A program made the position numbers and the translations under genes. DNA of 64,000 bases from Zootoca vivipara (taxonomy: Eukaryota). A model generated the notes under the pieces. That model saw only the letters and a list, made by a program, of their open reading frames with translations. It did not search any database and was not told the origin of the DNA. The stretch lies in NCBI RefSeq assembly GCF_963506605.1, contig NC_083283.1, positions 6,944,001 through 7,008,000 of the forward strand, read 5' to 3'. Positions 1-64,000 of this stretch are shown piece after piece. How positions within the stretch are numbered: position 1 is the first letter of the stretch; every line of letters starts with the position of its first letter.

Positions 1-720
1 GAGAAAGAAGAGGAGTGTAAGCAAGATGGCCATTATAAGCTTCCCCCGCTTACGCTCATGTGGTTTTAAGTAGACCTTCATGGAAAGGGTTACGGTGGAG
101 AAGGACATTAACAGGGTGCAGAGCAGGGCAATGGCAAGAAACTGGTAGGAGCTTAGAGAACAATATTTCCCAGTTAGCAAGAGCGTGATATGAATTCCAG
201 AAGACACGAAGGCAAGGATCCATATTGCGGCGCACACGATGACGGACAGGTGTATGTGCTTATGGAAGCGATACCAAATTGGGAAAAAGATGCACACGAA
301 CCTGTCAGTGCTGATAACCGTCAGTAGAAGCTGGCTAGCACTGTATGTGAATAGGAAGACAGTGTAAAACAACGACCTTAGAAGCTCGAAATCCAAGTAA
401 TGTGACTTACATACAATCCAATTCAAATCAATAGCAACTACAGCAGTGAGTACGCCAAAGTCAGCAATGGCGAGGTTCAGGATGTAGGTGCTGAAGTGAT
501 TCCTCTTGATGCGGAATGCCAGAAGCCAGATGACTGTCCCATTTCCCACAAATCCAAAAAGGCAGAGAAGCAAAGTGAAGGTGATCATGAAAAACATTTC
601 TAAAGAACTATCGGCACAGCTCCTTGGATCATAGCTGTTATTCGTTGGGATACTTTGCGTTCCATTGTGTTCTTTTCCAGCATCCAGCGGTGACAGGAGT
701 GACCGGCAGAAATTTGCCAT
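1..720 (-). CDS. MAS-related GPCR (MRGPR/MAS1-like), 3'-partial; runs off the left edge of the window
   Basis: Hand translation from ATG at 720: MANFCRSLLSPLDAGKEHNGT...LCLFGFVGNGTVIWLLAFRIKRNHFSTYILNLAIADFG...YSASQLLLTVISTDRFVCIFFPIWYRFHKHIHLSVIVCAAIW...KRGKLIMAILLTLLL. Open to position 1; absent from the ORF track because there is no stop in the window. Polypyrimidine+AG acceptor at 760-761. Confidence 0.93.
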   Translation of the reverse strand, partial: MANFCRSLLSPLDAGKEHNGTQSIPTNNSYDPRSCADSSLEMFFMITFTLLLCLFGFVGNGTVIWLLAFRIKRNHFSTYILNLAIADFGVLTAVVAIDLNWIVCKSHYLDFELLRSLFYTVFLFTYSASQLLLTVISTDRFVCIFFPIWYRFHKHIHLSVIVCAAIWILAFVSSGIHITLLLTGKYCSLSSYQFLAIALLCTLLMSFSTVTLSMKVYLKPHERKRGKLIMAILLTLLFFL

Positions 721-3700
721 CCTGATCAGTTTCTGCTTTGATATTCCTTCTGGTGTATCCTAGAAGAAAAGAGAAGAGTTGGATTTGTTTCTTGATTTGG
801 GGCTAAATGCATAATGATGCTGCTCAAGTTCTCAGCTGGGTCTTCTTTGCTCCCTGCTCTTGATCAACTTTAGAAGCCATTTAGATTATTTCAGGTCCAT
901 GTTATTTTCAGATCAGTTCATATTCATACTACACTGCTCCAGAGAAAATTTCTCAGGTGCAGAGCGATTGCAGAAGGAAGCACAAAAATTTTGAAACAAT
1001 AGAAATGAAAATACAGCTCCTTTCATTTAGAGAGTAATTCTACCCATAGGACTATTCAACTGATGGAACTCAAAGAGTAATTTTTAATGCACCAGAAATT
1101 GTGTTCAAGACCATCCAAATATGAAGACGCATGCTGTACTTGTAACTTTCATGGGGTTGGAAACATGGGAAGCTTTCATATTTGGAATATTCCTTGCTTG
1201 TATTGTCTATACTAGGTTGAATCCATATTAAATGAATTACAATTATTTTCCATTGAAATCAGTGGGACTTAAGTCATGGATTGGGTCAGCTAACTTGACT
1301 ACCACTCCAATTACCTGGGAATAAACTTATTTGAATTCATTGGAACTTGAAGTGGACATGGTGAGGATTGCATTGCGAGCTATTCCTTAACTCTAGCTTT
1401 CAGAAATTTCTTCCAACCAACTATTTTTTGCACATACTTTTTGACTAAAGCACACATTTCTGCATTTTATTCTCACTGATATCTTTATTTCAATCCACAA
1501 TTTCACTTAAATATATGTGTTAGTTTAAGCATTCTTCGGTTGAAGAACTGCATCACAAAATTCAGATAAGTGTGAATTTTGAAGGACAGTTCTATTTCAG
1601 TTCACTTATGGTTCCAGTAAGCGTTAATTTGATAGATTCAGCTTTAAATGCACAATGAATCAATTTCTCCCCCATTTCTAAGAATGAGGACTAAGAGGAT
1701 GGGCCAAAAGCGTTAGAGAAAATATTATCTTTGAATAGGATTCTAAGGAAGAGTAAATGAGGGCATGTTGGAACCACAGGAGAATTGACCATTAATAAAA
1801 GTTGTCATGCACAGAATGCCCTACCTTTACAAATCACAGCTGTTGGCTCACAACTGGGTATAGCTATACTTCTGATGTTCTCCTCCTTGATTTTCAGGAC
1901 CTCAAGCCATACATCTCCTTTCTGCTTCAAAAAAGTACTTTGCCAACTACAACATGCCCATGCACACTGAGCATACTACCTGGAGCTGGGAGGGTCAGGG
2001 ATGGGCTTTATGTTCAGACAGGGTGGGGCACATCATGATGAAATGTACAAGAAATCCATTGGTTGGTGCCTCAATAACCAAGGTCAGGGCTCTGCAACTT
2101 TCTGTGTGGGCAGAAAAAAATGCTTCTCAAATGTAAAGTCTCAAGGGAAGTTTGCACTTATCTTTGCAGGTGTTTAAAAGCATACTCCACCTCTCTAGGA
2201 AGAGCGTTGAGGTCATATTTATTACACTGATTTTGACCATCATTCCCTAACAAAGAAATGAATTTTGCTCGATCATATTATTCAATCCTATTCAATCAAA
2301 TTACACATTCTAAAAATCTCAGAGTAGACAAGGCCCCCTAAGACCCCCACATGTGCACCCGATAAACTGGCGATGACCCCTTTCCCTGTACTTACTACCT
2401 GGACATATTTTATTCATGGACAAAGGGTCCTTCCTGAGGTGCATCTGAAATTCTCCTTCTTCCAGAATAATGGAGTTCTGAATTGCCTTGTCTAGTTTCT
2501 TGTTTTTGATCTCTAAACTTCCCCCTCTATTTCCTGCACAGCTTGCTGTTCCTTTCAGTTACTTCATTCCATCCCCTCTCTATCAGCAAATCACGTAGGC
2601 CCATTGATTTAAAAAATGGTTGTATGGGGAGAAAACTGATCATATGAAGAAAATTGTGAGCATTTGAGAAGTATTGCTCTCCAAAGCAAACACCTATGCT
2701 TAAATGCTTGGAATAAGATAAGTACAGCCTTGACTCCCAAACGAAGCTGTGTTATCATGAGGCAAATTGCTGAATCATTCAGCCCAGTACTGTTTTTGGG
2801 GGAGCTGCTATCTAAGATCCTTTTAACTAGAGAGTGAACCCAGGAAATTATACTTGCCACATTTTTGCTCTATCATTGGATTAAGATCATTTTGCCCCCT
2901 TTGAACCACACACATTTCCTTTAGAACACCACGTCCCCTTTAGCATGCTTTGCCTAATAAACGGTTCTGAGTTACTGATATTTTCCTTCATACATTTTCA
3001 GAGGAAATGATTTTAATTCCACCATGTAGGTATTTCCTGACTTCTTTCTCCCATTAAATGTGCAGCACATAAATGAATTCATCTCTCCCCCGCCCCATTG
3101 TACTTTTGCAGAAGTCAGTTGCAGGAAGTTCTGTTCATGACTTCTGCTAAAGCTTTGTACGAGGCACAGAAAGAACTCTTGTTTGCCTTCCCGACTTCTC
3201 TTGAACCCCCCCCCCAAAAAAAACCCCAAACTCAACAAGTGAAGATTCGCAGCAACATTAAATAACACATGACAATGAAGACAGAACTAATTATTTTCCC
3301 CCTTTAATAAACACTACTGTTCTGAATTTTAGCAGTCATAGAATCATAGAATCAAAGATTTGTACAGTTGTAATCCCAAACCCAAAGGATCATCTTTTCA
3401 TCACTTGTTTCAAGTTCTCTGCACATTCGAGAGGAGATAAGGTTATGTTGATATCAAATAATGGATCACCATTATTTATATTGTATATTATTTATATCAC
3501 CACCAAAGGAACACAAGTAAACAACAAAGAACCCTCCCCCCACATATATTAAGTAAAATAGAAACATCGTCACCTGACCCCCATCTCCTCCCATCTACTT
3601 CTATCCCCCTCTTTCTTCCCAATGTCTCAACAAATGGAACCAATTTGTAAAAAAATGTTACGAGAGACATTGCATATTTTTCTGTAAATCAAGAAAATCT

Positions 3701-3761
3701 TAAATAAATAAATAAATAATAGGATGGAACCAAACTTTGAAGATATAACCACTGACTAATC

Positions 3762-3882
3762 ATGCTACCAACATGAGTCTGACCAAACTGCGGGAGGCAG
3801 TGGAAGACAGGAGTGCCTGGCGTGCTCTGGTCCATGGGGTCACAAAGAGTCGGACACGACTAAACAACAAAACAACAACAAA
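3762..3882 (+). mobile_element. BovB (RTE) LINE 3' end fragment
   Basis: ...CTGGCGTGCTCTGGTCCATGGGGTCACAAAGAGTCGGACACGACTAAAC(AAC)n tail; matches the copy at 63433. Confidence 0.85.
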
Positions 3883-3992
3883 AAATGGATACAATAAATA
3901 AATAAATCACACAGCCATCTTGGTTGAAGGCCATCACTGCCTCATGTGGAACTTGGATGTGAGGCTGAGGAAGGGTGAAGCTCTCTCAGGTG

Positions 3993-4080
3993 AGAAGAAG
4001 AAGAAGAAGAAGAAGAAGAAGAAGAAGAAGAAGAAGAAGAAGAAGAGGAGGAGGAGGAGGAGGAGGAGGAGGAGGAGGAG
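3993..4080. repeat. (GAA)n(GAG)n compound microsatellite, tail of the adjacent SINE
   Basis: Direct reading. Confidence 0.95.
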
Positions 4081-4082
4081 AA

Positions 4083-4318
4083 ATTTGTATTTGATATCCC
4101 ATTTTATCACTACCTGAAGGAGTCTCAAAGCAGCTACCAATCTCCTTTCCCCTCCTCCCCCACAACAGACACCCTGTGAGGTGGGTGGGGCTGAGAGACT
4201 TCAGAGAAGTGTGACTACCCCAAGGTCACCCAGCAGCTGCATGTGGAGGAGCGGAGACGCGAACCCAGTCCCCCAGATTAAGAGTCTACCGCTCTTAACC
4301 ACGGCACCACACTGGCTC
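4083..4318 (-). mobile_element. tRNA-derived CORE-type SINE (Squam3-like)
   Basis: Minus strand begins AGCCAGTGTGGTGCCGTGGTTAAGAGC (A box), then GGTTCGCGTC (B box) and GCTGGGTGACCTTGGG (CORE-like); simple-repeat tail. Confidence 0.75.
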
Positions 4319-5157
4319 TCGGAGTCTAGAAGGAGTCAAGCCTCTGTATATGGATTGGCGATTAAGATAAAATGGTGATAAAGGCATACCTATACTTATA
4401 TAGAATTTTGTGTTTTATTAGGACCTTTATTTTATTTTATTTTATTCTTTCTTTTTATTCTTTCTTTTTTATATTCCTTTCCAGACTAGTTTGGTTCTTT
4501 GTTGTATAGTAAGTTGAAAACCTTCAATAACCTTTAAAATAAATAAATAAAATATGCCTCACAAAGAATACCCTATCTTTTTCAGTAACTGTGTTTGCTG
4601 ACAAGTGGGAGTAGACAAGAGTCAGATTTTCTCCTCCTAGAATGTAGGATCTTGAGTCGTACGTCCCCTCTCTTCTTCCCAAAGGACTTGTTTCCATCCA
4701 GAACTGAGCACACAAGCTTGGGTAGAGGATTTCGGGAAGAGGCTTTATGCATTTACATCATGATGAAGGTGCAAATAATTGTTATATGTCCACTTAGCAA
4801 AGCCAGGGCTCTTTTGCTTTTCCTGGGTGCTCCAGAAATTTCCTGTCACAGGAGAAATTGCTTCCCAAAGTCTCAAGAGTGGTGTGTGCTTTATACATGC
4901 ACTTCATTCAAAGTGCTTTCCAGCACTTTGTGTAATTTGAACATAGTGCTCTTAGCACATAGATCTGATCTCTGGGCTCTGCAAAACACATATTTTCCGT
5001 AGAAAGCTCAATCATACAAATGCCCACTTTTTAACTCTGATGGCACAGAAGAGAAATGAACCACAAATTTGACCATCAAGAGATGGGCAGAACTAGAACT
5101 ACAGTCCTTTAACACTCTCGGTTTAATGGTAGCATTAGGGATCTACATTATTATATT

Positions 5158-5271
5158 TGTTGTTGTTGTTGTTTAGTCATTTAGTCGTGTCCAACTCTTT
5201 GTGACCCCATGGACCATAGAACGCCAGGCACACCTGTCTTCCACTGCCTCCTGCAGTTTGGTCAAACTCAT
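5158..5271 (-). mobile_element. BovB LINE 3' end fragment
   Basis: Reverse complement of the 3762-3882 sequence, with a (TTG)n tail. Confidence 0.8.
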
Positions 5272-5668
5272 CATTATAACTCATCAAACTACATCATTAT
5301 ATTAGGATTATTATTAATTTCATTTCTATACTGCTTTATATTTTTAAGGGGGAAAATATCTAAGTGGTTTCTAACCCACATTAAAATGCTCCAGCATAGG
5401 TCCAGTGGGCGGGGGGCACTTCGATGGTGCACCCCACCCCGGGCACCATCGAGGAACGTTTCACCACTACAACTGGGCAAAGGAAATTTATTCTTCATGC
5501 CCAAAGATTGATATTGATGCACTGGAAAGAGAAATGTATGTCTCTCTTTAGTGAATGGATTGCATATATGACAACATTTGCTTATGAACTTATGAATGGA
5601 TTGTTTACAGACATAGATTTTGTACGGACAACTATAATGTTATTTGGAATGCATTTATTAAAAATATA

Positions 5669-6018
5669 AGGTAAAGGGGGACCCCTGACCATTAGGTCCA
5701 GTCGTGACCGACTCTGGGGTTGCGCGCTCATCTCGCATTATTGGCCGAGGGAGCCGGCGTATAGCTTCCAGGTCATGTGGCCAGCATGACAAAGCCGCTT
5801 CTGGCAAACCAGAGCAGCACATGGAAACACCGTTTACCTTCCCGCTGTAGCGGTTCCTATTTATCTACTTGCATTTTGACGTGCTTTCGAACTGCTAGGT
5901 TGGCAGGAGCTGGGACCAAGCAACGGGAGCTCACTCCGTCACAGGGATTCGAACCGCCGACCTTCTGATCAGCAAGCCCTAGGCTCAGTGGTTTAACCAC
6001 AGCGCCACCTGGGTCCCC
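5669..6018 (-). mobile_element. Sauria SINE (Squam1-type), full length
   Basis: tRNA-like head GGGACCCAGGTGGCGCTGTGGTTAAACC...GGTTCGAATCC, tail (ACCTT); 12-bp TSD ATTAAAAATATA at 5657-5668 and 6020-6031. Confidence 0.9.
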
Positions 6019-6350
6019 AATTAAAAATATAGTTGGTTATAAAGAACCACATATATATTTGGATCACAATAAAACATATACCTATACACCAGACAGACAT
6101 ATATGAAATCTTAATTTGCATGCATGCATGCATGATGAAATAATTTTACTATGTATCCTCCACCTTTCTGTCTCCCTGGTCGCTGAAATTCTCATCTCTA
6201 CACCTGCTTGCTCATGTGTGCTCCCTCTTGACTCTCTCAATAGATGCAGCCAACTGCCTTTTAATTCCTCAGCTGTGTGCGTTGCTCACTTCTGCATGCA
6301 TTGCTACCGTAGGAGAGAAGGATCCCTGCTTTCTGATAGGCTAATCAATC

Positions 6351-6507
6351 NNNNNNNNNNNNNNNNNNNNNNNNNNNNNNNNNNNNNNNNNNNNNNNNNN
6401 NNNNNNNNNNNNNNNNNNNNNNNNNNNNNNNNNNNNNNNNNNNNNNNNNNNNNNNNNNNNNNNNNNNNNNNNNNNNNNNNNNNNNNNNNNNNNNNNNNNN
6501 NNNNNNN
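6351..6507. other. Assembly gap (N run)
   Basis: Ns. Confidence 1.
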
Positions 6508-7888
6508 TTCAAATTCATTTACAGTGCTTTGGCTGTTCCTGTTGACCAAGGAACTCATAATATTCTGAGTTCTTATTTTGGAATAAGATACATACATGAG
6601 GCATCTATGGATGGACAATTATCATTAGCCATGATGGGTGAGTGGTTTTGCCTATATAATTTCACATTTGGGTGCTATCTACATTTGTTATTTTTATTAT
6701 GTAGTAAAATTGTCTCATCTTTTTTTTAAAAAAAAAAAATCGCAAGTGTTGTTACTGGAGGTGTTCTGCAATTTATCTTTCCACTGCTTATTGTTTAGAA
6801 ATTATTTTTTGATATTTTAAACATAGGTTACACTGGGGATATGTGTGTGGTCCTGACATGCAATTAGGACCACTGAAGAAGACTTGAAGGTCAAAACATG
6901 TTTGGCCATGTTTAGATGCTCCTTAGTTATTCAGGTCATTTGGGGGGGGGCAATCCTATTGCAAGGTCTTCAGAAATAAGCAGCTGAGGAGGCAATGGAT
7001 CTCTTCGTTCCCAACCCCAGGTCAGCTGAAGATATGCCAGTGTAACTTTTTTATTCTAGTTTTGCCAAGGCACTGCCAACGAAGCAAAAGGTGGCATAGC
7101 AGAGATCAGTATAAGTTCACCCAAAGGAGCATTCTGAGGGTTTGATGGAGACAGGACCAGTTTTGAAAGACATAGGATAGCTCCTAAGCCCATTCAGCTT
7201 GGTCCCATGGCACAGAAACCCAAAATAGAATACAAATTCTAAACGCTTGTTTTCCCTCCGCCAGACTAGTTAAGGCAGAGTTCCAGCAGCAGCTGAATGG
7301 GCTGCAGATCTCACATAATTTTACACTTCTCGGCATAGGATTTATTCCTTCAAATTTAACTGTTAATCTTTTTTATTAGCATTTGTTATATACGAATATG
7401 TATAATAGATTTTTGGCTATCTGTGTTTCATATGCACCCTAGATTTGTAAAGCATGGCTTTCAAACTGTTTGGGTTTCTTTACAAATACATAAATTGAGT
7501 AAAACTGGAGAAAAAAATGGCAGAGCACACATTCTGGCAGCAAATCACTGAGCCTGCTTAGATTTTCAGGGGGCTGTAACACCCATGTACAGTATGCTAT
7601 TAGCTTGCAACTCCAGGTTTAGCACACACACACTCTCTCTCCCTCTCCCCCAACTTGTTTCTTCCATTCTCCCAGCAAACAGCAGATCTTTATAAAAATC
7701 ATCCTTTGCTTGAGGCAGGGGGAGGTATGTTCCCAATCTCAAGAAATATACAGCTGTTTCTTGGCTGCTGAAAATGTAACTGGCTTATTTAGAAGGATGT
7801 TTTTTGTTCAATCTCCTAACCTCTGCTCTGCTGCTGCAACTGTAACCTAATTCTCTTATGTATTGACAGAATGTACCTGGATGTCTCA

Positions 7889-8223
7889 GGACGTGGGTGG
7901 CGCTGTGCCGATCGGAAGGTGGGCGGTTTGAATCCCCGCGACGGGGTGAGCTCCTATTGTTGCTCAGTCCCTGCTCCTGCCAACATAGCAGCTCGAAAGC
8001 ATGTCAAAGTGCAAGTAGATAAATAGGTACTGCTCTGATGGGAAGGTAAACGACATTTCCATGCGCTGCTCTGGTTCACCAGAAGTGGCTTAGTCATGCT
8101 GGCCACATGACTCGGAAGCTGTACGCTGGCTCCCTTGGCCAATAAAGTGAGATGAGCGCCGCAACCCCAGAGTTGTCTGTGACTGGACCTAATGGTCAGG
8201 GGTCCCTTTACCTTTACCTTTTT
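7889..8223 (+). mobile_element. Sauria SINE (Squam1-type) with a deletion in the tRNA head
   Basis: Same family as 5669-6018; (ACCTTT)n tail; TSD TACCTGGATGT(C/A)TCA at 7874-7888 and 8223-8237. Confidence 0.88.
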
Positions 8224-8338
8224 ACCTGGATGTATCACCTGAGGTACTGCCATAACATATTCAACGTTTGCTTGGCATTCAAAAATGGTGCTGTCTCTGT
8301 ACGTCTCTGAAAACTTGCTTCTTGTGTTCTTTCAGCAA

Positions 8339-8723
8339 ATAACAACAATAACAACAACAACAGCAACAACAACAGCAACAACAATTTATCATTTACACCC
8401 CGCCCATCTAGCTGGGCTTCTTCAGCCACTTTGGGTGGCTTCCAACAAAATATTAGAATACAATAGTCCTTCAGATATTAAAAGCTTCCCTAAACAGGGC
8501 TGCCTTCAGATGTCTCCTAAAAGTCTGGTAGTTGTTTTTTCCCTTTGATATCTGATGGGAGGGTCTTCCACAGGGTGGATGCCACTACTGAGAAGGTCCT
8601 CTGCCTGGTTCCCTGTAACCTTGCTTCTCGCAGTGAGGGAACTGCCAGAAGGACCTCGGAGCTAGACCTCAGTGTCCGGGAAGAACGATGGGAGTGGAGA
8701 CGCTTCTTCAGGTATACTGGACC
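8339..8723 (-). mobile_element. L2-clade LINE 3' fragment with (TTG)n tail
   Basis: Near-identical to 17790-18120; encodes GPVYLK..TLRSSSEVLLAVPSLREARLQGTRQRTFSVVA. Confidence 0.85.
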
Positions 8724-9560
8724 CGAGCGACTAGAAGCAAGGCTGTTCCCATCACAGGCCTCCGTAAACCACCCTTCAGACATTAGCATGTGAAGTTGGC
8801 TTAAGGAGGCGCCCCTTGTGATTTAATCAGACTGTTGGTCAGTCTAACCTTGCATCTGTCTCCTTTCTTCAGAGCAGCAGTGATTCCCAGGTGTACCAAC
8901 CATCCTTTTCAAGCTAGCCTCCTCAATATTCAGCAACTTGGAATTAATCTGGGACATTCTCCATGCAAAGGCTGTATCCTGCTAATGAGCTATTGGATTT
9001 CCCCTTTTTTCACATGCCTGAGATGAAGAACAGATCAGCAATCTTCGTAAAGGATGATGAGAAGTCAAAAGTGTGGAACAATATCCTGTGATGAAAATGC
9101 AGGGGGTTGGGAGGACATGCAGAAATATCTCTGTACACCTCAAGTCCCAAGCAGGAGAGGGAATTGGGTTGTTTTTGAAACTCACAGCAAGATGTAGAAT
9201 GGAAAGTCCCACCCACCCTTCATCATGACTTTATCAGCTGCCAGATTCATACCACAAGAGGAAAACACTCCTTTTCTGGTCAACAAGATAACAATCTATG
9301 AATTGAGGAGGGAGAGACCCTTCCTGCTGGAAATACAGGTACTGGGAGGCAAATCCTTGTGCACCTCAAGTCCAAGAGGGGAGAGAAATTGTCTTGTTTT
9401 TATAGCTCACTGCAAGATGTAGAACAGCCCGCCCACCCTTCATCAAAGTTTTATCAGTTGCCAGCTTCATATCACAAGAAGAAAGTGTTATTTTTTGGTC
9501 ATCAAGATAATTTTCTGTGAACTTAAGAGGAGGAGACTATTCTTGTGAAAGGCTCTATAT

Positions 9561-9833
9561 CAGGGGTCAGCAAACTTTTTCAGCAGAGGGCCGGTCCACT
9601 GTCCCTCAGACCTTGTGGGGGGCCGGACTATATTTTGGAGAAAAAAAAATGAATGAATTCCTGTGCCCCACAAATAACCCAGAGATGCATTTTAAATAAA
9701 AAGGACACATTCTACTCATGTAAAAACACCAGGCAGGCCCCACAAATAACCCAGAGATGCATTTTAAATAAAAGGACACATTCTACTCATGTAAAAAAAA
9801 TGGTGATTCCCGTACTGTCCGCGGGCCGGATTT
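9561..9833 (+). mobile_element. Truncated non-autonomous hAT-like DNA transposon with an internal ~70-bp tandem duplication
   Basis: Starts CAGGGGTCAGCAAACT (hAT-type terminus); CCCCACAAATAACCCAGAGATGCATTTTAAATAAAA...CATGTAAAA occurs twice (9666, 9738). Confidence 0.6.
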
Positions 9834-9844
9834 AGTTTGAAGCA

Positions 9845-9846
<2 letters not shown>

Positions 9847-9886
<40 letters not shown>
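9847..9886. repeat. (CA)n microsatellite
   Basis: Direct reading. Confidence 0.95.
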
Positions 9887-9890
<4 letters not shown>

Positions 9891-11307
9891 TCCTCTTGGC
9901 TGTATTTCTTAACCAGTTCCTGAATAAAAAAGAGCCTCTCCTTTTATTTTATGGCTGCTAATCAAACACAGTAAGCTTTATTGAGATACTTTGCCTCTTC
10001 TTCTCATCCACACCTTGACAGTCCCAGGTTGTTTTCGGCAGCCGAACCTGGTTCCTCCCAATTTAACCTGGTACACTTCGGGATTTGGGCTTCAGCTAAA
10101 TCCATTGCACAGCCCTAATGAATATGCATTGAAAGGTGAAAACAAAATCCTGTGCTTCAGAGCTCAGATTTCAAGCCATACAGTATATTATTGCCAGACA
10201 ATAGCTTGGAGGCTATTGCATTTGTGAAGGGCAAAATTTCTCCTGATAATGTATGAGAGGAAAGTTCTTCTCCACTTAAGCACCTTTCTAGAATACCAAC
10301 AAACTTACCCATGAATGGGGTGCCACTTAAAAGAATGGTAAATTTCATCCTGAGGTGGCGTCTGTGTCCCACCCTTGATGTCTGAAACATGTCTGAAACA
10401 TTCTCTCTCCAGGTTGGGGAGCTCAGAGGTCTTTTTCATCCAGATAAGAGATTGCAGCTGTGATAAAGTTGCAAATGTTTGGATTGGAATAAGGAAGGGC
10501 ATACTCTGTCATGATATTTTAAAAGGGTAATTCTCCTGATTTGTGATGCTCTCTCTCCTCCTACATAGGCAATCTTTCGTTTCCAAGACATAATGTTTCC
10601 ATAAAAGCAACATGTTTTCTGATTAGACATCATAGCTCTGGTGAAGCTGATAGTTGTATGCTCGTTACTCAGATATATTAGAACGACCAGCTTTTGCTTT
10701 ACAGTCTACAGGGTTGTCCATAGCTAGGAGGTTGCAGGGGCGACGACTCAGTCTTCTTGAACAGGTCCACCCCACCCATGAGGTGAGGTGAGGTAAGGCA
10801 GTAGCCTCACAGGGAGGCAGGGTTGGGGGTCAGCTAGGAGAGGTGGCAGATCTGGCTTCCATGGAGCATGCCGTTTTCTGCCTCCTGCACTCTTCAACCA
10901 ACTACTCCTCCTCCACTCCATGTCCACCATCCACCAGTCTATCGTCACACATCTTCAACACACTCATTGCTGCCAGGCATGCGGAGGAGGGGGGGGGACA
11001 GGGGACGGTGGTTTTGCAGCTTTAAGAAGTGTTGTGCTGTTTTTCACCACAGATGTTTCAATAATCCATATTTAAATGAGGATAAGAAGAGAGCCCAAGT
11101 GTCCTGTTTAACAGAGAGTTAAATATAATTGTTTAATTCACATTGAAAAGAAGAATTCCTGTGTGTGTTACTGAAGGCTTTAACATGGGGATTTTTCATG
11201 GGGCTATGTTAAGTTCTCTGAGCTTTGAGATGGGTTGATAATTAGCTCTTCTTTTACTTTTTATGATACACATTTTTCAATATACCAGATTTGAAGAAGA
11301 TTCAATA

Positions 11308-11452
11308 NNNNNNNNNNNNNNNNNNNNNNNNNNNNNNNNNNNNNNNNNNNNNNNNNNNNNNNNNNNNNNNNNNNNNNNNNNNNNNNNNNNNNNNNNNNNN
11401 NNNNNNNNNNNNNNNNNNNNNNNNNNNNNNNNNNNNNNNNNNNNNNNNNNNN
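11308..11452. other. Assembly gap (N run)
   Basis: Ns. Confidence 1.
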
Positions 11453-11587
11453 GCCCAACCAGAAGAGTGCCTCAACTATGGAAGCAGAAGGTGGTGGAAA
11501 TCATGACCAAACACACTGAATATATATATCACTACAGCCATCCAAAGACAACTGACCACACCCTAGGCCACCCCAAACTCTCTCACC

Positions 11588-11895
11588 ACCAGTAGTGGAG
11601 CAAGCCGATTGGGTGCCTGGGGCGGCGCGCGTGCCTTGTGCCTAGGGGCAGGATGCTCCATGGGGCCTCTGACGAGTCTGCCTGCCTCCTCCCACTCAGC
11701 CGCCCTACAGCTGAGGGGGAGGCGGCGGGCAGACCATTTGGGGCAGCATGGAGCCTGCGGGCGCCCAAACAACTGTGTCACTCCCAGGAGAGATGCATGG
11801 CTCAGGTGTGCTGAAGGCCCCACAGTGAGTGCCACATGCCATTTTGTCACCCTCCAGTGGTAACACCCAGTGCATCCTGCCCCCTTCCTCCACCC
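11588..11895 (+). mobile_element. GC-rich putative non-autonomous DNA transposon (Harbinger-like); related inverted copy at 20041-20231
   Basis: Abrupt GC-rich island starting ACCAGTAGTGGAGCAAG; 20041-20231 ends with the similar reverse complement CTCCACTCCTGGT. Family assignment is tentative. Confidence 0.35.
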
Positions 11896-13396
11896 CTTCT
11901 CACCATGAAGGAAATATAACAAGCAAATAGAAATAGAACCCACACAACTGATGCTGGCACAAAACTCCGCACATACACTAAGTGTAAGCATTGCCACCCC
12001 AAGCCCTCTTTTCTTCCCAACCTAATACTGCATGCAACACTAAAGTCTCACAACAAATGTAACTGATCTGTAGAAAACACAACTTGAAAAAAGAGTTAAT
12101 GCACACATTTTTTGTAAACTAATAAATCTTTAATAAACATTATTTTTTATAATCTATTTTTATTAATTTTCCAATTAAAACACAATTATATCACATCCAT
12201 TATTCCAAATCCATATCAATTAAACGGAATATTAAGCCAAATCAAATAATTTTTTTTGGGAGTTCCCATGCTTCAAAAATTGGGGATTCCTCGCAACTGT
12301 CCACTGCCGTCTTTATTCTAAAGTCCAAATAGTCACTCAAAGTCCGTAATAATCCCGATCTTTCCCCTACAGTCACTGAGATGTTTTCTTCTTTCATCCA
12401 ATTTTTTTCCACATAATAAACATTATTAACAACAACAACACCTACCCACACTATGGACTTCAGTGTGGGTTGCATGCAGCTGGGTAGCATGCACTGGAAA
12501 AATCAGAATTAAATTGGAGCAAGAGTAGTTTGCCACTTGGGTGGGGATAACAACATGTGGACAATGCAAATACTGTACTGTATACACACCCATCCATTGT
12601 CTATCAACAGCTCGTATTCTCCCAGGACACACTTCATAGGGGCTAGACTTTTCATGCAGTTATTTTCCTTTATTTTTAAATTTTTCTTAATACCTGTCAT
12701 AGAACATTAATCATACACATAAGTCTCCCAGCTGGAACAATAGAACTAACAACAAGAAATTTGGTAGATAAGGAACTTTTTGAACATTCCATGGAAGCAA
12801 TGGGAGGAAGGAAGATTTTGGTTTGTTTTTTCCCCATGATTGGTTGATTTGGCAGGGACTTACCATTTTCTGGGAGATTTTTCTTCTGCACCTTTATATG
12901 GTTAATATTTTAAATTTGCAATCAACTGTCCTCATTATTCCTCAAATCCATTAAATCTATCTCAATATTAGGAGAAAATAAACATTATACATATCATGTA
13001 TTCTCTTTAAAATCTTATGTAACTTTTCCTCTGTTGCTTAACATGTTGCATAGATGACTATACTGTACAATGTAGTAACACAGTCTTCATACTTTTGATC
13101 GGAAGATCCATGTACGAACTGCAGGGAAGGTATTAGAAAGGGCTTTCTTCTAGGTCAGGTTTCATCCATTATTGTTATAATTGAAGCAATAGGTGCAAAT
13201 AGTCTTATATTTCTTTCTTCAGTGTCCCTAGTAGCTTAGTGGTAAATGATCATCTATGATACTGCAATGCTTTTCATGCTATTTTGTAAAAGCATGATAC
13301 TATTTTGTATCATACTTTTCAATACTTACATTTTTTGTCCGTTCTTTTTACTAAACTTTTACTCAACTTGTGAGGTGGATCTTGATTTTTGGTCAA

Positions 13397-13497
13397 TAAG
13401 AAAGTTAGTGAGAGTTCTCAGTTCTATTTTCTACAGTGAGCATGCTCTACATGCTCCCTGTAGAAAATAGAACTGAGAACTCTCACTAACTTTCTTA
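13397..13497. repeat. Near-perfect 101-bp inverted repeat (hairpin)
   Basis: 40-bp perfect arms TAAGAAAG...TTCTACAG / CTGTAGAA...CTTTCTTA, one mismatch, 7 more pairs, and a 5-nt loop CTCTA. Confidence 0.95.
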
Positions 13498-13594
13498 ATG
13501 CCTTTATTGAGCTTTCGATGTTAAGTGATGCCCACTGTAGTCTTGGATGGCAGTTATAACGAGGTCCCATATCCAGACCGACTTTGTATATGTG

Positions 13595-13806
13595 TAGGTA
13601 GCCGTGTTGGTCTGAGTCGAAGCAAAATAAAAAAATTCCTTCAGTAGCACCTTAAAGACCAACTAAGTTTATATTTTGGTATGAGCTTTCGTGTGCATGC
13701 ACGAAATGTGGTGTATCTGAAGAAGTGTGCATGCACACAAAAGCTCATACCAAAATATAAACTTAGTTGGTCTTTAAGGTGCTACTGAAGGAATTTTTTT
13801 ATTTTG
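13595..13806. mobile_element. Penelope-like element terminus in inverted (fold-back) configuration
   Basis: ~79-bp inverted arms (13623-13701 / 13727-13806), essentially identical to the 3' end of the GIY-YIG Penelope at 60.9-61.0k; TTTGTATATGTG is duplicated on both sides. Confidence 0.88.
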
Positions 13807-13885
13807 TATATGTGGTCAAACTCAGGGAGAAGACGTCACTCATTTTCTGTTAGTCTGCCAGGAGCTTTCCGTATTTATGGAAGCA

Positions 13886-14857
13886 TTACAACTGTTCTTG
13901 AACTGGGAGTTCCAGTTCCTCTCTACTGACCTCTTCTTCCTTAAAAACGTTTTGGAGAATGACCTTTATGCTCTCCCTACATAGATCTACCTTCCGTTTC
14001 CCAACCTGGAAATGAATCAGTGGCTTAACGCTGCTGTTAAAGGAGGCAGAAAATAAACGCAACTCCATGTGATGGGCATGTGGAACAGGGAAATATGTGA
14101 TGTATAAGGCATTCAGTGGCAAATCAAAGAAGAGAGAGAAAAGGAGGATAAATAAGATGGCTGTTAAAAGTTTCCGTCGCTCTTGCTGCTGTGATTTCAG
14201 GTAGACTTTGTTGAAGAGGCTGAGAGCAGAGATAATCATGACTGGGGTGCAAACCAAGACACTCACAATAAACTGGTAGTACATTTGGGGATAAAATTCA
14301 GTATGGAGAGTAAGGACAATAGCACAAATCAGGAAGGAGAAGAGCCATATTGCAGCGCACACACCAGTGGACCACTGTAGGGGGCGGTGACAATGATGCC
14401 AAGCTGGGTAATAGACTGACACACACCCGTCAATGCTGACGGCCATCATTAGAAGCTGACTGACACTGTACATCAACAGGAAGAGCTCTAGAGCTATTGG
14501 GAAAATAACTGAAGGAACGAAGGTGCCTTCCTTAAAAAATCCTACAGCAAGAAACGCGATAAGGCATACCAGGACCCCAAAGTCAGCAGCAGCCACGTTC
14601 AGGATGTAGGTGCTGAAAGGATTCTTTGCAATGCAGAAGCTAAGGAACCAAAAGACAGTTCCATTGCCCAGAAGTCCAAAAATGCAGATTAAAAAGACGA
14701 AGACAGAAAAAACAATCCTTCCTAAATTGTCGTAGAGGATCCCCTCTGTCCTATTATCAGAGGGGTTCTTGACTGGAATTGCAGTGGTATATATTCCGTG
14801 ATAACCCAGTTCCACATCCGTTGGGAACGTAAGCACATGGCTGGTATTGGTTACCAT
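13886..14857 (-). CDS. MAS-related GPCR (MRGPR/MAS1-like), 323 aa, divergent signalling motifs
   Basis: 7TM ORF with GLLGNGTVFW, FSTYILNVAAADF, PAWHHCHRP and NSSVKPLIH. First ATG is at 14857 (the track starts at a non-ATG codon, 14875). Acceptor TCTCTTCTTTTACCTTAG at ~14911. Confidence 0.9.
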   Translation of the reverse strand: MVTNTSHVLTFPTDVELGYHGIYTTAIPVKNPSDNRTEGILYDNLGRIVFSVFVFLICIFGLLGNGTVFWFLSFCIAKNPFSTYILNVAAADFGVLVCLIAFLAVGFFKEGTFVPSVIFPIALELFLLMYSVSQLLMMAVSIDGCVSVYYPAWHHCHRPLQWSTGVCAAIWLFSFLICAIVLTLHTEFYPQMYYQFIVSVLVCTPVMIISALSLFNKVYLKSQQQERRKLLTAILFILLFSLFFDLPLNALYITYFPVPHAHHMELRLFSASFNSSVKPLIHFQVGKRKVDLCRESIKVILQNVFKEEEVSREELELPVQEQL

Positions 14858-15269
14858 GTTCAATATCTGCTTCAATTCCCCCCCCCCCTCTTCTGAGACA
14901 AGTACTGGTTCTAAGGTAAAAGAAGAGAGAGGAGAATTAATTTCCTGGCATGGTGCTTAATAAGCAATGATGTGGCTAAAATGTCCAGCCTGGTATAAGT
15001 GACCTCATGCACTGAGACCATTTGAAAAATGCATTATTAATGTATTTTACTTAGATGAAATGTTTGATTGGAGGGTGTGTGTGTGTTTTTAACCCTATAT
15101 GCTCACTGCATTTGCTTCCCTCTCCAACCATGCTGCAGAGAGCAGTTGTTGTTCAATGTTGCTTTGCCAGCACATACCCTATGAAAGACAAGCTAGAAAA
15201 GCATTTCCCTATACCTAGCAGTGTCACAATGCTTGCAAGAGGGCTTTCAAACAGCCCTATACTGCACTT

Positions 15270-15964
15270 ATATGCAACCGGAGGGAATGGAATACATAAC
15301 ACATATGCAATTGTCTCTGAAGAGGCGAATAAGATTCAAAAAGTGCCAAGTTCAATGTGCAAAAAGTCCAATGTAATAAGGTGCTAAGGTCTCTCAGACG
15401 TCCTCGTCTGCCCTCCAACGGGCGGCTAGCTTGTGTTCTCCCCATAAATATCTTCAGGATACTTGCAAGACCTACTGTATTTTTGTATGCTTGTACTTTT
15501 AAAGCCCATATTGGTGTATGTTAATTTATTGCCCTGTCATGATTGGTAGTGTTAAGAATTGTATTTAACCTTGAAATTTATTGTTGGATTTTGCTTTGCC
15601 AATCAGGAACCCTTGAGGTTTGTGAGCATTTTCAGCCTCATTAAGTTTTAGTGTATGAACATGTTAGCGAGTAACTTTTAGATATTATCATGTTTATGTA
15701 CTTAAAAGTGATATGTAAATGCTTACAGAGTGTATTGTAAATATTACCTAAGATGAAGTCCGTCCCTTGAAGAAACTGTACCAGTGAAACGGGGAGAACA
15801 CAAGCTAGCCGCCCGTCGGAGGACAGATGAGGACGTCTGAGAGGCCTTAGCACCTTATTACATTGGACTTTTTGCACATTGAACTTGGCACTTTTTGAAT
15901 CTTATTTGCCTCTTCAGAGACAATTGCATAAGTGTTGTGTGTTCCATTCCCTCCAGTTGCATAT
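15270..15964 (+). mobile_element. Putative Penelope-like fragment with ~170-bp inverted repeat arms
   Basis: 15270-15442 is the reverse complement of 15791-15964 with few mismatches; a hammerhead-like motif overlaps the start of the right arm. Confidence 0.7.
15758..15824 (+). ncRNA. Type I hammerhead ribozyme-like motif (variant core)
   Basis: GUCC(G)UCC - CUUGAAGA - A - ACUG/uac/CAGU - GAAA - CGGG...CCCG-UC - GGAGGAC. All three stems pair; the core has an extra or substituted U. Confidence 0.55.
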
Positions 15965-16268
15965 ACTGTATATGATTTAGTGTTTTCACGGTCTTTGATA
16001 TTCATTCTATTCATTCTGTAGTATTACCGTGTTGTCTGTTGTTGGTCACTCTACTGCACTTTGGCTATGTCTGCCTGTTTGCAGCAAGAGAACACAAGTG
16101 CATAGTCAAACCGAGGGACATTGAACATTCTGCTCACCACTTGCAATCTCAGTATTTTTGTTTGTTCCTTAGAATTCCTGACCAACACTGCGTGCCTTTG
16201 GGGGTCATCAGTTCAGTGCTTACTTTAGAGGTGGTGCAGATTTTTCATTTCTCTTTTAGCACCTACTA

Positions 16269-16365
16269 CAGGCATCCCCAAACTGCGGCCCTCCAGGACC
16301 AGTGGTTGGGGAAGATGGGAATTGTAGTCCTAAACATCTGGAGGGCCGAAGTTTGGGGATGCCTG
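16269..16365. mobile_element. hAT MITE (internally shortened)
   Basis: TIR CAGGCATCCCCAAACT / AGTTTGGGGATGCCTG; 8-bp TSD ACCTA(C/G)TA. Confidence 0.85.
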
Positions 16366-17016
16366 ACCTAGTACTTCTGAAAAATGCTGCGTGCTACTCC
16401 CGATGGTTGTTTTACTCTGATGTCGCAACCAGCTCTATTTCCCTTTCTAAAATGTCTGTAATTTAAAACCCCGATGTCTGCCTGCCTGTGCAGGTGACCA
16501 TTGCTATATCCCACCCCTCCCAATGCCTCCGGATAATGCTAGCATTGTGATGGGCATCACGGTACATCATGGGCAGGGAACTGGTGGCCTTACAGATGTT
16601 GTTGGTCAGCGGTCAGCGATGAAGCCCAGTGATGATGGGCTTCTGCCACAGGTTATCCACCTCTCCTGCCTATGGAGCTTTATAGAGTAGCATAAGAAAA
16701 AGACACCACTTCCTGTCCCAAGGAACACACAGTGTAACTATTAAAAGTGGGTGGCATAAGAAAAGGAATGGAAGAGGAGAGACTAGAGTAACAAACAACA
16801 AAATAGTAAGCAATAACATTGAACATATAACTTTGGAAATAGCTGGGGTTCATTACGGTTAAGATGATTTCAAGCTAAAGGCCTCTTGGGATTTATCCCA
16901 GGAGTAGTCAACAATATACCCTCAAGTTGCAGCTTGACTACAACTCCCATAATCCCTGACAATTGGGATGTCAACCCTGATGTGAGTTGAGGTCCGTAAC
17001 ATCTGGAGGGCAGCAC

Positions 17017-17229
17017 NNNNNNNNNNNNNNNNNNNNNNNNNNNNNNNNNNNNNNNNNNNNNNNNNNNNNNNNNNNNNNNNNNNNNNNNNNNNNNNNNNNN
17101 NNNNNNNNNNNNNNNNNNNNNNNNNNNNNNNNNNNNNNNNNNNNNNNNNNNNNNNNNNNNNNNNNNNNNNNNNNNNNNNNNNNNNNNNNNNNNNNNNNNN
17201 NNNNNNNNNNNNNNNNNNNNNNNNNNNNN
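17017..17229. other. Assembly gap (N run)
   Basis: Ns. Confidence 1.
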
Positions 17230-17756
17230 ACCACAGCAGAGAAGACATCCCAATAAAATATTTAATTTCCTACCTTCTACTTATACAAACTTTTCAAAAC
17301 AGGGAGAAAACAGGTCTGAGGTGCACACCAGAAATTCATAGTCCCGGTCTCCAAGATGTCCTCTGGCTTCAAAATGCTTTCTCCTCAATCAGCATTGAGC
17401 ACCTCTCTGAAGAAAGTCAGCATGGCTTCTGCTTCATCCAGGGTGGAGCACAGAACACACATCATAGTGCAATTACCAACCAAAGCATTAGTGGATGCTC
17501 CATTAGCAATGGGCAGAGTTCTTTCACTCTTCCTGGATGATTTGGCAACCTTCTAAGTGTGGGGCAAATTGTCTCCTGAAATGCAGGTCTCAAGAGAAAT
17601 TTGCACTCTGGACCTGAGAAAATTGTGCGTGCTTCCAAGGTATGATAAAACACTTATGCAAAGCTTTAAGTGGGAGCTCCGAGGACTTCTAGGTTGTTCC
17701 TCATACTCTGAGAAGAACATTTCCCCACATATTTCTTTAGCAAATATGCTAACTAG

Positions 17757-19240
17757 CAACAACAACAACTACAATAATGATAATTATTATTTATACCCCG
17801 CCCATCTGGCTGGGTTTCCCCAGCCACTCTGGGCGGCTTCCAAGAGAAATATTAAAATACACTAATTTCTTAAAAATTAAAAGCTTCCCTAAACAGGGCT
17901 GCCTTCAGATGTCTTCTAAAGTCTGGTAGTTGCTTTTCTTTTTGATATCTGTTGGGATGGCGTTCCACAGGGCGGGTGCCACTACCGAGAAGGCCCTCTG
18001 CCTGGTTCCCTGTAACTTGGCTTCTCGCAGCGAGGGAACCGCCAGAAGGCCCTCGGCACTGGACCTCAGTGTCCAGGCAGAGTGATGGAGGTAGAGACGC
18101 TCCTTCAGGTATACTGGACCAAGGCCATTTAGGGCTTTAAAGGTCAGCACCAACACTTTGAATTGTGCTCGGAAATGTACTGGGAGCCAATGCAGGTCTT
18201 TCAAGACCGGTGTTATGTGGTCTCGGCAGCTGCTCCCAGTCACCAGTCTAGCTGCCGCATTCTGGATTAATTGTAGTTTCCGGGTCACCTTCAAAGGTAG
18301 CCCCACGTAGAGCGCATTGCAGTAGTCCAAGCGAGAGATAACTAGAACATGCACCACTCTGGCGAGACAGTCCGCGGGCAGATAGGGTTTCAGCCTGCGT
18401 ACCAGATGGAGCTGATAAACAGCTGCCCTGGATACAGAATTAACCTGTGCCTCCATGGAAATCTGTGAGTCCAAAATGACTCCCAGGCTGCGCACCTGGT
18501 CCTTCAAGGGCACAATTACCCCATTCAGGACCAGGGAGTCCCCCACACCTGCCCGCCTCCTGTCCCCCACAAACAGTACTTCTGTCTTGTCAAGATTCAA
18601 CCTCAATCTGTTAGCTGCCATCCAACCTCCAACCGCCTCCAGACACTCACACAGGACCTTCACTGCCTTCACTGGTTCTGATTTGAAAGAGAGGTAGAGC
18701 TGGGTATCATCCACATACTGATGAACACCCAGTCCAAACCCTCTGATGATTTCTCCCAGCGGCTGCATGTAGATGTTAAAAAGCATGGGGGAGAGGACAG
18801 AACCCTGAGGCACCCCACAAGTGAGAGCCCAGGGGTCTGAGCACTCATCCCCCACCACCACTTTCTGAACATGGCCTAGGAGGAAGGAGCGGAACCACTG
18901 TTTGACAGTGCCCCCAGCTCCCAACCCCTCTAGACGGTCCAGAAGGATGTTATGGTCGATGGTGTCAAAAGCCACTGAAAGATCCAGCAGAACTAGGAAA
19001 CAGCTCTCACCTTTGTCCCTAGCCTGCCGGAGATCATCAACCAGTGCAACCAAGGCAGTTTCAGTCCCATGATGAGGCCTGAATCCCGACTGGAAGGGAT
19101 CCAAATGGTCCGCTTCTTCCAGGCATGCCTGGAGTTGTTCAGCAACCACTCGCTTAATCACCTTGCCCAAGAATGGAAGATTTGAGACTGGGCGATAGCT
19201 GGCCATATTGGCCGCATCTAAAGATGTTTTTTTAAGAAGC
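17757..19240 (-). mobile_element. L2-clade LINE, 5'-truncated, open reverse transcriptase domain
   Basis: ORF 17905-19257: YRPVSNLPFLGKV, FQSGFR, LLDLSVAFDTIDH, GVPQGSVLSP, YVDDTQLY, RLDYCNALY, LHWLPV; microsatellite tail. Confidence 0.93.
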
Positions 19241-19271
19241 AATGTGTGGAAAGACAATGTGTTTTGGTAAA

Positions 19272-19272
19272 A

Positions 19273-19309
<37 letters not shown>

Positions 19310-19405
19310 GCAGCAACAGTTTAATGCCTCTCTTTACTTTTCAGTGATTTTGGCAAGCTTTCTACAAATACAACTCAAATTGTTTGTTTGTTTGTTTGTT
19401 TGTTT
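19272..19405. repeat. (ATT)n and (TTTG)n microsatellites
   Basis: Direct reading. Confidence 0.9.
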
Positions 19406-20268
19406 GCAACAGTTTGTATCCAGCCTAGTTCAGGTGTAATAGAAGGAAGGTGAAGGAAAAGGGAAATTCTAAGCAGATCAAGAGATTCCTCCTTGGTGAA
19501 GGAATCTGAGACATTTCAAGAGAAAACAGAATATGGTGGGGTGGAATGTCAGGAAACGTTCTGCATATTCGTAAATAGTTGATTGGCACTGCAAGTGCAT
19601 CAAAGAGAAGAGTAATGATTAGGGAATTGATGAATCTAGGGGTGAACTCTCATCACCTATCAGCTGCTGCTGCAGAAGGAGCACTTGCTCTGGAAGAGAG
19701 AAGCGGTTGCAGTTGAATGGAACCTCTTTCCCATTCCAATAACTGCTCCTTGTACCTCTGAAAATTTGAGGTTCAAAGTGCAGGACAGGGATGTTTGCAA
19801 AAGGCCCCACCCACCCACCAAATGTGGCCTGCCATTGGTGGTAGAGAGGCATCTAGCCTGCCAGCCAGAAAAGGTTTCCTTCCTCAATCTTGCTATAAGA
19901 AAAAAGGCAGATGTGGATTCCGTTCCTGCAAGGAGATCCTTCAGACACAATGTTCAGCCTCTCGTACAAGGGTGTCTAACTTTTGACCCTTCCGATATCA
20001 GATTCCATCTCCCATCACCCCTGATCTTCTGTCACCTACAACCACTGGCAGAGGAAGGTGGGGGCGGGGGAGTGGTCCCCTCAGGGTAGCATCCCAGGTG
20101 GGGTGCCATTGTGGCCGCCCCCAGACGCGCACTGCACACCCCATCGTGCCGGGCGCCATGCCCCTGCAGGCAGTGCACCACACCCTCGGGACGCACGCCA
20201 GCCACACCCCCGCCTGTTCTCCACTCCTGGTGCCAGAGCATGCAGCTCCCACACTGCCTACAACCTAC

Positions 20269-20358
20269 CATAGCTGCCAAGTTTTCCCTTTTCTCACGAG
20301 GAAGCCTATTCAGTATAAGGGAAAATCCCTTAAAATAAGGGATAACTTGGCAGCTATG
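20269..20358. mobile_element. 90-bp hAT MITE
   Basis: TIR CATAGCTGCCAAGTT / AACTTGGCAGCTATG; perfect 8-bp TSD CAACCTAC. Confidence 0.9.
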
Positions 20359-20759
20359 CAACCTACCCTGGGGGTTTCTAGTGCCTTCAGAAACCTGGTC
20401 TGTTTCTTCTCTATCAGAAAGAACTGATAAGCCTCTTACGGTATTGAGTTCATACTTCAGTAACATATCTAAATGCTCCATGTAATATCAGGGTTTCAGT
20501 CATACAGTTTCTTTCTTAGATTCAGGGACCACCTGTCCTAACATGTGCCTCTGTCTCTTTGACCCAACATATACCTCCCCTTTGCCCTTAACCTCCTAGG
20601 CAGAACCTGCCAGAAGCTATTTATCCAAACTCCCTTGTAGATCAAAGTTTCTGTTCAACAACCCCTTGACAATTTCCCTGAGCAGCATGTGCAGAAACCA
20701 CATTTTTGACCATTGGACTTACTATTGGTTTTGTGCGCTCAATCTGCTAGAGCCTGTCT

Positions 20760-20960
20760 TTGTAGGGCAAAGGAAGTTCCAATTCACTGAGGGTTTGAGA
20801 CCCATTGGCTACTCTCACCTGGTTTAGCCAGCCAGTTGAAGCCGTTTCCCAGGGTGTGGCTGTTTTCACATGCTGGCAGCTTCTAGGACCCACAGCTGAG
20901 AGCTGACTGCAGGGTGGGGACCAAAGGTGGCCAAACTACCATAAAAGGGGCATGACTTGT
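20760..20960. mobile_element. Probable RTE-clade LINE/SINE untranslated fragment
   Basis: CTCTCACCTGGTTTAGCCAGCCAGTTGAAGCCGTTTCCCAGGGTGTGGCTG...GCAGCTTCTAGGACCCACAG resembles RTE-type repeats from memory; not verified. Confidence 0.4.
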
Positions 20961-21506
20961 CCCCCACCAGAGGTACTACCCCTCCCCCAACATCCCATAC
21001 AACATTGCATACAATTTGCCACTGTAAAACCACACATTCTTCAAGCTGTAACATTTGGAGTTTCTTACATGCAAGGTCTACTCAGCAGTACAGACCAGCA
21101 ATCTTCCAAAAATAAATAAAAGTGAATTTCTAATACTATCCCTAGTTTGAATGGCAGATGATGGCAAGATTTATAGAGAAGCATTTGCACTTATTACTCC
21201 TGATATCTCATGAAAGGAGCTGAAAGATGTACGTTATGCTTTATGTCTTGGCTTAATCAGTTGGCCAACAACATCTGACAAGAAGACATCCTTTTACTGG
21301 CTGTCAAGATAACCATCAATGAGTTTAGGAGGAGATTCTAGCCCTGAAAGTCTTTGTGTTCTCTAACATTTAATTTCCACAACCTAGCACCCTTACTAGC
21401 TGGAATAGAATCTAATAATTCAGTATTATGCTTCTCTTGGAACAAACACTTCATATAGCAGAGTTCAGCAGCTGGAATTATGTTTAATGTTACATAAAAT
21501 GCAGTA

Positions 21507-21728
21507 CAGTTGTACCTCTACTTACGAATAACTCTACTTACAAATGGAGCTCCGTCTGCCATCTTGGATGCGGTTTAGATTTTTTCTACTTACGAATTTT
21601 TAGATAGGATTTTTTCTACTTACGAATTTTTTCTCCCAATGCATTCCTATGGGATTCGACTTACAATTTTTTTCTACTTACAAATGTGTGTTCAGAACGT
21701 ATTAAATTCGTAAGTAGAGGTACCACTG
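21507..21728. mobile_element. Tc1/mariner-Tigger-type MITE
   Basis: TIR CAGTTGTACCTCTACTTACGAAT / ATTCGTAAGTAGAGGTACCACTG flanked by TA; internal CTACTTACGAA repeats. Confidence 0.88.
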
Positions 21729-22062
21729 TATTTGAAATCACATTATGTTTGAGTTGTTGTAAAAAGAATAAACCTATATTTTTCCGTGATGTATTTCCAC
21801 ACAAGGGTAGGGCAATCTAGGTCTTGTGATTCAGATCACAAGTGTTAGGGCTGTAACTTGAGTATTATACCAAAGTTTGCATGTGAATAGGGTTTGCCTC
21901 AGAGCAGAGACACGCAGAAACAGCACACAGGCAGTGTCTCTCCCTGGGCATCGGCTGAAGCACAGAAGTGAACAAGAGGGAGAGAATGCTTTGGTTTCTA
22001 GCTATATTTTCTTCTGTAAATATGTTTAGAATAATCACACTAGGACCAATGTAGATAGAGTT

Positions 22063-22200
22063 AGTTACAGGTAGGTAGCCATGTTGGTCTGACGTAGTCA
22101 AAACAAAATAAAAAAATCCTTCCAGTAGCACCTTAGAGACCAACTAAGTTTATCATTGATATGAACTTTTGCGTGCATGCACACTTCTTCAGATACACTG
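22063..22200 (-). mobile_element. Penelope-like 3' terminus with a degenerate hammerhead motif
   Basis: Same family as 60.9k; 13-bp TSD TGTAGATAGAGTT (22050-22062, 22201-22213). Confidence 0.85.
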
Positions 22201-22586
22201 TGTAGATAGAGTTTGTGAGACTGGAACAATTGCAAAAGATTTATTGTTTTTGTAACATTGGAACCAAGTTTCAGCAAGGAAAGCTTGAAAACTTATTTTT
22301 CCTGTGTTGAAGAATTTATTTCTAGACTAGAGTCAGATTAGAGAGAAATATTCCGCTCACAATATATATCTGGCAAAAACCACCACAAGAATAACAAAAA
22401 AATTAAAAATTCATAATAGTCATACAAATCTTTGGCAGAGCAACCAACATGACTTTGCAGAGGAGTCTACATTTCATCCACGGAAAAATCAATGATTTCT
22501 GCATACACCTCTTTCCATACCTTATTGAGATAAGCAAGCTATATCATCGCAGCATAAAGAAATATTACAGTCAGACAACAGCATTC

Positions 22587-23546
22587 TTATGTAAGGATCA
22601 TAAGTGGATTTGAAATGGGACGGTCCATTTCCTGTCCGTTGTCTTCCTCCACATTCAAAGCCCTCTGGAGAATGACCTGTAGGCTCTCTTTGGATCGACC
22701 TCGCTTCTTCCTCCCAACCAGAAAATAGATCAAGGGGTTAGCACTGCTGTTTAGGGTGGCACACAAAAAAGCATAATGGTGTAGATCAGGAATGTCAAAA
22801 TCTAGAAAATGATTAAGGGCAATAAGGGCATCAAGTGGAAAAGCAAGTACGAGGAAGAAGAGAAGAGTAAGTAAAATAACCATTAAAAGCCTTCCCCGCT
22901 TTTGCTGGTGTGATTTAAAGCAGACTTTGATGAATAAGATCACCGTTGAAATTGTCATCAGTGCGAGGCAGAGCAGGGCAGACAAGAGTAATTGGAAGCT
23001 TGCTGTGACGTAATAGCTAAATATGCTAAATAATTGGAGAATGTAGAGAACTATGGTGAACAGAAAGCAGAGGACCCATATGAGGGAACACACAGTGGTG
23101 GACAGATGTGTCGGCCGGTGGCACCGATGCCAAATAGGGAAGAGCACAGACACACATCTGTCAATGCTGATGGCTGTTAGGAGAAGTAGATCAGTGTTGT
23201 ACGTGAACATTAAGAGATGAAGAGTTATTAAAGAAGCATCTTTGCCTAGACCAGTCAAAGCAATACAATGATATATTTCTACAGTCATGAGGAAGGCAAA
23301 GTCAGCAACAGCCAAGTTCAGGATGTAGGTGGTGAACTGGTTCTTCTTAGTGCAGAAGCTAAGAAGCCAAATGGTGGTTCCATTTCCCAAAAATCCAGCA
23401 CAACAGATAACCAAAGTGAACATATAGAAAATAGCTTCTTTTAATGGATTAGACCAGTCATTTTCTTGGCCAGTATATGAGCTATTAAGGTCATAATCTG
23501 CCCAAGCCGCCATATCAGATCTGGAAGTCCAGCTGCTATTTGCCAT
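22587..23546 (-). CDS. MAS-related GPCR (MRGPR/MAS1-like), 319 aa
   Basis: GFLGNG, TTYILNLAVADF, AISIDRCVSVLFPIWHRCHRP, NSSANPLIYFLVG. ATG at 23546; acceptor TTTTCTTTCTCTCAG at ~23604. Confidence 0.95.
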   Translation of the reverse strand: MANSSWTSRSDMAAWADYDLNSSYTGQENDWSNPLKEAIFYMFTLVICCAGFLGNGTTIWLLSFCTKKNQFTTYILNLAVADFAFLMTVEIYHCIALTGLGKDASLITLHLLMFTYNTDLLLLTAISIDRCVSVLFPIWHRCHRPTHLSTTVCSLIWVLCFLFTIVLYILQLFSIFSYYVTASFQLLLSALLCLALMTISTVILFIKVCFKSHQQKRGRLLMVILLTLLFFLVLAFPLDALIALNHFLDFDIPDLHHYAFLCATLNSSANPLIYFLVGRKKRGRSKESLQVILQRALNVEEDNGQEMDRPISNPLMILT

Positions 23547-24289
23547 CTTGCTCACTTGCTCCTTGTGGGATCCTTATCTCTTCTCCTGGAGTACGAGTGC
23601 CCACTGAGAGAAAGAAAATGTTACATAGAACATTTCAAGTGGAACAGTTCAAGTGGAATTCCATACATGACCCAGAATGATGTGTTCTTTTCGGTTTGGC
23701 TTTGCTCAGAGACTTGAGGGTGGGGCTATTGCAAAGGAATCAGAAAAGGTCATTGTAGTCCATGCTGTCTTACTTCGATCAAAATCCACTCCCATCAGTA
23801 GACACTCTAGCAGATCCCTTTCAATATCCTTCCAGAATACATGCTATATAGGGGCATTTCCTTCCAATAACCTATAAGAATAAGATTGGTGGAACATTTT
23901 GATTGTCAATGGACACACTGACCCATCACCAATCCTCTGGGGGACAAATGTCAAAGTAGGTATGGCTGAACCCAACCAATTCATTTCCATTTGCCTCATT
24001 AAATACTTCGCCATCTCTTTACAAGGTACTCATTATTTATTGCCCCTTTATTCATGTCCACCCCTTTTGAGATACCATATTAATTTCCACCCCATCCACC
24101 CACATCTGCTTTCCCTCTTTCTCTTCCACCCATATGAGAAGGTCTGAAGCTCATGGAGAACATGTCTGCTTTGTATTCAGAAGGTACAAAAACTGACCCC
24201 CAGCATTTCCAGGTAGATAGGGGAATGTCCTCCCTGAACCAATGAGCTCCACAACCAGTCAGGGAAGATAATAATAGTTATTATTAACC

Positions 24290-24438
24290 TAGAGCATGAG
24301 ACTGGTTGAGCAAGAGACTCTTAATCTCAGGGTTGTGAGTTTGAGCCCCACTTTGGTTGAAAGATTCCTGCATTGCAGGGGCTTGGAGTAGATGGTCCTC
24401 GTGTTGCTTACCAACTCTACAATTCTGTGATTTTATGA
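24290..24438 (+). mobile_element. tRNA-derived SINE with CR1-like tail (Squam2-like); paralogous tails at 33269 and 42437
   Basis: GAGACTCTTAATCTCAGGGTTGTGAGTTTGAGCCCCAC (tRNA-Lys-like head) followed by GATTCCTGCATTGCAGGG...CCAACTCTACAATTCTGTGATT. Confidence 0.7.
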
Positions 24439-24472
24439 TGTATTCTACAATACCTGCAAAAACACACCATGC

Positions 24473-24562
24473 CATAGCTGCCAAGTTTTCCCTTTTCTCG
24501 CGAGGAAGCCTATTCAGCATAAGGGGAAATCCCTTTAAAAAAGGGATAACTTGGCAGCTATG
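24473..24562. mobile_element. 90-bp hAT MITE (same family as 20269)
   Basis: Same TIRs; TSD CACCATGC; the paralogous empty site at ~42539 has a single CACCATGC. Confidence 0.92.
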
Positions 24563-26628
24563 CACCATGCACTTCTTGACTCCGTATCCCATGTTCTCTC
24601 TCCTCGCCCCTCTCTACCCTAAAATTCTGCTTAAACTGAGTCTGTTCCTTGGTCCATCTAGCTCAGTATTGGTCGCACTGACTCCCAGACACTCCTAGGG
24701 ATTTCAAAGAATGTTGTCTCTTATTCCATCTGGAGATTAAAATGGGGACATTCCATATGCAAAGCAGATGCTCTGCACTGAGCTACTTGGCCATTTCTCC
24801 ATACGTCTTTTTCCATGCATGGATATAATCTGCTCCCTCACTAAGCTTCACCCAACCACCCAGAAGATAGTTATTTTACAACTTGCTGACAAAGTATGGA
24901 TTGGGAGTCAACAGATATGGTGATCAGAAGACAACAGGGACAAAGTATCCTCCTGCAGCAGAATGGTAGGTACTAAGGCATTAGAAAGGCAAGGTGGTGC
25001 CAATCATTCTTCAAAGAAAAGTGGAAAATCTTACCAATCTCATGCCGATCCCACCCATTCTTTGTCTTGGCTTAATCTGTTTCCCTGCCTCATGCGGCAA
25101 GACCCTGTTCTTTTAGTGGCCATGAGGATAAATACCATCTCGCCTAGGAGGAGGAAACTCTTGTCATTTAAAGATCTATGTCCCCAAATGCCAGTTTGTA
25201 ATGGGTTGTGAAGGGGAAACTGAACACATGTCTCATGTGCTTTTTTATCTGTAACGGCCAAGTAAAACATCTCAGGACCTGTCATGATAACAGATAAAAC
25301 CACCCTGGCCCTTTAACGGCAAAAAAACATTTGCCCAATATTGGACATTTTGTAGGGAGGGGGTGAGCACAGAAGGGAAAATAAGATTTTCTGAAATGTC
25401 TTTCTGCTTCTTCTCTGTGTAAAACCAGAGATGAGAAGTGGAGTGGGATGCAAGAGCAATTGGTTCTTCTTCTTGTTAATTCCCCATCAGTTTTCTGAAT
25501 TAGAAAACAAATACATCAAGCCAAATTGCCCCCATTCACATTTTGGTTGACACTTGCACCAAGACTTTTGCAAATGACGAGACGTGAAAACAACACTTGG
25601 ATTTAAAATGAGCAGTGTTTATTTAACACAGTTAAAGGTTTGCAAATGGGTAACAGTTTCTAAATAAAGGAATTCCCAACAGCACAAGCTCCTTTACATC
25701 TGAGTTATTGCGGTGTTGTACCTATCACTTCAAATTGTTGGGCAAGTTCCATTGACTCAGGGCCACAGAGTTGTTAATTCCCTGCTCATAGTCATTCCTT
25801 GCATGTACATTAACAGTGCAATCCAAACCATAATCTGCTGGGATGAATGAGTTTAAAATTTCATTTCATTCATTTCATCCCCCCCCCCCCATTGTTCCAC
25901 ACAAAAACCCAGGCCCAAAGTCGCTAAGAACAAAAAATAAAACAGGGATGTGTTTCGAACAAACACAACAAACACAATTTCATAATAACAAAAAAACAAC
26001 ATAGTAATAATTTCATAATAACATAGTAAGATGAAAATATAATAACATAAAATAAACCACATTTCAATACTATAACAAGGTCACTTAAACAGCATGTAGC
26101 ATCCAACAGCAAAAATAGCAAGGGAGGTTCCCAGTAACTCTCTCATTCAAGGGGATATGTTTTACACCATGTGACTAAGGTTAGGTCAACAATTTTCAGA
26201 TTTGGTGAGCAGAAGACAGGAGCAGTATTCTGGTATAGCAGGTGCTAAGGAATTGGGGCAGGGTGTGTGGTACCAGTTGTGTTCCAAAGAAGAATGTAAA
26301 ATCATTCTATTCCAATTCCAAGTTGTACAATGAATCCACCTGATCTTTGCCTTGACTGTTTCAGCTTGTGCAATATAGGTGCACAGTGTGGAGCATTTTT
26401 GAGCCGTAGGGCTTCATATCTCCATGGACAACATTTCAGGGGTTGTATTCCATAGGTGGGTGGGGCACAGAAGAAAAATGGGGAGAAGAAAAGATGTGGC
26501 TTTGTAGAATAGGATGCATTTCAGCTACACAAACCCCCAAAATATCAACAAAATCCAAGCCTCTTTTTCTGGTGAGCAAGAGCGATCAATGCAGTCCAAG
26601 GACATATTGCAACCAGACCAAAGAACTC

Positions 26629-27609
26629 TTATGAAAGGTTCCTAAGTGGGTTCGAACAAGGAGGATCCGTTTCCTGTATGTCATTCTCCTCATTCAAAAC
26701 CCGCTGGAGGATGACCATTAGGCTCTCCCTAGATTGACCTCCCTTCTTCCTCCCAACCAGAAAATAGAGGAAGGGGTTCACACTGCTGTTGAGCGAGGCA
26801 CACAAGAATCCATAACGGAGTCGAACAGGAGAATCTGGGTCTACAAAGGATATAGCAAAAAAAATGGCATTGAGTGGGAAAGCAAGCATGAGGAAGAAGA
26901 GGAGTGTAACCAAAATCACCATTAAAAGCCTTCCCCGCTTACGCGGGTGTGCTTTAAAGCACACTTTTATGAAAAGGATCACAGTTGAAATTGTCATAAG
27001 TGGGAGGCAAAGCAGTCCAGTCAAGAAATATTGGCCTGTTCCTGACAAGCAATGTGGAAATTCGTAAATTTCTTCAAGAATGTTGAGGATTAGGCAGAGC
27101 AGACAGGAGAGGACCCATATGAGGGCACACACAGTGGTGGACAAATGTGTCGGCCGGACACACCGATACCAAATAGGGAAGAGGATAGACACACATCTGT
27201 CAATGCTGATGGCTGTCAGAAGAAGTTGCCCAGTGTTGTATGTGAAGTCTAAGAGACATTCAGCAATTCTGTCAAGAACATAATTAGAAGCTGGAATAAA
27301 ATCAAACAACTCTAGGCTCAGGAGGAATGCAAAGTCAGCCGCAGCCAAATTAAGGATGTAGGTGGTGAATGGTTTCCTCCTAATGCGGAAAACAAGAAGC
27401 CAGATGACAGTTCCATTCCCCAAAAATCCCATACAGCAGATAACTAAAATGAAGCCATATAGTATATATATTTCAAATCGGCCATCCTGGAAATCTCCTT
27501 GATCATGATATGAGCTATTATGAGTGCTGTTATACTCCTTATATGTCACAGCATCCACAGCAGATTGCAAAGTCCCATTGATATGTCTTTGCTTGCAGAA
27601 TGACTCCAT
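26629..27609 (-). CDS. MAS-related GPCR (MRGPR/MAS1-like), 326 aa, recent-paralog subgroup
   Basis: Intact ATG-to-TAA ORF with all family motifs (YILNLAAADF, SIDRC, FPIWYRC, NSSVNPFLYFLVG). Confidence 0.95.
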   Translation of the reverse strand: MESFCKQRHINGTLQSAVDAVTYKEYNSTHNSSYHDQGDFQDGRFEIYILYGFILVICCMGFLGNGTVIWLLVFRIRRKPFTTYILNLAAADFAFLLSLELFDFIPASNYVLDRIAECLLDFTYNTGQLLLTAISIDRCVSILFPIWYRCVRPTHLSTTVCALIWVLSCLLCLILNILEEIYEFPHCLSGTGQYFLTGLLCLPLMTISTVILFIKVCFKAHPRKRGRLLMVILVTLLFFLMLAFPLNAIFFAISFVDPDSPVRLRYGFLCASLNSSVNPFLYFLVGRKKGGQSRESLMVILQRVLNEENDIQETDPPCSNPLRNLS

Positions 27610-27649
27610 GTGGAATCCTTGTCTTCTCTTCAGGAGCAGAAGTTTCCTC

Positions 27650-28125
27650 TAGGTCTAGGAAATGGAAAGTGTCACAAAGAAGTTTGACTCAACAGGAATT
27701 TTGGTGAGACCCAGGAGCCCATTGAACCACACATACAACCACAACTTTTGTCTATCAAGTCAAAAGACATATTTGTACAATTCTCTGCAATATAACTGAA
27801 TCCTCCACATGGGACACACCCCTTTGCATGTTTTCTCATAAAGCTGTTTTTGTACTTTAGTTAGTTTACCAGGAAATTGCGTTTCATTGGTGCCAAGAGA
27901 AGAGGTCAGCACAGCATTCCCTGGTGTCCTTGCCCTATTGTCCAATTTGTAATGTCTCTCCAAAATTGGGATTCAATCATATTTCTTTTACTATGACCAG
28001 GCTCAACATTCCTGCCTAGGAAGAGATATCAGTAAGGATGAAGTAGATGGACTGAGGGAAAGATTGTTTAGGGAAAGATTGTTATAAAGTTTTATAGCAG
28101 TAAATTTCACTTACCTACTGTAAAT
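27650..28125 (-). other. Putative 5'UTR intron of the 26629 gene: acceptor ~27650, donor AG|GTAAGT ~28112; paralogous sites at 38878/39370, 49470/49952, 55149/56405
   Basis: Minus-strand TTTCCATTTCCTAG (or a 1-nt variant) just upstream of each ATG, and CAGTAG|GTAAGTG conserved in all four copies. The pairing of these sites is inferred. Confidence 0.55.
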
Positions 28126-28552
28126 CCATCCAGTTGGGACTATCTTCCAATTGAAAAGAGTCTAGGAATGAATGAGCGTGTGGAGGAGGTTCTGAAAGAG
28201 AGGTCAGGCAGTAATGTAACATTTTTTCTTATTACATATAACTCAGTGTTCTTTTTGTTGTTCAGTCCTAGGATTCTCCCCCAAATAGAGTAAGCTTTCT
28301 GATATGCCTTTATTGGCTCTCCCCTAACCAAGGAGGCTGTTTTTTGATGGATGAGAATTGAACAGGTGGGGGGGGTGGTGTTTACCCAAGTAGTAGTGGC
28401 TCCATTAAGAAACGATCAATCTTGATTGATAAACAAATGAACGGATTCCCTGCGCTGGACTTGCTTCACTTGAAATGACCCACTCTATTCTGCATTCCCT
28501 ATTAAGACACATTAATCTCATTGTGTCTGGATACAGTGTTTGTTCTCTGCCT

Positions 28553-28795
28553 CTTTTATTTTATTTTTTAAAAATATATTTATTGGTTTTTTTCTGACAA
28601 ACACAAAACTGACACACAAAAATTCAAAATAGCAAAAGAAAAAAGAAAAAACCACAGGAAATAGAAAAAATACAGAAAAACAAAACAATAAAAAAAGAAA
28701 TTATGATTTTATAAACTCATTTCATAACTCTACTTTGACTTCACCGTCCCTCCCTTTCCGAATAGTATCCCAATTCTTACACAGCTTTCAAATTA
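28553..28795 (-). mobile_element. LINE (L1-like) 3' tail insertion
   Basis: T-rich start; 13-bp TSD TTGTTCTCTGCCT; absent from paralogous sites at ~40485, ~51070 and ~57520. Confidence 0.75.
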
Positions 28796-29977
28796 TTGTT
28801 CTCTGCCTTTGGCAAAACCTCAGAAAGTGACCTTATACTGAGTCAGACTATTGGTCTATCAAGGTCAGGACTTGTCAAACAGACTCTCTGTGCCACTCAC
28901 TAGCATTTTCAAAAGTGGTCTTTCCAACCCTACCTGGAGGTGCTTGGGAATTAACCTTCTGCAAGCTCCGAAGATCCGGCCCACCTGTAAATGTTTCACC
29001 CAACTTTGCGACTGACTGCAGATCAGCAGTCTTCAGAGATGTTGAGTGCAACATAACAAGACACAGCATCTTGCCCTGGAATGGCAGGTCCTAAGGACTT
29101 AAACACAGAAAATATGGCCCCACTCATGCCCCATGGAGAAAATAAAATCTTACCAGTCTCACTCAAAGATGCAAACTGGTCCCTCCTGTTCTTCGTCAGG
29201 GCTTCATTTGATTCTATGCCTCATAGGACAAAAGGATGCTCTTTAATTGGATATGATGATAATTATCAGTTCACCAAGGAGGAGGAGACTATTGTCATTT
29301 ATGTCCCCAAAGGCTGCAGTCATGAAGATCAGATTTGTAATTGGTTCTGGAGGAAGCAGCTCATGTCTCATGTACTTCTTTATCTGTACCAGACAAATGG
29401 AGTAAATCAAGACCTCATCCCCACATTTCTAATCTAGGCTGTCTAAGCAAGATAACAACTTCCTGGCCTTTTAACGGCCAAAAGAATTTGTCCCCTATGT
29501 GTCCTTTATTAGATAGGGGAGTTGACTATTGGTGGTGAGACATGATTACCTAGGGTGGGAGGGGAGGTTGCTCTTGAGTAGGCCAACTAGGTGGAGGGGG
29601 GCAAGGAGTCAGAGCCATTGGCTGCGACTCATTGAAGGGAGCAGTTCCACCAGGTCATCCGTCATGCCCCCCTTAGTTGGAGGCAATTCCATGGTAACCA
29701 ATGTAACATTTATTTCATTCATTTATTTCAAAAAATATAAACACTGCTTGATTGTCAAAAAAAACAAAACAAAAACAAAACAAAAAACACCCCAAAGCAG
29801 CTTACAAATGAATAAACAGAAAAATCAAGAAAAAATCACAGCCATTCTTAAAAGCATGCAAAAGTTAAATTGCTGAAGCAGATTCAATATATGTTAAGTT
29901 TCTTTACATGACATATTGTGCTTACAGTAATATCTTTTGAACTCCAATTAACTTTAATATATATTTAATAGCTATAT

Positions 29978-30310
29978 GAAGCCATTAGATGCGGTCATTA
30001 GTTTTGGAGCACGGTATTAGCAGTGTGATGATGTTGACACACAGCTTTCCCTTTCTATAACATAGGAATCGGGAGAGGCTGTGGAAGCTTTGAACCTGTG
30101 TCTGGATGCAGTAGTGGTCTGGATGAGGGCTGATCAACTGTGTGTGAATTCTAGGAAGATGGGAGCTCTTTGAATGGGGGTTCCCCATGTTTTGGAAATT
30201 GGCAAGTTCCCTGTTCTGAGTGGGGTTGCACTCCCTTTGAAAGAGCAAGTATGAAGCAAGATGTATTTCTGGATACATCTCTGTCACTAGATACTCAGAT
30301 GCCTTCTGTG
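29978..30310 (+). mobile_element. Old degenerate L2 RT fragment, co-duplicated (also ~32740-33260, 41657-42430, 52233-52970, 58883-59890)
   Basis: Translation at 52233, MKPLDVVIRSSGARHQQCDDVDTQLSLS..EAVKALNQCLDAVVVWMRA, parallels MQPLGEIIRGFGLGVHQYVDDTQLYLS..AVKVLCECLEAVGGWMAA in the L2 ORF. Confidence 0.8.
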
Positions 30311-30864
30311 TCCCCCATTCACAACCCTGGATTATATTTTGGTTGACACGTGCCAGGACCTTTGTAAATGACGAGATGTGAAAACGATGCTTGGACTTAA
30401 AATGAGTTGAAGATCTGCAAATTGGTGTCTGTTACTATATATAGGAATCCCCCAAAGCATGAGCTCCTTTACATCTGAGGCATAGTGGTGTTGTACCTAT
30501 CACTTCAAAGAGTTAGGCAAGTTCCATTGATTCAGGGCCCCAGAGTAGTTAATTCCCTGCTTGTAGTCATTCCTTGCAGGTACATTAACACTGCAATCCA
30601 AACCCAAGATCTGTGGAGATTAAGAAGTTTAAAATTTTATTTCATTCATTTTAATTTTTTCACATTTTTCAAACAATCCATCAATCTTGATTGATAAACA
30701 AATGAACAGATATCTGCTCCCTTCGTATTGCCTTATCCCAATACTTCACTGATCAATCATAGGTGAATTCCCTGCCCTGGACTTGGTTCACTTGAAATGA
30801 CCCAGTCTATTCTGCAGTCCCTGTTAAGACACATTAATCTCATTGTGTCTGGATACAGTGTTTG

Positions 30865-31384
30865 TATTAGGAAATAATATTGGGGGAAACTGGGTATTAA
30901 GAGTACTAACATAAATCATATACCCCAGTTTCACAGTGGCCCTTCAAAGTACGCTTCACGAGTTTAAAAAAACACCCCAAAATCACAAACAATAGTTGAC
31001 TTGGCTAAATTACACCACCAAGAGTTTAAAGACCAACCTAGCATGAAACCCCTAACTAGCAGTATACCTGTTTAAAGTACACAGAAGAAAAACAAAAGGT
31101 TGGCTTTCTTTAACAGAAAAACAAACTGACTCGGACGAGACTTTAAAGATAAACGCTCTCTCCCAGCAACCTTACATACCCACATTCCAACCCTACAAAC
31201 CTCCCACCATACTCCCATACAACTACCACACAAAATGCTTTCCAACAGAGCCTTATATACATGGAGTAGAGCCCACACCTGTGAGCAATTAAACAGAAAT
31301 TACCAGCACATGTTTTTTCTTAAACAGACAGTATTGACATTGGACTGGCTCAAAAGCACCTTTGATTATTCAAGAAACCCAACA
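30865..31384. mobile_element. Solo LTR (520 bp)
   Basis: Termini T(A)TTAGG...CCCAACA (TG..CA with one mutation); 5-bp TSD GTTTG; TATATAAG on the minus strand at ~31252; absent from paralogous sites. Confidence 0.75.
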
Positions 31385-33450
31385 GTTTGTTTTCTCCTTT
31401 GGCAAAACCTCAGAAAGTGACCTTATACTGAGTCAGACTATTGGTCTATCAAGGTCAGGACTTGTCAAACAGACTCTCTGTGCCACTCACTAGCATTTTC
31501 AAAAGTGGTTTTTCCAACCCTACCTGGAGGTGCTTGGGAATTAACCGTCTTCAAGCACCACAGCTCCAGCCTCTCCTGTAAATGTTTCACGAAACCTTCT
31601 GACTAACGGCATCTAACTAATCAGCAGTCTTCAGAGATGGTGAGTGCAAGAGAACAAGGACACAGCATCTTGCACTGGAATGACAGGTCCTAAGGACTTA
31701 AGAGGAAAAAATGTGGTCCCACTCATGCCCCATGGAGAACATGTAAAATCTTACCAGTCTCACTCAAAGATGCAAACCGGTCCCTCCTGTTCTTCGTCTG
31801 GACTCAATTTGATTCTATGCCTCATAGGACAAGAAGATGCTCTTTAATTGGATATGAAGATAATTATCAGTTCACCAAGGAGGTGGAGACTATTGTCATT
31901 TATGTCCCCAAAGGCTACAGTCATGAAGACCAGGTTTGCAATTGGTTCTAGAGGAAACAGCTCATGTCTCGTGTACTTCTTTATCTGTACCAGACAAATG
32001 GAATAAATGAAGACCTCATCCCCATATTTCTAATCTAGACTGTCTAAGCAAGATAACAACTTCCTGGTCTTTCAATGGCTACAAGCACTTGTCCCGTATG
32101 GGTCTTTTCTTGGGTGGGAGAAGTGTCTATTGGTGGGGAGACATGATTACCAAGGGCGGTAGGTTATGCAAAGTAGGTGGAGAGGGCAAGCATTCAGAGT
32201 CATTTGCTGTGACTCGTGGAAAGGAGCAGGTCCACCAGGTCATTCTTCTCCTCCCCACCCTCATCCCCTACCAATTCCATGGTAACCCCCTGTCTCTCAC
32301 TCTAATTGTCACAACCACCATGTTCGACTTTTTCTGCCTCTCTCTGACCATCACTCCTCTATATCTCTATGGTAAACCCCTGGGCTGAGCCTCAAAACCA
32401 GGTAGGCTCTGCCTCTGAGCTTTCTCATTGGTCAAACTGCATTAACCATTTCCATCACAAGGGATGGGCAAATGCAACATCCGTGTCACATTAATTTCTT
32501 TTCACTTATTTCATAAAATTTTTATACTGCTTGATTTTTTAAAAAAGAAAAAGCACCCCAAAGCAGCTTACAGATGAATAAACAGAAAAATCCAGAAAAA
32601 TCACAACTATACTTTCATACATGAAAAGTTAAAATGCTGAAGCAGATCGAATATATGTTAAGCTTCTTTACATGACATATTGTGCTTACAGTATTACCAT
32701 TTGAACTCCAATTAACATCAAAATCTATTTAATATCTATATGAAGCCATTGGATGTGGTTATTGGGAGTTTTGGAGTACGGTATCAGCAGTGTGATGATG
32801 TTGACACGCAGCTTTCCCTTTCCATAACAGAGGAATCGGGAGAGGCTGTGAAAGCCTTTAACCTTTTGTCTGGATGCAGTAGTGGTCTGGATGAGGGGTA
32901 ATAAACTGTGTTTGAATTCAAGGAAGATGGGAGCTCTTTGAATGGGGGTTCCCCGTGTTTTGGAAATTGGGAAGTTCCCTGTTCTGAGTGGGGTTGCACT
33001 CCCTTTGAAGGAGCGAGTGTGAAGTTTGGGGGTACCTCTAGATAAATCTTTGTCGCTATATGCTCTGTTGTCTTCTGTGTCTCTGAGAGCCTTTCACCAG
33101 CTATGGCAATTCCTGGACGGGGATAGCATGACCCTGCAGACCAGGCATTGGTAACCTCGTGGCTAGATTACTGTGATATGCTTGATGTGGGGCTGCTCCT
33201 GGGTCTGGTTTGGAAGTTCCAGCAGATGCAGAATGCTGCTGCCAGATTGCTGATGGGAGCTTCTCGTCGATTCCTGCAATGCAGGGGCTTGGAGTAGATG
33301 ATCCTTGTGTTCCTTTTCAACTCTACAATTCTATGATTTTATGATGTATTCTACAATACTTGTAAAAACACACAACTCACTTATTGACTCTGGATTCCAT
33401 GTTCTCTCTCCTCGCCCCTCTCTCCCCTAAGAATCTGCCTTAAACTGAGT

Positions 33451-33507
33451 TGGCAGGGGGTTGGACTGGATGGCCCTTGTGGCCTCTTCCAACTCTATGA
33501 TTCTATG
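33451..33507 (+). mobile_element. CR1 3' tail fragment (shared with 42619-42675, absent at 24640)
   Basis: GGGGGTTGGACTGGATGGCCCTTGTGG..CCAACTCTATGATTCTATGA matches the CR1 end at 37360-37418. Confidence 0.8.
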
Positions 33508-33932
33508 AGTCTGATCCTTGGTTCTATCTAGCTCAGTATTGGTCACACTGGCTACCAGACACTCCTAGGGATTTCAAAGTAGGTTGTCTCTGATCCCAGC
33601 AGGAGACTAAAATGGAGACATTTCATATGCAAAGCACATGCTCTGCACTGGGCCATTTCTCCATACGTCTTTTTCCATGCATGGATGTAATCTGCTCCCT
33701 CACTAAGCTTCACCCAACCACCCAGAAGGTAGTTATTTTACAACTTGTTGACCAAGTATGGATTGGGAGTCAACAGATATGGTGATCAGAAGACAACAGG
33801 GACAAAATATCCTGCAACAGAATGGTAGGTACCAAGGTTTTAGAGAGGCAAGGTGGTACCAATCGTTCTTCAAAGAAAAGTGGAAAATCTTACCAATTTC
33901 ATGCCGATCCCTACCATTCTTTGTCTTGGCTT

Positions 33933-34037
33933 GAGGGGGAATCCCAAGATGGCAGAGTATCAACATCCTCCCTTCTGACCCCCTTACTTTACTGGTCTGT
34001 TTTTAAGGTGTTTTTTTTTTTTTACTGCTTTATACCA
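33933..34037 (+). mobile_element. Short retro-insertion with ~19-bp TSD
   Basis: CCATTCTTTG(T/C)CTTGGCTT is duplicated on both sides; the insert is absent from paralogs at 25055 and 43090. Confidence 0.7.
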
Positions 34038-35402
34038 CCCATTCTTTGCCTTGGCTTAATCAGTTTCCCTGCCTCATGTGGCAAGATCCTGTTCTTTTAG
34101 TGGTCATGGGGATAAATACCATCTGGCCTAGGAGGAGGAGACACTTGTCATTTAAAGTTCTATGTCCCCAAATGCTAGTTTGTAATGGGTTGTGAAGGGG
34201 AAACTGAACACATGTCTCATGTGCTTCTTTATCTGTAACGGACAAATAAAACATCTCAGGACCTGTCATGATAACAGATAAAACCATCCTGGCTCTTTAA
34301 CGGCAAAAAACATTTGTCCAGTATTGGACATTATGTAGGGAGGGGGTGAGCACAGAAGGGGAAAATAAGAATTTCCAAGATGTCCTGCTGTTTCTTCCCT
34401 GTGTAAAACCATAGGTGAGAAGTGGAGTGGGATGCAAGAGCAGTTGGTTCTTAAGGATGTTAAAATGAGGTTGTTTTTTTAAATTGTAAAATAGATAATT
34501 TAATAAAAAATTATAAAAAGACTCCTTTATTTCTATCTACAGGTGAATGGGCCATGAGAGGTACAGTTCTTTTCTATCTACATGCCCCTGAAGCTTACCT
34601 TAACTTAAGCTGCCTGTCCTCCTTAAAAAGGGGTTGGGTAAGGCAGACACCCAAGATATATGCCAATACAATGTGTTCTTTTCTAAAATGAAAATTTATT
34701 AAGAAATTTCATAATATGATAAAAAACAAACTATTCTAATAAAAAAGAAAAGAAACAAGGGGAGAGAAAGAGATAGTACAATGCAATGTCCTGTCTCACA
34801 AATGTATCACAACTATTATACCATACAGGGGAAAACTGCCCCCCCAACTTTTACCTGGGAGTTTGTCTCACCCTGGGAGATCTCCCCTTCCCTACATTTC
34901 ACTCAGGGCCCTTCACCAGATGTCCATCAATCTCATCTGCATGCAATTATTTCCTAAACACAGAACTCAGCCATGCAGTTGCAAATAAAACATTTTATGT
35001 GAATTTTACGTGCAATATACAAAGTGATAATAGGTGGTGATGGTGAGTCTTGTGGAAAATTCAATGTATTTTCAAAAATGCTTTTTAAAAAAAGCATTTT
35101 AGGAATGGTTTTTATTTATGTACATGACAACAAGAGAAAGCTGATCTAAACACACACAAAAACAAGGGGGGGGGGAGAAAATACCATGCATCATAATATA
35201 TATGTCAGCAGTTAATACAAGTGCTTGCCTCAATATAGTATCATTCTTTGCTTGTTTATTGAACACAAATATAGACTGATTTTTAAGAAACCAACTCTTC
35301 AGATAGCATTGTACAAGCACAAAATGACAACCATCAAAAATACAAAGCAGGTGGGTTTTATATATTAAAAGATAGGCATCCAAAATTCCTACTAGTCATA
35401 TC

Positions 35403-35433
<31 letters not shown>

Positions 35434-35446
35434 ACACACTATGAAT

Positions 35447-35478
<32 letters not shown>
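35403..35478. repeat. (AT)n and (TG)n microsatellites
   Basis: Direct reading. Confidence 0.9.
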
Positions 35479-35479
<1 letters not shown>

Positions 35480-35980
35480 TCTTAAGGACATGCTTAAATC
35501 CCCAAAACAATGGAACTTGCCTGTTCTCACAGAGAATTGAATTCAGAAACTCCTGGAATCATACACTCATAGAATTGTGGAGTTGGAAGGGGCATCCAGG
35601 GGAATCTGATCCAACCTCCTGCAATGCAGGAATCTCAAATAAAACACCACAAGGTTGTTTAATCTTACATGGAATTAAATTCTGCAAATGTGGCCTTTTT
35701 ATCTCCTATGATTGCTGGCAGGGACCTAAGTAGAGTCTCTGAATTAAATCATAAGGTGCAGGTGATCTCACAGGAGTGAAGGCAGTCCTTGAAATACCCT
35801 ATTTCCAGCACTTCCAAGTAGACTTTGGTTTGCTGTAAAAAGTGGTGCACCTGGTACAGTATAGTTAAATGGTGTGGAGCCTCTTTCAGCCAAAGGGCTT
35901 CATTTCTTCGTAGCCAACATTTCAGGGGCTGTATACAATAAGTGGGTGAGGCACAGAAGAAAAATTGAGATAACAAAAGA

Positions 35981-37418
35981 CAAAAGCAAACGGCCTGTGA
36001 GCACCTAGAAAGAAATGCTGTGATCACTAAAAGTCATCATGGGTTTCTGAAAAATAAGTCATGTCAGACCAATCTGATCTCATTTTTTGACAGAATTACA
36101 AGCCTGGTAGATGAAGGGAATGCTGTGGAAGTAGCCTATCTTGATTTCAGCAAGGCCTTTGACAAGGTGCCCCATGATATTCTTGTAAGGAAGTTGGTAA
36201 AATCCGAGCAAGACAATGCTACCATTCAGTGGATTTGTAACTGGCTGACTGACCGAACCCAAAGGGTGCTCATCAATGGCTCCTCCTCATCCTGGAGAGT
36301 AGTGACTAGTGGGGTGCCACAGGGTTCTGTCTTGGGCCCAGTCTTATTCAACATCTTTATCAATGACTTGGATGATGGGCCTGAGGGCATCCTGATCAAG
36401 TTTGCAGATGACACCATTTTGGGAGGGGTGGCTAATACCCCAGAGGACAGGATCACACTTCAAAATGACCTTAACAGATTCGACAACTGGGCCAAAGCAA
36501 ACAAGATGAATTTTAACAAGGAGAAATGTAAAGTACTACACTTGGGCAAAAAAAATGAAAGGCACAAATACAGGATGGGAGACACCTGGCTTGAGAGCAG
36601 TACATGTGAAAAGGATCTAGGAGTCTTGGTAGACCACAAACTTGACATGAGTCAGCAGTGTGATGCAGCAGCTTAAAAAGCCAATGCAATTCTGGGCTGC
36701 ATCAATAGGAGTATAGCATCTAGATCAGGCATCCCCAAACTTCGGCCCTCCAGTTGTTTTGGACTACAATTCCCATCATCACTGACAACTGGTCCTGTTA
36801 GCTAGGGATCATGAGAATTGTAGGCCAAAACATCTGGAGGGCCGCAGTTTGGGGATGTCTGATCTAGATCAAGAGAAGTAATAGTACCACTGTATTCTGC
36901 TCTGGTCAGACCTCACCTGGAGTACTGTGTCCAGTTCTGGGCACCACAGTTCAAGAAGGATACTGACGAGCTGGAACGTGTCCAGAAGAGGGCAACCAAA
37001 ATGGTCAAAGGCCTGGAAACGATGCCTTATGAGGAACAGCTTACGGAGCTGGGTATGTTTAGCCTGGAGAAAAGAAGGTTAAGGGGTGATATGATAGCCA
37101 TGTTCAAATATATAAAAGGATGTCATATAGAAGAGGGTGAAAGGTTGTTTTCTGCTGCTCCAGAGAAGTGGACACGGAGCAATGGATTCAAACTACAAGA
37201 AGATACCACCTAAACATTAGGAAGAACTTCCTGACAGTAAGAGCTGTTCAGCAGTGGAATTTGCTCCCAAGGAGTGTGGTGGAGTCTCCTTCTTTGGAGG
37301 TCTTTAAGCAGAGGCTTGACAGGCATATGTCAAGAATGCTTTGATGGTGTTTCCAAGCAGGGGGTTGGACTGGATGGCCTTGTGGTCTCCTCCAACTCTA
37401 TGATTCTATGATTCTATG
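35981..37418 (+). mobile_element. CR1 LINE, 5'-truncated, RT domain with premature stop and nested MITE
   Basis: HHGFLKNKSCQTNLISFFD, YLDFSKAFDKVPH, SGVPQGSVLGP, KFADDT; (ATTCTATG)n tail; absent from the paralogous site at ~48274. Confidence 0.95.
36726..36861. mobile_element. hAT MITE nested in CR1
   Basis: TIR CAGGCATCCCCAAACT; perfect TSD ATCTAGAT. Confidence 0.93.
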
Positions 37419-37540
37419 ACTCCTCCCATTGTAAAGTAGGATACATGTCAGCTACACAAACCCCAAAATTTTCAAAAAAACGAAACAAAAAAGAACCAGC
37501 CTCTTTTTCTGGGACACATTACACCCATACCAAAAAACTA

Positions 37541-37552
37541 TTATGAAAGGTT
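37541..37552 (-). pseudogene. Remnant (last codons plus stop) of a deleted MRGPR gene
   Basis: The 3' flank at 35560-35980 and 37420-37540 matches the 3' flank of the 48429 gene and ends in TTATGAAAGGTT, identical to the CDS end at 48429-48440. The sequence then jumps to the 3' flank of the next gene type. Confidence 0.75.
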
Positions 37553-37850
37553 TGCCGTGCTTTGCCGTGACTATTTCAGCTTGTGCAATAAAGGTGCACA
37601 GTGTGGAGCATTTTTGAGCCGTAGGGCTTCATATCTCCATGGCCAACATTTCAGGGGCTGTATACCATAGGTGGGTGGGGCAGAGAAGAAAAATGGGGAG
37701 AAGAAAAGACGTGACTCCTGGCATTGTAGAGTAGGATACATTTCAGCTATACAAACCCAACAAATTACAACAAAATCCAAGCCTCTTTTTCTGGTGAGCA
37801 AGAGCAATCAATGCAGTCCAAGGACATATTTCAGCCAGATCAAAAAACTC

Positions 37851-38837
37851 TTATGAAAGGTTCCTAAGTGGCTTTGAACAAGGAGGATCCATTTCCTGTC
37901 GGTCATTCTCCTCCTCATTCAGAACCCGCTGGAGGATGACCATTAGGCTCTCCCTAGATCGACCTCCCTTCTTCCTCCCAACCAGAAAATAGAGCAAGGG
38001 GTTCACACTGCTATTGAGGGAGGCACACAAGAAGCCATAATGGCCTGGAACATGAATATCCAGGCCTACAATTTCCAGGAAAAGAAGGGCATTGCATGGA
38101 ATAGCAAGCATGAGGAAGAAGAAGAGTTTAAGTAAAATAACTATTAAAAACCTTCCCCGCTTTCGTCGGTGTGATTTTAAACAGACTTTGATGAAAAGGA
38201 TCACAGTTGAAATTGTCATGAGTGGGAGGCAAAGCAGTCCAGTGAACACAAATTGAAAAAATTCTATGTTATATGGTGTGTTGAAATATTTTTGTTCGAG
38301 AATGTAGACGATTAGGCAGAGCAGACAGGAGAGGACCCATAGGAGGGCACACACAGGGGTGGACAAATATGTCGGCCGGATACACCGATACCAAATAGGG
38401 AACAGAACAGACACACATCTGTCAATGCTGATGGCTGTCAGAAGAAGTTGTCCAATGTTGTATGTGAAGAATAAGAGACGAAAAGCAATAGCATAATGAA
38501 ATCTATTTAAATTAAGAGAATTATAGAACTCTAGGCTCAGGAGGAATGCAAAGTCAGCAACAGCCAAATTAAGGATGTAGGTGGTGAATGGTTTCCTCCT
38601 AATGCGGAAACCAAGAAGCCAGATAACAATTCCATTCCCCAAAAATCCCACACAGCAGATAACTAAAATGAAGCCATATATTATAGATATAATAGATATT
38701 TCAAATGGGTTATAGTGGGAATGTCCTTGATCATTATATGAGCTAATATAAGTGTCGTTATACTCATTATATGTCACAGCGTCCGCAGCAGATTGCAAAG
38801 TCCCATTGATATGTCTTTCCATGCTGAATGACTGCAT
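37851..38837 (-). CDS. MAS-related GPCR (MRGPR/MAS1-like), 328 aa, recent-paralog subgroup
   Basis: Intact ORF with family motifs. The second ATG (MERHING) is an alternative start. Confidence 0.95.
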   Translation of the reverse strand: MQSFSMERHINGTLQSAADAVTYNEYNDTYISSYNDQGHSHYNPFEISIISIIYGFILVICCVGFLGNGIVIWLLGFRIRRKPFTTYILNLAVADFAFLLSLEFYNSLNLNRFHYAIAFRLLFFTYNIGQLLLTAISIDRCVSVLFPIWYRCIRPTYLSTPVCALLWVLSCLLCLIVYILEQKYFNTPYNIEFFQFVFTGLLCLPLMTISTVILFIKVCLKSHRRKRGRFLIVILLKLFFFLMLAIPCNALLFLEIVGLDIHVPGHYGFLCASLNSSVNPLLYFLVGRKKGGRSRESLMVILQRVLNEEENDRQEMDPPCSKPLRNLS

Positions 38838-41800
38838 GTGGAATCCTTCTCTCCTCTTCTGCAGCAGAGGTTTCCTCTAGGAAATGGAAAGTATCACAAA
38901 TAAGATTGACTCAGCTGGAATTCTGTGCAAAACCGAGAATGGTGAGACCCAGGAGCCCATTGAACCACACATACACCCAAAACTTTTGTCTATCAAGCCA
39001 AAAGTCATATATGTGGAATTCTCTGCAATATTACTGAATCCCCCACATGGGCCACACCCCTCTGGATTACTTCTCATAAAGCTGTTTTTGTTCTTTAGTG
39101 AATTAGTTTACGAGGAAATTGGGATTCACTGGTGGCAAGAGAAGAGGTCGGCACAGCATTCCCCGGTCTCCTTGCCCTATTGTCCAATTTGTAATGTCTC
39201 TCCAAAACTGGGATTCAATCATATTTCTTTTACTATGACCCGGCTCAACATTCCTGCCTAGGAAGAGATATTAGTAAGGATGAAGGAGATGGACGGAGAC
39301 AAAATGAGAAGGACTCCACCTTGTTTAGGGAAAGTTTGTTAGAAAGTTCTATAGCAGTGAATTTCACTTACCTACTGCATATGCATCCAGGTGGGACTAT
39401 CTTCCAATGCTAAAAGAGCAGTCTTGGAATGAATGAGCGTGTGGAGGAAGTTCTGAAAGAGAGGTCAGGCAGTAATGTAACATGTTTTCGTATTATAACT
39501 CAGTGTCCTTTTTGTTGCTCAGTTCCAAGGATTCTCCCCCAAAATAGAGCAAGCTTTCTGATATATCTATATTGGCTCCCCCCAATCAAGAAGGCTGTTT
39601 TTGATGCATGGGAAGCAAACTCGTTGGTGGGGGGGGGCAGGCGTTTACCCAAGTAGTAGTGGCACCTTTAAGAAGCAATAATACTTGCTTGATAAACAAA
39701 TGAACAGATTCTCCTGGTGGTGGTGATGACAGAAGGTTTACCTTACTCTCCCCTCCAAAGGCCCCAGCCATTTTCCTAGTGCAAGGAAACTGAGCATTAG
39801 CACTTGGGCTGTTGCTTTAGCTGTAGTTGGGAGCTGGTGGCATCACACATTCCTGGCTTTCAGCCTCGCCCTAATCCAGACAGCTGTTTACATCTACAAA
39901 CATAATGTATGTAGCCTCATACACAACATGCTGGGAAGACTTAGCAGTCCTCTTTGCCTGCCTGGTTCTCTTCTTCTGTAGTCCTGAGGTTGATGGGGAA
40001 ATATCCAAGAGCTTGCAAGAAACGCAAGTACCTAATGTGGAGACCTTTGATGATGGGGTAGGGATGTAATTAGCCTTCACTTCACTTCCTTATGACCAAG
40101 AGTAAGGAAAGTGCTCTACTGGCATTCTGAGTGTTGACTCAATGAGTGACTTATAGAAAGGAGAGAAACAAACTCTTCAGTGGGATAATTATTGTTCTGT
40201 AGCTTCACGCTAAGGGTTTAGTCACTCACAGAACAGAGAAAGGAATTCAAAAATTAAAGAGAGTGTATATGTTTATATATTAAGCGGAATCCCATCATAG
40301 TGTTTGCTTCTAGGAACATGGATATCTGCTCCCTTCGTATTGCCTTAATAATATCAACTTTCCCAAGACTTCACTGATCAATCATAGGTGAATTCCCTGC
40401 GCTGGACTTTGTTCACTTGATATGACCCAGTCTATTCTGCGCACCTGTTAAAATACATTAATTGCATTGTGTCTGGATACAAGGTTTGTTCTCTCCCTTG
40501 GCAGAACCTCAGGAAGTGACGTTATACTGAGTCAGACTATTGGTCTATCAAGAGCAGGATTTGTCAAACAGACTCTCAGTGCCACTCTCTAGCATTTTAA
40601 AAAAGTGGTCTTTCCACCCCTACCTGGAGGTGCTTGGGAATTAACCTTCTGCAAACACCGCTGCTCCAGCCTCTCCTGTAAATGTTTCACCCAACCTTGT
40701 GACTAACTGCAGATCAGCAGTCTTCAGAGATGGTGACTGCAAAAGAACAAGGACACAGCATCTTGAAGTGGTCCTAATGACTTAAGAGAAAAAAATGTGG
40801 CCCCACTCATGCCCCATGGAGAAAATAAAATCTTACCAGTCTCACTCAAAGATGCAAACTGGTCCCTCCTGTTCTTCCTCAGGGCTTCATTTGATTCTAT
40901 GCCTCATAGGACAAAAGGATGCTCTTTAATTGAATATGAAGATAATTATCAGTTCACCAAGGAGGAGGAGACTATTGTCATTTATGTCCCCAAAGGCTAC
41001 AGTCATGAAGACCAGGTTTGCAATTGGTTCTAGAGGAAACAGCTCATGTCTCGTGTACTTCTTTATCTGTACCAGACAAATGGAATAAATCAAGACCTCA
41101 TCCCCACATTTCTAATCTAGACTGTCTAAGCAAGATAACAACTTCCTGGGCTTTTAACGGCCAAAAGCATTTGTCCCCTATATGTATTTTATTTGGTGGG
41201 GGAGTTGAGTATTGGTGATGAGACATGATTACCTAGGGTGGGAGGGGAGGTTGCTTTTTAGTAGCACAACTAGGTGGAGGGGGGCAAGGAGTCAGAACCA
41301 TCCGTTGTGACTCATGGAAGGGAGCAGTTCAACCAGGTCATCCTTCATGACCCCCTTTGTTCGAGGCAATTCCATGGTAACCAATGTAACATTTATTTCA
41401 TTCATTTATTTCAAAAAAATTAAACACTGCTTGATTGTCAAAAAACAAAACAAAAACAAAAACAAAAAACACCCCAAAGCAGCTTACAAAAGAATAAACA
41501 GAAAAATCAAGAAAAATCACAACCATTCTTAAAAACATGCAAAAGTTAAAATACTGAAGCAGATTGAATATATGTTAAGTTTCTTTACATGATATATTGT
41601 GCTTACAGTAATATCATTTGAACTCCAATTAACTTTAATATATATTTAATAGCTATATGAAGCCATTAGATGTGGTCATTAGGAGTTCTGGAGCATGGTA
41701 CCAGCAGTGCGATGATGTTGACACACAGCTTTCTTGGGTGGGAGAGGTGTCTATCAGTGGGGAGACATGATTACCAAGGGCAGTAGGTTATGCAAACTAG

Positions 41801-43833
41801 GTGGAGGGGGCAAGCATTCAGAGTCATTTGCTGTCACTCATGGGACCAGGTAGGCTCTGCCTCTGAGCTTTCTCATTGGTCAATCTGCATTAACCATTTC
41901 CATCACAAGGAATAGGCAAAGGCCACATCCGTGTCACATTAATTTCTTTTTATTTATTTCATTAAATTTATATACGCTGCTTTCCCTTTCCATAACATAG
42001 GAATCTGGAGAGGCTGTGAAAGCTTTTAACCTTTTGTCTGGATGCAGTAGTGGTCTGGATGAGGGGTAATAAACTGTGTTTGAATTCAAGGAAGATGGGA
42101 GCTCTTTGAATGGGGGTTCCCCGTGTTTTGGAAATTGGGAAGTTCCCTGTTCTGAGTGGGGTTGCACTCCCTTTGAAGGAGCGAGTGTGAAGTTTGGGGG
42201 TACTTCTAGATAAATCTTTGTCACTAGATGCTCAGGTGTCTTCTGTGCATCTGAGAGCCTTTGATCAGCTATGGCAATTCCTGGACGGGGATAGCCTGAC
42301 CCTGCAGACCAGGCATTGGTAACCTCGTGGCTAGATTACTGTGATATGCTTGATGTGGGGCTGCTCTTGGGTCTGGTTTGGAAGTTCCAGCAGATGCAGA
42401 ATGCTGCTGCCAGATTGCTGATGGGAGATTCTCATCGATTCCTGCATTGCAGGGGCTTGGAGTAGATGATCCTCGTGTTCCTTTACAACTCTAAAATTCT
42501 ATGATTTTATGATGTATTCTACAATACTTGGAAAAACACACCATGCACTTATTGACTCTGGGTCCCATGTTCTCTTTCCTCGCCCTCTCTCCCCTAAGAA
42601 TCTCCCTTAAAATGAATTGGAAGGGGGTTGGACTGGATGGCCCTTGTGGTCTCTTCCAACTCTATGATTCTATGAGTCTGATCCTTGGTTCCATCTAGCT
42701 CAGTATTGGTCATACTGGCTACCAGACACTGCTAGGGATTTCAAAGAAGGGTGTCTCTGATCCCAGCAGGAGACTAAAATGGGGACATTCCATTTGCAAA
42801 GCAGATGCTCTTCACTAAGTTACTTGGCCATTTCTCCATACATCTTTTTCCATGGATGGATGTAATCTGCTCCCTCACTAAGCTTCACCCAACCACCCAG
42901 AAGGTAGTTATTTTACAACCTGCTGACCAAGTATGGATTGGGAGTCAACAGATATGGTGTTCAGAAGACAACAGGGACAAAGTATCCTGCAACAGAATGG
43001 GAGGTACTAAGGCATTAGAAAGGAAATGGGGCACCAATCATTTCTCAAAGAAAAATGGAAAAACCGTACCAATCTCATGCTGATCCCACCCATTCTTTAT
43101 TTTGGCTTAATCTGTTTCCCTGCCTCAGGCGGCAAGATCATGTTCTTTTAGTGGCCATGAGGATAAATACCATCTGGCCCAGGAGGAGGAGACGATTGTC
43201 ATTTAAAGATCTATGTCCCCAAATTCTAGTTTGTAATGGGTTGTGAAGGGGAAACCGAACACATGTTTCATGTGTTTCTTTATCTGTAACAGCCAAGTAA
43301 AATATCTCAGGACCTGTCATGATAACAGATAACAGATGAAACCATCCTGGCTGTTTAACGGCAAAAAACATTTGCCCAATATTGGACGTTTTGTAGGGAG
43401 GAGGTGAGCACAGAAGGGGAAAATAGGATTTTCCGAAATGTCTTGCTGTTTCTTCCCTGTGTAAAATGATAGGTGAGAAGTGGATTGGGATGCAAGAGCA
43501 GTTGGTTCTTAAGGATGTTAAAATGAGGTTTTTTAAATTGTAAAGCAGATAATTTAATAAAAATTATAAAAAAAGAGTCCTTTATTTCCATCTACAGGTG
43601 AATGGACAATGAGAGTGACAGTTCTTTTCTATCTACATGCCCCTGAAGCCCACCTTAACTTAAGCTGGCTGTCCTCCTTAAAAAGAGATTGGGTAAGGCA
43701 GACACTCAAGATATATGCCAATACAATGCATTCTTTTTTTAAAAATGAAAATTTATTAAGAAATTTCATAATACAATAAAAAACAAACTAGTCTAATCAA
43801 AAAAAAAAAAAGGAGAGAGAAAGAGATAGTACA

Positions 43834-44400
43834 GGGGTGCTCAGAGGGGAGAGGAGGGGGTGGAAGGAAACCCAGACACAAAAATGGAACCTTGGAAGTG
43901 CTGTGCCCTGCGGGTTCCTCTTGTGGCAGGAGGGGGCCTGTGGGAGGGCAGCATGGAAAAGGAGGAGGATTAAGTCAATACTATAAGAATAGGATTTTGA
44001 ATTGGATTAGAAAACCCGCCATAATTAATTAAAGAAGTTAGGAAAACCAGGAGGAAGAGTATCGAGGAAGTCACAATTATAATGTTAAGATAATAAGAAT
44101 TGGGAATTTATATTTTTTCCCTATTGTTGTGTGTGTTTGTTCAAGTATGCTTATGAAAGAGCTGGGGGGAAACCAACCCTCAGAGCTCCTCCATCCCTGT
44201 CCTTTCAGTGGCAGGGAGGGGATAAGGGGGGAGGAAGGAGGGGGGAGGCCAAACCCAACTTATAATGGACCCCTTTGATTCTCAACGCCCCCGGGTCCTA
44301 CTGGTGGCAGAAGTGGACTGGTGGGTGGTGGGAAATTGAAGGGACAGTGTTATATTCTATGTTTTGTTTGTATAAAACTAATAAAAATTATTATAAAAAA
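43834..44400 (+). mobile_element. L1-like G-rich 3' fragment
   Basis: Ends with AATAAA and an A-rich tail; 18-bp TSD AGAGAAAGAGATAGTACA; empty site at ~34763; same family as 55424-56171. Confidence 0.8.
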
Positions 44401-45038
44401 AGAGAAAGAGATAGTACAATGCAATGTCCTGCCTTACAAATGTATCACAACTTTTATACCATACAGAAAGAGATGACCCCTCACCCCCAGCTTTTACCTT
44501 GGAGTTTGTCTCACCCTGGGAGATCTCCCCTTCCCTGCATTTCACTCAGGGTCCTTTACTAGCTGTCCATCACCCTCATATGCATGCAATTATTTCCTTA
44601 ACCCAGGACTCAGCCATGCAATTGAAAAAAAAAACAAAAAAAAAACATTCCTAGTTAGTTTTAAGTGCAATATAGAAAGTAACAATACACGGCGATGGTG
44701 AGCCTTATGGAAAATTCAATGTATTTTCAAAAAGCGTTTTAAGGATGGTTTTTATTTATGTGTAGAGTACAGGACAACAACAAGAGAAAGCTGATCTAAA
44801 CACACACAAAAACAGGGCAAAAAAAGAAAATACCATGCATCGTAATGTATATATCAGCAGTTAATACAAGTGCTTGCCTCAATATGGTATCATTCTTTGC
44901 TTGTTTATTGAACACAAATATAGACTGATTTTTAAGAAACCAACTCTTCAGATAGCACTGTACAAGTACAAAATGACAACCATCAAAAATACAAAACAGG
45001 TTGGTTTTTTATATTAAAAGATAGGCACCCAAAATTCC

Positions 45039-45041
<3 letters not shown>

Positions 45042-45096
<55 letters not shown>
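45042..45096. repeat. (AT)n(AG)n microsatellite
   Basis: Direct reading. Confidence 0.95.
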
Positions 45097-45102
<6 letters not shown>

Positions 45103-47845
45103 ACTTCAAAAAATTCTAATGGATAAAAGAGTGCTTTTAAATTATAATGTTACCAAACAAGAAGTGGAAGAGGCAATAAAGCAAATGACAATAGGAAAAG
45201 CACCGGGTCCAGATGGCTTAACGGCAAAGTATTATAAGATCCTAAAAGACTGGTTAGTTGAACCATTCACTGATTTGTGCAACAAGATTTTAGGAGGGGG
45301 CAAGGCACCAGAGACTTGGTAAGAGGCATATATAACATTGATATTAAAACCAGACACAGACAGATTGCATATGACGAATTACCGACCGATATCATTATTA
45401 AATGTGGATTACAAAATTTTTGCTAATATTTTGGCATAAAGATTAAAGAGATTATTAAGGGATTTGATCCATAAAGATCAGGCCAGGTTTTTGCCCAGCA
45501 GACACTTGAAGGACAATATTAGAAACATTGTGGATATTTTAGAAATGCTGGAGGAAAAGAAGAACATGAGTGCAGCTTTAATTTTTGTGGATGCCGAAAA
45601 AGCTTTGGATAACATTTCTTGGAGATTCATGATACGTAATTTAGAGAAAATGGAAGTTGGGAGGGAGTTTATAAATGGTTTGTCAGCTATATATGTAGAC
45701 CAAAAAGCAAAGATTATTGTTAATAGGGTGATATCAGAAGATATTCGAATAGAAAAAGGAACTAGACAAGGATGCCCACTCTCCCCTTTGTTATTCACTA
45801 CAGTTCTGGAGGTTTTACTAGACAGGATCAGGAAGGAGAAAGAGGTCTCGGGGGTCAAAGTGGGAAAGAAACAATATAAGTTGAAAGCTTTTGCAGATGA
45901 TCTAGTTTTGACAGTTCAGGAACCGGACACTAGTATTCCTAATGTATTAGAGATTATACAGGAGTTTGGACAGCTGGCAGGCTTCAAATTAAATAAAATG
46001 AAAACCAAAGTTTTGAGTAAAAATTTAACACCGGAAGAGATAAGTCAGCTACAAGAGACCACGGGATTGACATTTGTGAAAAAGGTTAAATATCTAGGGG
46101 TAAATGTGTCAGACAAAAATATACAGTTATTTAAAAACAATTATGAGAAGTTGTGGAATGAGGTGAAGAGAGACTTGGAAACTTGGTCAAGATTGAAATT
46201 GTCATTGTTAGGGCGCATTTCAGTTATAAAAATGAATGTATTGTCAAAAATGTTGTTTATGTTTCAAGCATTGCCAATTGTAGAGAAACAGGCATGTTTT
46301 AAAGAATGGCAAAAAACCTTATCAAGATTTATCTGGCAGGGGAAGAAGCCTAGAATTAGATATAAGTTATTGACTGATGTTAAAGAAAGAGGGGGATTCT
46401 TCCTGCTCTTTCTTTAACATTTTTAACATCTTTAACTCTTAAAGTTATATTTTGAGGCAGCGGCCTTTTGCTGGATGAAAGAATGGTTCACACTTGATAA
46501 TACAGATGTTTTAGATCTGGAAGGGTATGACAATGCATTTGGGTGGCACGCTTATTTATGGTATAACAAAGTTAAAGTACATAATCGATTTAAATGTCAT
46601 ATTATAAGAAAGTCATTGTTTAATGTTTGGACTAGATATAAAGATCTTCTAGAAAGAAAAACACCTAGATGGTTATCACCACTGGAAGCAAAGGTTAATA
46701 AAAAAATTAATATGCAAGATAAATGGATAAGATATAAAGATATGTTGATAGAAGAAAATGATCAGGTGAAGTTAAAGCCTTATGAGCAGATGAAAGATCA
46801 ATTGAGTGGTTGGTTGCAGTATTGTCAGATTAATGAGTTATTCAAAATGGATAAAAAAATTGGTTTTCAAATTGAAAAATCAAAGTTGGAAACAGAATTA
46901 ATTGAACCAAAAGTTAAAAATCTTGCAAGAATGTATAAGTTACTGTTGGAATGGCATACGAAAGATGAGCCAACAAAATCAATGATGATAGATTGGGCAA
47001 AGGATATAGGACATAATATAATGTTGGAAGATTGGGAAAGGTTATGGAATTGTAACATGAATTTTACTGCTTCTAGTTTGTTAAAAGAAAATTTGTATAA
47101 GATGATGTATAGATGATATCTTATGCCAGTGAAACTGGCAAGGATATATCATAATAAAGATAATAAATGTTGGAAATGTAAAGAAACAGAAGGGACCTTT
47201 TACCAAATGTGGTGGACTTGTCCCCGAGTAAAGAGCTTCTGGGACAAGATTTATAATGAGTTGAAGAAAGTGTTTAAAAACACGTTTGTTAAAAACCCGG
47301 AGGCCTTTTTACTTGGAACTACAAGGAAAGAATTGCCAAAGAAAGATATTACTTTTTTTCTGTATGCCACAGCAGCAGCTAGAATTGTATTAGCAAGGAA
47401 TTGGAGAGTTGAAGAATTATCTACAGTGGACAACTGGCAGATGAAGCTGATAGATTTTATGGAGCTGTCTGAATTAACTGCGAGAGTCCGAGATCGGGGA
47501 GAGGAGACGGTGGAAGAAGATTGGAAGAAATTTAAGATATATAAGATTAAGAATGGACAATAAGGGAAGGGGTTATACAAAGATGCTGAAGAAGTGCAAA
47601 GACTTTGTAAGACGGATTTAAGTGTTAAATGTAAATTAATTAGTGAATACATTCTTTATAAGTAAATTAGAAAAAGAATTGGATTAAGAAGTAGAGAGTG
47701 CAGTAATACATATAATTAGAAACGTGGAAAGGGGGGGAAGGAGGAAGTCGACAGTGTTAGATTTATATTGGGTAAAATGATAAAGAATTGTTTTCTTGTT
47801 TTTGTTTTGTATTTTTGTCTTGTTTTTAATTTTGTAAGTTTTCCC
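45097..47845 (+). mobile_element. L1-clade LINE, 5'-truncated ORF2 (RT plus C-terminal zinc knuckle), inactivated by stops
   Basis: GKAPGPDG, YRPISLLNVDYKIFA, VDAEKALD, KGTRQGCPLSPLLF, AFADDL, KYLGVN, CWKC..GT..MWWTC; several in-frame stops. Confidence 0.93.
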
Positions 47846-48428
47846 CCTGGAATCATACACTCATAAAATTGTGGAGTTGGAAGGCGCATCCAGGGGCATC
47901 TGATCCAACCTCCTGCAATGTAGGAATCTCAACTAAAGCACCACAAGGTTGTTTAATCTTACATGGAATTAACTTCTGCAAATGTGGCCTTTTTATCTCC
48001 TATGATTGCTGGCAGCACCTAAGTAGAGTCTCTGAATTAAATCATAAGGTGCAGGTGATCTCACAGGAGTGAAGGCAGTCCTTGAAATACCCTATTTCCA
48101 GCACTTCCAAGTAGACTTTGGTTTGCTGTAAAAAGTGGTGCACCTGGTATAGTATAGTTAAATGGTGTGGAGCCTCTTTCAGCCAAAGGGCTTCATTTCT
48201 TCGTAGCCAACATTTCAGGGGCTGTATACAATAAGTGGGTGAGGCACAGAAGAAAAATTGAGATAACAAAAGACATGACCCCTCCCTTTCTTTTGGGAGA
48301 AGCAAAAAGGTGACTACTCCCTTTCTAAAGTAGGATACATTTCAGCTACACAAACCCCAAAATTTTTAAAAACTACAACAACCCAGCCTGTTTTTCTGGG
48401 ACACATTACAGCCAGACCAAAAAAACTC

Positions 48429-49415
48429 TTATGAAAGGTTCCTAAGTGGGTTGGAACAAGGAGGGTCCATTTCCTGTCTGTCATTCTCCTCCTCATTCAA
48501 AACCCGCTGGAGGATGACCATTAGGCTCTCCCGAGATCGACCTCCCTTCTTCCTCCCAACCAGAAAATAGAGGAAGGGGTTCACACTGCTGTTGAGCGAG
48601 GCACACAAAGCGGCATAATGGAATCGAACGGGAATTTTCAGGCCAACAATTAAACTATCGAGAAGAATGGCATTGAGTGGAAAAGCAAGCATGAGGAAGA
48701 AGAAGAGTGTGAGTAAAATAACTATTAAAAGCCTTCCCTGCTTTCGTGGGTGTGATTTAAAACAGACTTTGATGAAAAGGATCACAGTTGAAATTGTCAT
48801 GAGTGGGAGGCAAACCAGTCCAGTAATGAGAAATTGGAAAAATTCTCTGGGGATACGAAGAAAGATGGTATTTGATCTAAGGAAAGATGTTTCTTTGAGA
48901 ATGTAGAGGACTATGGAGAGCAGACAGGAGAGGACCCATATGAGGGCACACACAGTGGTGGACAAGTGTGTTGGCCGGACACACCGATGCCAAATAGGGA
49001 AGAGGACAGACACACATCTGTCAATGCTGATGGCTGTCAGGAGAAGTTGTCCAGTGTTGTATGTGAAGGCTAAGAGATAAACAGCAATTCTATAAGGAAA
49101 AGAATCAGTAAACTCAATAGAATAAAATAACTCTAGGCTCAGGAGGAATGCAAAGTCAGCAACAGACAAATTAAGGATGTAGGGGGTAAACGGTTTCCTC
49201 CTAATGCGGAAACCAAGAAGCCAGATGACAATTCCATTCCCCAAAAATCCCATACAACAGATGACTAAAATGAAGCCATATATTATAGATCCTTCAAATG
49301 GGTTGTATTGGGAATATCCTTGGTCATTATATGAGCTATTATAAGTTTCATCATACTTGTTATCTGTCACAGCATCAGCAGCAGATTGCAAAGTCCCATT
49401 GATATGTCTTTCCAT
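48429..49415 (-). CDS. MAS-related GPCR (MRGPR/MAS1-like), 328 aa, recent-paralog subgroup
   Basis: Intact ORF MERHING...PLRNLS* with family motifs. Confidence 0.95.
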   Translation of the reverse strand: MERHINGTLQSAADAVTDNKYDETYNSSYNDQGYSQYNPFEGSIIYGFILVICCMGFLGNGIVIWLLGFRIRRKPFTPYILNLSVADFAFLLSLELFYSIEFTDSFPYRIAVYLLAFTYNTGQLLLTAISIDRCVSVLFPIWHRCVRPTHLSTTVCALIWVLSCLLSIVLYILKETSFLRSNTIFLRIPREFFQFLITGLVCLPLMTISTVILFIKVCFKSHPRKQGRLLIVILLTLFFFLMLAFPLNAILLDSLIVGLKIPVRFHYAALCASLNSSVNPFLYFLVGRKKGGRSRESLMVILQRVLNEEENDRQEMDPPCSNPLRNLS

Positions 49416-52400
49416 GCTGAATGACTGTATGTGGAAATCTTGTCTCCGCTTCTGGAGCAGAAGTTTCCTCTAGGAAATAGAAAGTAGCACAAATAAGATT
49501 GACTCAACAGGAATTCTGCGCAAAACAGAGAATGGTGAGACCCAGGAGCCCATTGAACCACACATACACTCACAACTTTTGTCTATCAAGCCAAAAGTCA
49601 AATAGGTGTAATTTTCTGCAATATTATTGAATCCTCCACATGGGCCACACCCCTCTGGATTTCTTCTCATAAAGCTGTTTTTGTTCTTTAATGAGTTAGT
49701 TTACCAGGAAACTGAGATTCACTGGTGGCAAGAGAAGAGGTCGGCACAGCATTCCCTGGTCCTCTTGCCCTATTGTCCAATTTGTAAAGTCTCTCCAAAA
49801 TTGGGATTCAATCATATTTCTTTTACTATGACCAGGCTCAACATTCATGCCTAGGAAGAGATATCAGTAAGGATGAAGGAGATGGACAGAGACAGAGTGA
49901 GAAGGACTCCACCTTGTTTAGGGAAAGTTTGTTACAAAGTTAAGTTCACTTACCTACTGCATATGAATCCAGGTAGGACTATCTTCCATTGCTAAAAGAG
50001 CAGGCTAGGAATGAATGAGGGTGTGCAGGAATTTCTGAAAGAGAGATGAAGCAGTAATGTAACGTGGGTTTTTTTTTTATTACATATAACTCAGTGTTCT
50101 TTTTGTTGTTCAGTTCCTAGGATTCTCACCAAAATAGAACAAGCTTTCTGATATGTCTATATTGGCTTCCCCCTAACCAAGGAGGATGTGTTTGATGCAT
50201 GGGAAGCAAACATGTGGGGGAGAGCAGGTGTTTACCCACGTAGTAGTGGCACCTTTAGGAAGCAACCATGCTTGATTGATAAACAAATGAGCAGATTCTC
50301 CTGGTGGTGGTGATGACAGAATGTTTACCTTACTCTCCCCTCCAAATGCCCCAGCCATTTTCCTAGTGCAAGGAAACTGAGCATTAGCACTTGGGCTGTT
50401 GCTTTAGCTGTAGTTGAGAGCTGGTGGCATCACACTTCCCTGACTTTCAGCCTGGCCCTAATCCAGACAGCTGTTTACATCTACTTACACAATGTATGTA
50501 GTCTCATACACAACATGCTGTGAAGACTTAGCAGTCCTCTTTGCCTACCAGGTTTTCCTCTTCTGTAGTCCTGAGTTTGATGGGGACATTTCCAAGTGCT
50601 TGCAAGAAACCCAAGTAGCTAATGTGGAGACCTCTGATGATGGGGTAGGGATGTAATTAGCCTTCACTTCATTTCCTTACGACCAAGAGTAAGGAAAGTG
50701 CTCTTCTGGCATTCTGAGTGTTGACTCAATGAGTGACTTATAGAAAGGGGAGAAACGAACTCTTCAGTGGGATGATTATGGTTCTGTAGCTTCATTCTAA
50801 GCTTCAGTCACTCACAGAACAGAGAAAGGGATTAAAGAATGAAAGAGAGTATATATGTTTATATATTAAGCGGAATCCCATCATTGTGTTTGCTTCTAGG
50901 AACATGGATATCTGCTCCCTTCGCATTGCCTTAATAATATCAACTTTCCCAAGACTTCACTGCTCAATCATAGGTGAATTCCCTGCCCTGGACTTGGTTC
51001 ACTTGATATGACCCAGTCTATTCTGCGTACCTGTTAAAATACATTAATCTCATTGTGTCTGGACACAAGGTTTGTTCTCTCTCTTGGCAAAACCTCAGGA
51101 AGTGACCTTATACTGAGTCAGACTATTGGTCTATCATGAGCAGGATTTGTCAAACAGACTCTCAGTGCCACTCTCTAGCATTTTAAAAAAAGTGGTCTTT
51201 CCACCCCTACCTGGAGGTGCTTGGGAATTAACCTTCTGCAAACACCGCTGCTCCAGCCTCTCCTGTAAATGTTTCACCCAACCTTCTGACTAACTGCAGA
51301 TCAGCAGTCTTCAGAGATGGTGACTGCAAAAGAACAAGGACACAGCATCTTGAAGTGGTCCTAATGACTTAAGAGAAAAAAATGTGGCCCCACTCATGCC
51401 CCATGGAAAAAATCTTAAATCTTACCAGTCTCTCTCAAAGATGCAAACCAGTCCCTCCTGTTCTTTGTCTGGAGTCAATTTGATTCTATGCCTCATAGGA
51501 CAAGAGGATGCTCTTAAATTGGATATGAAGATAATTATCAGTTCACCAAGGAGGTGGAGACTATTGTCATTTATGTCCCAAAAGGCTACAGTCATGAAGA
51601 CCAGGTTTGTAATTGGTTCTGGAGGAAGCAGCTCATGTCTCACGTACTTCTTTATCTGTACCAGACAAATGGAGTAAATCAAGACCTCATCCCCACATTT
51701 CTAATCTAGGCTGTCTAAGGAAGATAACAACTTCCTGGCCTTTTAACGGCCAAAAGCAGTTGTCCCCTATATGTCTTTTATTTGGTGGGGGAGTTGAGTA
51801 TTGTTGGGGAGACATGATTACCTAGGGTGGGAGGGGAGGTTGCTCTTGAGTAGGTTAACTAGGTGGAGGGGGCAAGGAGTCAGAGCCATTGGCTGTAACT
51901 CGTGGAAGGGAGCAGTTCCACCAGGTCATCCGTCATGCCCCCCTTCATTGGAGGCAATTCCATGGTAACCAATGTAACATTTATTTCTTTTCATTTATTT
52001 CATAAAATCTATACACTCCTTGATTGTCAAACAAAAACAAAAAAACACCCCAAATCAGCTTACAAACAAATAAACAGAAAAATCAAGAAAAATCACAACC
52101 ATACTTTAAAACATGCAAAAGTTAAAATACTGAAACAGATTGAACATATGTTAAGCTTCTTTACATGATATATTGTGCTTACAGTATTATCATTTGAACT
52201 CCGATTACCTTTAATATCTATTTAATATCTATATGAAGCCATTAGATGTGGTCATTAGGAGTTCTGGAGCACGGCATCAGCAATGTGATGATGTTGACAC
52301 ACAGCTTTCCCTTTCCATAACAGAGGAATCAGGAGAGGCTGTGAAAGCTTTGAACCAGTGTCTGGATGCAGTAGTGGTCTGGATGAGGGCTGATCAACTG

Positions 52401-52489
52401 TTTTTGAATTCGAGGAAGATGGGAGCTCTTTGGATGGGGGTCCCCATGTTTTGGAAATTGGGAAGTTCCCTGTTCTGAGTGGGGTTGTA

Positions 52490-52892
52490 TAGTGATACCT
52501 CAGGGTAAGTACTTAATTGGTTCCGGAAGTCCCTACTTAACCTGAAGCGTACTTAACCTGAAGCAAAATTTCCCCTTGAAAGTAATGGAAAGTGGATTAA
52601 TCCATTCCAGACGATGAAAAACACCCCCTAAAACAGCAATTTAACATGAATTTTACTGTCTAATGGGACCATTGATCAATAAAATGAAGGCAATAATCAA
52701 TGTACAGTGATACCTCAGGTTAAGTACTTAATTGGTTCCGGAAGTCCATACTTAACCTGAAGCATACTAAACCTGAAGCGAACTTTCCCATTGAACGTAA
52801 TGGAAAGTAGATTAATCCATTCCAGACGGGTCTGCGGAGTACTTAACTTTAAAGTGCTCAACCTGAAGCGTACTTAACCCAAGGTAGGACAG
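52490..52892. mobile_element. Tigger/mariner-type MITE with a duplicated left part
   Basis: (C/T)AGTGATACCTCAGG..AAGTACTTAATTGGTTCCGGAAG occurs at 52490 and 52705; flanked by TA; empty site at ~30229. Confidence 0.82.
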
Positions 52893-54089
52893 TACTCCCT
52901 TTGAAAGAGCAAGTATGAAGTTTGGGGGTATTTCTGGATACATCTCTGTCACTAGGTGCTCAGATGTCCTCTGTGTCCCCCATTCGCAACCCTGGATCAT
53001 ATTTTGGTTGACACTTGCGCCAGGAGCTTTGTAGATGATGAGATGTGAAAACAATGCTTGGACTTAAAATGAGCAATGTTTATTTAACACTGTTAAAGGT
53101 AACAGTTACTATATATAGGAATTCCCAACAGCACAAGCTCCTTTACATCTGAGTTATTGCGGTGTTGTACCTATCACTTCAAATTGTTGGGCAAGTTCCA
53201 TTGACTCAGGGCCACAGAGTAGTTAATTCTCTGCTCATAGCCATTCCTTGCAGGTACATTAACACTGCAATCCAAACCCAAGATCTGTCAAGATTAAGGA
53301 GTTTAAAATTTCATCTCATTCATTTTATTTTTTTCTCATTTTTCCATACAAAAATGCATGTCCAAAGTGGCTTTCAACCACAAAAAACAGGGGTGCATTT
53401 CACACAAACACTACAAAAACAATTTCATAATAACAAAATAACAAAAACATAGCAATAATTTCACATTAAGATAGCAAAACAAAAACATAGTAACATAAAA
53501 TAAACCACATTTCAATAGTATAACAAGGTCACTTAAACAGCATGTAGCATCCAAGAGCAAAAACAGCAAGGGAGCTTCCCGGTAACTCTCTCATTCAAGG
53601 GGATAGTTTTTACAACCATGTGACTAAGGTTGGATCAGCAATCTTCAGATTTGGTGAGCAGAAGACAAGGGCAGCATGCTGAGATGGCAGGTGCTAAGGA
53701 TTTGGGGGGGGGGGATTGTGACACAAGTTGTGTCCCAAAGAAGATTACACAACATTTCTATTCACAGTCCAAGTTGTACAGATTGTTCCACCTGATCTTT
53801 GCCTTGACTAGTTCAGCTTGTGCAATATAGGTACACAGTGTGGAGCATTTTTTTTAGCCGCAGGGCTTCATATCTTCATGGCCAATATTTCAGGGGCTAT
53901 ATACTGTAGGTGGGTGGGCCAAAGAAGAAAAATTGGGAGAACCAAAAAGGTGACTACTCCCTTTCTAAAGTAGGATACATTTCAGCTGCACAAACCCCAA
54001 AATTTTCAACACAACCCAAGCCTCTTTTTCTGCTGAGCATGAGTCATCAATGCAGTCCAAGGACACATTACAGTCAGACCAAAAAACTC

Positions 54090-55109
54090 TTATGAAAGGT
54101 TCCTAAGTGGGTTGGAACAAGGAGGGTCCATTTCCTGTCTGTCATTCTCCTCCTCATTCAAAACCCGCTGGAGGATGACCATTAGGCTCTCCCTAGATCG
54201 ACCTCCCTTCTTCCTCCCCACCAGAAAATAGAGGAAGGGGTTCACACTGCTGTTGAGCGAGGCACACAAGAAGCCATAATGGAGTTGAATGGGAATATTC
54301 AGGCCAATAAATCCACCAAGAAGAAAGGCATTGAGTGGGAAAGCAAGCATGAGGAAGAAGAGGAGTGTAAGTAAAATAACTATTAAAAGCCTTCCCCGCT
54401 TTCGCGGGTGTGATTTAAAACAGACTTTGATGAAAAGGATCACAGTTGAAATTGTCATGAGTGGGAGGCAAAGCAGTCCAGTCAAGAGAAATTGAAAATA
54501 TGCTATGAGGATATAAAGAAAGGTGTTATCTGATATACGGAAATATGTTTCTTGGAGAATGTAGACGATTAGGCAGAGCAGACAGGAGAGGACCCATATG
54601 AGGGCACACACAGTGGTGGACAAATGTGTCGGCCGGGCACACCGATGCCAGATAGGGAAGAGGACAGACACACATCTGTCAATGCTGATGGCTGTCAGAA
54701 GAAGTTGCCCAGTGTTGTATGTGGAGGCAAAGAGACAAAGAACAATCCTATAAAATTGTAGCAATCCTACAAATTCAGTATACTCAATAGAATAAAAGAA
54801 CTCTAGGCTCAGGAGGAATGCAAAGTCTGCAACAGCCAAATTAAGGATGTAGGTGGTGAATGGTTTCCTCCTAATGTGGAAACCAAGAAGCCAGATGACA
54901 ATTCCATTCCCCAAAAATCCCACACAGCAGATAACTAAAATGAAGCCATATATTATAGATATAATAGATATTTCAAATGGGTTATAGTGGGAATGTCCTT
55001 GATCATTATATGAGCTATTATAAGTGCCGTTATACTCCTTATATGTCACAGCATCCGCAGCAGATTGCAAAGTCCCATTGATATGTCTTTCCATGCTGAA
55101 TGACTGCAT
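54090..55109 (-). CDS. MAS-related GPCR (MRGPR/MAS1-like), 339 aa, recent-paralog subgroup
   Basis: First ATG at 55109 (MQSFSMERHING); the track's 55139 start is non-ATG. All family motifs present. Confidence 0.95.
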   Translation of the reverse strand: MQSFSMERHINGTLQSAADAVTYKEYNGTYNSSYNDQGHSHYNPFEISIISIIYGFILVICCVGFLGNGIVIWLLGFHIRRKPFTTYILNLAVADFAFLLSLEFFYSIEYTEFVGLLQFYRIVLCLFASTYNTGQLLLTAISIDRCVSVLFPIWHRCARPTHLSTTVCALIWVLSCLLCLIVYILQETYFRISDNTFLYILIAYFQFLLTGLLCLPLMTISTVILFIKVCFKSHPRKRGRLLIVILLTLLFFLMLAFPLNAFLLGGFIGLNIPIQLHYGFLCASLNSSVNPFLYFLVGRKKGGRSRESLMVILQRVLNEEENDRQEMDPPCSNPLRNLS

Positions 55110-55423
55110 GCGGAAATCTTGTCTCCTCTTCTGGAGCAAAGGTTTCCTCTAGGAAATGGAAAGTATCACAAATAAGATTGACTCAGCTGGTATTCTGTGC
55201 AAAACCCAGAATGGTGAGACCCAGGAGCCCATTGAACCACACATACACCCACAACGTTTGTCTGTCGAGCCAAAAGTCATATATGTGCAATTCTCTGCAG
55301 CATTACTGAATCCCCCACATGGGCCACAACCCTCTGGATTACTTCTCTTAAAGCTGTTTTTGTTCTTTAGTGAGTTAGTTTATGAGGAAATTGAGATTCA
55401 TTGGTGGCAAGAGAAGAGGTCAG

Positions 55424-56171
55424 TTAAATGTTAAGCTTTAGATTAGAAAAAGGAGTAGATAGGAAAAATGGAGTTTTCTGGAGGGAGAGAAGAATGGCTG
55501 GGGAAAGGAATTTTAGATTTGTATTTAATGTTTATGTTTTGTTAGGTGCCTGGGCAGAGGGCCACCTTTCTTCCTTTCCCTGCTTGGAAGCACCTGGTGG
55601 CAGGGGGTGCCCCGAGGGGGAAGGAGGGGGTGGAGGGAAACCCAGACACAAAAATGGATCTCCTTTGGAAGGCCTCACCTCATGGATACACCTCGTGGCA
55701 GGAGGTGACCCGTGGGGAGGGGGCATGAAAAAGGAGGAGGATAATGTGAATATTTAAAGGAAAAGATTTTAATTATGAATAAAAAATCCGCCATAATTAT
55801 GTTAAAAAACTAAGAAGACCAGGAAGAAGAGATCTGAGGAACCCATAAGTACAATGTTAAGTTACAAGAATTGGTAAAAATCCTTTGTTTGTTTTATATG
55901 TGTGTGTTCAAGGAATAGCTGGGGGAAATCCAAACCAGGCTACTCTTCCACACCTCGCCTCCTGGTGGCAGGGGGGTGGGTGAGAGTGGAGGAGTGGGGG
56001 GGGAGGACGAACTTAGCCTTAAAATGGACCCCTTCGGCTCTCAATGCCTACTGGTCCTACTGGTGGCAGAAGTGGACTGGTGGGGGAAGGGAGGATGGAG
56101 GGACAGAATATATATATAATGTTATGTTTTGTTTGTGTTTATTTAAAAAACTAATAAAAATATTATAAAAA
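55424..56171 (+). mobile_element. L1-like G-rich 3' fragment inserted in the putative intron of the 54090 gene
   Basis: 15-bp TSD AAGAGAAGAGGTCAG; AATAAA plus A tail; empty sites at ~27895, 39138 and 49729. Confidence 0.82.
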
Positions 56172-59042
56172 AAGAGAAGAGGTCAGCACAACATTCCCTG
56201 GTCTCCTTGCCCTGTTGTCCAATTTGTAATGTCTCTCCAAAACTGGGATTAAATCATATTTCTTTTACTATGACCAGGCTCAAAATTCCTGCCTAGGAAG
56301 AGATATCAGTAAGGATGAAGGAGATGGACGGAGACAGAGTGATAAGGACTCCACCTTGTTTAGGGAAAGTTTTTTTAGAAAGTTCTATAGCAGTGAATTT
56401 CACTTACCTACTGCATATGCATCCAGGTGGGACTATCTTTCAATGCAAAAAGGGCAGACAAGGAATGAATGAGCATGTGGAGGTGGTTCTGAAAGAGAGG
56501 TCAAGCAGTAATGTAACATGTTTTCTTATTATAACTCAGTGTCCTTTTTGTTGCTCAGTTCCAAGGATTCCCCCCAAAACAGAGCAAGCTTTCTGATATG
56601 TCTATATTGGCTCCCCCTAACCAAGAAGTGTGTTTTTGATGCATGGGAAGCAAACACGTTGGTGGGGGGGGGCAGGTGTTTACCCAAGTAGTAGTGGCAC
56701 CGTTAAGAAGCAATCATACTTGATTGATAAACAAATGAACAGATTCTCCAGGTGGTGGTGTTGACAGAAGGTTTACCTTACTCTCCCCTCCAAAGGCCCC
56801 AGCCATTTTCCTAGTGCAAGGAAACTGAGCATTAGCACTTGGGCTGTTGCTTTAGCTATAGTTGAGAGCTGGTGGTATCACAACTTCCTGGCTTTGAGCC
56901 TGGCCCTAATCCAGACAGCTGTTTACATCTACAAACACAATGTATGTAGCCTCATACACAACATGCTGTGAAGACTTAGCAGTGCTCTTTGCCTACCAGG
57001 TTCTCTTCTTCTGTAGTCCTGAGGTTGATGGGGAAATTTCCAAGAGCTTGCAAGAAACCCAGGTACCTAATGTGGAGACCTTTGATGATGGGGTAGGGAT
57101 GTAATTAGCCTTCACTTCACTTCCTTATGACCAAGAGTAAGGAAAGTGCTCTACTGGCATTGTGAGTGTTGACTCAATGAGTGACTTATAGAAAGGGGAG
57201 AAACAAACTCTTCAGTGGGATAATTATTGTTCTGTAGCTTCACGCTAAGGGTTTAGTCACTCACAGAACAGAGAAAGAATTCAAGAAATAAAGAGAGTGC
57301 ATATTCTTTATATATTAAGCGGAATCCCATCATTGTGTTTGCTTCTATGAACATGGATATCTGCTCCCTTCATATTGCCTTAATAAGACCAACTTTCCCA
57401 ATACTTCACTGATCAATCATAGGTGAATTCCCTGCTCTGGACTTGGTTCATTTGACATGACCCAGTCTATTCTGCATATCTGTTAAAATACATTAATCTC
57501 ATTGTGTCTGGGTACAATGTTTGTTCTCTCCCTTGGCAGAACTTCAGAAAGTGACCTTATACTGAGTCAGACTATTGGTCTATCAAGGTCAGGACTTGTC
57601 AAACAGACTCTCAGTGCCACTCTCTAGCAATTTAAAAAGTGGTCTTTCCAACCCTTCCTGGAGGTGCTTGGGAATTAACCTTCTGAAAGTACTGCAGCTC
57701 CGGCCTCTCCTGTAAATGTTTCACCCAACCTTATGACTAACTGCAGATCAGCAGTCTTCAGAGATGGTGAGTGTAAGAAAACAAGGACACAGCATCTTGC
57801 ACTGGAATGGCAGGTCCTAAGGACTTAAGAGGGGGGGAAATGTGGCCCCACTCATGCCCCATGGAGAAAAAGTAAAATCTTACCAGTCTCACTCAAAGAT
57901 GCAAACTGGTCCCTCCTGTTCTTCGTCTGGACTCAATTTGATTCTATGCCTCATAGGACTTCATATCTTTAATCGGATATGAAGATAATTATCAGTTCAC
58001 CAAGGAGGAGGAGACTATTGTAATTTATGTCCCAAAAGGCTACACTCATGAAGACTAAGTTTGCAATTGGTTCTGGAGGAAGCAGCTCATGTCTCACGTA
58101 CTTCTTTATCTGTACCAGACAAATGGAATAAATCAAGACCTCCTCCCCACATTTCTAATCTAGGCTGTCTATGCAAGATAACTTCCTGGTCTTTCAACGG
58201 CTACAAGCACTTGTCCTCTATGGGTCTTTTCTTGGGTGGGAGAAGTGTTTATTAGTGGGGAGACATCATCACCAAGGGATCACCAAGGTTATGCAAACTA
58301 GGTGGAGGGGGCAGGCATTCAGAGTCATTTGTTGTCACTCATGGAAAAGAGCAGATCCACCAGGTCACCCTTCTCCTCCCCACCTTCATCAGCAGCCAAT
58401 TCCATGGTAACCCCCTGTCTCTCACTCTGACTGTCACAACCACCATGGTGGACTTTTTCTGCCTCTCTCTGACCCTCACTCCTCTATCTCTCTATGGTAA
58501 ACCCCTGGGCTGAGCCTCAAAGCCAGGTAGGCTCTGCCTCTGAGCTTTCTCATTGGTCAATCTGCATTAACCATTTCCATCCTCCTATACAAACATAATC
58601 ACAAGGAATGGGCAAACGGCACATCAATGTCACATTAATTTTTTTTCATTTATTTCATAAAATTTATACACTGCTTGATTGTTAAAAAAAAAAAAAACAC
58701 CCCAAAGCAGCTTACAGATGAATAAACAGAAATATCAAGAAAAATCACACCCATACTTTAAAACATAAAAAGTTAAAATAGTGAAGCAGATTGAATATAT
58801 GTTAAGCTTCTTTACATGATATATTGTGCTTACAGTATTCTCATTTGAACTCCAATTAACATTAATATCTATTTAATATCTATATGAAGCCATTGGATGA
58901 AGTCATTGGGAGTTTTGGAGCAAGGTATCAGCAATGCGATGATGTTGACACGCAGCTTTCTGTTTCCATAACATAGGAATCGGGAGAGGCTGTGAAAACT
59001 TTGAACCTGTGTCTGGATGCAGTAGTGAATTCAAGGAAGATG

Positions 59043-59664
59043 ATACCCAATAGTCGGATATAGTAGGAAACAAAACTCTCAAGAAGATGTAACTTTCTTT
59101 TTGTATGCCACAACAGCAGCGAGAATTTTGATAGCCAAGAATTGGAATACACATGAAGTACCAACAGTTGAAGATTGGCAGATGAAAATGATGGAATATA
59201 TGGAACTGGCTGAACTGACCGGGAGAATGACCAGAGGGAAGAGGCGGTGGAGGAAGACTGGAAGAAATTTAAAGACTATTTAAAGACATATTGCAGTATT
59301 TGAGATAGATTTGGAAGTAGTATAGGTTGTAGTTTTAGAAATTATGATATAAGGGAAAGATAACTTGATTGGTGATTTTAAGAGAGAAAATATAGAAATT
59401 ATGGAAAGTAAGATAATAATATAGTATAGAGCTTTAACACAGAAGTTGCTAAAGTAAAGATGGAATTAAATTGAAGCACAGATGGAGGGATTCGAGGAAG
59501 TCACCTGAAAATGGTTAAGGAGAAAAAAAGATTTTTTAAGAGATTTTTATTTTTATTTTTTGTTTTGTATATTCGCAATGCTGTGTATCGTATTGTGTTG
59601 TGTTTATTTGTGTATTGTGTTCACTATGTGATGTTGCAAAATGAATATTTTTTTTATAAAAAAA
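59043..59664 (+). mobile_element. L1-clade LINE 3' fragment
   Basis: YATTAARILIAKNW..VPTVEDWQMKMMEYMELAELT is homologous to the 47123 ORF; 16-bp TSD GAATTC(A/T)AGGAAGATG. Confidence 0.88.
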
Positions 59665-59911
59665 GAATTCTAGGAAGATGGGGGCTCATTGCGGGTGGGG
59701 TGTGGGGTGTCATCCATGTTTTGTAAGTTGGCAAGTTCCCTGAGTGGGGTTGCACTCCCTTTGAAGGAGCGAGTGTGAAGTTTGGGGGTACTTCTAAATA
59801 CATCTGTGTCACTAGATGCTCAGGTGTCTTCTGTGACTCTGAGAGCCTTTTGGCAGGTATGGAAATTCCTGGACAGGGAAGGCCTGACCACTGCAGTCCT
59901 TCAGTCTAGGA

Positions 59912-60047
59912 CAGGCATCCCCAAACTTTGGTCCTCCAGATGTTTTGGACTACAATTCCCATCATCCCTGACCACTGGTCCTCTTAGCTAGGGATCTTGG
60001 GAGTTGGAGACCAAAACATCTGGAGGGCTGCAGTTTGGGGATGCCTG
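59912..60047. mobile_element. hAT MITE
   Basis: TIR CAGGCATCCCCAAACT; perfect TSD GTCTAGGA. Confidence 0.93.
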
Positions 60048-60131
60048 GTCTAGGAGAATTTTACCCTACCCCTGAAATGACATCAAAAAGTAGCCACAGG
60101 AAATCACTTTAAAATAAGCAAAGAGCAGAGC

Positions 60132-61028
60132 AGAGATCTACAGCCTCTCCTGGACAATGACAGCTCCCTTTCTCAAGCTCTGGGAGGAAGACCTTTCATT
60201 GCCTACAGACAGCCACCCAATCTTAAACAACTCCTCACCCACAATAATACAACCACCAGACTTAACATGGACACTGGTACCAGAGCCTGCAATAAACCCA
60301 GATGCCAACTTTGCTGCCACATACACCCAGACAACACCATTACTGGCCCCAACAACATCCAACATACCATCTCAGGACTATTTAATTGCTCATCCTCTAA
60401 CATTGTGTATGCCATCAAATGCCAACAGTGCCCTCCAGCTCTCATATATCAAATGCCAACAGTGCCCTCCAGCTCTCTATATTGGACAAACAGGCCAAAC
60501 CCTACGCCAAAGGATAAATGGACATAAATCTGACATCAGGAACCAGAAGACAGAAAAACCAGTAGGAGAACACTTCAATCTCCCAGGACATTCTATACAA
60601 GATCTCAAAGTAGCTGTCTTACTACAAAAGAATTTCAGAAATAGACTGGAAAGAGAAGTTGCTGAATTGCAACTTATCACCAAGCTCAAAACCATGGAGG
60701 GACCTGGTTTGAACAGAGATATCGGGTTCTTATCTCATTATACATGATAAGCGATCTTCAGCCATCTCAACCCTTGCTTTTTCATGCAAAACCATTTGCA
60801 GTCGTTTGCGGTCATCAACAGCTATCAGTCAGTCAATCACCCATTTCCACCACCCTTCTGGGTGATCCCCCCTCCCCATCCCCACCCCTCCCCACCCCTT
60901 CTCTACATAAGTGCCTGGAAACTTCCATTTCACTGTATCTGAAGAAGTGTGCATGCACACGAAAGCTCATACCAAAATAAAAACTTAGTTGGTCTTTAAG
61001 GTGCTACTGAAGGAATTTTTTTATTTTA
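60132..61028 (+). mobile_element. Penelope-like retroelement, 5'-truncated, GIY-YIG endonuclease (frameshifted by a 34-bp duplication)
   Basis: CNKPRCQLC...NCSSSNIVYAIKCQQCP / YIGQTGQTLRQRINGHKSDI...VGEHFNLPGHS...REVAELQLITKL..GLNRD; duplicated segment at 60414-60443 and 60448-60477. Confidence 0.93.
60935..60972 (+). ncRNA. Minimal type I hammerhead ribozyme of the Penelope terminus (core intact)
   Basis: GUAU-CUGAAGA-A-GUGUGCAUGCACAC-GAAA-GC-UC-AUAC: stem I GUAU/AUAC, palindromic stem II, palindromic AGCU in place of stem III. Confidence 0.75.
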
Positions 61029-61248
61029 CAGCAATAAGAAAGTGAAACAAGCACCAAGTACTAAAAGCATCACATACCCGCAGTTGAAGAAATGAGACGA
61101 GGGTTCATCTCCACTCCTCCCCAGGCATATACAGTACAATCAAGAGTGAAAAGCAGCAGGTTTACAAAAAAGAGGGCTAAATGGAACAAAGATTGTCATA
61201 GCAAGAGGTGTCATTGTGGAGCTCTCTGATTACTGTATTTTGAACGTC

Positions 61249-62238
61249 TCACACTGCAGTTTGGATTGGGACTTCTACCTCCTCTCTGCAGTCTTCCTCC
61301 TCTTTGAAAAGCCTCTGGAGTATGACTTTCAGGCTCTCCCGGGATTGACCCCTTTTTCTCCTCCCAATCAGGAAATAAATCAGTGGCTTAATGCTGCTGT
61401 TTAGGCAGCAGCATAAGGATCCAATATGTAGTGCATTAGGAAAGGAAAGATGGGGAAAAGAAAATATTAAATAAAGGAAAGTAAATGGGAAAGCAAACAA
61501 GAGGGAGAAGAGGAGCACCATCAGGATGGCTATTAAAACACTTCCCTGCTTCCTCTGCTGTGATCTCAAGCAGACTTTGATGAAGAGGACCAGAGTGGAG
61601 ACAGTCATGAGCGGGAGGCAAAACACAGCACTCACCAGCAACTGGTACCAAGCAAAAGCTTCTCCAAAGAATACAATGTCATTAAGGATGTGCACGAGAG
61701 TGAGAAGGAAAGTGAGGCTCCATATGATGGCACACACAATGATGGACAGGTTGGGTGGCCAGCGGCATCGATGCCAAATGGGGAAGACGACAGAAACACA
61801 GCTGTCGAGGCTGATGGCTGTCAGCAGAATTTGACCGGTGAGGTTTGTGGAGAAAAAGCAATAGGCACTTATGGTCACTAAATAGTAAACATGGAAATTG
61901 ACAAGATGTGGATGAAAATTATCAAGGAAGGCAATTATCCTCCAAGGAAATAAGCCTAGGAGGACCCCAAGGTCAGCAACAGCCAAATTCAGGATATAGG
62001 TCGAGAAAGCAGTCCTTTTCATGCAAAATCCGAGAAACCAGATGACAGTTCCATTCCCTAAAAGTCCAAGGATGCTAAGGAGGAAAAGGCAGACAAGGAT
62101 AATAATAATCGTTACATCATATGGTCGTATTTCGTCACCAAAATCAGTATATTCTGGGAGCTCGGTTGCATTGTGTATTCTCGTATATTCCTCCTCAGCA
62201 CCCAAAGGGATTGGAGAGTACAGTCCATTATTGGCCAT
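61249..62238 (-). CDS. MAS-related GPCR (MRGPR/MAS1-like), 329 aa, DSC/KPLIY variant
   Basis: ATG at 62238 (MANNGLYSP); GLLGNGTVIW, STYILNLAVADL, FPIWHRCRWP, NSSIKPLIYFLIG. Acceptor TTTTTCCCCCAGTAG (tandem NAGNAG) at 62282-62286. Confidence 0.93.
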   Translation of the reverse strand: MANNGLYSPIPLGAEEEYTRIHNATELPEYTDFGDEIRPYDVTIIIILVCLFLLSILGLLGNGTVIWFLGFCMKRTAFSTYILNLAVADLGVLLGLFPWRIIAFLDNFHPHLVNFHVYYLVTISAYCFFSTNLTGQILLTAISLDSCVSVVFPIWHRCRWPPNLSIIVCAIIWSLTFLLTLVHILNDIVFFGEAFAWYQLLVSAVFCLPLMTVSTLVLFIKVCLRSQQRKQGSVLIAILMVLLFSLLFAFPFTFLYLIFSFPHLSFPNALHIGSLCCCLNSSIKPLIYFLIGRRKRGQSRESLKVILQRLFKEEEDCREEVEVPIQTAV

Positions 62239-63432
62239 GATGTTCAATCTCTTCTCTTTCAGCTACTTCTTGAAGAGTCACCTACTGGGGGAAAAAGAGA
62301 AAAAAATGAAGCCTGTTTATGCTATAAAGCTGAAAAACATTGCACTGTTTCCTGCAGTTGACTATAAATCTCTCATTTTTGTTCTCATTGTCAATTGAAT
62401 GGGGTAGAGAAGGGGAGAGAACACTGTGGAGCACTGAGATTTCTCTTCAGTGATGTTACTTTCTAAGGGAGCAACTCTTTGGACTAGAATCTGTCATAAA
62501 TCAAGCAGGTTTAAATTCAGCTATGTCAGATTCAAACCCTGCCTATCAGCCATGCTGCTTCTGCTCTGTCTAAGCCTGGTATAAGGAAAACAAGCCTTTT
62601 AGGAACATATGCTAAGTTATGCACTCACATGACTGAGCTGAATGGGCTTGGGATCCAGCCTAAATCCCCCCCTCTGGCCCCATCCTTGAGAACAACCCCA
62701 GACTTTGCCTTTTCTAGGACTTACTATATGATTCAGTCCAAGCAGCCTTAGCTCAGCTGGCTGAGTGTCACATGAGCAGGAGAGATCATACAGTGAGAGA
62801 AAACATTGTATATCTTCTTTGTCCTCTTTTGGTTCTCACCCAAAGTTGCAACCCTTGATCTGACCCAGTTTACTCTGCAACATCTGCTAACACTCAAAGG
62901 ACTCAGTAATTCTGGATCTAATGTTCTCTCCCTTCCTCTGTCCCTCAGAACAAAACAGCAGAGCTTTTGGGGGGGGGGCAAACTTTTCTCCAACTAATAT
63001 TATTATTAAATATCTTGATTGGTTCTCCGCTTGGCCAATCACAAGTGGGCAAGGGAATGGCCCATCAGGACCTAGCACTCCTCTTTTTCGCCATGTGCGT
63101 CGCCACCATCCAAGCTCGGGGCTGCTCTGCAAAGTCTGGGGGCTTGCATCTCAGCGCCTGGCAGAGCGGGGCCACTTGATGCTGCCGCTTCCTCCTCCGC
63201 CGCCCATGTTGCTCCCAGGTGGCGGTTTCACTTGGCGGTGTATCTCAGGCGAAACTGCTGCCCCTCTTGAGTCCCTCTGCCAGCTGCAAGCCGCCCCGTC
63301 ACTCCTGTTTGCACGCGCCAGCCGGAGAGGCAGGGCAGCTCCGTGGACTGGCAGAACTGACGTGCGAGGTCAGGGAGGCTTTGGGGGGGGGGACTCATCT
63401 CAGATGAGTCATGTGTACTACAATGGGGCTCG

Positions 63433-64000
63433 TTGTTGTTGTTGTTTAGTTGTGTCCGACTCTTCGTGACCCCATGGACCAGAGCATGCCAGGCACTCCT
63501 GTCTTGCACTGCCTCCCGCAGTTTGGTCAAACTCATGTTCGTAGCTTCGAGAACACTGTCCAAGCATCTTGTCCTCTGTCGTCCCCTTCTCCTAGTGCCC
63601 TCAATCTTTCCCAACATCAGGGTCTTTTCCAAGGATTCTTCTCTTCTCATGAGGTGACCACATCCAGCTTACCTCCATTCATGGTTCTTACATTCCAGGT
63701 TCCTATGCAATATTTTTCTTTACAGCATCGGACTTTCCTTTCGCTTCCAGGCATATCCGCAACTGAGCGTCCTTTCGGCTTTGGCCCAGCCGCTTCATCA
63801 GCTCTGAATCTACTTGTACTTGTCCTCCGCTCTTCCTCAGTAGCATGTTGGACGCCTTCTGACCTGAGGGGCTCATCTTCCAGCGTCATAACTTTTATAT
63901 GCCTGTTGTCTTTGTCCATGGAGTTTTCTTGGCAGGGATACTGGAGTGGCTTGCCAGTTCCTTCTCCAGGTGGATCACGTTTAGTCAAAACTCTCCACTA
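63433..64000 (-). mobile_element. BovB (RTE) LINE with a large internal deletion; continues beyond the window
   Basis: 5' part encodes ...CCKEKYCIGTWNVRTMNGGKLDVV (APE N-terminus), fused at ~63657 to the C-terminal HLMRREESLEKTLMLGKIEGTRRRGRQRTR and an (AAC)n tail. Confidence 0.92.

Follow-up and report, generated by a model that had tools for sequence, protein, structure and literature searches.

Five tandem copies of a MAS-related GPCR gene in Zootoca vivipara are best read as receptors whose predicted pocket segments were diversified by selection and probably swapped through recombination, and whose most likely role is that of immune-cell sensors of foreign molecules; this composite reading is held with about as much confidence as doubt. 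Amino-acid and in-frame length changes in three segments exceed the neutral rate, and positive selection on these segments of the copies (Z1-Z5) is highly probable. The copies are mosaic, and tandem duplication included their flanks.

Gene cluster and coordinates

The window (the whole stretch of DNA that was analysed, 64,000 nucleotides) holds four intact open reading frames of this group (Z1-Z4, Table 1). A fifth paralog, Z5, lies 21 kb beyond it (G000:C8:7020693-7021682), so the 'four recent paralogs' of the preliminary description hold for the window and become five in all. The variable segments quoted there were recovered from the intact frames, with all 12 of their starts found in the translations. 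Z1-Z5 form a lacertid-only clade within a 29-gene tandem cluster; of the matches listed (best 120 of 267), those from non-lacertids stay at or below 54% identity. Z3 has ATA where the other copies have their first ATG and therefore starts 5 codons later. An 18-base deletion has likely shortened the Z2 ECL2 again. Blocks of the Z4 upstream region were found at Z1, Z2, Z3 and Z5 at 85-95% identity; this region also contains a dispersed repeat of 750 bases at about 55422-56170. A likely splice acceptor, judged by its letters, lies 39 bases ahead of the Z4 ATG, where no spliced read was seen. Two RNA runs read at 6% gave next to no coding reads. Z3 ECL3 and Z4 ECL2 were confirmed without difference by contigs of two other DNA runs (2 of the 6 segments in the part compared, among 16 pieces listed), one of which may be the assembly's source.

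Table 1. Positions in the window of the receptor genes, their variable segments and neighbouring features.
Feature	Position	Strand	Remarks
Z1, MAS-related GPCR, intact, 326 aa	26629..27609	-	short ECL2 type
Z1 segment 1 (TM2 top, ECL1, TM3 top)	27244..27309	-	
Z1 segment 2 (TM4 top, ECL2, TM5 top)	27028..27081	-	
Z1 segment 3 (TM6 top, ECL3, TM7 top)	26812..26865	-	
Z2, intact paralog, 328 aa	37851..38837	-	N-terminus almost the same as that of Z4
Z2 segment 1	38466..38528	-	
Z2 segment 2	38250..38303	-	
Z2 segment 3	38037..38087	-	
Z3, intact paralog, 328 aa	48429..49415	-	long ECL2
Z3 segment 1	49065..49130	-	
Z3 segment 2	48831..48902	-	
Z3 segment 3	48615..48668	-	spanned without difference by contig of run X15
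Z4, intact paralog, 339 aa	54090..55109	-	long ECL2; ECL1 insertion of 4 codons
Z4 segment 1	54723..54800	-	
Z4 segment 2	54489..54560	-	spanned without difference by contig of run X17
Z4 segment 3	54276..54326	-	
Z4 upstream region	55110..59100	-	duplicated along with each paralog
Z0, sister gene to young clade	22587..23546	-	internal control
Older cluster member, 323 aa	13886..14857	-	38% identical to Z1
Older cluster member, 329 aa	61249..62238	-	43% identical to Z1; close copy adjoins Z5
Older cluster member, 5' part	1..720	-	extends 245 bases past window start

Family placement and structural marks

Z1 and Z4 scored above the PF00001 cut-off, and the structure predicted for Z4, the copy folded, has seven helices and helix 8 (pLDDT 83). 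Matches to MAS1/MRGPR proteins reached 123-185 bits versus at most 80 for other class A receptors, profile scores were 202-267 versus at most 130, the top 27 fold matches were all MAS1/MRGPR, and the branch was supported at 100/100 in a tree with four outgroup receptors. MAS1 was the best match (185 bits versus 123-150 for MRGPRX; fold rank 1), yet orthology to MAS1 was rejected: squamate Mas-like genes, including a separate 7-gene cluster with the cysteine pair on contig C3 of this genome, form another clade. MRGPRD, X1 and X4 rank among the nearest relatives with a solved structure, and C5aR, C3aR and FPR are the families that come next. Relatives of Z1-Z5 carry the database names 'MRGPRH-like / proto-oncogene Mas-like'. 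In the tree, which left out MRGPRX, D, E, F and G, the squamate clade (100/99) joined 8 of 9 turtle and bird MRGPRH-like rows at 96/91 and was separate from the Mas-like genes and from mammalian MRGPRH, whose rows (n = 3) formed their own clade on an open fork. The independent squamate expansion proposed earlier is supported by the tree.

Residue 3.25 is D, Y, Y, Y and F in Z1-Z5; without Cys there, no canonical TM3-ECL2 disulfide can form. The toggle Trp position 6.48 is Ala in Z1-Z5 and A, G or S in 157 of 165 relatives. MAS-related GPCRs in general are without Cys 3.25 and have a small residue at 6.48 and a shallow pocket, and in MRGPRX acidic ligand anchors stand at 4.60 and 5.36/5.38 (10.1101/2022.12.21.521535); Z1-Z5 have L/V at 4.60 and T/F/Y at 5.38, so there is no conserved acidic pair. 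The TM4-TM5 cysteine pair is present in 16 of 16 turtle and bird proteins versus 2 of 149 squamate proteins, of which one (gecko) looks like a true pair; mammalian relatives carry it as well, and Z0-Z5 are all without it. Membership of the mammalian itch/pain MRGPRX subfamily was rejected on these marks (no C4.64-C5.32 disulfide, no acidic anchors).

Conserved frame and variable segments

Across the 10 pairs of the five paralogs, mean amino-acid identity was 34% in ECL1, 44% in ECL2 and 39% in ECL3 versus 87-92% in the four frame segments, and coding indels were whole codons in all cases, so the reported concentration of divergence with in-frame indels holds. Nucleotide difference, per segment and pair, was 0.16-0.56 in the three segments versus 0.02-0.14 in the frame, and it exceeds the divergence of the 5' flanks (K2P 0.065-0.119), a comparison that the preliminary description had proposed. 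Its count of 'exactly three' variable regions was too low: the N-terminal tail is 76% identical among paralogs, with indels, and 3 of the 16 highest-ranking sites under selection lie in it. 'Invariant scaffold' was too strong, as frame dN/dS is 0.41-0.57 (about 0.5) and the frames within the genome are 90.5% identical versus 96-97% for Z0 between genera. Z0 is one-to-one in Lacerta and Podarcis with its loops conserved too (91-98% between genera). Z1-Z5 yielded no one-to-one orthologue with matching loops: their best cross-genus segment identity is at most 70% versus 91-95% for neighbouring Z0. In the Z4 model helix covers 55 of the 67 residues in the three segments, and the true loops span 3-5 residues; the segments are predicted to be helix tops lining the ligand pocket.

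Selection

The extracellular half was delimited by helix numbering and given its own branch lengths in the codon fit. Its dN/dS was 2.1-2.4 for the five genes, 3.5-4.0 for Z2-Z5 and 4.3-4.7 for Z3-Z5 (p 1.9e-3 to 3.7e-6), with p <=1.0e-3 after masking 3 codons around gaps. The synonymous rate in the Z2-Z5 segments was not raised (dS tree length 0.21-0.27 versus 0.17 in the frame), and dN tree length was 0.84-0.93 versus 0.083. By a Fisher test without a tree, 6 of 6 pairs among Z2-Z5 were significant (p 0.0004-0.006); pairs including Z1 were not (p 0.13, 0.20). The alignment of Z1 ECL2 is ambiguous. The flank rate predicts 0.15-0.61 in-frame indels for ~200 bases of segment, where 4-5 events were counted (Poisson p <=0.004). 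Neutral simulations attained the observed statistic in 0/60 on mosaic trees, 0/60 with 9% double-base changes and 1/60 with 23%. The signal peaks in segment 1 (dS 0.01-0.32, dN 1.1-1.8); ECL2 by itself was marginal at best (p 0.046-0.28) and ECL3 by itself never significant (p 0.26-0.69). Segment dN/dS above 1 bears out the diversifying selection claimed at the outset, and neither of the outcomes named there as refuting was observed. The site-model test suggested with it gave a statistic of 75.6 gap-free and 39 after masking; it is inflated by recombination between copies, and 27 null simulations in which only the loops were older reached up to 41. Selected columns were 2.64, 2.65, 3.26, 3.29, 4.64, 5.37, 5.38, 6.57 and 6.58, of which 3.29 and 5.38 are ligand contacts in MRGPRX1/X2 (10.1101/2022.12.21.521535); the extracellular pocket of human MRGPRX is likewise under positive selection, including 3.29 (PMC3221663).

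Probable recombination between copies

Adjacent informative sites agreed more than shuffled ones in the CDS (p 0.002), the non-loop part (p 0.003) and the upstream region (p 0.00025); the synonymous informative sites (n = 5) showed no such clustering (p 0.70). After Bonferroni correction 7 of 60 Podarcis triplets were mosaic; at the protein level recombination was found in 0 of 30 triplets in the Zootoca vivipara genome after correction and 0 of 12 in Lacerta. One clade for the genome's five genes was rejected by the segments (AU p 0.0008) and not by the frame (p 0.38). Loop types are common to several lizard genera and differ between two Podarcis muralis assemblies. Because the copies are mosaic, segments were likely exchanged by recombination; homogenisation of frames is suggested only, since the frame tree is compatible with all three groupings tested. 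The earlier reading had missed this recombination and the loss of the TM4-TM5 cysteine pair.

Comparison with known systems

Local duplication of the sauropsid MRGPRH-like / Mas-like group has been mentioned before (PMC6504862); a literature search found no selection, recombination or structural analysis of reptile MRGPRH-like genes. Turtle and bird members of that cluster, which shares the names of the relatives, are sister to the squamate cluster and keep the TM4-TM5 cysteine pair that squamate members lack. Likeness to primate MRGPRX1-4 and rodent MrgprA/B/C extends to fold, tandem paralogs, absence of Cys 3.25 and a small 6.48, and with primate MRGPRX to positive selection atop TM2/TM3 including 3.29. 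In contrast to these, Z1-Z5 lack the C4.64-C5.32 disulfide (4.64 itself being a selected column) and a conserved acidic pair, show in-frame length changes in all three segments and belong to an independent expansion. MHC, KIR and plant NLR genes are recombining recognition clusters with diversifying selection on the binding surface. The Z genes share with them this selection, likely segment exchange between paralogs and types common to several species; they differ in having a single-exon GPCR as the unit and helix tops as the modules, and their pattern was read from assemblies. As in antibody CDRs, three variable stretches between conserved frame meet on one binding face, but those of the Z genes sit in germline copies and are predicted helical, not beta-sandwich loops. 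The contigs of the two other DNA runs gave no sign of somatic rearrangement, and the synonymous rate in the Z2-Z5 segments, which is not raised, bears on hypermutation only indirectly; antibody-type surface loops were rejected, and 'CDR-like' was an overstatement.

Proposed function and alternative explanations

The near-identical helices would probably act as start points for unequal crossing-over or gene conversion, by which frames stay alike and three pocket segments recombine while selection retains differing segment types. With similar probability, every copy would have different ligands and a common inner face for signalling. The lost disulfide may or may not have freed the TM4 and TM5 tops for length and sequence change; the loss is not sufficient, because three other young sub-clades without the pair (dN/dS 0.65-1.06) and conserved Z0 show no excess. 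Somewhat more tentatively, the cells would be myeloid or mast cells and the ligands would come from microbes or parasites. Avian MRGPRH is endotoxin-induced in macrophages (PMC3091694) and induced in bacterial infections (PMC11123779, PMC10215417), though only their names tie these bird genes to the clade; in a crocodile, an MRGPRH-like gene went down in response to dsRNA (PMC5702629). A bolder version, which we consider unlikely on balance, has squamates converting an infection-induced GPCR of the bird type into a germline recognition repertoire that is combinatorial and MHC-like: the pocket would have been unlocked when the last extracellular disulfide was lost, conserved helices would be crossover sites shuffling three modules among tandem copies, and parasite-driven balancing selection would keep module types across genera and different between individuals.

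Selection and shuffling would be the same if the receptors tracked fast-evolving defence peptides of the lizard itself (defensins, cathelicidins), in the way that MRGPRX2 answers host peptides, which is rather improbable. Reptile defensins are numerous and fast-evolving, solved MRGPRX structures hold host peptides (PAMP-12, cortistatin-14, substance P and BAM8-22 by their titles), and the segments of most young copies are aromatic-rich and net negative in 17 of 21 (range -7 to +4), and so would suit cationic peptides; yet these receptors do not conserve the acidic pair by which MRGPRX holds cationic ligands, and loop types that cross genera and differ between the Podarcis muralis assemblies would better fit an outside antagonist. 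Sensory-neuron itch/pain receptors for irritants, bites or venoms, the lead analogy of the preliminary description, are improbable: MRGPRD, X1 and X4 are among the closest solved relatives and 3.29 is selected both here and in human MRGPRX, but MAS1 outscores every MRGPRX, the bird/turtle MRGPRH-like sister group has reports from myeloid cells, and a marsupial MRGPRH-like gene serves as a mast-cell marker (PMC12002115). It is very improbable that change merely evades pathogen proteins docking on the outer face of leukocyte receptors, sensing being unaltered. Exposed ECL1 and N-tail positions are among the selected sites, and bacterial proteins dock on the next-closest families, C5aR, C3aR and FPR. 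Radical differences between copies also affect columns that should face the pocket (3.29, 3.33, 5.38, 7.35, 7.39), which argues against escape alone, under which such columns should stay unchanged. A chemosensory role in the vomeronasal organ or tongue, with tuning to pheromones or prey cues, is hardly to be expected either. Chemoreceptor families typically expand in tandem and diversify their pockets, and the vomeronasal organ of rodents has co-opted FPRs, but no link of the clade to olfactory tissue was found and the bird reports are immune.

There is very little chance that positive selection was absent and the segments are unconstrained, older than a conversion-overwritten frame, or mutated by multi-base events. 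With Z1 included, dS is 0.68-0.98 in ECL2 and ECL3 versus 0.23 in the frame, these parts of Z1 look older than its frame, and older neutral loops inflate site models. Neutral simulations with heavy double-base mutation attained the observed statistic in 1/60 and passed p 0.05 in 16-23 of 60, and an 8-base repeat at 19-base spacing in the Z4 ECL1 insertion hints at a compound event. Against this, dS in the Z2-Z5 segments is near that of the frame with dN ten times higher, segment 1 combines its low dS with high dN, first and second codon positions differ more than third (0.35, 0.40, 0.22), and the same loops are conserved in Z0. Accounts without selection are largely excluded for segment 1 and likewise for the three segments taken together, though not for ECL3 alone.

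Significance

Surprise is limited, because positive selection on the MRGPR pocket was already expected from mammals; the additions are mosaic copies with loop types common to several genera and the near-absence of the TM4-TM5 cysteine pair in squamates. Most members of a large squamate clade can dispense with a disulfide that has been described as conserved for MRGPRX structures. Natural chimeras directly test the modularity of a GPCR pocket, and conserved Z0 beside diversifying Z1-Z5 provides a built-in control. Few fast-evolving receptors have been identified in reptile innate immunity, for which this cluster is a concrete candidate; if the proposed reading is true, lizards would gain, through pocket change and swapping, a changing set of sensors whose targets are most likely foreign molecules.

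Gene cluster and flanking sequence

The four young MAS-related GPCR paralogs of the preliminary description (Z1-Z4) were recovered by ORF scan at the positions reported there, as intact minus-strand ORFs, and a close copy (Z5) was located beyond the window. The tandem cluster around them holds 29 receptor ORFs of at least 230 aa, one of which diverges past TM5, and several broken pieces. In a tree of the cluster, which included one non-GPCR row and was taken for clade support only, Z1-Z5 formed a clade (100/99) with the conserved gene Z0 as sister (99/99). Upstream flanks of Z1-Z5 differed by K2P 0.065-0.119 over 2.9-3.8 kb (10/10 pairs) and were duplicated along with the genes; judged from sequence, a splice acceptor is likely just ahead of each ATG. 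In two raw RNA runs with the same species label (~6% of each), depth was 0 across the coding part of Z3 and did not exceed 0.14 on Z4, in a single bin; these values were counted neither for nor against expression.

Z4 with the 61249 gene and Z5 with the 7026565 gene (upstream K2P 0.065; partners 91-95% identical) look like one duplicated two-gene block. Despite this apparent shared block, the segments of Z4 and Z5 differ at 16-33% of bases. Three near-identical copies (L035-L037; 95% in segments; listed ORFs beginning inside TM1) are a very recent duplication with loops not yet diverged. A solitary divergent MAS-related ORF with altered helix motifs (L069) lies 19 Mb off the cluster.

Among the 145 of 209 flank ORFs examined, non-GPCR matches were a VWA exon, a retroelement and one ALKBH8_N. 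The VWA-domain exon, ~40 kb past the cluster, presumably resembles collagen XXII. A 330-aa ORF adjoining the other end, with neither a Pfam nor a reliable Atlas match, is probably a long exon of the neighbouring gene. Atlas searches with neighbours on both cluster sides gave no name for either. Of the retroelement remnants between window genes, two were reverse-transcriptase ORFs and one was a weak match to GIY-YIG.

Coordinates of features in the window (window positions; the window spans C8:6944001-7008000) and on contigs C8 and C3 of the Zootoca vivipara genome (G000)
Feature	Position	Strand
Z0	window 22587-23546	-
Z1	window 26629-27609	-
Z2	window 37851-38837	-
Z3	window 48429-49415	-
Z4	window 54090-55109	-
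Z5	C8:7020693-7021682	
Tandem cluster	C8:6.763-7.028 Mb	
Z4 and 61249 gene	window 54090-62238	
Z5 and 7026565 gene	C8:7020693-7027554	
Z4 segment 1 (holds the ECL1 insertion)	window 54723-54800	-
Second diversifying six-gene clade (L039-L041, L049)	C8:6828151-6851055 and 6927843-6928781	
Three near-identical copies (L035-L037)	C8:6787440-6809294	
Solitary MAS-related ORF (L069)	C8:26483076-26483969	
330-aa ORF	L031:5652-6644; C8:6749652	+
VWA-domain exon	L057:1228-1881; C8:7069228	+
Retroelement remnant	window 17905-19206	-
Retroelement remnant	window 45545-47116	+
Retroelement remnant	window 60157-60747	+
Mas-like cluster (L062-L068)	C3:67590474-67651470	

Divergence of segments and frame

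Averaged over 10 paralog pairs, protein identity was 34%, 44% and 39% in the three extracellular segments (ECL1, ECL2 and ECL3 with adjoining helix tops), 87-92% in the four segments of the frame between them and 76% in the N-tail. Nucleotide difference per pair was 0.16-0.56 in segments versus 0.02-0.14 in frame. The contrast between hypervariable segments and an alike frame put forward in the preliminary description is thus real, but with a dN/dS of 0.41-0.57 the frame cannot be called invariant, and the count of exactly three variable regions did not hold, the N-tail being a fourth variable part. Z3 ECL3 and Z4 ECL2 were matched letter for letter by contigs of two other DNA runs, a check covering 2 of 6 segments in the stretch compared, among 16 pieces listed, with one run that may be the assembly source.

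One-to-one relatives of Z0 in Lacerta and Podarcis had loops 91-98% identical, so these loop regions are not inherently free to vary. Four other young sub-clades of the cluster were tested, three of them without excess (dN/dS 0.65-1.06); a young six-gene clade had the same pattern as Z1-Z5 (extracellular dN/dS 3.2, p 3e-5; frame 0.37).

Selection on the extracellular segments

Codon models (GY94, F3x4) were fitted with our own Python implementation (not PAML). M2a improved on M1a by 2dL 83-92 on 15/15 topologies, with omega 7.4-8.0 at ~15% of sites. The comparison of M8 with M8a, which bears on the strong diversifying selection proposed earlier, was run and favoured M8 by 86.6 on all columns, 74.8 on gap-free columns, 39.2 once 3 codons around gaps were masked, 37.0 when Z1 was dropped and 21.5 for Z3-Z5. 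Sixteen sites had a naive posterior >0.95, of which 13 lay in the three segments, 3 in the N-tail and 0 in the frame.

When neutral loops were simulated at 3x or 5x the age of a mosaic frame, 2dL reached maxima of 25 and 41, respectively (9 simulations each). Older neutral loops thus inflate the statistic, site models are not decisive alone and they were dropped as sole proof of selection; the extracellular half, set by helix numbering (2.57-3.33, 4.57-5.43, 6.52-7.39), was instead fitted with its own branch lengths. Estimates of its dN/dS were 2.1-2.4 with all five genes, 3.5-4.0 when restricted to Z2-Z5 and 4.3-4.7 when restricted to Z3-Z5, with p between 1.9e-3 and 3.7e-6 (after masking, p <=1.0e-3). 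The observed statistic was reached by 0/60, 0/60 and 1/60 null simulations at 0%, 9% and 23% double-base changes, respectively. A tree-free pairwise test was significant for 6/6 Z2-Z5 pairs and for neither of the 2 Z1 pairs tested. By segment, evidence was strong for ECL1 (p 1.7e-3 to 2e-7), marginal for ECL2 (0.046-0.28) and not significant for ECL3 by itself (p 0.26-0.69). Local hypermutation, by which the segments would simply mutate faster, was ruled out because dS was not raised among Z2-Z5 (extracellular half 0.21-0.27 vs frame 0.17), where dN was 0.84-0.93 vs 0.083.

In-frame indels were in excess, with 4-5 events in ~200 bases of segments versus an expectation of 0.15-0.61 based on 2.6-2.8 kb of flank. 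The flank was counted in well-aligned blocks, possibly an underestimate; with indels of any length as the reference, p was only 0.01-0.12. The Z2-Z5 frame had no in-frame indels. The four-codon insertion in Z4 ECL1 contains an 8-base repeat spaced 19 bases, which suggests a duplication and a deletion jointly preserving frame. Origin of the 18-base ECL2 insertion by tandem duplication was unsupported on inspection of the alignment by eye.

Probable recombination among copies

Adjacent informative sites agreed above shuffled order in coding sequence (32 sites, p 0.002; 20 non-loop sites, p 0.003) and upstream (69 sites, p 0.00025); 5 synonymous informative sites had no neighbour agreement (p 0.70). 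Z2 and Z4 differed by 3% in the N-tail and by 24-35% in segments. With Z1 included, dS was 0.68-0.98 in ECL2/ECL3 vs 0.23 in frame, which gives these two segments an apparent age above that of the surrounding frame, unless they are misaligned.

The comparison across species, with Lacerta and Podarcis, was made on proteins only, for 21 young genes. P0017 and P0018, whose models look chimeric or truncated, were set aside, as were the near-duplicates P0122 and P0124; P0020 (Lacerta) was in the trees and absent from the identity tables. Short and long ECL2 types were both present in all three genera. In AU tests, run without four rows of the older Podarcis assembly, one clade of five Zootoca genes was rejected by the segments (p 0.0008) and the Podarcis counterpart gave p 0.058; none of three groupings was rejected by the frame (p 0.28-0.38). 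In one Podarcis muralis assembly 7/60 triplets were mosaic after Bonferroni correction (P0011, for example, tracks P0008 up to the end of ECL2, then P0009 in ECL3), and 0/30 Zootoca and 0/12 Lacerta triplets passed. The Podarcis mosaics may be assembly chimeras. Shuffling of segments between copies is the likely reading overall. The two Podarcis muralis assemblies (P0005-P0014, P0121, P0123) had few close counterparts in common, and P0007 and P0008, two versions of one accession, were just 50-75% identical in segments, which could be haplotype diversity or an assembly difference.

Position of the changes in the fold

An AlphaFold model of Z4 (102-row alignment; pLDDT 83 overall, 83-94 in segments) had loops of 4, 3 and 5 residues, with 55/67 segment residues helical; the top 27 fold matches were all MAS1 or MRGPRs. 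Selected columns were 2.64, 2.65, 3.26, 3.29, 4.64, 5.37, 5.38, 6.57 and 6.58, with weaker support for 3.33, 7.35 and 7.39. Ligand contacts at 3.29, 4.60, 5.36, 5.38 and 6.59 are described for MRGPRX1/X2 in part of 10.1101/2022.12.21.521535, and selection at 3.29, 2.56 and 2.60 in human MRGPRX in part of PMC3221663. From helix numbering, not coordinates, we infer that the selected columns line the ligand pocket of Z1-Z5.

The same MRGPRX source describes a TM4-TM5 disulfide in place of the canonical one (10.1101/2022.12.21.521535), and human MAS1 and MRGPRD have two cysteines at these positions. Among 165 of 179 receptor proteins (250-400 aa; sets chosen by likeness to queries), the pair was present in 16/16 turtle and bird proteins vs 2/149 squamate proteins, 125 lacking any cysteine there. 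Tree rows with the pair were amphibian, crocodilian, mammalian MRGPRH-like, turtle and bird MRGPRH-like and one basal gecko; besides the squamate cluster, ratite and boa Mas-like rows lacked it. Position 4.64, where MRGPRX has the cysteine, is among the selected columns of Z1-Z5. Loss of this disulfide may have permitted segment variation and was not sufficient for it, because Z0 also lacks the pair yet is conserved. The seven-gene Mas-like cluster on C3 kept the pair in 7/7.

Family placement and possible role

Turtle and bird MRGPRH-like proteins formed the sister group of the squamate cluster (100/99; joint branch 96/91), and Mas-like genes, which in this genome sit on C3, were placed apart, in a tree that took no rows from MRGPRX, D, E, F or G. 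Z1-Z5 belong to the broad MAS-related family and its sauropsid MRGPRH-like clade; they are neither MRGPRX nor MAS1. One passage of PMC6504862 mentions local duplication in a sauropsid group and a cluster in reptiles but gives no analysis of them there, and a passage of PMC11910321 covers mammalian subfamilies only. No study of selection, recombination or disulfides in reptile MRGPRs was found in the literature searched, which covered few subscription journals. The pattern of Z1-Z5 recalls known mammalian expansions, with which they have in common a selected (here predicted) pocket on a shared frame; likely segment shuffling and the absent extracellular disulfide are added traits.

In chicken macrophages given endotoxin, avian MRGPRH was one of 13 genes induced at 1 h (excerpt of PMC3091694); it rose by log2 7.2 in the spleen of infected ducks (excerpt of PMC11123779) and by ~log2 4 in Mycoplasma-infected chickens (excerpt of PMC10215417). 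A marsupial MRGPRH-like gene was used as a mast-cell marker (excerpt of PMC12002115), and a crocodile one dropped ~twofold after dsRNA (excerpt of PMC5702629); these bird, marsupial and crocodile genes are tied to the clade of the squamate cluster by name alone. Segment charge ranged from -7 to +4 among copies, which makes a single ligand class unlikely. Immune-cell sensing of foreign molecules is the role that we tentatively prefer for Z1-Z5, as somewhat less than an even call, to host peptides, neurons, escape or chemosensation.

Follow-up and report, generated by a model that had tools for sequence, protein, structure and literature searches.

Four genes (A-D) of a MAS/MRGPR-family GPCR cluster, which comprises about 35 matches in the lacertid lizard Zootoca vivipara, lie within the window, that is, the whole stretch of 64,000 nucleotides analysed here, and a close fifth paralog, gene E, is located just beyond its edge. 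The open reading frames of A-D are intact and single-exon (Table 1). All four matched Pfam 7tm_1 with 52.9-64.1 bits against a cut-off of 30.5, as expected of class A GPCRs, and the top PDB sequence matches were MAS1 (E = 1e-53) and MRGPRD (9e-46). MAS1 and the MRGPRs are the nearest solved and annotated relatives, which places the genes in the MAS/MRGPR family. The family hallmarks given in the available parts of two reports are [D/E]RC at 3.49-3.51, a missing canonical TM3-ECL2 disulfide, a replaced W6.48 and a retained NPxxY (PMC10286997, PMC13187490). The lizard genes carry IDRC, position 3.25 is D/Y/Y/Y/F (no C3.25), and hand reading of the alignment gave A at 6.48 and NP[FL]LY, so that W6.48 is replaced and NPxxY kept. 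The C4.64-C5.32 disulfide of MRGPRX receptors is absent because there is no Cys at 4.64 (Q in D by hand count), and the ECL2 of B-E lacks a cysteine pair.

In mammals, MAS1/MRGPRH is linked to IGF2R. No such linkage was found for the cluster of A-E, which is on C8; the CIMR repeats map to C3:67.69-67.74 Mb, next to another cluster that is 26-33% identical. From the Mas1 and MRGPRX structures it is predicted by analogy that the variable segments form the lining of a shallow extracellular ligand pocket. An AlphaFold model was too poor for use (pLDDT 47, pTM 0.28), and a search for shorter proteins gave seven matches with no lacertid fragments among them.

Table 1. Receptor genes, flanks and shared stretches in the window
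Feature	Position	Strand	Remark
Gene A, MAS-related GPCR CDS, short-type ECL2	26629..27609	-	
Gene B, MAS-related GPCR CDS, long-type ECL2 with private 18-bp deletion near 38268	37851..38837	-	Longest loop branch among B-E
Gene C, MAS-related GPCR CDS	48429..49415	-	Upstream ATG changed to ATA at 49428-49430
Gene D, MAS-related GPCR CDS, long ECL2	54090..55109	-	Private 12-bp insertion in ECL1
120-bp identical stretch of B and D	B 38626..38745, D 54898-55017	-	9-bp duplication inside
Imperfect 9-bp tandem duplication	D 54954..54971, B 38682-38699	-	D copy recovered in X2 contig
194-bp identical stretch of D and E across predicted splice acceptor and ATG	55058..55251	-	Contig depth about twofold in X2
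Distal upstream of B, grouping with C	40367..41382	-	B+D takes over between 40367 and 40170
Mid-upstream of B	39727..40242	-	96-98% identity to D 57277-56762
3' flank of C	47846..48275	-	About 97-98% identity to E 3' flank and to orphan flank 35552-35982
Orphan C/E-type 3' flank with final codons of a lost CDS	35552..37552	-	Split by RT-bearing insertion 35983-37416; abuts B's own 3' flank
Remnant of a unit, homologous upstream and in the far-3' flank	30230..34780	-	Receptor CDS missing
Predicted 5' intron of B (GT 39371, AG 38877)	38877..39371	-	Inferred by motif search; A, C and D have corresponding sites

Mosaic structure of the duplicated units

The receptor genes belong to units that are homologous over multiple kilobases, and units without a CDS were found as remnants. 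Along these units the informative sites switch in blocks, with BC|DE at 53 of 61 sites in the distal upstream region, BD|CE at 6 of 8 in the middle region and BD|CE again at 25 of 28 in the 3' flank, and the unit-level PHI test gave p = 2e-4. A single consistent tree across all segments, the outcome that the first-pass annotation had regarded as contrary to exchange, was not obtained: of 15 trees, the AU test retained two for the upstream part and one for the 3' flank, with none common to both, no one tree fits the units, and the flanks reject any single tree. The duplicated units are therefore mosaics with incompatible trees along them. Between D and E, 2 of the 149 bases that precede the ATG differ vs 48 of 658 just upstream, and the 194-bp stretch identical in the two genes, which extends 52 bp into the CDS, is likely a recent conversion tract.

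It is highly improbable that this patchwork arose by mis-assembly or by cross-paralog polishing. The assembled sample could be among the read runs X1 and X2, no contig covers an entire gene in phase (the longest listed matched piece is 268 bp), and run X7 did not show the D/E letters at 55139 and 55191; however, ECL1, ECL2 and ECL3 of D were recovered in X1 and X2 with 0 differences, and ECL1 and ECL3 also in X7, which belongs to a third study. One X2 contig joins D-specific N-terminal letters to the 9-bp duplication, and the depth over the D=E tract was 58.9 vs about 30 for single-copy pieces in the same run. Moreover, aligned paralogs match exactly over 194 bp at most, and most mosaic blocks are 93-98% alike rather than identical.

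Ancestry of the N-terminus and loops of B and D

The first-pass annotation regarded B and D as chimeras, in which a common N-terminus is combined with loops of conflicting genealogy. The common N-terminus proved real: both genes carry SHYNPFEISIISIIYGF, and the imperfect tandem duplication lies within their 120-bp identical stretch. Only B and D have the 9-bp insertion, which is missing in A, C, E and every lacertid homolog aligned. The upstream MQSFS start, also noted in B and D, is an ancestral state and was rejected as exchange evidence: A, B, D, E and the majority of homologs carry the upstream ATG, and C alone has ATA. C and D do share the long ECL2 and FYSIE.T, as had been noticed, but this sharing is ancestral, creating no conflicting genealogy, because the long ECL2 is also present in E, Lacerta P0004 and five Podarcis proteins, and FY.IEFTD is found in P0004; these characters were likewise dismissed as signs of exchange. 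The ECL2 of B, said to have the short length of that of A, equals it in length only. In alignment it scored 91.5 to D with one 18-nt gap, against 76.5 to E, 73.5 to C and 51 to A, and an A-derived origin was rejected on these scores, the loop being of the long type by sequence.

In a quartet of B, D, C and P0004, 12 of the 17 informative columns supported B+D (three of them gap columns of the duplication), five supported B+C and none supported C+D, so that no C+D-derived residue was seen relative to P0004. Constrained AU tests on five protein segments, with five of the 22 rows left out (a truncated Lacerta model plus four from Podarcis that lack a contig record), rejected B+D in none; for ECL2, C+D and A+B were rejected at p of about 0.02 and 0.04, uncorrected. 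These tests were used in place of free-tree cross-segment AU tests, which were set aside because their candidates included each segment's own tree. A B-D breakpoint at ECL1 was considered on a significant pooled neutral test (84/1551 vs 46/373) and rejected, as the excess sits in the 3' flank; within the CDS, fourfold sites diverge without a step, at 2/37 on the 5' side of ECL1 and 6/85 on the 3' side. A 3-bp deletion in ECL3 is apparently common to B and D, its placement being ambiguous. Together, these data suggest that B and D share ancestry over the entire CDS, which is favoured but not proven because C is joined to D in AE|B|CD, one of the DNA topologies that survive.

The opposite reading, in which a common N-terminus was converted onto loops that D took from a C-like and B from an A-like donor, with pocket diversity stemming mainly from module shuffling, is unlikely and for the loops already largely refuted. 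Besides the long-type ECL2, the absent C+D-derived residues, the even fourfold divergence and the ECL3 deletion, it is opposed by the loops of B, which match no paralog (nearest identity 0.41-0.48). It draws support from the 120-bp B=D identity in a variable region, which arose in 0/150 simulated runs on each of three trees under proportional branch lengths, from a GENECONV-like B-D run of 22 sites (p = 0.005 corrected; 0/150 under rate-only heterogeneity), from the A-like outer part of B's 3' flank (8/148 differences) and from the module swaps of Podarcis described below. The 120-bp stretch may itself be a recent conversion. The proposed swap is better explained by common ancestry and one private deletion, so that ordinary gene-family evolution is likely overall.

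Possible exchange and probable selection in the coding sequences

Tests on the four CDSs of the window gave no significant recombination (18 informative sites, PHI p = 0.20, runs test p = 0.27). With E included, the five-gene PHI test gave p = 0.007, or 0.038 once the loops were removed, and the runs test was significant for one of five quartets (ABDE, p = 0.008). The CDS-level exchange signal among the window genes is modest. Gene E appears to be the best candidate for exchange across the CDS, with an A-like N-terminus, a D/B-like ECL2 and a C-like ECL3 and 3' flank; A+E was allowed in the N-terminus and rejected in ECL2 (p = 0.0006), ECL3 and the core by constrained AU tests.

Clearer cases come from Podarcis, in which the paralogs show a clean reciprocal ECL1-ECL2 swap. 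In constrained AU tests on the reduced set of rows, the pair Pm7+Pm11 fitted best for ECL1 and ECL2 but was rejected for the N-terminus and for ECL3 (p = 4e-5), Pm9+Pm11 behaved in reverse, and six same-contig paralogs gave a PHI p of 1e-4. Homogenisation of the core within the genus was not supported, since the core fits a Podarcis clade, yet the long-ECL2 clade was not rejected (p = 0.21).

An origin by birth-and-death duplication alone, with loop substitution in lineage-specific bursts, no exchange between CDSs and rearrangement confined to the flanks, is quite improbable. It is consistent with the non-significant four-gene tests, with the 4 of 15 topologies that survive AU on all three CDS thirds, and with single-tree simulations with branch lengths free per segment, in which 150 runs reproduced the CDS statistics at non-negligible rates (PHI p<=0.01 in 5-13%, a B-D run of at least 22 in 27-35%), although this heterotachy null, fitted to the data, absorbs true conversion. 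It is contradicted by the entry of the D=E tract into the CDS, by C/E-specific ECL3-TM7 sites that adjoin the 97-98% identical 3' flank, and by the reciprocal AU rejections among the Podarcis proteins.

Omega was about 3.9 in the loops, where uncertain alignment could inflate it, vs about 0.5 in the core, and the selection LRT gave p of about 1e-5 on all three four-taxon trees. The loop and pocket diversity of the window seems to be mainly new, positively selected point substitution rather than reshuffled modules. The locus is probably best described as a MAS-related GPCR of lacertids that was multiplied by tandem segmental duplication. Unequal crossover and gene conversion among the tandem units in the germline would have produced the patchwork flanks, and the loops would have been shaped mainly through point mutation under positive selection. 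After the common ancestry of B and D, the loops of B would have changed rapidly, with ECL2 losing 18 bp. Exchange tracts may at times cross the coding sequence, as in gene E and more clearly in Podarcis; loop recombination would therefore also contribute new pocket combinations, in a real though secondary way. Exchange between paralogs, as the first-pass annotation proposed, does operate at this locus and in the subfamily, judging from the flanks, the five-gene PHI test and the Podarcis swaps, but the evidence on which it relied does not demonstrate this, and the combinatorial receptor diversity that it envisaged would be a putative function.

Comparison with known receptor and immune families

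The process itself is textbook knowledge, and no prior report of MRGPR mosaicism in lacertids was found in the open-access literature. The cluster offers a compact natural receptor set in which the cores are nearly identical and the loops hypervariable and in part recombined, useful for finding the segment that determines ligand specificity in a family of mostly orphan receptors. One-to-one orthology and 'MRGPRH-like' labels are unreliable for these lizard genes. The pressure behind the reptile MRGPR expansion may be speculated to include parasites, host-defence peptides and venoms.

Compared with mammalian MAS1/MRGPR receptors (MAS1, MRGPRD, MRGPRE, MRGPRX1-4), the lizard cluster has the same DRC motif, missing C3.25 and W6.48, and NPxxY, whereas it is without Cys 4.64 and away from the IGF2R-linked locus. 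Positive selection at 3.29 is described for human MRGX in the accessible part of one study (PMC3221663), and this position is E/F/V/L/V in A-E. A sauropsid 'MRGPR1' or reptile cluster near MRGPRH, recorded in the available sections of PMC6504862, is likewise a locally duplicated reptile MAS-related expansion, and those sections contain no mosaic or selection analysis.

In the MHC, conversion generates useful variation, according to the available text of PMC3966226. In the lizard cluster a similar pairing of conversion with selection is likely, whereas balancing selection and segregating chimeras would be putative. A diversification of MHC style, in which near-identical TM segments serve as exchange points, strongly selected N-terminus, ECL1, ECL2 and ECL3 cassettes, some predating genera, are repeatedly recombined into new pockets, and selection keeps chimeric haplotypes segregating in the wild, is a tentative and rather doubtful extension. 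Another parallel is the tandem GPCR cluster of chicken FFAR2 (GPR43) paralogs, for which the accessible part of the report gives pervasive gene conversion with positive selection near the ligand groove (PMC4453067). Conversion is described there as homogenising, whereas the lizard paralogs have diverged further (protein identity 74-83%) and the Podarcis tracts visibly recombine divergent loops.

Receptor cluster and its surroundings

Seven complete and one partial 7TM ORFs were found in the window, all on the minus strand. The nearest solved relatives of the 54090 gene (D) are MAS1, MRGPRD, MRGPRE and MRGPRX, and the nearest database proteins are lacertid models named 'MRGPRH-like' or 'Mas-like' with 72–81% identity. 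MAS1/MRGPRH is linked to IGF2R in mammals. Because IGF2R-type repeats adjoin a different cluster on another contig (C3) and not the one on C8, the MAS1/MRGPRH names on the C8 cluster are probably best-hit labels, and the C3 cluster is probably the MAS1/MRGPRH-syntenic locus. A genome search returned 94 matches, 35 of them inside C8:6.76–7.03 Mb, and revealed a fifth close paralog, E, about 13 kb past the window end and invisible to the first-pass annotation; database protein P0006, labelled Zootoca vivipara, is this paralog. Reptile MRG expansions have already been noted in PMC6504862.

Features of the receptor cluster (window positions unless a contig is given)
Feature	Position	Observation
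Gene A	26629–27609	MAS-related, minus strand
Gene B	37851–38837	MAS-related, minus strand
Gene C	48429–49415	MAS-related, minus strand
Gene D	54090–55109	MAS-related, minus strand
Gene E	G000:C8:7020693–7021721	
Second receptor type	61249–62238	duplicated along with D/E
Second receptor type, other copy	G000:C8:7026565–7027578	duplicated along with D/E
Blocks flanking second receptor type	59366–60127, 61030–63382	94–98% identical
Divergent receptor	13886–14857	DGC replaces DRC, KPLIH replaces NPxxY; under Pfam cut-off
Second MAS-related cluster	G000:C3:67.59–67.65 Mb	7 matches; next to IGF2R-type repeats
D-specific insertion	55422–56171	~750 bp in predicted 5' intron; ~15-bp direct repeat at its ends; 72% similar to 43834–44406
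Element within E's 3' flank	G000:C8:7014488–7020075	619-bp direct repeats 99.7% identical; 1332-codon open frame
Retroelement fragment	45440–47563	RVT_1 match
Retroelement fragment	35969–36676	RVT_1 match
Retroelement fragment	17905–19320	RVT_1 match
Retroelement fragment	60118–60747	GIY-YIG match under cut-off

The divergent receptor may be decaying. The D-specific insertion is likely a truncated LINE, and the element in E's 3' flank, by eye, resembles a young copia-like LTR retrotransposon.

Genealogy of genes B, C and D

The first-pass annotation set an N-terminus shared by B and D against loops shared by C and D and an ECL2 length shared by A and B, and attributed the conflict to gene conversion or unequal crossover. 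The B/D feature is real: the N-terminus with its 9-bp duplication is common to both genes inside 120 identical bases, the duplication occurs in no other aligned sequence, and a one-codon deletion in the third extracellular loop (ECL3) is also seemingly shared. The opposing loop characters failed as a conflicting genealogy after polarisation. The short ECL2 of B, likened to A's for its length, had its best alignment with D, broken by a single 18-nt gap, and its poorest with A. The long ECL2 assigned to C and D is present too in E, Lacerta and Podarcis, the FYSIE.T ECL1 said to join the same pair has its counterpart FY.IEFTD in the Lacerta protein P0004, and the upstream MQSFS start noted for B and D reflects loss of the upstream ATG in C. 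Polarised against P0004, 12 of 17 informative columns supported B+D, five B+C and none C+D. In trees with outgroups, the B+D clade was not rejected in any of five protein segments, and ECL2 rejected C+D (p = 0.017) and A+B (p = 0.043), uncorrected for 12 constraints in 5 segments. Our own implementations of PHI (p = 0.20) and the runs test (p = 0.27) gave no significant recombination among these four CDSs, and fourfold sites differed between B and D at 2/37 positions 5' and 6/85 positions 3' of ECL1. The original argument is mostly symplesiomorphy and convergent length, and the general mechanism is backed by other evidence.

Mosaic units and probable exchange between paralogs

Genes A–E sit within duplicated multi-kb units, and the 128 informative sites that B, C, D and E yield along about 4 kb form blocks: BC|DE distally upstream (53/61 sites), BD|CE mid upstream (6/8), BC|DE proximally upstream (7/11) and BD|CE in the 3' flank (25/28). 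PHI across these units gave p = 2e-4, and none of 15 five-taxon trees passed the AU test both upstream and downstream, so that no single tree fits the duplicated units. The one consistent tree named by the first-pass annotation as counting against its idea is thereby rejected, but most of this signal lies outside coding sequence. Gene loss by deletion is evident between A and B, where a unit lacking its CDS and an orphan 3' flank of the C/E type remain. D equals E over 194 bp spanning the ATG; since both contigs of sequencing run X7 at 55139 and 55191, at low depth, have the base seen in A/B/C where D/E differ, this tract may be recent or polymorphic.

For the five-gene CDSs, PHI gave p = 0.007 (p = 0.038 with loops removed), with clustered sites in one of five quartets (ABDE, p = 0.008). 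One-tree simulations in which rates alone varied produced the B–D run in 0/150 replicates on each of three trees. Caution is warranted because 4/15 trees passed in all CDS thirds and simulations with per-segment free branch lengths yielded the run in 27–35% of cases. From its sequence, E looks the most composite paralog and the best chimera candidate in the Zootoca genome: it has NSTH in common with A alone, AYFQF with D (ancestral), and RFHYAAL and the 3' flank with C. The C/E RFHYAAL alters position 7.39 (hand numbering), a pocket-floor residue in Mas1 according to PMC13187490. Database protein P0018 has a 61249-type N-terminal third fused to the remainder of P0008, and P0002 has its N-terminal part doubled; both are either gene-model artefacts or real chimeras.

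A read check of D's stretch (53700–55420) recovered its loop segments exactly in runs X1 and X2, and ECL1 and ECL3 also in X7; the D=E tract had doubled depth in X2. Since none of the read contigs over this stretch phased an entire gene, and the assembled sample may itself be the source of X1 or X2, long-range mis-assembly is rated no more than unlikely.

Podarcis muralis paralogs were compared as a one-contig set of annotated protein models. P0007 and P0011 are alike in ECL1 (79%) and ECL2 (97%), ECL3 of P0007 matches P0010 (86%), the N-terminus and ECL3 of P0011 are common to P0009, and P0013 combines a P0009-like ECL1 with short-type ECL2 and ECL3. Constrained trees rejected each pairing in the other segments, PHI gave p = 1e-4, and the runs test was significant in two of three quartets (p = 0.0004 and 0.0008). 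A Podarcis clade was compatible with ECL1 and core and rejected in ECL2 (p = 4e-6), and short and long ECL2 types cross genera. The modular appearance is partly an ascertainment effect, as breakpoints can be placed only between variable sites, which are concentrated in loops.

Probable selection on the loops and known precedent

Codon models of B–E on all three trees gave omega of 3.8–3.9 over the 72 codons that make up the three loop regions (LRT p ~1e-5), 0.8–0.9 for the N-terminus and 0.46–0.50 for the core, and the longest loop branch was that of B. The X7 contig matching D ECL2 (54503–54540) had five differences (A203P, L198I, T196I, S193P and one silent), two of them equalling paralog states (C/E, B); the X7 contigs for ECL1 and ECL3 had none. 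The variant could stem from an allele or from a paralog missing from the assembly. In human MRGX receptors, positive selection was reported at 2.56, 2.60 and 3.29 (PMC3221663).

Exchange between paralogs, the mechanism initially proposed, is supported on evidence other than that first put forward. No lacertid description of conversion with selection in an MRG cluster was found in the open-access literature searched. The combination itself is already known from chicken FFAR2, which PMC4453067 describes as a tandem GPCR cluster with conversion and selection.
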